Shown here: one piece after another, positions 1 through 32,000 of the stretch
Position numbering within the stretch: position 1 is the first letter of the stretch
Layout: each line of letters starts with the position of its first letter
NCBI GenBank assembly: GCA_003194425.1
Contig: PQXB01000001.1
Coordinates: 940,444-972,443, forward strand
Source of the DNA: Candidatus Methanophagaceae archaeon
GTDB taxonomy: Archaea > Halobacteriota > Syntropharchaeia > Alkanophagales > Methanospirareceae
Length of the DNA: 32,000 nt
Reading direction: 5' to 3'
Position numbers and translations under genes: made by a program
The notes under the pieces: generated by a model
What the model was told of the DNA's origin: nothing
The model's database searches: none
The model's input: the letters and a program-made list of their open reading frames with translations, nothing else

Positions 1-147
1 TGTTCGGGTTCACTGCGTAAACTGCGTAACCCGCTTCTTTCAGGTCTTTGTAGACCTGATGCCCGTATTTCGCAGGATCTCTCGAGACGCCAACGACTGC
101 AAAAACATTCTGCTTCCTCAGGAAGTCTTTTATTAGGTCAGTGCTCA
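1..147 (-). CDS. CoA-binding domain protein (YccU/PF13380-like), N-terminal part; the gene runs off the window start
   Basis: The reverse complement from the ATG (complement of 145-147) reads MSTDLIKDFLRKQNVFAVVGVSRDPAKYGHQVYKDLKEAGYAVYAVNPN. This is a typical N-terminus of small CoA-binding proteins. It is absent from the ORF track because the window edge truncates it. Confidence 0.55.
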
Positions 148-184
148 TTTTTTAGACGGTTACAAACTTTTAAGATATTATGGT

Positions 185-238
185 ACTGGGCGAAAATATA
201 ACTGGGCGTGGGCGAAAATATAACTGGGCGAGAATATA
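185..238. promoter_or_regulatory. Three tandem copies of an ACTGGGCG(A)AAATATA unit, each with a TATA-like box, in a divergent intergenic region
   Basis: Copies lie at 185-200 and 201-222 (the latter with an internal extra TGGGCG) and at 223-238 (AAAATATA becomes GAATATA). The block ends 3 nt before the ATG at 242. The TATA-like AAAATATA at about 215-222 is roughly 20-27 nt upstream of that ATG, which fits a leaderless archaeal transcript. Confidence 0.45.
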
Positions 239-241
239 AAA

Positions 242-1300
242 ATGGACGAGTGGAAGCCGAGGAAGATTGAAGCACTCTTTGAACTGGGCGTCCACGAGCT
301 CGGGGAGCGGGCAGATTCCGTCAACCGCAGGAACGGAAACATCGTGACTTTCGTCGTTAACCGACACATAAATTACACGAACATTTGCGTCTCGAAGTGT
401 CCGCTCTGCGCCTTTTACCGCGACGCTGAAGAGAGTGACGCGTATTTTATGAGCGCTGCGGAGGTGCTTGAGAAGGCTGCGGAGGCTGTAAAAAAGGGTG
501 CTACGGAACTTCACATCGTCGGCGCACTCAACCCTGAAATGAGCGTAGAATACTTCGAGCGGATTTTCGGGCAGATAAAACGTCGGTTTCCAGAGGTTGT
601 CGTAAAAGCCTTGACCGCGACTGAAATTCATTTTCTCTCGCAGCACGAGGGGACGAGCGTTGCGGAAGTGCTCGGACGGTTGAGGGACGCGGGACTGCGA
701 GCAATGCCCGGCGGTGGTGCGGAGATTCTTGACGACGAAATTCGGGCGGTCATTTGCCCGAGCCCGCAGAAAGTAACAGCCGAGGAGTGGCTTCGGACGG
801 TGGAGACTGCCCACCGCCTCGGAATAAAGAGCAACGCGACAATGCTCTTCGGGCACATTGAAACACCAAGACACCGCGCTCTTCACCTCTACCGGCTCTG
901 GCAGTTGCAGGAGAAGACGGGCGGGTTTGTCTCCTTCGTCCCGCTCGTTTTTTACCCCGAGAACACGGAGCTCAAAGCACGAGGGCTGGTTGAGGAGAAG
1001 ACGAGCCCCGTGGACGTGCTCAAGACGATCGCGGTCTCCAGAATTGTGCTGCAGAAGTTCAAGAGCGTGCGGGCGTACTGGGTCGCACTCGGCGAACGGC
1101 TCGCTCAGGTCGCTCTAAATTACGGTGCGAACGATTTGGACGGCACGCTTACCGAGGAGCGGGTCACGCACTCTGCGGGGGCGAAAACGCCTCTTGCACT
1201 TCAGACAAACAAGATTCTGAGCCTTGTGCGGGGCGCGAACGCGAACAAAATACCCGCAGAAAGGGACACTTTTTACAACATTTTGAAGGTGTTTTCGTGA
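242..1300 (+). CDS. Radical SAM enzyme of the MqnE/MqnC (futalosine pathway) family
   Basis: The CX3CX2C cluster motif occurs in NRHINYTNICVSKCPLCAFY. Also present are PGGGAEILDDEIR, ATMLFGHIET and GGFVSFVPLVF. The PGGGAE signature favours MqnC/MqnE over CofH (PGTAAE). The gene sits next to an MqnA/D-family gene. Confidence 0.8.
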   Translation: MDEWKPRKIEALFELGVHELGERADSVNRRNGNIVTFVVNRHINYTNICVSKCPLCAFYRDAEESDAYFMSAAEVLEKAAEAVKKGATELHIVGALNPEMSVEYFERIFGQIKRRFPEVVVKALTATEIHFLSQHEGTSVAEVLGRLRDAGLRAMPGGGAEILDDEIRAVICPSPQKVTAEEWLRTVETAHRLGIKSNATMLFGHIETPRHRALHLYRLWQLQEKTGGFVSFVPLVFYPENTELKARGLVEEKTSPVDVLKTIAVSRIVLQKFKSVRAYWVALGERLAQVALNYGANDLDGTLTEERVTHSAGAKTPLALQTNKILSLVRGANANKIPAERDTFYNILKVFS

Positions 1301-1301
1301 A

Positions 1302-2159
1302 ATGAGCAGGAAGACAAGAATCGGGAAGTTCGGGTTCGTGAACAATTTTCTGCCTTACTACAGGCTGGAGCAGAACGGGGTGGCGGTGGTTGAGGCGTCG
1401 CCGAAGCGGTTGGCGGGGCTGCTTGAGCGGGGCGAGGTGGATTTCGCACCCGTGCCTTCGTTCTACTACCTGAAGAACAAGGAGAAGTTGAGGAGTTACG
1501 AGTTCTGCGTCGCCTCAACAGAGCGGGTCTTGAGTGTGGTCGTCGTTTCCGAGAGGGCGGGGCGGCTTGAAAGGGGAGCAGGGCTTGAAGGAGAGTGGAG
1601 AAACGGCTGTGTCGCTGCGACGAACCAGACAGTAACCTCGCTCAACCTGCTGAAAATTATTCTGCGGGAGCGGGGGTTGGGAGAGGTGGGGTTGGGAGAG
1701 GCAGGGTTGGGAGAGGCAGGGTTGGGAGAGGCGGAGTTGGGAGAGGCGTGGGAGGTGAAGGTTGTGAATGAAAGTAGGGCAGGCGAACTACTCAAGCACG
1801 GCACGTACGCACTCGTGATCGGCGACGAGGCGATCCGGGCGAGGCTGACTAACAAGTACAGGGTAGAGTTGGATTTGGGAGCGGAGTGGCGGGAATTAAC
1901 GGGCTGTCCGATGGTTTTTGGGATTTCGGCGTCGCCGAGGGAGAAGGAGTTGGGAGAAGAGAGCAGGAAGGTTTTGGAGTCGCTGGCGTGGGGGGAGAAG
2001 CACGTTGAGGTGGTGGTGGGGGAGGCGGAGAAGAAGTTTGGAATGCCCGCGGAATTTCTACGCGAGTATTTCAACTCGCTCACCTACCGACTGGGTGCGA
2101 GGGAACGGCGGGGGCTTGAACTGTTTGAGGAGAAGTGTTATGAATTTGGGTTGCTCTGA
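1302..2159 (+). CDS. MqnA/MqnD family protein (PF02621, menaquinone biosynthesis via futalosine)
   Basis: The N-terminus RIGKFGFVNNFLPYY...SPKRLAGLLERGEVDFAPVPSFYY is typical of chorismate dehydratase or 1,4-dihydroxy-6-naphthoate synthase. The start lies 1 nt after the upstream stop and the end overlaps the next gene. It is flanked by two MqnC/E-type radical SAM genes. Confidence 0.7.
   Translation: MSRKTRIGKFGFVNNFLPYYRLEQNGVAVVEASPKRLAGLLERGEVDFAPVPSFYYLKNKEKLRSYEFCVASTERVLSVVVVSERAGRLERGAGLEGEWRNGCVAATNQTVTSLNLLKIILRERGLGEVGLGEAGLGEAGLGEAELGEAWEVKVVNESRAGELLKHGTYALVIGDEAIRARLTNKYRVELDLGAEWRELTGCPMVFGISASPREKELGEESRKVLESLAWGEKHVEVVVGEAEKKFGMPAEFLREYFNSLTYRLGARERRGLELFEEKCYEFGLL
1674..1748 (+). 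repeat. 15-bp x5 in-frame tandem repeat (GGGTTGGGAGAGGNN) encoding GLGEV-GLGEA-GLGEA-GLGEA-ELGEA
   Basis: Read directly from the sequence. Copies 2 and 3 are identical and the others differ by 1-2 nt. The repeat is codon-aligned with the 1302 frame. Confidence 0.95.
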
Positions 2160-3240
2160 GTGGGCGTGGGCAGATTTGGTGGAGAAGAATTTGGAAGGTA
2201 GGGATTTGAGTTTCGAGGAAGCGTTGCGGCTGTTTGAGTTGCCGTTGCCGGTTGTGGGTAGAATTGCGGACGAAATTCGGCGGGTGCGGTGCGGAGAGCT
2301 CGTGACCTTCGTTGTTGACCGGAACATAAATTACACGAACCGCTGCGTAGCAGGCTGCAAGTTCTGTGCGTTTTACGCAAAGGGCGAAGAAGAGGGGTTT
2401 GTTTTGAGTGAAGAGGAGGTTTTGAGGAAGGTTAGGGAGGCTGTTGAAGTCGGTGCGACGCAGATTTTAATTCAAGGCGGACTCAACCCGGAACTTGGAA
2501 TTGAGTGGTTTGAGGCTCTGTTCTCGGCGGTAAAGCGTGAATTTCCGGGCGTCCCACTTCAGATTCACAGCCTCTCACCGCCTGAAATCCATTTCCTCGC
2601 GAAGAACGAGGGGCTGAGTGTGAAAGAGACGCTTGAGAGGTTGCGAGAGGCGGGGCTTGACTCACTGCCCGGCGGAGGAGCGGAGGTTCTGAGTGAGCGG
2701 GTCCGGAAGGCGGTTAGCCCCGGCAAAGTCAGTGCAGACGGCTGGATTTCGATAGTGGAGACTGCACACGGGCTTGGAATGCCGACGACCGCGACGATGA
2801 TGTTCGGGCATCTTGAACGCGACGAAGACATTGTCGAGCATCTCTTTAGGGTACGCGACTTGCAGACAAAAACAGGCGGCTTCACCGCTTTCATCCCCTG
2901 GACTTTTCAGCCGCAGAACACAGAACTCCACGCCTGCGGGCTCGTAAAAGAGCCGGTCTCGGCAGCGAGGTACTTGCAGGTCTTGGCGATTTCGCGGGTC
3001 GTTCTGCACCCGTTCCGAAATCTGCAGGCGTCGTGGCTCACGCAGGACTTTGAAGTCGCGAAGTTGGCACTCTTCTTCGGTGCGAACGACTTCGGCGGCA
3101 CGATTCTTGAGGAAAATGTCGTAACCGCAGCAGGGAAGGAGCACAGACCCGCGAGGGTTGCGGAGATTGTTAAAGCCGTGAAATCGGTCGGCAGACCCAC
3201 AGCACAGCGGAACACGAGTTACGAGGTCTTGTGTTTGTAA
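2140..3240 (+). CDS. Radical SAM enzyme of the MqnC/MqnE family (second paralogue)
   Basis: Motifs are DRNINYTNRCVAGCKFCAFY, SLPGGGAEVLSERVR, ATMMFGHLE and GGFTAFIPWTF. I place the start at ATG 2140 (MNLGCSEW...), overlapping the previous gene by 20 nt. The ORF-track start at 1918 would overlap the MqnA/D gene by 240 nt and encodes an R/W-rich nonsense-like peptide. Confidence 0.8.
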   Translation: MNLGCSEWAWADLVEKNLEGRDLSFEEALRLFELPLPVVGRIADEIRRVRCGELVTFVVDRNINYTNRCVAGCKFCAFYAKGEEEGFVLSEEEVLRKVREAVEVGATQILIQGGLNPELGIEWFEALFSAVKREFPGVPLQIHSLSPPEIHFLAKNEGLSVKETLERLREAGLDSLPGGGAEVLSERVRKAVSPGKVSADGWISIVETAHGLGMPTTATMMFGHLERDEDIVEHLFRVRDLQTKTGGFTAFIPWTFQPQNTELHACGLVKEPVSAARYLQVLAISRVVLHPFRNLQASWLTQDFEVAKLALFFGANDFGGTILEENVVTAAGKEHRPARVAEIVKAVKSVGRPTAQRNTSYEVLCL

Positions 3241-3246
3241 AGTTGT

Positions 3247-3277
3247 GAGGAGGAGGGAGGAGGAGGGAGGAGGAGGG
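3247..3277. repeat. 10-bp x3 purine tandem repeat (AGGAGGGAGG) in a convergent intergenic region
   Basis: Copies at 3251-3260 and 3261-3270 are identical, with partial copies on both sides. The repeat lies between the stop at 3240 (+) and the stop at 3324 (-). Confidence 0.9.
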
Positions 3278-3323
3278 GATCATAAAGTTCGATCCCGCCG
3301 CTCGCTCTATTTCATTCGTGAAA

Positions 3324-5126
3324 TTAAGGAGCCTCTCTCCCTTCCCCCCCAACCAGCATCCTCCCGTAAATCTCAATCGCCCTCCTCAAGTCCGCCTCCT
3401 TCAAGAACCCCTGCAGTGTCAGGACTTCAAAAATCCGCTTCGGAATGCGAAGTCCTGCGAGGCTAAACCCTTCGCGAAACTTGAACTCCATCTTTGCACG
3501 ATGAATAACTCGCCCGAGGTCTTCTAATTTCTCCGCTGTCCAGCCTTCTACGCCAATCGCGTCCAACGCCCGTGCTGTCACCTCCGCGGTGTAAACCTTC
3601 CTCGCAAAGAAGCAGACCACGAGGCTTGAAAGCACCTGCCGCCACTCCTCCTCCTTTAACAACGCCCTCACCACCTCTTCAAGCCCGAGTTCTTTTTCTT
3701 TTCCCGCTCCCGCCAACTTCTGGTCAAGGTCGTAGCCCGCGGAGTCAAGGTGGCTGTGCCTCGCTCCCGTAAGATTGTTTATGTAGCACGCGAGCCCGGT
3801 GTGGTATGCAGGCATCTCGTTGCCGCCGAATGCGAGTGCGTAGTCTTTCCCGCCGTAGACGCTTGACGCGTGTTCTACACCCCTCGCCAGATTTCGGTAA
3901 AACTCGTTCGCCCCCTCCACGATTTTATTTATCGCCTCAGAATAAAGACGAGCGTCGCCCCACCTGAACTCCAGTCCCTCAGTCTGCTCCTTCGTCAGCA
4001 GCCCCTTCGCGTACGCCTCCGTCGCCCACGCCAGCGTCACGCCAGTGCTCATCACATCCATTCCTTCAGTGTCAACCAGGTCAATCAGCCGCAGGCAATC
4101 AGCCGCACTCCTCATCCCGAGCATAAATCCAACCGCCCAAATCGGCTCGTTGTCGTAAGGAATCGTGGTGGTCTTGAAGTAATGCCCGGGCTCGTAAAGC
4201 TCTCGCAGCGCGGCAAGATGAACACAGCCCACAGGACAGTGCGAGCACGAAATCCGCCTCGCAAGAAACCGGTCTGCAAAGTTCTCGCCCGACAATTCCC
4301 TCGCAATCTCCTCCGGCGGACTCGCAGACTCCAAGTTCTTGTACGCTATTCCTCCTTTCTTTGCCAAACCGTAAAGCTTGCCTGCTGTGCCGAGGTCGTG
4401 GTATTTTTCCATCGCATCTGTCCTGACCACCGTCTCCTGAATCTCGTCGTAAACACGCTTGTATTCGCTCCTCTTCGCCTTCGGGATCTCCACGCTTTTC
4501 TCCGCAGACACGACCACCGCTTTCAGCCGCTTCGCACCCATCACCGCACCCAAGCCGAGCCGCCCAAAATGTCGGTAAGTCTCGGTTACCGCGCAGGCGT
4601 ACCGCACCAGCCGCTCACCCGCTCTTCCAATCCGTATAATCGTCCTCGCGCCCGCTCCCTTCTTCTCCACCTCCCGCAGAATCCTTCCCACTGTCTCTGC
4701 GTCAATGCCCCTGAGGGAAGAGGCGTCTCTGAACCTCACTTCGTCCCCGTGTATCGTCAGGTACATCGGGATCTCGCTCGAGCCTTTGATTACAATCGCT
4801 CCGTAACCTGCGAGCCGAATCGCCATCGCACTCCGCCCGCCGCAGTGGCTCTCGCCCAAGTTCCCAGTCAGCGGCGACTTAAACATCGCCACGGTCTTGG
4901 ACGCCGAGGGGTACAAAGCCGAGAGCGGACCGACTGCGAAAATTATTGGGTTCTCCTCGCCCAGCGGGTCCGCCCCCTTCGGACACTCCTCTGCCAGCAG
5001 ATTTATCGCAACCCCCGTACCACCCAGAAACGCCCTAAACAAATCCCGCCTCTCCTCTATTTTAATCCTCTTCCTCGTCAAGTCAATGTGCAAAACCCTT
5101 CTCCCCTCTCCTTCTTTCATTAACAT
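3324..5126 (-). CDS. Aldehyde:ferredoxin oxidoreductase family (tungsten/molybdopterin AOR)
   Basis: The protein is about 600 aa with the AOR N-domain (RVLHIDLTRKRI..., GGTGVAINLL, GPLSALYPSASK) and a CSHCPVGC cluster motif. I use ATG 5126 (MLMKEGEG...), which is preceded by GGAGGGGAGAAAAA. The ORF-track start at 5297 would overlap the ferredoxin gene. Confidence 0.85.
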   Translation of the reverse strand: MLMKEGEGRRVLHIDLTRKRIKIEERRDLFRAFLGGTGVAINLLAEECPKGADPLGEENPIIFAVGPLSALYPSASKTVAMFKSPLTGNLGESHCGGRSAMAIRLAGYGAIVIKGSSEIPMYLTIHGDEVRFRDASSLRGIDAETVGRILREVEKKGAGARTIIRIGRAGERLVRYACAVTETYRHFGRLGLGAVMGAKRLKAVVVSAEKSVEIPKAKRSEYKRVYDEIQETVVRTDAMEKYHDLGTAGKLYGLAKKGGIAYKNLESASPPEEIARELSGENFADRFLARRISCSHCPVGCVHLAALRELYEPGHYFKTTTIPYDNEPIWAVGFMLGMRSAADCLRLIDLVDTEGMDVMSTGVTLAWATEAYAKGLLTKEQTEGLEFRWGDARLYSEAINKIVEGANEFYRNLARGVEHASSVYGGKDYALAFGGNEMPAYHTGLACYINNLTGARHSHLDSAGYDLDQKLAGAGKEKELGLEEVVRALLKEEEWRQVLSSLVVCFFARKVYTAEVTARALDAIGVEGWTAEKLEDLGRVIHRAKMEFKFREGFSLAGLRIPKRIFEVLTLQGFLKEADLRRAIEIYGRMLVGGEGREAP

Positions 5127-5139
5127 TTTTTCTCCCCTC

Positions 5140-5565
5140 CTAAACCTCGACCAGTCCAATCGCGTTATGCACGCAATAATCCGCACATTCTCCGCAATAT
5201 CTGCAGACAATTGGCTTGTTCTTCTCGCTACTCCAGAAGATTGCACCCATAATGCAGGCTTGCACGCAGAAACCACACCCGATGCACTTGTCCTCATTCA
5301 ACACCACTCCCCCTCCGCCTCCCCCTCCGCCTCCTTTTTCCTTCCGCTCTCTTAACGCACCCGTGGGACAGACTTTTGCACACGGCGGGTTCTCGCAGGA
5401 ACGGCAGACGACGACTACAAAACCCCGTTCTATGCCTCCTGCAGACCGCACTCTTATCGCCGAATTGTCAAAACCGCCTCTGCCTACCCTTCTCGAGCAC
5501 GCAAACATACATTCCATACAACCGATGCATTTGTTCACATCCAGCGTCGCTAATTTTTTTGCCAT
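5140..5565 (-). CDS. 4Fe-4S polyferredoxin-like protein (four Cys-cluster motifs), probable AOR partner
   Basis: Cluster motifs are CIGCMECMFAC, CRSCENPPCAKVCP, CIGCGFCVQAC and CRYCGECADYC. The gene lies immediately upstream of AOR on the same strand with a 13-nt gap. Confidence 0.8.
   Translation of the reverse strand: MAKKLATLDVNKCIGCMECMFACSRRVGRGGFDNSAIRVRSAGGIERGFVVVVCRSCENPPCAKVCPTGALRERKEKGGGGGGGGGVVLNEDKCIGCGFCVQACIMGAIFWSSEKNKPIVCRYCGECADYCVHNAIGLVEV
5309..5334 (-). repeat. 12-bp x2.2 tandem repeat (CCCCCTCCGCCT on the + strand) encoding a run of 9 Gly in the ferredoxin
   Basis: Copies at 5309-5320 and 5321-5332 are identical. The translation is KEKGGGGGGGGGVVL, located between cluster motifs 2 and 3. 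Confidence 0.9.
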
Positions 5566-5584
5566 CTTTATTTGGTCCTTTTTA

Positions 5585-6667
5585 TCAAAATATAATTTTA
5601 TCCAGAGACCCCTGCTGCCCCTGCTGCCCCTGCTTGAGTGCGATTTTTATCTCTCTTGAGATTCGCCTGCCGGTGCTCATTGGCTCGTGGTAGAGCAGTT
5701 GCGAGTAAGGGGAGCCGTTAATGTAGAGGTTTGTGCCTGCCACAATTCGTGCGGAAATCTCGAACGCAACAAACTCCAAATCCTCGGTGCAGACGGTTTC
5801 AATGCAGAAAGGACCTGTCAAGCCGGGGCTGAAGAGTTCTTGCGAGGCTTTAACCACACGCAGACCCATTCCCAAGACTTGCTGCAGGAGCGATTCCCTG
5901 ACCACAACTGGAAGATTTCCGGTGACTACAAAAGAGAGGACAGGGTGGAGGTCTTCGAGAAGGGAAGAGAGTCGGGCGAGTCCGTCGATGTTGGATTCGT
6001 AGCGGATGTCAATGCTGAGGAGTTCCAACCTCTCCGTCAGTGGTGAGTAGAAGTAGTGGGGGTAGAACCTCGTTCCAATTACATATTCTTGAAGTGTAAA
6101 TTTTTCCTTTCCTCGTAGTTTCATTTTTCTGATCTTCCTCTCAAACTCTTCAGGACTCCCCGCGAGGAAGTAGCCCTTCCCGCCTTTAGCGCCGGGGAAT
6201 TTGACAATTACTAGTAGGTCAATTTCAGCAGGGCTCTTGAACTCCCGCGGGAGCCTCAGGTCGGCACGCACCAGCCATTCCCGCTCCTTCTCACGGTCAG
6301 ATTCCCAGTTCAGCACCGCTCTGTTCCCGAAGATTGGGACCTTGAGTTCGTTCTCAATGCGTGCGGGCGAGAGGTATTCAACGAAGGAGCCGTGCGGGAT
6401 AAGAATGGCGTTTCTCTTTATCAGACCCTCCTGAAACTCCGTTTCCAGAACCTGCGTGAAATTCTCGACGGTTAGGAGTTCGTCAGCCACGCCGAACTGC
6501 CGGTAGACCTCTTCGGTGCCTTTTTTACAAATCACCAGATTCTTGAAGCCCTCGTCTCTTGCTCCTTTAAGAATTTGGAGTGCGGTGTGACTCCCGATAG
6601 TGGCGACAGTTATTCTCTCCCGAGCGTAGCCTTTCAGAATCTGATGAATTTCTCTTCGTGATATCAT
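5585..6667 (-). CDS. purP: PurP, 5-formaminoimidazole-4-carboxamide ribonucleotide (FAICAR) synthetase, ATP-grasp
   Basis: The N-terminus ...ITVATIGSHTALQILKGARDEGFKNLVIC and the ATP-grasp core are those of the archaeal PurP family (DUF1246/DUF1297). It is a tandem paralogue of the next gene. Confidence 0.8.
   Translation of the reverse strand: MISRREIHQILKGYARERITVATIGSHTALQILKGARDEGFKNLVICKKGTEEVYRQFGVADELLTVENFTQVLETEFQEGLIKRNAILIPHGSFVEYLSPARIENELKVPIFGNRAVLNWESDREKEREWLVRADLRLPREFKSPAEIDLLVIVKFPGAKGGKGYFLAGSPEEFERKIRKMKLRGKEKFTLQEYVIGTRFYPHYFYSPLTERLELLSIDIRYESNIDGLARLSSLLEDLHPVLSFVVTGNLPVVVRESLLQQVLGMGLRVVKASQELFSPGLTGPFCIETVCTEDLEFVAFEISARIVAGTNLYINGSPYSQLLYHEPMSTGRRISREIKIALKQGQQGQQGSLDKIIF
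5611..5635 (-). repeat. 9-bp x2.8 tandem repeat (CCTGCTGCC on the + strand) encoding QGQQGQQG near the PurP C-terminus
   Basis: Copies at 5611-5619 and 5620-5628 are identical, with a partial copy at 5629-5635. The protein tail reads ...ALKQGQQGQQGSLDKIIF. Confidence 0.9.
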
Positions 6668-6687
6668 TTTAGGTAAGGTTGGGTTTT

Positions 6688-6755
6688 AGGTTAGTCAGGT
6701 TAGTCAGTTAGGTCAGGTAACAGTCTCGTCAGTTAGGTCAGGTAACGGTCTCCGC
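6688..6755. repeat. Nested tandem duplications: AGGTTAGTC x2, then a 25-bp unit AGTTAGGTCAGGTAAC(A/G)GTCTC... x2 that spans the stop codon of the upstream purP paralogue
   Basis: The 9-bp copies are 6688-6696 and 6697-6705. The 25-bp copies are 6706-6730 and 6731-6755 (22/25 identical). Copy 2 contains the last codons plus the stop (6738-6740) of the 6738..7874 gene. Copy 1 is a non-coding duplicate lying upstream of the 6667 start. Confidence 0.9.
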
Positions 6756-7874
6756 CAGCCTGTTCAGTTGAATGGCTTTCCGGATTTCCATCGCCACCCG
6801 CTTCCCCACGGAAAGAGATTCCCCGTGCAGGTAGCCGGAGTAAGGCGTAAACATTGTTCCAGGGGAGCCCTGCACTCGCATAGAAATGTCGAAGACGACC
6901 GCTTTCTCCTTCGGAGGACCGGGAACGAAGGCAGCCTGCAGAGCGAAGGGACCGACAATTCCTGGCGGGTACTCCGCCCTTGCAACACTCACGAATTTTT
7001 CTCCCAGCTCAAATATCTGCTCAAGGAGGGACTCTTTCACCGTGCAGGCGATGTGGCCGGCTTCGATGGCTTTGACATCCAAGTGCTTCAGGGCTGCCAA
7101 CTGCTGCGGTGCGGGAAGGTGAAGAAAGCCGTCCAGATTAGTCTGTCGCCTGGTGTCAATCCCCAGGAGTTCGAGCCGCTGGTCTAAGAGCGAGTAGAAG
7201 TAGTTGAAGTTGGACTGCGCTCCAAGAACGAACTCCTCAATCACCGCTTTCTTTAGCCCCGCCGCGGTTATTTTTCCGTCGCGAAGCATCTGCTCTGAAT
7301 TTCGGCGGAACTCCTCGGGAGAGGCGGCGAAGAAGAACGCTCGCTCGTATTCCCGCTGCGCTTCTGGCGCTTTAACCAGAACCAGACGGTCAATTTCCTC
7401 TGGGCTTTTATAAACGCGTGGATACGGAATTCCACCCTTTTCCATCAAGAAATACTGGTTCCTCTCTGCGTCCCGCTCCTCTGCACGAAGCATTTTTCTG
7501 GAGCCGAAGAGGGGTAGCAGGAATTCGTTCTCGATCCGGTCGAAACCGACGTACACCTCAAAGGAGCGGTGCGGGACGAAGACGACATTATTTTCACGCA
7601 TTTTCTTCAGCACTTTTTCCTGCGTTATGTCTGAAAAATTCTCCAAGATTATCGTCTGATCCACGATCCCCGTAGAACTGCCCGCCCGGTCCGTCCGGTA
7701 GTAGAGGTCATAAGTTTTCTCCTTCCCCTTCTGGCAGACAACAAGGGTTCTAAAGCCCAAGTCCTTCGCCCCTCTGCAGATGTCCAGCGCGGAATGCGAC
7801 CCCAGAACGCCTACCGTCACCTCCTTCAGATCGTACTCTCCTAAAACCTCTCTTATCTCTTCTTGTGCAATCAT
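6738..7874 (-). CDS. purP: PurP paralogue (FAICAR synthetase family, ATP-grasp)
   Basis: It shares the architecture of 5585..6667, with VTVGVLGSHSALDICRGAKDLGFRTLVVC and ATP-grasp motifs. Confidence 0.8.
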   Translation of the reverse strand: MIAQEEIREVLGEYDLKEVTVGVLGSHSALDICRGAKDLGFRTLVVCQKGKEKTYDLYYRTDRAGSSTGIVDQTIILENFSDITQEKVLKKMRENNVVFVPHRSFEVYVGFDRIENEFLLPLFGSRKMLRAEERDAERNQYFLMEKGGIPYPRVYKSPEEIDRLVLVKAPEAQREYERAFFFAASPEEFRRNSEQMLRDGKITAAGLKKAVIEEFVLGAQSNFNYFYSLLDQRLELLGIDTRRQTNLDGFLHLPAPQQLAALKHLDVKAIEAGHIACTVKESLLEQIFELGEKFVSVARAEYPPGIVGPFALQAAFVPGPPKEKAVVFDISMRVQGSPGTMFTPYSGYLHGESLSVGKRVAMEIRKAIQLNRLAETVT

Positions 7875-7885
7875 CGGAAACTTGT

Positions 7886-8077
7886 TTACTTTATCACAAT
7901 CGTGTGGCTCATCAAGTTTATCTCTTTTATCCGCCCCGTCACATTTTTTGTCTCGCCAAATATTCCCCTCAGTTTTATCTCCTCGCCACTGACCTCCACT
8001 GTTGCCACATCCTCCATCAGCAACTCCCTGCCGCCCTCTTCGCCTCCCCTTTCAATCAGCACTCTTGATTCACACAT
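7886..8077 (-). CDS. CooT-family small protein (PF10133; nickel-binding, formerly 'predicted RNA-binding')
   Basis: The protein is 63 aa and starts with MCE (Cys2). The pattern ...LLMEDVATVEVSGEEIKLRGIFGETKNVTGRIKEINLMSHTIVIK matches the family consensus. The start lies 3 nt after the ahcY stop. Confidence 0.65.
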   Translation of the reverse strand: MCESRVLIERGGEEGGRELLMEDVATVEVSGEEIKLRGIFGETKNVTGRIKEINLMSHTIVIK

Positions 8078-8080
8078 TTT

Positions 8081-9352
8081 TCACTTCGTCCCCAAGTCCC
8101 AAGAGCTGAGATATTTCTCCTGCTCCTCAGTCAGTTCCTCCACCTCAACGCCCATCGTCTTCAACTTCAACCTCGCCACCTCCTCGTCGATTTCCCGCGG
8201 CACCGAGTACACCTCTTTACCCAACTTTCCATAATTTTCCACAATGTGTCGCACGCACAACGCCTGATTTGAAAAACTCATATCCATCACCTCTGGCGGA
8301 TGCCCGAACGCTGCAGCGAGATTCACAATCCTACCCTCGGAAAGCAGGTACAACTTCCTGCCGTCCTTCAGCCTGTACTCAAGCACATTCTCCTTCACCT
8401 CCCTCTTTGCCACCGCCAGCCCTTCCAAGTCGCCCACATTTATCTCGACATTAAAATGACCCGTGTTGGCGAGGATCGCACCGTCCCGCATCAGATCGAA
8501 GTGCTCGCCCCTCACGACCGAGGTGTCGCCAGTGGCGGTTACAAAGAGTTCGCCGATTCTCGCCGCCTCCCGCATCGGCATCACTCGGTAGCCGTCCATC
8601 ACAGCCTCCAACGCTTTTCTCGGGTTCGTCTCCACGACCACCACATTTGAGCCGAGTCCCTTCGCACGCAGCGCTACTCCTCGCCCGCACCAGCCGTAGC
8701 CCGCCACTACAACGACCCTGCCTGCGAGTAGGAGGTTGGTTGCGTTCAGAATGCCGTGAATCGTGGACTGCCCGGTTCCGTAGCGGTTGTCAAACATCAT
8801 CTTCGTCTCAGCATCGTTGACCGCGATGACAGGGTAGCCCAACTTCCCGTCCTTCGCCCTCGCGTGCAGCCGGATCACGCCCGTCGTCGTCTCCTCGCAC
8901 CCGCCAACCACATTTTTCATCAGTTCCGCGTACTTCGTGTGAACCCTCGTGGTCGCGTCCCCGCCGTCGTCAAGCACCACCGCGGGTCCTACTTCAAGGG
9001 TCGTTTCAAGGGCGTTGTCCAAGCACTCGTAGTACTCCGCCTCGCTCTCGCCCCTGAACGCGTAGGTCTTCACGCCGAGTTCCGCCAACGCAGTCGCCAC
9101 ATCGTCCTGCGTCGAGAGCGGGTTGGCAGCAGTAAGCGCAACCTCCGCACCGCCTGCCCGCAGCGTCAGGACAAGGTTCGCCGTCTCTACCGTAACGTGC
9201 AGGCACGCAGCCACGCTCACGCCCTCCAACGGCTTCTCTCGCTCGTACCGCTCTCTCAACATTCCCAAAACAGGCATTCGCCCACCAGCCCACTCAATTC
9301 TCGCTTTCCCGCTTTCTACAAGCCCCAAATCCTTTACAATATTGTCTTTCAT
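8081..9352 (-). CDS. ahcY: S-adenosyl-L-homocysteine hydrolase
   Basis: Motifs are VKDLGLVESGKARIEWA, CLHVTVETANL, the NAD-binding VAGYGWCGRGVA and NTGHFNVEI. I prefer ATG 9352 (MKDNIVKDL...). The ORF-track start at 9391 lies inside a duplicated 16-bp element. Confidence 0.9.
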   Translation of the reverse strand: MKDNIVKDLGLVESGKARIEWAGGRMPVLGMLRERYEREKPLEGVSVAACLHVTVETANLVLTLRAGGAEVALTAANPLSTQDDVATALAELGVKTYAFRGESEAEYYECLDNALETTLEVGPAVVLDDGGDATTRVHTKYAELMKNVVGGCEETTTGVIRLHARAKDGKLGYPVIAVNDAETKMMFDNRYGTGQSTIHGILNATNLLLAGRVVVVAGYGWCGRGVALRAKGLGSNVVVVETNPRKALEAVMDGYRVMPMREAARIGELFVTATGDTSVVRGEHFDLMRDGAILANTGHFNVEINVGDLEGLAVAKREVKENVLEYRLKDGRKLYLLSEGRIVNLAAAFGHPPEVMDMSFSNQALCVRHIVENYGKLGKEVYSVPREIDEEVARLKLKTMGVEVEELTEEQEKYLSSWDLGTK

Positions 9353-9362
9353 AACAAGCACT

Positions 9363-9394
9363 CCCTCTTTTCCAAATACCCTCTTTTCCAAATA
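9363..9394. repeat. 16-bp x2 perfect tandem duplication (CCCTCTTTTCCAAATA on the + strand) at the 5' end of ahcY
   Basis: Copies at 9363-9378 and 9379-9394 are identical. On the coding strand they read TATTTGGAAAAGAGGG x2. The second copy supplies the alternative upstream ATG at 9391. Confidence 0.9.
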
Positions 9395-9480
9395 TTTGTC
9401 TTAGCTTATTCTACTACCCCAAAGACCCACTGCATAAAAAACCTTTTTATCTTCTCCTTACAATAAAGAGCAGAGGAAAA

Positions 9481-9900
9481 ATGATAGTAAAAGAGGTACT
9501 TGACGAGGCAACCTTAACGCTTGCAGAGGTGAAGGAGATTTTGAGACCTCCTGAAATGAGAAAGAGGACTGTGGAGGGGACTGCGGAGGGGACTGCGGAG
9601 GGGACTGCGGAGGAGACTGCGGAGGGGACTGCGGCAGGGGAGGGAGAGGAGCTGAGGTACGAGAGGAGGAAAGCCACCGAGCACGCAGCGAGGTTTGCTA
9701 AACTCGGAGCAAAAGAGTCAAGGACGCTTGTAAACGAGCTTTTGAGGTTAGGGAAGACGAACGAGGCGGTTGCGGTGCGGGTTGCTGACTTGATGCCAAA
9801 GAGCAAGAACGAGGTTCGGGCGATTTACGCGAAGGAAAGATTTAGTCTTACAGAGGCGAGCATAGAAAAAATACTGGACTGCGTCGCAAAATTTGAGTGA
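9481..9900 (+). CDS. rpoF: DNA-directed RNA polymerase subunit F (Rpo4/RpoF)
   Basis: The N-terminus LTLAEVKEIL and the C-terminal HRDC-like part (ELRYERRKATEHAARFAKL...AVRVADLMPKSKNEVRAIYAKER) fit the family. The conserved archaeal neighbour DUF655 follows. Confidence 0.75.
   Translation: MIVKEVLDEATLTLAEVKEILRPPEMRKRTVEGTAEGTAEGTAEETAEGTAAGEGEELRYERRKATEHAARFAKLGAKESRTLVNELLRLGKTNEAVAVRVADLMPKSKNEVRAIYAKERFSLTEASIEKILDCVAKFE
9565..9636 (+). repeat. 12-bp x6 in-frame tandem repeat (GGGACTGCGGAG) encoding RTVE-GTAE-GTAE-GTAE-ETAE-GTAA in RpoF
   Basis: The three central copies (9577-9612) are identical and the outer copies differ by 1-2 nt. The repeat is codon-aligned to the 9481 frame. Confidence 0.95.
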
Positions 9901-9937
9901 TTTTGTAAATCTTAAAAAGTTTTAGGGGGAAGGAGGA

Positions 9938-10582
9938 ATGAAAAGGCACGAACACGAAGGGGGGAGAGAGAGAAAGAAGGAGAAGGGACGGCGGTCGGGC
10001 GGAAGGGAGAGGGGGCAGAAGAGACGAGAGAAGTATGCTCGGATCCTCGATTACTTGCCTTACGGGCATTCCGACAACTCCCGAGCGGTCTACCAGCGGA
10101 AGCCGCTTGCTCAAGCGATTGGCGAGGTCACGCTTGTCTTGATGGAACTTTCGCCGAAGAGTGAGAAGAGCGACAAAATCCCTGCGGTTTACGAGCGTGT
10201 TTACATTGGAGAAGGCGAGCGGGAGGTGATTGACCACGTAGTCAAGAGGTTAAACTATGACGAACTGACACCGACTGCGAAATTAGAACTCCCTTTTTTA
10301 CTTGAACGGCTGGTAAAAGAGGACGAAGTGAAGTTTATTCGTGCTTTCAACGAGGCACGATCAATTACTACGCGGCTGCACACGCTTGATTTGCTGCCTG
10401 GAATTGGGAAGAAATTAATGTGGGCGATTTTGGAGGAGCGGAAGAAAGGGGCGTTCTCCGACTTTGACGACCTCACGAGGCGGGTGAAAGGGCTTCACCA
10501 CCCTGAAAAGATAATCGCACGGCGAATAGAAGAGGAGATAAAATATGAGAACACAAAATACAAACTTTTTATGCGGCACTGA
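9938..10582 (+). CDS. DUF655 family protein (OB-fold plus helix-hairpin-helix), with a K/R/E-rich N-terminal extension
   Basis: Motifs are ARILDYLPYGH, PLAQAIGE, LHTLDLLPGIGKKLMWAILEER and the FSDFDDLTRRV pattern. Its position after rpoF is typical in archaea. Confidence 0.7.
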   Translation: MKRHEHEGGRERKKEKGRRSGGRERGQKRREKYARILDYLPYGHSDNSRAVYQRKPLAQAIGEVTLVLMELSPKSEKSDKIPAVYERVYIGEGEREVIDHVVKRLNYDELTPTAKLELPFLLERLVKEDEVKFIRAFNEARSITTRLHTLDLLPGIGKKLMWAILEERKKGAFSDFDDLTRRVKGLHHPEKIIARRIEEEIKYENTKYKLFMRH

Positions 10583-10745
10583 CTGACTTCGTGCGTAAAG
10601 TTGTTTTGCTGAGACGGACAGAAGATTCAGAGAGTTAGCAGGGCAGCGAGTAGAAGAAGTTTGTCCTTGCGGGCAGTGGCGAAGGGTTGGTTCGGATTCT
10701 AAACGACGCGGCGTTCCGCCTCAAGAACTTCGGAGAGGTCAGACC

Positions 10746-11180
10746 TCAGACCAGACGAAACTTCTTCTTAATCTCTTTCAACTTCGCCTCGTCCAACTGC
10801 AGCATTCCCGCAATTTGGGGCTCGGGGTAGCCTTCGATAAACAGCCAGACAAACTCTTCTTCCAAATGCGACAACCTTTCTTCCTTGAGGAGTTCGCTGA
10901 GCTCTTCTACTTTCTGCTTCGTCTCCTTTAAGAGCGTGCTGGTGCGTGCTGACACCCGTGGCGGTCCCAAGCGTTTCTGCCTGGTGCCTGATTTAGGGAA
11001 GCCAAAGGTGTTTAGAGTGCGACCCACGGAATTGAATTTTATCGCAGGAAGTCCCTCTTTGGCTCGGAGTGCGTTCTCCTCGTCGTATATTTCCTCCGCA
11101 GACAGCCCTTCTTCGCTATTTAACCGCTCTAAGTAACGATTCATCCAGTGTGGTTTTTTTATTTCTTTCGTCTCTTTCAT
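10746..11180 (-). CDS. Hypothetical protein with a possible C-terminal HTH (sigma-70 region 4/LuxR-like)
   Basis: The ORF is 144 aa. The C-terminal EEEFVWLFIEGYPEPQIAGMLQLDEAKLKEIKKKF looks like a helix-turn-helix. I recognise no family. It looks somewhat less GC-rich than its neighbours (by eye, not counted). Confidence 0.4.
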   Translation of the reverse strand: MKETKEIKKPHWMNRYLERLNSEEGLSAEEIYDEENALRAKEGLPAIKFNSVGRTLNTFGFPKSGTRQKRLGPPRVSARTSTLLKETKQKVEELSELLKEERLSHLEEEFVWLFIEGYPEPQIAGMLQLDEAKLKEIKKKFRLV

Positions 11181-11241
11181 TTTTCGCCTTCTTTTTTGTT
11201 TTGTTTTTATAACTTTTCCAAGTGTTTATAAAAAAAGTAAC

Positions 11242-12216
11242 TCACACTCGCTTCACCGTCTTCGTCTCACCCTTCCTCACGAAGACCCGCTCGCCAGTGC
11301 CAACCCCCACACACTCCAGCCCTTTTCCTTTCCGCACCTTCTCAATGGAAAACTCTCTCTCACCAATTTTTACCACCTCCGCTTCTTTGAACCCCGGTAG
11401 TCTGACCGAGAAAGAGACCCTGTAAATATTTTTTCCGTCCCGCCTGCCGTACAACCTTCGGCTCTCGGAAAAACCGCCGCCCAGCCTCTTCACCACCTGC
11501 TTCGAAATCCTGCGACCACTTTCCGCACTGCTGACATAAAAATCCAGCCCCTCTTTCAAGACCGTCTCTTTAGAGACAAAATCCGCTTCACCCAACGCCG
11601 AGTACGCGATCTCCTCAGCCGTAGCCAGCTCCTCGTCTGTTAGAACTCTCTCCTCAGCCCTTATTTGAACAATTCCTGCGTAGTACCCGCCTGCGATTCT
11701 GCTACACCGTTCGCAAGTCTCATTTTTAAAAATAACCTCTACTTCCCTGCTCTCTTCCACTTCCACCCCTCTCAACTCTGCTTTTACACTCACAAATGCA
11801 ACCGCTCCTGCTCCTGCTGCCCTTGTTCCTGCTGCCCTTGTTCCTGCTGCCCTTGTTCCTGCTTCCCCTGCTCCTACTGCTGCTTCTCCTTCCGACACCT
11901 CAACCACACACTCGCAGCCAAACCGCTTTCTCACCGCTCGCCTCACCGAGTCAGCAACCGCCTCTTCTACGGTCGTTCTCTCTTTGCCTTTAAAGTAACC
12001 GCCGCAGCTCCCGCAAACGCCTACGCTTACGCTTACAGGCACATTCAAACTCGTCTGTTTTAAAAAACACTCCTTACACAAGGAATCGAAGAGTTCGTCC
12101 GTCTTTTTACCGCACCTCGGGCAGAATTTACTCCACTTTCCTCCTCTGCCCCTCTTTCCCTCTTCCTCTTCCTTTTCGGTTTCCATTTTTCCCGCCCTTC
12201 TTCCGACCATCCTCAC
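11242..12216 (-). CDS. NMD3 family protein (archaeal homologue of the 60S export adaptor)
   Basis: Zn-ribbon motifs are FCPRCGKK...LCKECF, VCGSCGGYF and NETCERCSR. The start is ambiguous: GTG 12216 (GTGA overlap with the MFS stop), ATG 12210 or ATG 12186. Confidence 0.7.
   Translation of the reverse strand: MRMVGRRAGKMETEKEEEEGKRGRGGKWSKFCPRCGKKTDELFDSLCKECFLKQTSLNVPVSVSVGVCGSCGGYFKGKERTTVEEAVADSVRRAVRKRFGCECVVEVSEGEAAVGAGEAGTRAAGTRAAGTRAAGAGAVAFVSVKAELRGVEVEESREVEVIFKNETCERCSRIAGGYYAGIVQIRAEERVLTDEELATAEEIAYSALGEADFVSKETVLKEGLDFYVSSAESGRRISKQVVKRLGGGFSESRRLYGRRDGKNIYRVSFSVRLPGFKEAEVVKIGEREFSIEKVRKGKGLECVGVGTGERVFVRKGETKTVKRV
11813..11868 (-). repeat. 15-bp x3.7 in-frame tandem repeat (CCTGCTGCCCTTGTT on the + strand) encoding AGTRA x3 in NMD3
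   Basis: Copies at 11813-11827, 11828-11842 and 11843-11857 are identical, followed by a partial copy. The protein reads ...GEAGTRAAGTRAAGTRAAGAGA... Confidence 0.95.
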
Positions 12217-13568
12217 TCCTTAAAATGCTTTTGAAGACCAACAAACAGACCTACTGACACGAGGCTGACCGTACTGCCATAGAGAAAAGTCAAGCAGTAA
12301 GAGGGCAAGTGCGTTGCCGGAACAGACCACAGGAATCCCGCGATTAAACTTGCCGGCAGAGCAGCTACTCCCGTCAGGGTGTGAAAAGTGCCAAGTGCGG
12401 TCGCTCTCAAATCGCCCGCAGACGCGGAGAGGTCTGAGAGGTCTGAGACGAAAGCCCGTTGAGTTCCTTCGACCATCGCAAAAACCACGCCGTAAAGCGG
12501 GAACAAAAACAGGAAAGTAGTGAGCGAGGAAAAGGGCGAGAGCGAGTCCGAGAATGCAAACCCAAGACAAACCACAGAGAAGAGCAGGTAGCCAAAAATA
12601 AGCATTTTCCTCTTTCCGATTCTGTCCGAGAGCGTGCCGAAAGGAATTGCAAAAACGGCGTAGAATATATTAAAAAAAACATACAAAAGGATTACGAGAG
12701 CACTCGCCTCTTTCACGGGCATTACCGCCAAGAACGTCGCCTCCGCCTTTAAAATGAAAAACATGTAGGTAAAGTTGGCGAATGCAAAAACGGTGGCTAC
12801 CACGACGAAGAATTTGAGCGGCGTTGGCAGTTCTTTCAGGCTCTCTCGCAGCCCCGTCTCCTCCGACCTCCTTCTCTCCCGCGTCCCCTGCGGCTCCTGC
12901 TTCTGCTCCTGCTTCTGCTCCTGCTTCTGCTCCTGCCTCTGCTCCTGCTTCTGCTCCTGCCTCTGCTCCTGTGTCTCCGTTCCTCTTCGCCTCCTTTCCT
13001 CCTTCACGAAGTAAATCGGGAGCACCGAAAAGAACGCAACGACCGCCGCCACAAAAATGATAAACTTAAACCCAAGCCCAAAGAACCAATAAAAAAGAAG
13101 CACTGCAAAGCCTCCAAAAATCGCACCCGCGGTGTCGAACGCTCGGTGAATTCCGAACCCCCTGCCCCTCGCTTCAGCAGGTGCGGAATCCGCGATAATC
13201 GCGTCTCGCGGTGCAGTCCTCAAGCCTTTTCCCACACGCTCAAGACTGACGAAGACCAACACGTGCTGCCAGACTGCGGAGAAAGAGAGCAGCAGTTTGA
13301 AGCACGCGGAGGTCAGGTAGCCCGAAGCGACAAAGACCTTCCGCCTTCCCACTCGGTCTGACCAGTGCCCAGAAAGAACTTTTAGGAGGCTTGAAATGCT
13401 CTCTTGCAGCCCGCCGACCAGTCCTACAGTAAAACCACCGCCGCCCAAAGCGAGAATAAACATCGGCAGAATCGGGATTATCATTTCACTGCTCAAGTCG
13501 TTCAGGAAACTGACAACGCCCAGCAGAAGAATGTTTGGGCTTGTCCCCCGAAAATATTTGCCTGCCAT
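12213..13568 (-). CDS. Major facilitator superfamily transporter
   Basis: The protein is 451 aa with about 12 hydrophobic segments. An MFS loop-2/3 motif GHWSDRVGRRK is present, and the central loop carries a repeat insertion. Confidence 0.75.
   Translation of the reverse strand: MAGKYFRGTSPNILLLGVVSFLNDLSSEMIIPILPMFILALGGGGFTVGLVGGLQESISSLLKVLSGHWSDRVGRRKVFVASGYLTSACFKLLLSFSAVWQHVLVFVSLERVGKGLRTAPRDAIIADSAPAEARGRGFGIHRAFDTAGAIFGGFAVLLFYWFFGLGFKFIIFVAAVVAFFSVLPIYFVKEERRRRGTETQEQRQEQKQEQRQEQKQEQKQEQKQEPQGTRERRRSEETGLRESLKELPTPLKFFVVVATVFAFANFTYMFFILKAEATFLAVMPVKEASALVILLYVFFNIFYAVFAIPFGTLSDRIGKRKMLIFGYLLFSVVCLGFAFSDSLSPFSSLTTFLFLFPLYGVVFAMVEGTQRAFVSDLSDLSASAGDLRATALGTFHTLTGVAALPASLIAGFLWSVPATHLPSYCLTFLYGSTVSLVSVGLFVGLQKHFKE
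12429..12448 (-). repeat. 9-bp x2.2 in-frame tandem repeat (GAGGTCTGA on the + strand) encoding SDLSDL in the MFS transporter
   Basis: Copies at 12429-12437 and 12438-12446 are identical. The protein reads ...AFVSDLSDLSASAG... Confidence 0.85.
12893..12972 (-). repeat. 12-bp x6.7 in-frame tandem repeat (GCTCCTGC(T/C)TCT on the + strand) encoding (QEQK/QEQR)n in the central MFS loop
   Basis: Six full copies lie between 12893 and 12964, followed by a partial copy. The only variation is a single T/C position. The protein reads TQEQRQEQKQEQRQEQKQEQKQEQKQE. Confidence 0.95.
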
Positions 13569-13593
13569 TTGCTTGCCACTGCTTTTTTTCGTT

Positions 13594-13623
13594 GCAAATT
13601 TATTATTTGCAAATTTATTATAT
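13594..13623. repeat. 15-bp x2 tandem duplication (GCAAATTTATTATTT) in the divergent MFS/gap promoter region
   Basis: Copies are 13594-13608 and 13609-13623 (13/15 identical). They are followed by TTTTTATAG about 25-30 nt upstream of the gap ATG (13656). Each unit carries TATA-like TTTATTAT. Confidence 0.8.
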
Positions 13624-13655
13624 TTTTATAGTAAAATTCCAAATAGCCACTTGTT

Positions 13656-14741
13656 ATGAAGGTAGCGATAAATGGGTGGGGGAGAATTGGGCGAATCTTT
13701 TTTAGAACGGCGCTGCGTAACAACTCGGATCTGGATTTGGACTTCGTAGCGATAAACAGCCACGCTGCCGAGGCGTCCTGGGTCGCACACCTCTTGAAGT
13801 ACGACTCTGTGCACGGCGTGCAGGCAGGGGAAATAAAGGGGCACCCACGGGCAGAGGACGAGACGAGCACGCTGGTCGTAAACGGGAACGAGATAAAGAT
13901 TTTTGCAGAGAACGACCCTGCGAACCTGCCGTGGCGTGAGTTGGGCGTGGATGTGGTCGTAGAATCGACAGGGAAGTTCCGGGACAGAGCGGGGGCGGAG
14001 AAGCACCTTGACGCGGGCTGCAAAAAAGTAATAATTACTGCACCTGCGAAGACAAAGGACGACGCGGACGTAACGCTTGTCCCGGGTGTTAACGACGAGG
14101 CGTACGACCCTGCAAAGCACGAAATCATTTCGCTCGCGAGTTGCACCACGAACTGCTTGGCGCCGGTGGCGAAGGTCTTAGACGACGAGTTTGGCGTAAA
14201 GCGTGGTTTTATGACGACGGTGCATTCCTACACTAGCGACCAGAAACTTCTCGACGGCAGGCACAAAGACCTCCGCCGGGCTCGTGCCGCGGCGATGTCA
14301 ATAATTCCAACCACAACCGGAGCAGCGGCTGCGATCGGGCTCGTCCTGCCCTCGCTGGCAGGGAAACTGGAGGGTGTCGCGCTGCGTGTCCCTACCTTTA
14401 ATGTCTCGGTCGTTGACCTCGTGGTAGAGTTAAGAGAACAAAAATTAAAAGGACAAGAAATTACCAAAGAAGTGGTGAACCGTGCATTTGAGGCGGCAGC
14501 GACCTCTCCGGACTCCTCGCTGCACGGAATTCTTGGCGTTTCTCACGAGCCGCTCGTCTCGATTGACTACTTGGGAACGAACTACTCCTCGGTCGTTGAC
14601 GCGCTTTCGACGAGTGTGCTGAAGGGTCACGGAGGAGAGGGGAATTTAGTGAAGGTTTTGGCGTGGTACGACAACGAGTGGGGTTACTCGTGCCGAGTGC
14701 TGGACCTGCTAAACCGGATTGCGAAAACGAAAAATGAATAA
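13656..14741 (+). CDS. gap: Glyceraldehyde-3-phosphate dehydrogenase, class I (bacterial/eukaryal type)
   Basis: Motifs are INGWGRIGR, LLKYDSVHG, the active site ASCTTNCLAP and WYDNEWGYS. These are class I hallmarks, not the archaeal class II enzyme. Confidence 0.9.
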   Translation: MKVAINGWGRIGRIFFRTALRNNSDLDLDFVAINSHAAEASWVAHLLKYDSVHGVQAGEIKGHPRAEDETSTLVVNGNEIKIFAENDPANLPWRELGVDVVVESTGKFRDRAGAEKHLDAGCKKVIITAPAKTKDDADVTLVPGVNDEAYDPAKHEIISLASCTTNCLAPVAKVLDDEFGVKRGFMTTVHSYTSDQKLLDGRHKDLRRARAAAMSIIPTTTGAAAAIGLVLPSLAGKLEGVALRVPTFNVSVVDLVVELREQKLKGQEITKEVVNRAFEAAATSPDSSLHGILGVSHEPLVSIDYLGTNYSSVVDALSTSVLKGHGGEGNLVKVLAWYDNEWGYSCRVLDLLNRIAKTKNE

Positions 14742-15972
14742 GCAGTTGGGCGACTTCCTGACGATTGACGATTTTGAGGTAGCGGGAAGGACGGTGCTCT
14801 TTCGGGCGGACATAAATTCTGTGGTCGTAGACGGGAGAGTGGAAATGAAGGAGCGGATTCAGGAGAACGCAAAGACGATTCGGGAGCTCTCGGAGAAGGG
14901 TGCGAGGGTTGTTGTTCTCGCCCACCAGGGTCGTGTCGGCAGGGCGGATTTCCTGCCCTTAAACCAGCACGCGGAACTGCTCCGCAGGTTTGTGGATTTG
15001 GAATTCGTTGAAGACATAATTGGACCTGCAGCGCGGGCGGGGATAAAAAATCTCGGCGACGGCGAGGTCTTGCTGCTCGACAACGTTCGGATGCTCGCAG
15101 AGGAGACGCTCTCACGGTCGCCCGAGGAGCACGCGAAATCAATTTTCGTGAGACGGCTCGCTCCCCTCGCGGACATTTACATCAACGACGCCTTCTCGGT
15201 CGCTCACAGGTCGCACGCCTCGGTGGTCGGCTTCCCGAGGGCTTTGAAGGAGAATGGTGTAGGAGCAGGTGCGGTGGGAATTGGGCGGCTGATGGAGCGG
15301 GAGTTGGTGGCGTTGGAAAAGGCAGTCCACAGCATAAAAAAGCCGTGCGTTTATGTTCTCGGCGGTGTGAAGCCCGAGGAGGTGCTTGATGTGATGGAGC
15401 ACACGCTGAGGCGGGGGAAGGTGAACACCTACCTCACAGCCGGCTCGCTCGGCACGCTCTTCCTCTACGCCCGCAACATAATTGAGCCGAGTGAGGAGCA
15501 GAAGGCTGACGAGGAGTTTATGAAGACGCTGGAGAGAGCGAAGCGGATTTTGGCAGAGGGGGGGGAAAAAATAAAATACCCTGAAGATGTTGCAGTTGAC
15601 TTGGGTGGGCGGAGGGAAGAGATTCCAGTGGAGCAGTTGAAACCAAAACAGCAGATTTACGACATCGGAGAGCGGACGAGCGAGGACTACGCAGAACAGA
15701 TAAAAGACGCGAGGACTGTGATAATGAAAGGTCCTGCGGGGTTGTACGAGAAGGAAGAGTTCGCAGAAGGGACGAGGGAGCTTCTAAAGGCAGTCTCAAG
15801 CTCTGACGCGTTTTCTCTGCTCGGCGGCGGGCACACTTCCGCGGCGATTAGCACGCTCGGAATGAGTAAAAGCAAGATGTCCAACGCTCACGTTAGTCTG
15901 GCTGGCGGGGCGTTCTTGAAGTATCTTTTGGGCAACCACCTGCCCGGAATTGAGGTCTTGAGAAAACACTGA
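14734..15972 (+). CDS. pgk: Phosphoglycerate kinase, archaeal type
   Basis: Motifs are VLFRADINS, VVLAHQGRVGR, NDAFSVAHRSHASVVGF and LLGGGHTSAA. I use ATG 14734 (MNKQLGDF), which overlaps the gap stop by 8 nt. The ORF-track TTG at 14719 is an alternative. Confidence 0.9.
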   Translation: MNKQLGDFLTIDDFEVAGRTVLFRADINSVVVDGRVEMKERIQENAKTIRELSEKGARVVVLAHQGRVGRADFLPLNQHAELLRRFVDLEFVEDIIGPAARAGIKNLGDGEVLLLDNVRMLAEETLSRSPEEHAKSIFVRRLAPLADIYINDAFSVAHRSHASVVGFPRALKENGVGAGAVGIGRLMERELVALEKAVHSIKKPCVYVLGGVKPEEVLDVMEHTLRRGKVNTYLTAGSLGTLFLYARNIIEPSEEQKADEEFMKTLERAKRILAEGGEKIKYPEDVAVDLGGRREEIPVEQLKPKQQIYDIGERTSEDYAEQIKDARTVIMKGPAGLYEKEEFAEGTRELLKAVSSSDAFSLLGGGHTSAAISTLGMSKSKMSNAHVSLAGGAFLKYLLGNHLPGIEVLRKH

Positions 15973-15991
15973 TTTTCTACTGCTTCAAGTG

Positions 15992-16063
15992 GGAGTCGTA
16001 GGGTAGCGGAAATCCTGTCAGGTTCCGGACCTGACAACCTGGGTTCAAATCCCAGCGACTCCG
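15992..16063 (+). tRNA. tRNA-Arg (anticodon CCG), no intron, CCA not encoded
   Basis: Hand-folded. The acceptor stem is GGAGTCG/CGACTCC. The D arm is GGGT-AGCGGAAA-TCCT. The anticodon stem is TCAGG/CCTGA with loop TTCCGGA. The variable loop is CAAC. The T arm is CTGGG-TTCAAAT-CCCAG, and the discriminator is G. Confidence 0.85.
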
Positions 16064-16072
16064 TTCCTTATT

Positions 16073-17071
16073 ATGACGCAGAACGAGAAAGGGGGAGAGG
16101 AAAAAGAGGGAGAGGAAAAAGAGGAGAGAGGAGGGCGTGTGCCTGTGAGTGTGCCTGAGTTAGCGGTTGTCTTTGACGGTGCAGGGGTTTTGTACGCGCC
16201 GTTCAGGATTATAAAAAATATGGCGCGCGGGGTGACGAAACGGAGCAGGGTCTCGGGCTTGACCTGCACGGACAGGCTTGAGAAAGGTGCGTTGGCGATT
16301 TTGAAGACGCGGTACGAGGAGACGATGGAGAACGAGACGGGCTCGAAATTCTTGTCAGACTTGATGCGGGAGAAAAAAATCGAAAGTAAAGTAGTTTATA
16401 AAAAGAAAGGGGTTAGCGACGAGGAAGTGGTAGAAGTGATTTTAGGGGACAAGAATGTCAGGTTGCGGGACGTGCACGAGACGATGTCGTTTTTACGGCG
16501 GTGCGACATTATTCCAGTAATCGGCGTCGGCTTGATTGTGGAGGTGTCGGGAGGCGGCGCGGGAGGAGACAGGGCAGGAGCAGGAGCAGGAGAGGGTAGG
16601 GCAGGAGGGGGGATAAAATATGTAATTGCAGGAGGCATAAATTTCTTTCCAGGAACGTTAAAACTGCTTAAAGACTTGCGGGAAATGGGCGTCTCGGTCT
16701 TTGTTGCTTCGGGGGACAGGATTGAGCGAGAGGAAATGGCGGCGTATTTGCCGGATGTGCCACCCGAGAATCTTTTTGGGATGATGAAGCCGGAGGACAA
16801 GAGGGACTTGGTGCGGCGGTTGAAGGAGAAGCAGACGGTTGTGATGGTCGGGGACGACAGGAATGATTATCTCGCGATGTGCGAGGCGGACATCTCGGTC
16901 TTGTCACTGCAGGAGGAGGCGGACAGGCCGGGGGCTATTCTTGAGATTGCGGATTTTAGGATAAAAAAAATCGGGGAAGTAAAAGGGATAATTGAAGAGA
17001 TGAGGGAATGCGTTAGTAAGCAGGGGGAAGGAGGAGCAAGGGAAGGAGGAGCAAGGGGTGGGGTGAGGTAA
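16073..17071 (+). CDS. HAD-superfamily protein resembling soluble P-type-ATPase-like phosphatases (COG4087-like)
   Basis: Motif I is the FDGAGV-like variant. A Lys lies in MMKPEDKRD and a P-type-like GDDRNDYLAM motif is present. The gene carries three low-complexity or repeat blocks. The start could be a downstream GTG (about 16139). Confidence 0.55.
   Translation: MTQNEKGGEEKEGEEKEERGGRVPVSVPELAVVFDGAGVLYAPFRIIKNMARGVTKRSRVSGLTCTDRLEKGALAILKTRYEETMENETGSKFLSDLMREKKIESKVVYKKKGVSDEEVVEVILGDKNVRLRDVHETMSFLRRCDIIPVIGVGLIVEVSGGGAGGDRAGAGAGEGRAGGGIKYVIAGGINFFPGTLKLLKDLREMGVSVFVASGDRIEREEMAAYLPDVPPENLFGMMKPEDKRDLVRRLKEKQTVVMVGDDRNDYLAMCEADISVLSLQEEADRPGAILEIADFRIKKIGEVKGIIEEMRECVSKQGEGGAREGGARGGVR
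16093..16122 (+). repeat. 15-bp x2 perfect tandem repeat (GGGAGAGGAAAAAGA) encoding GEEKE x2 at the HAD N-terminus
   Basis: Copies at 16093-16107 and 16108-16122 are identical. The repeat begins 30 nt after the end of the tRNA. Confidence 0.9.
16547..16612 (+). repeat. Low-complexity G/A-rich block (contains GCAGGA x3) encoding SGGGAGGDRAGAGAGEGRAGGG inside the HAD core
   Basis: This is an imperfect hexamer-type repeat read from the sequence. It interrupts otherwise ordinary sequence between IVEV and IKYVIAGG. Confidence 0.7.
17036..17065 (+). repeat. 15-bp x2 perfect tandem repeat (GGAAGGAGGAGCAAG) encoding EGGAR x2 at the HAD C-terminus
   Basis: Copies at 17036-17050 and 17051-17065 are identical. 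The repeat ends 8 nt before the next gene's ATG (17073). Confidence 0.9.
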
Positions 17072-17072
17072 A

Positions 17073-18155
17073 ATGGTGAGCTCGAGACCGAAACCGAAAA
17101 AAAGAGGAGACTTGGAGTTGGATTTGGACCTGGAGTCGTTGGCGAGAGAGGTAAGAGAGTTTGACGGAGTGAAGCGAAAGCGAGCAATAAACGACCTTAT
17201 AAAGAGGCTTGGGGACGCTGACCAAGTAGGAAGTCGGACGGTAGAGGGATTTGGCGAGGACGCCGCGGTGCTCAGGGTTGACGACGACAATTTCATTTTA
17301 CTCGCGGTGGACGGCATTTGGGGGAAATTGCTGAACGCCGACCCCTGGTGGGCGGGCTACTGCGCGGTTCTCGTGAATGTGAACGACATCGCTGCGATGG
17401 GTGGGACGCCGCTCGCGATGGTGAACCTGACCTCAACGCAGAATAAGGAGATTTGTGCAGAGCTGGGGCGAGGAATGGAGGACGGAGTGAGGAAGTTCGG
17501 CGTTCCGATGGTCGGCGGACACCTGCACCCAGACACCTCTTACGACGCCCTGGATGTCGGAATCGTTGGCACAGTAGGGAGGGAGAGCGTTATTTTTTCG
17601 AGCGGTGCGAGACCCGGCGACAAGGTGCTAGTCGCGGTTGACCTCGACGGCAGGATTTACCCCAGCTACAAATTGGCGTGGGACAACACGACAAAACGGT
17701 CGCCTGCAGAGGTGAGGCGGCAGTTGCAGACGATGGTTGAAATCGGCGAGCGGAAACTTGCGACCGCTGGGAAGGACATTAGCAACCCAGGGACGCTCGG
17801 CACGCTCGGAATGCTGCTCGAGTCCTCGGGCGTGGGTGCGACGGTGGAGTTGGAGAAGATTCCGAGACCCGAAGCCGAGACAGTTGGCACAGAGCAAATG
17901 TCTCTTGAGCACTGGCTGAAGATGTATCCGGGGACGGGTTTTGTGCTCACAGTCGAGAGCGAGGAGAAAGGAGTCGAGTGCGCGGAAATATTCGGGGACG
18001 CGGGCGTGCAGGCGGCTGTTGTCGGCGAGGTGAACGCGAGCAAGAAGTTGAAAATAACAAGAACAAGCGGAACGGCTGGCGGAGCGGAGACGGCGACGGT
18101 CTTTGACCTTAACCGTGAGATAATTACGGGAATCGTGCATGAGAAACGATTTTGA
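17073..18155 (+). CDS. AIR-synthase-related protein (PurM/ThiL/HypE superfamily, COG2144-like)
   Basis: Motifs are GEDAAVLRVDD..., LVNVNDIAAMGGTPLAM, VGGHL and GKDISNPGTLGTLGML. The start lies 1 nt after the HAD stop and the end overlaps the next gene by 17 nt. A 9-bp x2 repeat (17793-17810) encodes GTLGTL. Confidence 0.65.
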   Translation: MVSSRPKPKKRGDLELDLDLESLAREVREFDGVKRKRAINDLIKRLGDADQVGSRTVEGFGEDAAVLRVDDDNFILLAVDGIWGKLLNADPWWAGYCAVLVNVNDIAAMGGTPLAMVNLTSTQNKEICAELGRGMEDGVRKFGVPMVGGHLHPDTSYDALDVGIVGTVGRESVIFSSGARPGDKVLVAVDLDGRIYPSYKLAWDNTTKRSPAEVRRQLQTMVEIGERKLATAGKDISNPGTLGTLGMLLESSGVGATVELEKIPRPEAETVGTEQMSLEHWLKMYPGTGFVLTVESEEKGVECAEIFGDAGVQAAVVGEVNASKKLKITRTSGTAGGAETATVFDLNREIITGIVHEKRF

Positions 18156-19227
18156 CGCGTTACACGAAAAAATAAGGAAGGGCGAGATTGAGCGAGAAGA
18201 GGCGGTATTTTTGGCAAACAAGCCGTCTCTCCTGTTCGGCGTTGCGGACGAGCTGCGGCGGGAGGAGCGGGGGGAGGAGGTAACTTATGTGGTGAACAGG
18301 AACATAAATTTTACGAATGTCTGCCTGGGCAACTGCAAGTTCTGCGCGTTCAGGGTGAGGGCGGGAGAGAAACGGGGAAGGGAGAAGGGATATTTCTTGA
18401 GTCAAGAGGAGGTGTTGAACAAGGTTGAGGAGGCGGTGAATGCGGGGGCGACGGAGATTTGCATTCAAGGCGGACTGCACCCTTACCTCACACTGCCTGA
18501 CTACTGCGGGATTTTGGAGGAAATAAAGTCGCAGTTTGATGTGCACCTGCACGCATTCTCGCCGATGGAAATTTTCCACGCAGCCACTGGAACGGGGTCG
18601 GGGGTGAGCGAGGAGGAGGTCTTGAAGGAGTTGAAAAATGCGGGGCTGGGTTCGATTCCGGGAACTGCTGCGGAGATTTTAGACGATTCAGTGCGAGAGA
18701 GAATTTGTCCAAGTAAAATAAGGACAGAGAAATGGGTAGAAATAATTAGAACTGCACACCGCCTGGGCATTCCTACGACCGCTACGATGTTGTACGGGCA
18801 CATTGAAACGCTGGAAAATCGCGTAGACCACCTTTTCAAAATACGGGAGATTCAGAAGGAGACGGGCGGGTTTACGGAGTTCGTGCCTCTGAAATTTATG
18901 CGGCAGAACAACGAGCTGGGGCGAACGGTGCGGTGTGAGGCGGATTTTTTGGAGAGTGCAGTCGTGCACGCCCTCGCAAGGGTAATTCTTCACCCCTGGT
19001 GCGTGAATGTGCAGGCGTCGTGGGTGAAGTTGGGCGTGTCGGAGGCGCAGAGAATGCTGGACTTCGGCGCGAACGACTTGGGCGGGACTTTGATGGAAGA
19101 GAGCATTTCAAGGTTGTCGGGTGCGGTGGCTGGCGAGTACCTGCGTCCAGAGGAGTTCGAGCGACTGATAAAAGACGCGGGTAGAACGCCGAGACAGAGG
19201 AGCACTTTGTATAAAATATTTGAGTAA
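18139..19227 (+). CDS. cofH: Radical SAM enzyme, CofH-like (FO synthase subunit 2 type, F420 biosynthesis)
   Basis: Motifs are VTYVVNRNINFTNVCLGNCKFCAF, HAFSPMEI, SIPGTAAEILDDSVRERICPSK and GGFTEFVPLKF. The PGTAAE and FTEFVPL signatures fit CofH rather than the PGGGAE MqnC/E type. The assignment is from motif memory only. Confidence 0.6.
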   Translation: MRNDFDALHEKIRKGEIEREEAVFLANKPSLLFGVADELRREERGEEVTYVVNRNINFTNVCLGNCKFCAFRVRAGEKRGREKGYFLSQEEVLNKVEEAVNAGATEICIQGGLHPYLTLPDYCGILEEIKSQFDVHLHAFSPMEIFHAATGTGSGVSEEEVLKELKNAGLGSIPGTAAEILDDSVRERICPSKIRTEKWVEIIRTAHRLGIPTTATMLYGHIETLENRVDHLFKIREIQKETGGFTEFVPLKFMRQNNELGRTVRCEADFLESAVVHALARVILHPWCVNVQASWVKLGVSEAQRMLDFGANDLGGTLMEESISRLSGAVAGEYLRPEEFERLIKDAGRTPRQRSTLYKIFE

Positions 19228-19332
19228 CACGGGCTTAAGAAAAAATATTTGAGGACTTAATTCATAACATATTTAGTTACAACTTCTTCGGGTCAAGGAG
19301 ATAAGTCAAAGACAGAGATTTCAATCGATTCT

Positions 19333-19515
19333 TTGATTAAAGAACATTACCCAGAAGCCCACTTTTTAGGCTTCGTCGATGGCATTGGCTGGTATGTGAG
19401 AAAGAAGGATCTGAAAAGAATGGTTGCTGCTTATGAAGATGTTTTTACATTTCACCGAGAAGAGTTAGGGCGGTTTAAGCAATTGTTACGGGAGGCATTT
19501 GCTAATGATGGATAA
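19333..19515 (+). CDS. Small hypothetical protein (60 aa from TTG), overlapping the start of the downstream methyltransferase
   Basis: The frame is open from 19261 but has no ATG. The stop at 19513-19515 overlaps the MTase ATG (19505) by 11 nt. The region is AT-rich like the MTase. I recognise no family. Confidence 0.35.
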   Translation: MIKEHYPEAHFLGFVDGIGWYVRKKDLKRMVAAYEDVFTFHREELGRFKQLLREAFANDG

Positions 19516-20425
19516 ATACATCAACAAGGTAATTCAAGGCGATTGTCTGGAAGTTATGAAAAATATTCCAAATAACAGCGTGGACATAACTTTTGCTGAC
19601 CCGCCTTTTAATTTAAATAAGAAATATAAGGGATATAAAGACAACAAGAAATTTCACACTTATTTAGACTGGTGTAGGCAGTGGATTTATGAAATGGTTA
19701 GAATTACAAAGCCCACGGGTTCTATATTTGTGCATAATATTCCGAAATGGCTCACACACTACGCTTGTTTTCTAAATGAAATTGCTTACTTTAAACATTG
19801 GATTGCCTGGGACGCACCAACCGCGCCAATGGGAAAGAGCCTGCAGCCGTCTCATTATGGTATTTTGTTTTTCGTAAAAGACCCAAAGAAAAGCAAATTT
19901 TACGAGGTTCGTTATCCACACAAGCGATGCAGAAAATGTGGCTATCTTCTAAAAAATTATGGTGGTAAAAAATATGGTTTGCATCCGTTTGGACCTCTGG
20001 TCTCTGATGTGTGGACAGATATTCACAGGATTAAGCACAATAAATACAGAGATGAGCATCCGTGTCAGCTGCCGATACATCTGTTGGAACGGATAATTTT
20101 GATGAGCACAGATGAAGATGATATCGTACTGGATCCTTTTGTTGGAACCGGAACAACTGTTATCGCCGCAAAGAGATTAGGTCGGCGATTTATCGGGATC
20201 GATATCGATGAGATGTACGTGGATATCACAAAAAATAAACTTTCAAAAGAATTATCCAACTCTAAAATTGGTGATAGTTGGGTTAGCTTTTACTTGGATG
20301 AAATAGTAACAATTAGGGATGGAGACTGGGAAAAACTGGCGCAATATTTTTTCATTCCCGAAAATGTCAAGGACATCGATTTCAGAAAAATAAAACTTGA
20401 TAAACAGACAAGATTATTCAAATAG
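19505..20425 (+). CDS. DNA methyltransferase, beta-class N6A/N4C family (PF01555-like), motif IV DPPF
   Basis: Motif IV reads VDITFADPPFNL and lies N-terminal. Motif I reads VLDPFVGTGTT and lies C-terminal. A CRKCGY...C Zn-ribbon-like insert is present. There is no adjacent endonuclease ORF. The gene is AT-rich. Confidence 0.85.
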   Translation: MMDKYINKVIQGDCLEVMKNIPNNSVDITFADPPFNLNKKYKGYKDNKKFHTYLDWCRQWIYEMVRITKPTGSIFVHNIPKWLTHYACFLNEIAYFKHWIAWDAPTAPMGKSLQPSHYGILFFVKDPKKSKFYEVRYPHKRCRKCGYLLKNYGGKKYGLHPFGPLVSDVWTDIHRIKHNKYRDEHPCQLPIHLLERIILMSTDEDDIVLDPFVGTGTTVIAAKRLGRRFIGIDIDEMYVDITKNKLSKELSNSKIGDSWVSFYLDEIVTIRDGDWEKLAQYFFIPENVKDIDFRKIKLDKQTRLFK

Positions 20426-20429
20426 GAAA

Positions 20430-20461
20430 AGGAGAAGGAAGGTCTAGGAGAAGGAAGGTCT
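20430..20461. repeat. 16-bp x2 perfect tandem repeat (AGGAGAAGGAAGGTCT) in the intergenic region
   Basis: Copies at 20430-20445 and 20446-20461 are identical. The repeat lies between the MTase stop (20425) and the ilvB start (20494). Confidence 0.9.
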
Positions 20462-20493
20462 GTAAAATTAAAATATTAAAAGGATAAATAATT

Positions 20494-22269
20494 GTGGGGG
20501 AAGAAGAGGTGGGAAGAGCAGCGAAGTTGAGCGGTGCGGAAATCGTAGTGGCAGAGTTGAAGAGCGAGGGCGTGGAGGTAGCGTTTGGAATTCCAGGCGG
20601 GGTGCTGCTGGACTTGTACGACACGCTCTACAAGGAAGCGGCGACGGCGGAGGGAGCAGAGACAGAGGGGGGTTTGAGGCATATTTTGATGCGGCACGAG
20701 CAGTGCGCGGCGCACGCCGCCGACGGCTACGCACGCGTCTCTGGGAAGACAGGAGTCTGCATCGCCACCTCAGGTCCCGGCGCCACGAACCTCGTTACAG
20801 GGCTGGCGAATGCAAATATGGATTCTGCGCCTGTGGTGGCACTAACAGGGCAGGTGCCGACCTCTGCAATCGGCAGCAACGCGTTCCAAGAAGCCAGCAC
20901 TTTCACAATCACGATGCCCGTAACAAAGCACAACTTCCTTGCAACGCGAACCGAAGACCTGCCAAAAATCATTCACAACGCCTTCTACATCGCGAACACA
21001 GGACGGAAGGGCGTGGTTTTGATCGACCTCCCAAAAGATGTTTTGGCGGAGCGAGCGGAGGTGAACTTGCACCCGAGGGAGACTTTCGCGGGCTACAAGC
21101 CGAACATAAAACCGAACCGCGTGCAGACGAAGAAGGCGGCGGAGGTCTTAGCGAACGCGGAACGACCGCTTATTCTGGCAGGCGGCGGGGTCGTCAGCAG
21201 CGACGCCTCGGAGGAGCTGCGGCGTTTGGCAGAGTTCCTCGGCGCTCCTGTCGTTACAACGCTGCTCGGTAAGGGTGCGATTCCAGAGAGCCACCCGTTC
21301 TGCCTAGGAATGGCGGGAATGCACGGGCGTCTCTACGCGAACCGAGCGCTGAACGAGTGCGACGCTCTGCTCGCGGTTGGGACGCGGTTCAGCGACCGCC
21401 TGACTGGGTGGCAGTTAGACCAGTTCGCTCCCGACGCCACCCTAATCCACGTGGACCTCGACGCCGCCGAGATAAACAAGAACATTCAGGTGGACATTCC
21501 AATTGTGGGCGACGCACGGCTCGCTCTCGTAGACATAATAAAGTGGCTGGAGAAGGTGGCGAAGGTGTGGGGGAAAAGAAGTGAGAGCGTCTGGGTTCAG
21601 AGAATTAGAAAAATGCATTCCGCGTGTGAGGAGTGCGTGAAGGATGTTTGGGGCGAGGGGTCGTCGGTCTCCGAAAGGTTAATAAAAGAGATTAATCGGG
21701 TTTTGGACGACGACGCAATTCTCGTAACCGAAGTGGGGCAGTGCCAAATGTTCGCAGCACATTTTTATATGACGAGGAAGCCCCGCACTTTTGTAACCTC
21801 CGGCGGTCTCGGAACGATGGGTTTTGGATTTCCCGCGGCGATTGGAGCGAAGGTTGCGGCGCCGGACAAAAAAGTCGTGGACATCGCAGGGGACGGGAGT
21901 TTTCTGATGACTTGCCAAGACCTTGCGACCTGCGTTGAAAACGACATTCCAGTCGTGGTCTGCGTCTTCGACAACAGGTTTCTTGGAATGGTGAGGCAGT
22001 GGCAGGAGCTCTTCTTTGAGAAGAAATATTCGCACACCGGGCTGGGACTGACGCCGGACTTTGTCAAGTTGGCGGAGGCGTTTGGGTGCTACGGCGAGCG
22101 GGTTGAGAAGCCAGAGGAGTTGGAGGCGGCGTTGAAGAACGCTTTTGAGTCGGGCAAGCCGGCGGTGCTCGATTTGGTTGTGGGAAAAGAGGACAAGATA
22201 TTGCCGATGATTCCGCCAGGAGGCGGCGTGGTTGGAATGATAGGAGCAGAGAGATGCAGACGCATATAA
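20494..22269 (+). CDS. ilvB: Acetolactate synthase large (catalytic) subunit, ThDP-dependent
   Basis: Motifs are GIPGG, RHEQCAAHAADGYAR, ATSGPGATN and the ThDP motif GDGSFLM...N. The start is GTG 20494 or GTG 20509. Confidence 0.9.
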   Translation: MGEEEVGRAAKLSGAEIVVAELKSEGVEVAFGIPGGVLLDLYDTLYKEAATAEGAETEGGLRHILMRHEQCAAHAADGYARVSGKTGVCIATSGPGATNLVTGLANANMDSAPVVALTGQVPTSAIGSNAFQEASTFTITMPVTKHNFLATRTEDLPKIIHNAFYIANTGRKGVVLIDLPKDVLAERAEVNLHPRETFAGYKPNIKPNRVQTKKAAEVLANAERPLILAGGGVVSSDASEELRRLAEFLGAPVVTTLLGKGAIPESHPFCLGMAGMHGRLYANRALNECDALLAVGTRFSDRLTGWQLDQFAPDATLIHVDLDAAEINKNIQVDIPIVGDARLALVDIIKWLEKVAKVWGKRSESVWVQRIRKMHSACEECVKDVWGEGSSVSERLIKEINRVLDDDAILVTEVGQCQMFAAHFYMTRKPRTFVTSGGLGTMGFGFPAAIGAKVAAPDKKVVDIAGDGSFLMTCQDLATCVENDIPVVVCVFDNRFLGMVRQWQELFFEKKYSHTGLGLTPDFVKLAEAFGCYGERVEKPEELEAALKNAFESGKPAVLDLVVGKEDKILPMIPPGGGVVGMIGAERCRRI

Positions 22270-22766
22270 TTTCGTTGCTGGTGGAGGACCACCCAGGAGT
22301 GCTGACGAGGATGTCGGGAATGTTCACGACGCGGGGGATTAACATCGCCTCGCTCACGGTCTCGCCGTGCGAGAAAGAGGGGCTCTCGAGGATGACAATC
22401 GCGATAGAAGGCTCGGAGAGCGAGTTGGAGAAGGTGCGTAAGCAAATCAGCAACCTGATTGAGGTGGTGAAGGTGGTGGACTTGAAAGCGGGCGGGCAGG
22501 GAAGGGGCAACGGCGGCGGCGAGGCGATTGTCCGCGACTTGTGCCTGCTGAGAGTGCACGCAAAGGACTCGGAAGCTCGGTCCGCGGTGATGCAACTCGC
22601 GGAATCTTACGGTGCGAAAATTGTGGACGCTGCGTTGGATTCGGTAACGCTTGAACTTACGGAGGAGCCCGAGAGGGTAAGCAGGTTCGTGGATTTGATG
22701 CGGCATTTCGGCGTGAAGCAGCTGTTCAGGACCGGCGTTACCGCGATCGGGCGAGAGCGGGACTAA
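22254..22766 (+). CDS. ilvN: Acetolactate synthase small (regulatory) subunit, ACT domain
   Basis: Motifs are HIISLLVEDHPGVLTRMSGMFTTRGINIASLTV and the C-terminal AHAS small-subunit domain. It overlaps the ilvB end by 16 nt. Confidence 0.85.
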   Translation: MQTHIISLLVEDHPGVLTRMSGMFTTRGINIASLTVSPCEKEGLSRMTIAIEGSESELEKVRKQISNLIEVVKVVDLKAGGQGRGNGGGEAIVRDLCLLRVHAKDSEARSAVMQLAESYGAKIVDAALDSVTLELTEEPERVSRFVDLMRHFGVKQLFRTGVTAIGRERD

Positions 22767-22978
22767 AAGATTAGATTGGACTGTTAAAATTGAGAATGAA
22801 CGGGGACCTCTAAATCTGAAATGCGAAAGAGGGGAGGAGTTGGGGAAACGCAAGATTGGACCGAAGAAGTGGTGAAAAATCCGCTCTGCTCCTGTGTCCA
22901 AATCTGAGGCTTTGTAGCCACTTCTCGTGGTTTGAATAAAACGGTTGTACCAGTCATTTTTGATTTTTATTCTCGAAT

Positions 22979-24541
22979 TTAGTCCTTCAATTTAACTTTA
23001 ACTACTCTACACCGCTTTTTTATAATCCTCAAATATTCAGGGATGAGTTCAATTAATATTGCTTCCCTCCCCAAATCCTGAGCAACCTTGCCAGTCGTTC
23101 CCGAGCCTGCAAAAGGGTCTAAAACAACGCCTCCCGACGGACAGCCAGCTAAAATGCATCTTCGGACAAGTTTCTCGGGAAAGGTAGCGAAATGACTTTC
23201 GGGAAAATGTTGCGTTTTTATATTCCAAACATCTCCGGGGTTTTTACCTTTTGGGTGCGGCTTTACTGTCTGTAGAACCAGGTGGCATTCAGTAACCCAG
23301 CGGTCATAAATATCGTCAAAACCAAGAATCTCCTTCAATCTGAACCAGTCGTCTGGCAGAGGGATTGAACCGCCTCTCCCCCAACTGCCTGCGTCTTTCC
23401 TGAACCAATGACCAGCAGTGGCACTGTAGCCCAATAATTTGTCAATCTCTTTTGTAGTAATGCCGCTCTTTCTTCTCCAGAAGCGGAGATAATCCGCGAT
23501 TACGGGTTGAAGGATTTTGTATCTCCTCTGCAAGACCAGGTATTCGCCGAAAAGGGATTTTCTCGCTCCCGGAGATGCTCCTCGGTTGTCTGGACTTGTT
23601 TTATACTTGCCTTTATAATTATAAGAACAGGACGGAGAAGAGGTAAAAGAGGAGGCAGAAGAGGTAAAAGAGGAGGCAGAAGAAGTTCTTAATTCCTTTT
23701 TATCATCAAAATCCACCACAGAAGGAAGTTTTGGTCTTGGAAATTCTTTACAATCCCCACTGGGGTAGACCAAATCAATCTCAATCTTCGATTTTTCAAA
23801 GAAATCATTAACAATTGCAAGACTTTCCTCCCCGTCCTCCCACCTCACTAAAGCGAGAACACAGCCGTCTCCGTCTTTAGTGCGATAAACTTTCTTAACA
23901 CACCCTTCTCTCTTCCCTTTTTTATCCTTGAACAAAGTATTTCTTACCGCAAGTCCTAGAATATCTTCGGGTCGTTTATTAATCGTAAAATTGCTACTAA
24001 CCGGCAGTCTCAATTCGTCAACCGAGAAGTAGTATTTATATTTACTCCCCTTCCGCACAAACAGAAACACCGGCTCGTAAACGTTCGTGAATCTGCTCTC
24101 TACGGAAGAAGGCATCGCATTTGGCTTATTCCAGATGATTTTATTCAGGAGTGCCCAGCCGTTCCTTTGAAGTTCAGCAGCCAGCAGTTCCGGTATGAGC
24201 AACAACTCTTTGTTCTGATATTTGTAACCCACATTTAAAAAGAAAGTTCCTGTGGGCTTTAACACACTCTTTACCTCGTTAAAAACATCAACAAGTGTTT
24301 TTATGTAGTCAAGATAGGAATCTTCCTGGCCGATTTGATCGGGGTGTTTGTAATCTCGCTGCTTCCAATACGGCGGACTTGTTACGACACAATCAACAGA
24401 CTCAGCAGGTAAGAGTGACAGGGCTTTTTTCACATCGCCAATGTAAACAGTAACTTTCCCTGGTTTTGCATTAATTTCACTGCCAGCAGAGAGTTCTACA
24501 AGTGTTAGTTGCTCTCCGTTCCAAATATTTTTATATTTCAT
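22979..24541 (-). CDS. DNA methyltransferase, beta-class, motif IV SPPY (N4-cytosine-type signature), with a roughly 230-aa central insertion
   Basis: Motif IV reads VDCVVTSPPYWKQRDY. Motif I reads VLDPFAGSGTTGKVA near the C-terminus. I use ATG 24541 (MKYKNIW), 5 nt after the purL stop; ATG 24565 is the alternative. There is no adjacent endonuclease ORF. The gene is AT-rich relative to purL. Confidence 0.85.
   Translation of the reverse strand: MKYKNIWNGEQLTLVELSAGSEINAKPGKVTVYIGDVKKALSLLPAESVDCVVTSPPYWKQRDYKHPDQIGQEDSYLDYIKTLVDVFNEVKSVLKPTGTFFLNVGYKYQNKELLLIPELLAAELQRNGWALLNKIIWNKPNAMPSSVESRFTNVYEPVFLFVRKGSKYKYYFSVDELRLPVSSNFTINKRPEDILGLAVRNTLFKDKKGKREGCVKKVYRTKDGDGCVLALVRWEDGEESLAIVNDFFEKSKIEIDLVYPSGDCKEFPRPKLPSVVDFDDKKELRTSSASSFTSSASSFTSSPSCSYNYKGKYKTSPDNRGASPGARKSLFGEYLVLQRRYKILQPVIADYLRFWRRKSGITTKEIDKLLGYSATAGHWFRKDAGSWGRGGSIPLPDDWFRLKEILGFDDIYDRWVTECHLVLQTVKPHPKGKNPGDVWNIKTQHFPESHFATFPEKLVRRCILAGCPSGGVVLDPFAGSGTTGKVAQDLGREAILIELIPEYLRIIKKRCRVVKVKLKD
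23637..23683 (-). repeat. 21-bp x2.2 in-frame tandem repeat (GAAGAGGTAAAAGAGGAGGCA on the + strand) encoding SSASSFT x2 in the methyltransferase insertion
   Basis: Copies at 23637-23657 and 23658-23678 are identical, followed by a partial copy. Confidence 0.9.
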
Positions 24542-24546
24542 TTTCT

Positions 24547-26952
24547 CTAAATTTCCCACACCCACGCCTCTCGCACCTCTTCTAACGAAAGATTCACCAA
24601 CTCTTTCTTCTTCTCCCCTCCGTCCAGAATCTGAATCTTCTCCCCTCCCACCGTCTCGCCAATTTTGGCTGCACGAACGCCTCTTCCCCTTAGCAACTCC
24701 TCAAACCGCCTCTCTTCCTCACCCCACACCTCCACCACCCACCTCGTGTTAGACTCCGAGAACAACTTGAAATCGCTCCTCAATTTTGAATTCACCTTTC
24801 CAAGATCAACAAACGCACCAACCTCGCCGCCCCCACCCAACAGCATTTCGCAGACCGCGACCGCGAGACCGCCTTCCGAAATGTCGTGGCAGCTCGCCAC
24901 CACCCCCTCCTGCATCGCGCACCTTAACGCAGACATTCTCCGCTTCAGCACCTCCGGGTCTACCCTCGGCACAACCCCTCCTTCTACTCCTCTCCCTCCA
25001 GCTTTCACACCCCGCAGTTTAAAATACTCGCTCCCGCCCAACTCCGCTCTCGTTTCGCCCAGCAAGTACAGAGAATTCCCAGCCTCCTTTGCATCAACAG
25101 TAACGCACTCTCGAACGTCCTCGCAGAGCCCGACGCCGAGAACCGCGGGCGTAGGCGGAATCGCCTCACCCAGAACCGCCGACTCGTTGTAAAAACTCAC
25201 ATTCCCGCTCACAAACGGCACGCCGAGCGAGGACGCCACGAACCCAAGCCCACGACAGCACTCGTAGAAATCTCCAAGCCGGTCCGGCTTCTCAGGGTTG
25301 CCGAAGTTCAGGCAGTCCGCGAACGAGTGCGGAACCGCTCCCACCGCGGTCAAATTCCGACAGACCTCGTCCACCGCACTCGCAGCACCCCAGAACGGGT
25401 CCAGTCTGCAGAACGAGGGATTCACATCCGAGGAAATTGCGAGACCCTTGTAGGACTTTTCTAACGGCTTCAGCACCGCTGCGTCCCCGTGCGTCTCCTT
25501 CCCTAACCGCCCCTGCAGCGGCTTCAGCACCGTCGCACCCCGCACCTCGTGGTCGTACCGCCTCACAACAGCCTCCCGAGACGCGATGTTCGGAGCAGCG
25601 AGCAACCCCCTCAAGACTTCGTTGTAGTCCGAGGGCTCTTCTGGAACTTTTTCTTCCCGCGTCTTTCCCCCAGCCTTCCCCCCCGCCCGCCTCACTTCCC
25701 GCGGTCGCTCACAGACAGGCGACGCCACTAAAAAATCCAACTCCAACTCAAAGACCTTCTCGCCCTCGTAAAAAATCCTTACCAAGTCTGACTTTCCTAA
25801 AGTTTGCAGCGAAGCATTTTTAATCAAACTTTTCTTAAAAGTTTGTCCTACAACTACAGCATCCAAATCCCACGCCTCAAAAACCGCCAGCAACTCTTCC
25901 ACTTTTTCTCTTGAGACCGAGATTAAGAACCGTTCCTGCGACTCCGAGACCCAAATCTCCCACGCTGCAAGCCCCTCCTCTTTCAACTTCACCCGCTCCA
26001 ACCAAACATTCGCACTGCACCCGCCCGCGTGGCACATTTCGCTCACCGCACAGGACAACCCGCCACCCCCCAAATCTTTCATCCCGCTAATCAATCCCCG
26101 CTCGTTCGCCTCTAAAATCGCGTGAATCAGTGGCTCCTTCGTTATCGGGTCGCCGACTTGAACCGCACTTCTACTTCGGAACTCCTCCTCACCGGCTAAC
26201 TCACCCGAGGCGAAGGTAACGCCGTGAATGCCGTCCCGCCCGGTCTTCCCTCCGACAAGAACGAGCACCTCGCCCGGTTTCGCCCTGCTCCGCCTCAAGT
26301 CCGACTTACGCATTATTCCCACGCAGCCCACATTCACCACGCAGTTCCCCAGGTAGCCCTCGTCGAAATAGACCGAGCCTGCGCAGGTCGGAATCCCAAT
26401 CCGATTCCCGTAGTCGCTTATTCCCGCAACCACGCCCTCAAACAAGAACCTCGGGTGCTTCACCCCACCACCCTTCCCTGAGTCTCCACAATCCAGCGGA
26501 CCAAAGAACAACGGGTCAACCAGAGCCACTGGCTGCGCGCCCATGCAAACGACATCCCGCACAATCCCGCCGATTCCTGTTGCTGCACCGCCGTAAGGCT
26601 CGACCGCGGAGGGGTGGTTGTGGCTCTCGAACGCCACGACATAAGCGTGCTCCTCGTCAAATTCCACGACCCCCGCGTCCTCCTTTACCTCTAACAAATT
26701 TTGCTGCTCTTTTGCTTTAACGCCAAAAATAAACTTCTCCAAGATTTTCCGCGAACTCTTGTAGCAGCAGTGCTCGGACCACGCCTGTGCAATGCTCTGC
26801 AACTCCACTTCCGTCGGCTCTCGCCCTTTCGCCACGAAATACCTCTTTACCCGCCGCATCTCCTCTAAACTCAGCGAAAGCCCCAGCCTAGCACTTACAC
26901 TCCCCAACTCCTCGTCGCCCGCGTCCCTCACGCTCACTTCAGTCCTTTTCAT
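24547..26952 (-). CDS. purL: Phosphoribosylformylglycinamidine (FGAM) synthase II
   Basis: Motifs are AQAWSEHCCYKSS, FESHNHPSAVEPYGGAATGIGG and duplicated PurM-like domains. I use ATG 26952 (MKRTEVSVRD...). The 93-codon upstream extension in the ORF track crosses AT-rich promoter-like DNA. Confidence 0.9.
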   Translation of the reverse strand: MKRTEVSVRDAGDEELGSVSARLGLSLSLEEMRRVKRYFVAKGREPTEVELQSIAQAWSEHCCYKSSRKILEKFIFGVKAKEQQNLLEVKEDAGVVEFDEEHAYVVAFESHNHPSAVEPYGGAATGIGGIVRDVVCMGAQPVALVDPLFFGPLDCGDSGKGGGVKHPRFLFEGVVAGISDYGNRIGIPTCAGSVYFDEGYLGNCVVNVGCVGIMRKSDLRRSRAKPGEVLVLVGGKTGRDGIHGVTFASGELAGEEEFRSRSAVQVGDPITKEPLIHAILEANERGLISGMKDLGGGGLSCAVSEMCHAGGCSANVWLERVKLKEEGLAAWEIWVSESQERFLISVSREKVEELLAVFEAWDLDAVVVGQTFKKSLIKNASLQTLGKSDLVRIFYEGEKVFELELDFLVASPVCERPREVRRAGGKAGGKTREEKVPEEPSDYNEVLRGLLAAPNIASREAVVRRYDHEVRGATVLKPLQGRLGKETHGDAAVLKPLEKSYKGLAISSDVNPSFCRLDPFWGAASAVDEVCRNLTAVGAVPHSFADCLNFGNPEKPDRLGDFYECCRGLGFVASSLGVPFVSGNVSFYNESAVLGEAIPPTPAVLGVGLCEDVRECVTVDAKEAGNSLYLLGETRAELGGSEYFKLRGVKAGGRGVEGGVVPRVDPEVLKRRMSALRCAMQEGVVASCHDISEGGLAVAVCEMLLGGGGEVGAFVDLGKVNSKLRSDFKLFSESNTRWVVEVWGEEERRFEELLRGRGVRAAKIGETVGGEKIQILDGGEKKKELVNLSLEEVREAWVWEI

Positions 26953-27000
26953 CCTTCTGAAAATTGTCTTTTTTCTTTTTGAGTACAGGTTTCTTTTGTA

Positions 27001-27020
27001 AAAAGTGTAAAAAAGTGTAA
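27001..27020. repeat. 10-bp x2 perfect tandem repeat (AAAAGTGTAA) in the purL divergent promoter region
   Basis: Copies at 27001-27010 and 27011-27020 are identical. Confidence 0.85.
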
Positions 27021-27037
27021 GAAAATTTTTTAAAAAA

Positions 27038-27607
27038 ATGGAAACTAAAAATCTGAAAACGGATTTGTTGTGCCTGGGTGCAAGACTGTCGGTCTCGGAC
27101 GCGAACAAAGGTGCTGGTGAAGGCGGGAACACGAGCACGAGCACAAGAACGAGCACAAGCACAAGCACAAGCACGAGCAGGAGAGCGGGTGCGGGTCCTG
27201 CTGCGGGCGGAATGTTCATTTTTGGCGGCACGGTCGCGAATGTTCCAACGCAGAGCTGGTTCGTTTCCGCGTCGCCTTACTGCGTTTCTTCAGAAGAGGG
27301 AAAAAATGTAATAAAAAAGGACGGCGAGAAGGTTGCGGAGGTAACGTTCCCGCGTGCAAGGTTTCAGCGTCTCAAGACCAAAGACGGCGTGCCGTACAGC
27401 AAAATCGCACTCCTGCACGGCGTGGACTGCCTCGCGACTACGACGGTGCAGACCTGCGTTTACTGGAACACGCCGAAGCGGTGCAAGTTCTGTGCGATTG
27501 AACTTTCACTGAAGAGTGGGGCGACGGTAGCGAGGAAGGAGCCGGAGCAGCAATCTCTGACAACAACATATCTGACAACGGCTACGGTATTGGGTTATGG
27601 GATTTGA
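27038..27607 (+). pseudogene. Truncated radical-SAM-like gene (N-terminal portion only); start at 27038 or 27212
   Basis: The GC-rich ORF contains LHGVDCLATTTVQTCVYWNTPKRCKFCAIE, a Cys-rich CX8CX2C cluster-like motif. Coding-like sequence stops at an abrupt compositional break near 27550, and the frame ends in nonsense-like residues. The family is not identified. Confidence 0.35.
27131..27178. repeat. Hexanucleotide microsatellite (AC[G/A]AGC) x8
   Basis: The sequence reads ACGAGC ACGAGC ACAAGA ACGAGC ACAAGC ACAAGC ACAAGC ACGAGC. It would read (TS/TR)n in ORF 27038(+) or (LV)n in the spurious purL extension. Confidence 0.9.
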
Positions 27608-28809
27608 GTAACGACAACCTCATCTACAACAATTATTTCAACACAGAACTCAGGTAGAGAATGTCGTGGATAATGTTGAGCACTTTGATAGTACTGGCGA
27701 TAAAGTAAGTAATCTCGGTGATTACTACGTTGACCTGTATCACTTCGCACGTTTAATTAAAACATCCATTAACGATTCTGAAATACAAAATGATGCACAG
27801 AATGTTATGGATGCAATCACGAATGCCGTAATCGCAAACTACATTGGCTACGAACACTCTAATTCTCAGGGGATATCCATATATCTCTCGGACCCAAGAT
27901 ACAACGAGATGCATAAGATTTATGAGACCGAGGTTGTCTTCTCTCGTGATACGGATGAGTTTTTATCCACTTACAATGATTTACAACCACCAGAAACTAC
28001 GATAACGGACGGGCAGTCCAAATGGGTACTATAGATTCAGCAATGTAACATTCACATGGACAGGCACAGACGATGTAACACCAACTGCTCAGTTGGTCTA
28101 TTCGTATATCTTGGAGAGTTACGATACTTCTTGGTCGGATTGGACTTCTAATACGAGTATGGCTTACAATAATTTGCCGAATGGAAATTACACATTCAAA
28201 GTAAAAGCAAAAGATCAAGCTGATAATATAGACCCAACACCAGCCGAGAGGGCATTTACGGTTTTTGTCGGGGGAAACCTACCGCCAATCGCAAACTTCA
28301 CTTACACCCCAGAAAATCCAGTAGTAAACCAAACGATAACCTTCAATGCTTCTAATTTCTCTGACCCTGATGGTTTTATCGTGAAATACGTGTGGAACTT
28401 CGGAGATTCTTCCGCAGGTGAAGGAAAGGTTGTAACTCATTCTTATTCCTCTCCTGCGGACTACATCGTAACACTAAATGTGATTGATGATAAAGGGGCA
28501 AAGAACACGACCAGCAGAGAAGTAAAAGTAAAAGAGGAAGCGAAGCCGAGGGTCTCGATTTACAAGCAGACTTTTACGATTCCGCTTAAGGTCGGCGAGT
28601 ACGGACTCGGGTTCAACGCGTCCTGGTTCGTCACTCTCTACAACACAACGACCTACGAGGTTCTCGCGGAGAGGACACAGCGGACTGGCGGTTCGTGTCA
28701 GAGTCAGGTAAGACGGCGGAAGGAGAGGCAAAAACATCAGAAATGCGACCCGATAACGAGATTCTTCATATCTCTTTCTTGTCTTACTTCTTTTCCTCTG
28801 ATTCAATAA
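27550..28809 (+). pseudogene. Degraded gene for a secreted or surface protein with at least two frame changes. It contains a beta-helix repeat fragment, a clostripain(C11)-like C-terminal segment, a Y_Y_Y-type domain and a PKD domain.
   Basis: Frame 1, 27550-27654, reads ISDNNISDNGYGIGLWDLSNDNLIYNNYF (PbH1-like). Frame 3, 27666-28034, reads YVDLYHFARLI...QGISIYLSDP (C11-like). Frame 1 from 28006 reads PNGYYRFSNVTFTWTGTDD...YSYILESYDTSWSDW...NGNYTFKVKAKD (Y_Y_Y-like). It is followed by PIANFTYTP...WNFGDSS...YIVTLNVIDDKG (PKD). No start codon or signal peptide is present. The region is AT-rich. Confidence 0.55.
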
Positions 28810-28826
28810 AATAAATATTAGACGCG

Positions 28827-29756
28827 ATGTCGAGACAAAGACTAAAAAGACTAAAAGACGGCGAGCTCGTGCACCTGTTAGACGAAAAAGGAAAAGGAAG
28901 AAGGCACGAGATTTTGCTGAAGGCGGGCTCCTCCTTCACCTTCTCTCGTGGCACGATTTCGCACGACGAAATAATCGGGTTGGCGGAAGGAAGCACGGTG
29001 AAGTCCTCGCTCGGCAGGAGACTCGTTGTCGTCCGACCCACGCTGGCGGAGTACGTGGCGAAGATGCGGAAAGGCTCGCAGGTAATTTACCCCAAAGACA
29101 TCGCTGCGATTTTGATGCTTGCCGACATTTTTCCGGGTGCGAGCGTGCTGGAGGCGGGAACTGGCTCGGGAGCACTTACGCTGGCTCTGCTGCGTGCAGT
29201 CGGCACGGCTGGGCGGGTGGTCTCGTACGAAAGACGGCGTGAGTTTTTGGAGGTCGCCCGAAAGAACATTGAAACTTTTTTTGGCAGGGTAGCGGCGAGT
29301 GCGGAGAAAGAGGGCTTGGGGTCGGGGTCGCTGGAACTGCGGGAGAAGGACATTTACGAAGGCGTAGAAGAGGAAGAAGGTCAGGGAGAAGGGCAGAGAG
29401 AAGGGCAGGGGGAAAAGAGAGAAGGGCAGGGAGAAAAGAGAGAAAAGGAAGAATTTGACAGAATAATTTTAGACCTTTCAGAGCCTTGGCGAGTGCTTCC
29501 GCACGCCGAAGAGTCGCTCAGAGACGGCGGAATCCTGCTCTGCTACAACCCCACAGTGCTGCAGATTTTCAAACTTGCGAAGCGGCTTGAGTTGAGGCAC
29601 GCGAAGAGTTTTCGTGTAACAGGAATTTACGAGGTCGGTCTGCGGGAGTGGGAGGTGAAGGGCAGGAGCATTCGACCCGAGCTGAGAATGGTCGCGCACA
29701 CGGGTTTTATTTTTGTAGCGAGGAAATGCTCCCCCACAGAATCAAAACTACCGTAA
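28827..29756 (+). CDS. trmI: tRNA (adenine-N1)-methyltransferase TrmI (GCD14 family)
   Basis: Motifs are IYPKDIAAILMLADIFPGASVLEAGTGSGALT, FDRIILDLSEPW and MVAHTGFIFVARK. Confidence 0.85.
   Translation: MSRQRLKRLKDGELVHLLDEKGKGRRHEILLKAGSSFTFSRGTISHDEIIGLAEGSTVKSSLGRRLVVVRPTLAEYVAKMRKGSQVIYPKDIAAILMLADIFPGASVLEAGTGSGALTLALLRAVGTAGRVVSYERRREFLEVARKNIETFFGRVAASAEKEGLGSGSLELREKDIYEGVEEEEGQGEGQREGQGEKREGQGEKREKEEFDRIILDLSEPWRVLPHAEESLRDGGILLCYNPTVLQIFKLAKRLELRHAKSFRVTGIYEVGLREWEVKGRSIRPELRMVAHTGFIFVARKCSPTESKLP
28849..28869 (+). repeat. 9-bp x2.3 in-frame tandem repeat (AGACTAAAA) encoding RLKRLK at the TrmI N-terminus
   Basis: Copies at 28849-28857 and 28858-28866 are identical, followed by a partial copy. 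Confidence 0.8.
29376..29441 (+). repeat. 21-bp in-frame tandem repeat (GAAGGGCAGGG(G/A)GAAAAGAGA x2, plus a related preceding copy) encoding EGQGEGQR-EGQGEKR-EGQGEKR in TrmI
   Basis: Copies at 29400-29420 and 29421-29441 differ at 1 nt. A degenerate copy lies at 29376-29399. The block sits just before the FDRIILDLSEPW motif. Confidence 0.9.
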
Positions 29757-30154
29757 ACCGCTTCCTTCAGCCCGCCCAGGCTCGCAGAGAAGAACAAATG
29801 ACTTCTGCACGAGCAGTCGCTGCAGCCGAAGTTCTTTACGAAATCCAAGCCCTCGCACTCCAACAAATTCGCCGCGATTTCGCATTCCCTTCTCCTCCTC
29901 CCTAACGCCGTCTCCGCAAACACCACCTCCTTCACTTCTACCCCAGGACTCGCCAGAAAATAGTCAATGTGCCAGTGCAGTTTTTTGTTCTCGCCGACTG
30001 CACGCAAGTGCCGTCCCACTCGCTGCTCCAAGCCCGCGAGTGCAGAGCCGACGTAGGCGTAAAATCCGTTTTTGAACGCAATGCTTCCGAGTTTGCCTAC
30101 TTTCACTTCTCTGCTTGCACTGTTTTTTATGAGCAGCACGTAAGTCCCTTTCAT
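29627..30154 (-). CDS. DUF123 (GIY-YIG/Uri-superfamily endonuclease-like) protein
   Basis: Motifs are GTYVLLIKN...VGKLGSIAFKNGFYAYVGSA...RVGRHLR...KLHWHIDYFL and GCSDCSCRSHLF. The C-terminal roughly 40 codons overlap the trmI 3' end. Confidence 0.75.
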   Translation of the reverse strand: MKGTYVLLIKNSASREVKVGKLGSIAFKNGFYAYVGSALAGLEQRVGRHLRAVGENKKLHWHIDYFLASPGVEVKEVVFAETALGRRRRECEIAANLLECEGLDFVKNFGCSDCSCRSHLFFSASLGGLKEAVYGSFDSVGEHFLATKIKPVCATILSSGRMLLPFTSHSRRPTS

Positions 30155-30388
30155 TTCCCTCCTGCTTTCCTTTTATTTTTATCTTTGCAGATTGGTTTGT
30201 CTACTAATTAACAAATCAATGGATTGACGGATAATATAAAACAACTAATTTATTTTATGGTAAAAAGGGATAGGAAAGGAAGTTTATAATAGCATGCCCA
30301 ACAGGTTCGTGAAGGATTAAAGAAACCAAAAAAGCAAGAGGCTTATGAGTGTGGTAAGAATATTTATTAATTTTTAGACAAACCATTT

Positions 30389-31549
30389 ATGATGATAAAT
30401 TATTTTAAGCCAATGACGAAAAAAATACTCGAAATAAAAGCCTGGAAAGAGCTTTTAGACCTTAATATGCAGGTTTACCTCTTAACAATTCTATTCTGCA
30501 TAATTATTACAAAATCTTATAATTATGGCGTAGCAGCAGAAATAACAATACTAATAAGCCTTTTATCATTATATTTGGTCTACACATTCCTCGTTAATGA
30601 TTACTGCGACATGCCCTTTGACATAAAAGCAGGGAAAAAAAGGGCGATTCACGAAATGCCAAAAATCGTACCTCTTGGAATGCTCATTTTTTTCGTCTTC
30701 TTGAGCGTTATTTTGACCCTGCTTCTGATTTTTTGGAACTCTGAACCTCTCTCAGAAGGTCTCTCAGAAGGTCTCTCAGAAGGTCTCTCAGAAGGTCTCT
30801 CAGAAGGTCTCTCAGAAGGTCTCTCAAAATATGGAATCTTCGTCCTCCTTTACGGTACCGCTTACTTCCTCGCTACAGTCTACTCCGCGTTTCCTGTAAG
30901 GCTGAAGAGCAGGGGCTCGCTTGGCATAATCGACGATGTCTTGATAGAAAAGACGCTCCCTGTCCTACTAATCTTTTCGTTCTTCGAGTATTACAATCTC
31001 GAAACGCTCCTTTTAGTCGTTCTTTTCTCGCTGCTGCAGCTGAAGATAATTGTAGAACATCAGATCTTGGACTACGAGGCGGACTTAAAGACTGAAGTTC
31101 ATACCTTCGTCGTTAAAGTGGGCGTCAAAAAGGCATCGTCTCTTTTAAATGCAGTCCGTGTCTTCGTGCTACTTTTTTTCATCCTCTTTGCAATAACGCT
31201 CCTGCTAAAAATCCCTTTTTCTGTGATAATCTTAGCCCCCCTTTTCATAGGCTATTTCGTAATGAAAAAACTTGTCGCAGAGGGGAAAGTCGAGAAGAAG
31301 GCGGCGCGTCAGGATTTAAATGTTCCGAAGGAATGGATTGACCGTGTGCCGCTCTATGATGGCTACATCGTCTCGAGTATGAATATTGTCTCGCTGTTTC
31401 TGGCTCTTTTCCTCGCGTTTAAGTCTTATCCTTTTACGGCTTACGGCTCTGCACTGCCCGCCTTTTTAATCGCCCTCGTCTTAATATCGCAGTACTACCT
31501 TATCAGAAATATTTACATACCCTTAACAAAAACCGTTATTTCCTGTTAG
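30389..31549 (+). CDS. UbiA-superfamily prenyltransferase-like membrane protein
   Basis: The protein is polytopic and hydrophobic. The first Asp-rich motif is NDYCDMPFD (NDxxDxxxD) and the second is DYEAD (DxxxD). The gene is AT-rich. Confidence 0.65.
   Translation: MMINYFKPMTKKILEIKAWKELLDLNMQVYLLTILFCIIITKSYNYGVAAEITILISLLSLYLVYTFLVNDYCDMPFDIKAGKKRAIHEMPKIVPLGMLIFFVFLSVILTLLLIFWNSEPLSEGLSEGLSEGLSEGLSEGLSEGLSKYGIFVLLYGTAYFLATVYSAFPVRLKSRGSLGIIDDVLIEKTLPVLLIFSFFEYYNLETLLLVVLFSLLQLKIIVEHQILDYEADLKTEVHTFVVKVGVKKASSLLNAVRVFVLLFFILFAITLLLKIPFSVIILAPLFIGYFVMKKLVAEGKVEKKAARQDLNVPKEWIDRVPLYDGYIVSSMNIVSLFLALFLAFKSYPFTAYGSALPAFLIALVLISQYYLIRNIYIPLTKTVISC
30749..30827 (+). repeat. 12-bp x6.5 perfect in-frame tandem repeat (CTCTCAGAAGGT) encoding LSEG x6 in the UbiA-like protein
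   Basis: Six identical copies span 30749-30820, followed by a partial copy (CTCTCAAA). Confidence 0.95.
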
Positions 31550-32000
31550 ATAATTTTGTAAAAATATCTGAACTTTCTCCTCGTCAGTCCTCAAACTCGG
31601 AAACCAAAACAACGTTCTCTCTTTGTAGTTACAGCCAACTGTTGCAACCTCAGGATTGTCATTTAATTGCCCCAGTACCTTGTAGCCCTCTTTTTCGTAA
31701 TCAAAAGAGGGAAGATATAGAATCTCATCGCCCCTTATTTCCCTGCTTTCTATCCCTTTCAATAATGCATCTCCTTTGGCAAAATGCCAGGAGGATTTGT
31801 CTCTCTCCTGCACCTCTACATTGGTGGTGACATTTAGAAGTCTCTTTAAGTAACTTGCATCTCTATTTCCATATTCATCAAACAAACCTGTCCTACCAAC
31901 AACAAATAAACCCCCTCCTCTCGCACGGTAATCGAGAAGGGCATTTAAAACTTTTTCATCCATTCTTCCGAGATTTACCAACGCTACCACCTTATAACTT
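31523..32000 (-). CDS. Hypothetical protein, C-terminal part (possibly a GATase1-like or beta-galactosidase-trimerisation-like fold); the gene runs off the window end
   Basis: The frame stays open to the window edge: there is no stop upstream of the GTG at 31990. The pattern VVALVNLGRM...LLDYRARGGGLFVVG suggests the fold only weakly. Confidence 0.4.
   Translation of the reverse strand, partial: SYKVVALVNLGRMDEKVLNALLDYRARGGGLFVVGRTGLFDEYGNRDASYLKRLLNVTTNVEVQERDKSSWHFAKGDALLKGIESREIRGDEILYLPSFDYEKEGYKVLGQLNDNPEVATVGCNYKERTLFWFPSLRTDEEKVQIFLQNYLTGNNGFC

Follow-up and report, generated by a model that had tools for sequence, protein, structure and literature searches.

The closest described analogue of the repeats reported here is found in Borgs, giant linear extrachromosomal elements of Methanoperedens. 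Borg tandem repeats (TRs) are defined as regions of at least 50 nt with at least three perfect units and no mismatch; under this definition they make up 0.62% of Borg genomes and at most 0.01% in Methanoperedens (PMC9879509). In bacteria, related repeats are known as VNTRs or coding minisatellites (PMC2704214, PMC12817950), with the MIRU-VNTR of Mycobacterium tuberculosis and a 57-bp repeat in leuA as examples and slipped-strand mispairing as the usual explanation. Among archaea, Methanosarcina and haloarchaea are rich in satellites; the survey concerned calls more than 4 satellites per Mb unusual, under criteria that differ from those used here (PMC6749651).

We analysed a 32-kb stretch (the window) of the chromosome of one thermophilic, methane-oxidising ANME-1c species, for which an earlier note had described a burst of short TRs inside housekeeping genes, with Borg TRs as the closest known analogue. 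As an analogy rather than a claim of membership, this comparison was set at the right level, and several TR features match those in PMC9879509. The author of the note knew of no earlier description, and we likewise found no published account in the searchable literature.

Census and composition of the tandem repeats

The TRF output for the window, 61 rows in all, was merged into 20 loci (score ≥50, period ≥6; hereafter TRF loci), and a looser cut-off (score ≥40) gave 25 loci. The shuffled window sequence is expected to hold only 0.10–0.32 TRF loci, so that the window-wide burst is real. Perfect TR loci (≥24 nt, ≥2 copies) numbered 15, compared with 0.01 expected from 200 dinucleotide shuffles or from 300-nt block shuffles. 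Within CDSs, 13 perfect TRs of ≥18 nt were observed, every one of them with a unit length divisible by three, whereas sequences with shuffled codon order gave 0.48. Six arrays in 32 kb carry at least four copies, corresponding to about 190 per Mb. These counts demonstrate an excess over chance. The individual loci are listed in Table 1.

The earlier note had placed 14 TRs inside CDSs. Twelve of these were clear expansions or insertions, and the small RLK repeat at 28837 is genuine, because a one-copy allele exists. The GTLGTL locus at 17793 was rejected as a repeat insertion: its nucleotides are imperfect, it is absent from the TRF output, and the orthologue has GTMGTLG, indicating a conserved motif. 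Conversely, two arrays had been overlooked, namely, the internal array of the HAD gene at 16550 and the ALS-large array at 21548.

Table 1. Tandem repeats of the window, with their setting and the alleles seen in other strains (x, copies; strand of the host gene where given)
Positions	Strand	Repeat	Host or setting	Alleles and remarks
185–239		22 nt x2 perfect / 16 nt x3 imperfect; TATA-like AAAATATAA in each unit	Intergenic, directly upstream of MqnE-like ATG 242	L071 and L072 identical
1673–1748	+	15 nt x5.1, GLGEA	MqnA, between two Pfam-matched protein halves	2, 3, 4 or 5 units
3247–3277		10 nt x3.1, pure purine (GAGGAGGAGG)	Intergenic, convergent radical SAM/AFOR genes	1 copy in three strains
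5307–5334	-	12 nt x2.3, G9	Ferredoxin gene, between two cluster motifs	Single copy in all five other strains (137 aa vs 141 aa here)
5609–5634	-	9 nt x2.9, QGQQGQQG	PurP C-terminus	Fixed in all strains compared
6703–6752		25 nt x2	End of second PurP gene; unit is last four codons plus stop (ETVT*)	Fixed in strains compared
9363–9394		16 nt x2	Intergenic, immediately 5' of SAHH start codon	3 copies in L005, L006
9566–9651	+	12 nt x6.2, TAEG/TAEE	RNA polymerase subunit F (RpoF), variable charged linker	Six length alleles in 4-aa steps (127, 131, 135, 139, 143, 147 aa)
11812–11880	-	15 nt x4.6, AGTRA	NMD3, predicted unstructured loop	1–4 units; orthologues at 54–67% identity without block
12427–12448	-	9 nt x2.4, SDLSDL	MFS transporter	5-aa insertion vs L078 orthologue
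12893–12971	-	12/24 nt x6.6, QEQK/QEQR	MFS transporter, central loop	Strain differences -3 to -36 nt; orthologue without block
13592–13621		15 nt x2, AT-rich (TTGCAAATTTATTAT)	Intergenic, divergent MFS/GAPDH promoter region	1 copy in L006
16088–16132	+	15 nt x2.9, GEEKE	HAD hydrolase N-terminus	L078 orthologue without block
16550–16608	+	Degenerate 6/21/27-nt array, G/A/R/E-rich	HAD gene, internal	Strain differences -6 to +36 nt; orthologue without block
17025–17057	+	15 nt x2.2, EGGAR	HAD C-terminus	2–4 copies; tail missing from orthologue
20430–20461		16 nt x2, purine-rich	Intergenic, methyltransferase stop to ALS start codon	1 copy in L003, L005
21548–21567	+	9 nt x2.2, VAK	ALS-large	5 copies in L003, 6 in L005
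23629–23685	-	21 nt x2.6, SSASSFT	528-aa DNA methyltransferase, between N6_N4_Mtase domain halves	
27130–27183		Hexamer/12-mer array, CACGAG/CACAAG, about 9 units	Upstream of PurL; ambiguous: intergenic, or in N-terminal extension of truncated radical-SAM-like ORF (+ strand)	
28837–28856	+	9 nt x2.2, RLKRLK	TrmI N-terminus	One-copy allele P0161
29366–29453	+	21 nt, EGQGEKR	TrmI, between PDB-aligned stretches	25-aa insertion vs L022 orthologue; -1, -7, -8 aa in otherwise identical proteins
30748–30826	+	12 nt x6.6 perfect, LSEG	UbiA-family prenyltransferase, local GC about 40%	2.6 units in L074, 5.6 in L075

The repeat units show a purine bias, being at least 75% purine or pyrimidine in 27 of 32 cases. 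On the coding strand, TRs contain 45.5% G, 28% A and 10% T, compared with 32.5% G, 25% A and 22% T for the genes overall. The enrichment thus concerns G and total purine, with depletion of T; the A enrichment that is typical of Borg repeats was not seen. Beyond this common purine bias, units are unrelated between loci, and single-copy alleles, representing the unduplicated progenitor sequence, were found at 3247, 5307, 13592, 20430 and 28837. Together, these two observations indicate that the arrays arose locally and do not belong to a dispersed mobile repeat family.

Repeat density in relatives and polymorphism among strains

The density of TRs was compared with that at NMD3 loci from other archaea (790 kb in total). 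The window and six independent assemblies of the same species (L001–L006), in each of which the high density recurs, contain 6.2–8.3 TRF loci per 10 kb versus 0.92 in the other archaeal NMD3 loci, and 3.4–5.9 perfect TRs per 10 kb versus 0.22. In these sampled loci the species exceeds its relatives about sevenfold. Of two sister ANME-1c genera, one (L078) has no TRF locus in 20.7 kb and the other (L079) has two in 21 kb. An equal density was observed beyond the window, on the left over 10 kb and 6.5 kb (L071 and L084) and on the right over about 4 kb (L074), bringing the sampled part of the genome to about 52 kb contiguous.

One conceivable explanation is compositional: a purine-loaded, relatively GC-rich thermophile might simply hold more low-complexity sequence. 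The coding strands of the window are 57.6% purine with a GC skew of up to 0.35, most units are purine-rich, and high-GC haloarchaeal loci reach 2–4.8 TRF loci per 10 kb, although many of these are imperfect and few perfect. However, shuffles that preserve composition or codons gave 0.01–0.5 loci as against the 13–20 observed. Purine or pyrimidine runs of ≥10 nt outside TRs occur at 41–43 per 10 kb in all groups, and since these tracts are equally common in relatives with 7- to 20-fold fewer TRs, the substrate is not limiting. Moreover, two relatives at about 50% GC (L042 and L024) have no TRs, the sampled flanks include a segment of 40–45% GC in which TRs persist, and copy numbers vary between strains. 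Composition as the sole cause is largely refuted and, in our judgement, very unlikely, although the higher GC content of the species (52–56% vs 45% in the sister genera) may contribute. The window itself, called GC-rich in the earlier note, lies above most ANME-1 (41–47%) but has a GC content of only 52%.

Copy number differs at 15 or more loci among strains that are 98–99% identical at the nucleotide level, which supports the recent or ongoing expansion proposed previously. When the window is compared with five strains (0.6–0.7% SNPs), virtually every indel lies at a TR locus, where the indel lengths add up to an integral number of units (9, 10, 12, 15 or 16 nt), the single exception being the HAD C-terminus, where an extra 2-nt change lies beside the stop codon. 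Head-to-tail units with whole-unit length differences between strains are the feature that characterizes a VNTR or minisatellite. Alleles of TrmI and MqnA are 99–100% identical outside the repeat block. Repeat blocks are missing from orthologues outside the species in NMD3, RpoF, HAD (three blocks), MFS and TrmI, demonstrating that they are lineage-specific insertions, as the note had anticipated.

Length variation of this kind might also be produced by short-read assemblers that collapse or expand arrays. Contigs and scaffolds do break at TRs (L071 ends just before the MqnA repeat), runs of N are present at three TR loci in L003, and collapse of TRs by assemblers has been reported in the Borg papers. 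Nevertheless, the same loci recur in seven or more independent assemblies, which stem from different samples and were built by different pipelines (Logan; megahit and SPAdes assemblies of MGnify/ENA; NCBI MAGs; JGI), and all arrays are 110 nt or shorter, below the typical read length. In addition, the order of unit variants differs between arrays, not their length alone, and reading frames are intact. We therefore regard an assembly artefact as highly improbable.

Reading frame, placement in host proteins and proposed mechanism

The unit length is divisible by three in 16 of the 17 CDS TRs (binomial p=3e-7), compared with two of eight intergenic TRs (CDS vs intergenic, Fisher p=0.001). The earlier note had stated that all CDS units are multiples of three with no frame disrupted and that intergenic units mostly are not; the second statement is correct, and the first holds apart from a weak, imperfect two-copy match of 14/15 nt at 4077–4107. 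The strict in-frame pattern is what is expected from purifying selection alone, and no special mechanism is needed. At 6703, a 25-nt repeat can be tolerated since its unit includes the stop codon, which leaves the extra copy untranslated.

The amino-acid TRs (aaTRs) of the window consist of G (27%), E (20%), A (12%), Q (9%) and S (8%) as the main residues, while C, W, Y, H, M, I and N are absent from them. This composition is of the disorder type, and the residue bias follows from the purine-rich codons. The repeat blocks sit in loops, linkers or termini of their host proteins, in line with the placement considered in the note. In NMD3, the repeat segment lies between two strands and is modelled without secondary structure, at a pLDDT below 50; the predicted model of RpoF is poor throughout. 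The peptide segments added by in-gene TRs are probably disordered.

These properties raise the question of whether the repeats were built by positive selection, with disordered aaTRs and promoter repeats retained at high density because they are adaptive, as has been proposed for Borgs. Such selection would agree with the disorder-promoting residues, with the TATA-like or start-proximal sequence copied in several intergenic TRs, and with the fixation of 5609 and 6703 in all strains. Similar EGQGE-type repeats in two different methyltransferases also echo the Borg pattern of similar aaTRs in similar proteins. On the other hand, intergenic DNA holds about 28 TRs per 10 kb (eight loci only) and CDSs hold 5.8, a roughly fivefold difference per base. 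Strains that are nearly identical differ freely in copy number and show no preference for any one allele, the hosts are housekeeping enzymes that have no relation to each other, the sister genera lack the inserts, and codon composition accounts for the residue bias. We consider positive selection an unlikely main cause, although it may act on some aaTRs.

The reading that we favour, and hold to be likely, is that tandem duplication and replication slippage have become more frequent in this lineage, with selection filtering the outcome, in an ordinary ANME-1c chromosome. Short tandem duplications would arise and then gain or lose copies through replication slippage, all at an exceptionally high rate. 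Their preferred starting points would be the homopurine/homopyrimidine (G/A-rich) tracts common in these genomes, and the new units would measure about 9–27 nt irrespective of reading frame. Selection would then act as a filter: all unit lengths would persist in intergenic DNA, while genes would keep none but multiples of three, confined to loops, linkers and termini, where they would add probably disordered G/E/A/Q/S-rich segments to conserved housekeeping proteins. We infer that slippage is the mechanism and that the underlying cause is a change in replication or repair in this lineage rather than substrate or selection. Archaeal PolB and PolD are reported to undergo slippage on repeated templates in vitro (PMC4134008). 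Relaxed selection, for example, through a small effective population size, could also raise the retention of TRs with the mutation rate unchanged.

Chromosomal setting and comparison with known repeat systems

Pfam searches bore out the gene identities given in the earlier note, namely, conserved enzymes and information-processing proteins. The window encodes MqnA/VitK2_biosynth, three CofH/MqnE-like radical SAM proteins, AFOR, Fer4, two PurP, SAHH, Rpb4/RpoF, DUF655, NMD3, MFS, GAPDH, PGK, HAD, an AIRS-like protein, two N6_N4 methyltransferases, the large and small subunits of ALS, PurL, TrmI, DUF123 and UbiA, together with a tRNA-Arg.

Under the Borg definition, two of the 20 window loci qualify (11812–11863 and 30748–30826), representing 0.41% of the window, and most of the others are shorter or imperfect. 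By Borg criteria, the TR density is therefore comparable to that of Borgs, albeit with two qualifying loci. This similarity, together with the frame rule and the intergenic share of units divisible by three, could suggest that the window is part of, or was recently gained from, a Borg-like extrachromosomal element with TR-generating replication. The gene content argues against such an origin, since core housekeeping genes (RpoF, NMD3, PGK, GAPDH, PurL, ALS and tRNA-Arg) occupy both strands. Proteins identical to those of the window are encoded on a 1,187,124-bp contig of a Methanophagales/Ca. Methanospirareceae MAG, a thermophilic archaeon with a genome of about 1.5 Mb; gene order is kept across strains, and the orthologues are vertically related within Methanophagales. 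The description of a core chromosomal region is accordingly upheld. Neither terminal repeats nor Borg marker genes were seen in the window. For the window itself, a Borg-like element can in effect be dismissed and has, in our estimate, a negligible probability; an associated element might supply a slippage-prone polymerase.

As repeats in an ordinary chromosome, the TRs of the window nevertheless share many properties with those of Borgs (PMC9879509). In both, every locus has a short unit of its own, arranged head to tail with partial flanking copies, and unit lengths within genes are multiples of three; the proportion of such units in intergenic TRs is 25% here and 14–38% in Borgs. In both systems, close relatives differ in copy number, neighbouring lineages are without repeats, the aaTRs are built from disorder-type residues and lack cysteine, and assemblies break at repeats. 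The differences are equally clear. The carrier is a cellular chromosome of ANME-1c, whereas Borgs are linear and extrachromosomal in Methanoperedens, and neither the inverted terminal repeats of Borgs nor their gene orientation on a single strand was found. The units are G-/purine-rich rather than A-rich, and the arrays consist mostly of 2–6 units, many being 86–96% identical, whereas those of Borgs are 100% identical. Finally, the hosts are mostly cytoplasmic housekeeping or information-processing proteins, with MFS and UbiA as the only membrane proteins, in contrast to the extracellular or membrane proteins of Borgs.

With bacterial VNTRs (PMC2704214, PMC12817950), the repeats share in-frame insertion in conserved housekeeping genes and whole-unit differences between strains; compared with these VNTRs, the units are shorter (9–25 nt) and the density is far higher. 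Satellite-rich archaea such as Methanosarcina and haloarchaea likewise have frequent chromosomal TRs, many with units divisible by three that encode amino-acid repeats, and a strongly species-specific distribution (PMC6749651). However, the long-unit satellites of Methanosarcina code for repeated domains of surface-layer proteins (PMC6749651), whereas the repeats described here are short, young and polymorphic and are spread across unrelated housekeeping genes. Ordinary housekeeping genes of an ANME-1c chromosome thus carry repeats much like those regarded as a Borg hallmark.

Abundance of tandem repeats in the window and in related genomes

Tandem Repeats Finder (TRF) returned 61 rows for the 32-kb window, which merged into 20 tandem-repeat (TR) loci at a score of at least 50 and a period of at least 6, and into 25 loci at a score of at least 40; perfect repeats (at least 24 nt, at least two copies) formed 15 loci. 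Dinucleotide-preserving shuffles (n=200) gave on average 0.01 perfect and 0.10 TRF loci, and shuffling confined to 300-nt blocks, by which local composition is preserved, gave 0.01 and 0.32, respectively. With codon order shuffled in each gene, 0.48 perfect coding TRs of at least 18 nt were obtained, compared with 13 observed. As the three kinds of shuffle gave 0.01–0.48 against 13–20 observed, the repeats are far above chance, which confirms the burst of TRs described in the earlier note.

For the density within the species, we used five assemblies (L002–L006; 98–99% nucleotide identity) that differed in sample and pipeline, as well as the Logan assembly L001, which was 100% identical to the window. 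The control set comprised 62 NMD3-flanking loci from other archaeal genomes, mostly Methanophagales (790 kb; relatives at no more than 63% identity). Under identical parameters, this species carried 6.2–8.3 TRF and 3.4–5.9 perfect loci per 10 kb, compared with 0.92 and 0.22 in the control set, indicating a density above that of related archaeal genomes. Two sister ANME-1c genera, with orthologues 67–74% identical, had no locus in 20.7 kb (L078) and two in 21 kb (L079), and two relatives at approximately 50% GC (L024 and L042) had no TRF locus. Haloarchaeal loci of 65–70% GC reached 2–4.8 TRF loci per 10 kb, few of them perfect. A Cbf5 search with a sister-genus query, aimed at a distant part of this genome, gave a match with an SKA repeat that turned out to lie on the contig of a third ANME-1c species (L079); with its shorter HAD, AIR-synthase-like and radical SAM orthologues (67–74% identity, 45% GC), this contig was used only as an extra control.

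The left flank held six loci in 10 kb (L071) and five in a further 6.5 kb (L084), the latter in genes for a methyltransferase, a GHMP-kinase-like protein, a cupin-type isomerase, an MfnB-like protein and a reductase, and the right flank of approximately 4 kb (L074) contained further TR loci despite a GC content of 42–45%. Since both flanks are TR-dense, the excess extends beyond the window to approximately 52 kb of contiguous chromosome at similar density, all within one genomic neighbourhood.

Genes and chromosomal setting

Proteins of the window have identical counterparts, PXF51670–PXF51692 ('Candidatus Methanophagaceae / Methanophagales archaeon'), on a contig of 1,187,124 bp. The window is thus a core chromosomal region, as previously stated, and not a mobile element. 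For GAPDH, an identical protein also carries the label 'Candidatus Methanospirareceae', a thermophilic, deep-branching ANME-1c family (PMC9894754, PMC9539880). Pfam upheld the gene annotations that had been made from the sequence (see table). Rfam and tRNA scans of the window detected a single tRNA, and no TR overlapped any known RNA family.

Several other features of the region were noted. A CooT-family ORF between PurP2 and the S-adenosylhomocysteine hydrolase (SAHH) gene was called in every strain assembly. The MqnA-family gene is flanked by two genes of the CofH/MqnE/MqnC radical SAM type, an arrangement that suggests futalosine-pathway menaquinone synthesis. A separate HAD/AIR-synthase-like/radical SAM trio keeps its gene order in three ANME-1c lineages. 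Restriction–modification content varied among same-species strains, and GC drops around these genes: L002 and L006 carry a 474-aa methyltransferase and a 181-aa ORF between the AIR-synthase-like and radical SAM genes, and L003 carries a DpnII-like endonuclease adjoining the 306-aa methyltransferase; the window lacks all of these at that site, but has a 528-aa methyltransferase elsewhere (22979–24565). A further ORF resembles the N-terminal part of a radical SAM protein (CVYWNTPKRCKFCAIE) and ends at an early stop; the (ACGAGC)n array 5′ of it translates to TSTSTRTSTSTSTS in the ORF frame. After this ORF come others of low GC, among them a PKD-domain fragment, and approximately 450 bp are missing here in another strain contig (L075). 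The whole region (27038–28810) is possibly a pseudogene or the scar of an insertion.

Features of the window and states of repeat loci among strains (positions are window coordinates unless another contig is named)
Feature	Position	Evidence or state among strains
MqnA-family protein; three CofH/MqnE/MqnC-like radical SAM enzymes		Pfam
Aldehyde:ferredoxin oxidoreductase; 2x[4Fe-4S] ferredoxin		Pfam
Two PurP genes; SAHH; RNA polymerase subunit F (RpoF, Rpb4 family)		Pfam
DUF655; NMD3; MFS transporter; GAPDH; PGK		Pfam
HAD hydrolase; AIR-synthase-like protein; two N6/N4 DNA methyltransferases		Pfam
Both acetolactate synthase (ALS) subunits; PurL; TrmI; DUF123; UbiA-family prenyltransferase		Pfam
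tRNA-Arg(CCG)	15992–16063	tRNA/Rfam scan
MqnA gene and flanking radical SAM genes	242–3240	
Menaquinone and trio genes, further loci	18139–19227; L078 17795–20708; L079 744–3806	
CooT-family ORF	7886–8077 (−)	63 aa
Restriction–modification genes	19230–20425; 22979–24565 (528-aa methyltransferase); L002 1962–3933; L003 2474–3499; L006 1095–3066	variable
Radical SAM-like ORF	27038–27607 (+)	
Low-GC ORFs	27607–28810	
Segment missing in L075	27840–28287	
MqnA repeat		2–5 units
Intergenic 10-nt repeat	3247	1 or 3 units
Ferredoxin repeat		1 or 2 units
SAHH-proximal repeat		2 or 3 units
RpoF repeat		−24 to +24 nt; 127, 131, 135, 139, 143, 147 aa
NMD3 repeat		1–4 units
MFS loop		−3 to −36 nt
GAPDH promoter repeat		1 or 2 units
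HAD internal array		−6 to +36 nt
HAD tail		2–4 units
Repeat upstream of ALS		1 or 2 units
ALS-large repeat		2, 5 or 6 units
UbiA repeat		2.6, 5.6 or 6.6 units

Repeat insertions in proteins and their length among strains

Comparison with orthologues indicated that the repeat blocks are lineage-specific insertions at tolerant positions, in agreement with the earlier proposal. NMD3 orthologues (54–67% identity) have no repeat at the position of AGTRA, and residues 109–137 of NMD3, placed between two strands in an AlphaFold model of moderate confidence, showed pLDDT below 50 and no secondary structure. The N-terminal, internal and C-terminal blocks of the HAD protein are all missing in a 71%-identical orthologue, the QEQK block in the central loop of the MFS transporter is missing in its orthologue, and the 25-residue block of TrmI, located between the two parts to which solved TrmI structures could be aligned, is missing in a 63%-identical orthologue. 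The RpoF repeat lies within a linker that is charged and variable in length in all orthologues; for this subunit, AlphaFold gave a model with low confidence along its whole length (mean pLDDT 53), which was used as weak support. From the 14 coding loci listed earlier, GTLGTL of the AIR-synthase-like protein (17793) was removed, because this motif is conserved as GTMGTLG in the orthologue. Conserved proteins such as RpoF, NMD3 and TrmI can tolerate variable, probably disordered inserts.

In the N-terminal region of ALS-large (20494–20700), a 10-residue A/T/E/G-rich insertion, KEAATAEGAETEGG, is missing from the L024 orthologue, which is 82% identical; as this insertion is no longer scored as a TR, it may be an older, decayed repeat insertion. 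Similar repeats were observed in two unrelated SAM-dependent methyltransferases of this genome, namely, EGQGEKR in TrmI (29366–29453) and EGQGE/EGQSE in a UPF0020-type enzyme (L084 1462–1521). This recalls the functionally similar proteins with similar amino-acid TRs (aaTRs) of Borgs, the giant linear extrachromosomal elements of Methanoperedens, and could equally be due to chance, given common purine-rich codons.

In BLAST alignments of the window with five strains (0.6–0.7% substitutions), nearly all indels fell on TR loci, where their lengths add up to unit multiples. Strain copy numbers were determined by extracting each locus between conserved anchors (see table); an exact-sequence look-up of the UbiA protein gave no match, and its copy numbers were taken from contigs reached via the TrmI look-up. 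The repeats at 5609, 6703, 12427 and 18255 were fixed in the strains compared. TrmI alleles were 100% identical outside the repeat block and differed by 1, 7 or 8 residues inside it, one allele being short of one RLK copy, and MqnA alleles were at least 99% identical, unit number aside. Such copy-number alleles in otherwise 99–100% identical proteins support the recent or ongoing expansion that had been put forward. Approximately half of the loci differed between any pair of strains at 0.7% divergence, from which we estimate that length change at a TR locus is roughly 100-fold faster than substitution at a single site.

The sole other indel cluster was a divergent block at 12102–12217, not on a listed TR, with many 1–4-nt differences across a CCTCTT-rich stretch; possible explanations for this block are decay of a hexamer repeat and recombination. 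The NMD3 N-terminus of the window (MRMVGRRAGKMETEKEEEEGKRGRGG...) was swapped for a shorter MKKSGKEK... in four strains.

Assemblies broke or carried N runs at TR loci (the end of L071, at its position 11405, at the MqnA repeat; L003 at the equivalents of window positions 1673, 9363 and 16550), suggesting mixed alleles within samples. These breaks lead to truncated proteins in databases, such as MqnA fragments of 110–144 aa, and metagenome-derived assemblies and protein databases of this lineage should be used with the warning that they are fragmented or length-heterogeneous at TR loci. For ANME-1c populations at hydrothermal sites, the same loci can serve as markers to type strains.

Frame, base composition and comparison with Borgs

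Units divisible by three were found in 16 of 17 coding TRs, compared with 2 of 8 intergenic TRs (Fisher p=0.001). The frame rule of the earlier note, under which genic units are multiples of three and intergenic units mostly are not, therefore held with one coding exception. Per base, TRs were approximately fivefold denser in non-coding sequence (9% of the window; approximately 28 per 10 kb) than in coding sequence (5.8 per 10 kb). The frame pattern is that expected from duplications of any unit length followed by selection, and no frame-aware mechanism is needed. At 6703–6752, the 25-nt unit comprises the final four codons of PurP2 plus its stop codon, which places the extra copy beyond the stop. 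Intergenic repeats at 185–239, 9363–9394 and 13592–13621 duplicate TATA-like or start-proximal sequence; a sigma-70 scanner being inapplicable to archaea, TATA-like sequences were assigned by eye, and for these putative promoters an effect on expression is only conceivable.

As many as 27 of the 32 units consisted of at least 75% purine or pyrimidine (a G/A-rich example is GGGGTTGGGAGAGGC). Coding-strand TRs contain 45.5% G and 10% T, compared with 32.5% and 22% in genes, and aaTR residues are G (27%), E (20%), A, Q and S, with no C, W, Y, H, M, I or N. Purine or pyrimidine runs of at least 10 nt occur at 41–43 per 10 kb in every Methanophagales group; as the TR-poor relatives are equally tract-rich, tract abundance was ruled out as the cause of the burst, and the substrate is not what sets this species apart. 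A dispersed repeat family or transposition was also ruled out, because the units at different loci are unrelated. The progenitor sequence is visible in single-copy alleles, and copy numbers are non-integer, showing that arrays end in partial units. GC is 52–56% across most of the region, falling to 40% past approximately 30 kb of the window, compared with 45% in the orthologous genes of L078 and L079; the GC increase and the TR burst, found in the same lineage, may be part of one shift.

The most economical reading, in which we infer mechanism from pattern, is raised duplication and slippage, or reduced repair, combined with a selective filter. If tandem duplication and slippage rose in this lineage at DNA that is structured and rich in purines, duplications would arise everywhere and with any unit length, and selection would then purge the frameshifting or harmful ones from genes; alternatively, repair of such DNA may have been lowered. 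Slippage by archaeal PolB and PolD in vitro is known (PMC4134008). A bolder proposal, which we consider possible but rather unlikely, is that Borg-style TR proliferation is not peculiar to Borgs: the same process would act at comparable density on an unrelated ANME-1c chromosome and not in sister genera with the same substrate, pointing to a discrete lineage-specific genetic determinant. A candidate would be a replication or repair factor that has been lost or altered, such as one acting on structured DNA rich in purines or in G. If so, it could be found by comparing the TR-rich species with its TR-poor sister genera, and might explain Borg TR formation too. Should the pattern be genome-wide, this archaeon and its TR-poor close relatives, with common gene content and purine-tract abundance, would form a natural experiment, by which comparative genomics could address the Borg question of how TRs originate and whether they are adaptive or a mutational by-product.

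Taken together, the original observation was confirmed and its reading supported, with minor corrections. Three points stand out: a cellular chromosome reaches Borg-level density, the repeats target housekeeping genes, and the cause can be approached through sister genera that are poor in TRs. In the available literature, our searches revealed no report of TRs from ANME-1 genomes, consistent with the earlier view that the case had not been described. The closest described phenomenon is, as proposed, the TRs and aaTRs of Borgs (PMC9879509). Both systems share locus-unique units with partial flanking copies, genic units divisible by three and a similar intergenic share of such units, copy-number variability, related genomes without repeats, a disorder-type residue set and assemblies that break at repeats. 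In contrast, the carrier here is a chromosome and not a linear extrachromosomal element, the base bias is towards G and purine rather than A, and the hosts are housekeeping rather than extracellular proteins. Only 2 of the 20 loci reach the stringent Borg definition (at least 50 nt and at least three perfect units), covering 0.41% of the window; the same definition covers 0.62% of Borg genomes and no more than 0.01% of Methanoperedens (PMC9879509). The repeats therefore work like Borg TRs, but are not members of that class as defined. More generally, they represent coding minisatellites (VNTRs) at high density; such arrays are known from bacteria, Methanosarcina and haloarchaea (PMC6749651), though they are far sparser there and affect proteins of other types. 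These hypervariable in-frame minisatellites are apparently an undescribed instance of a known phenomenon.
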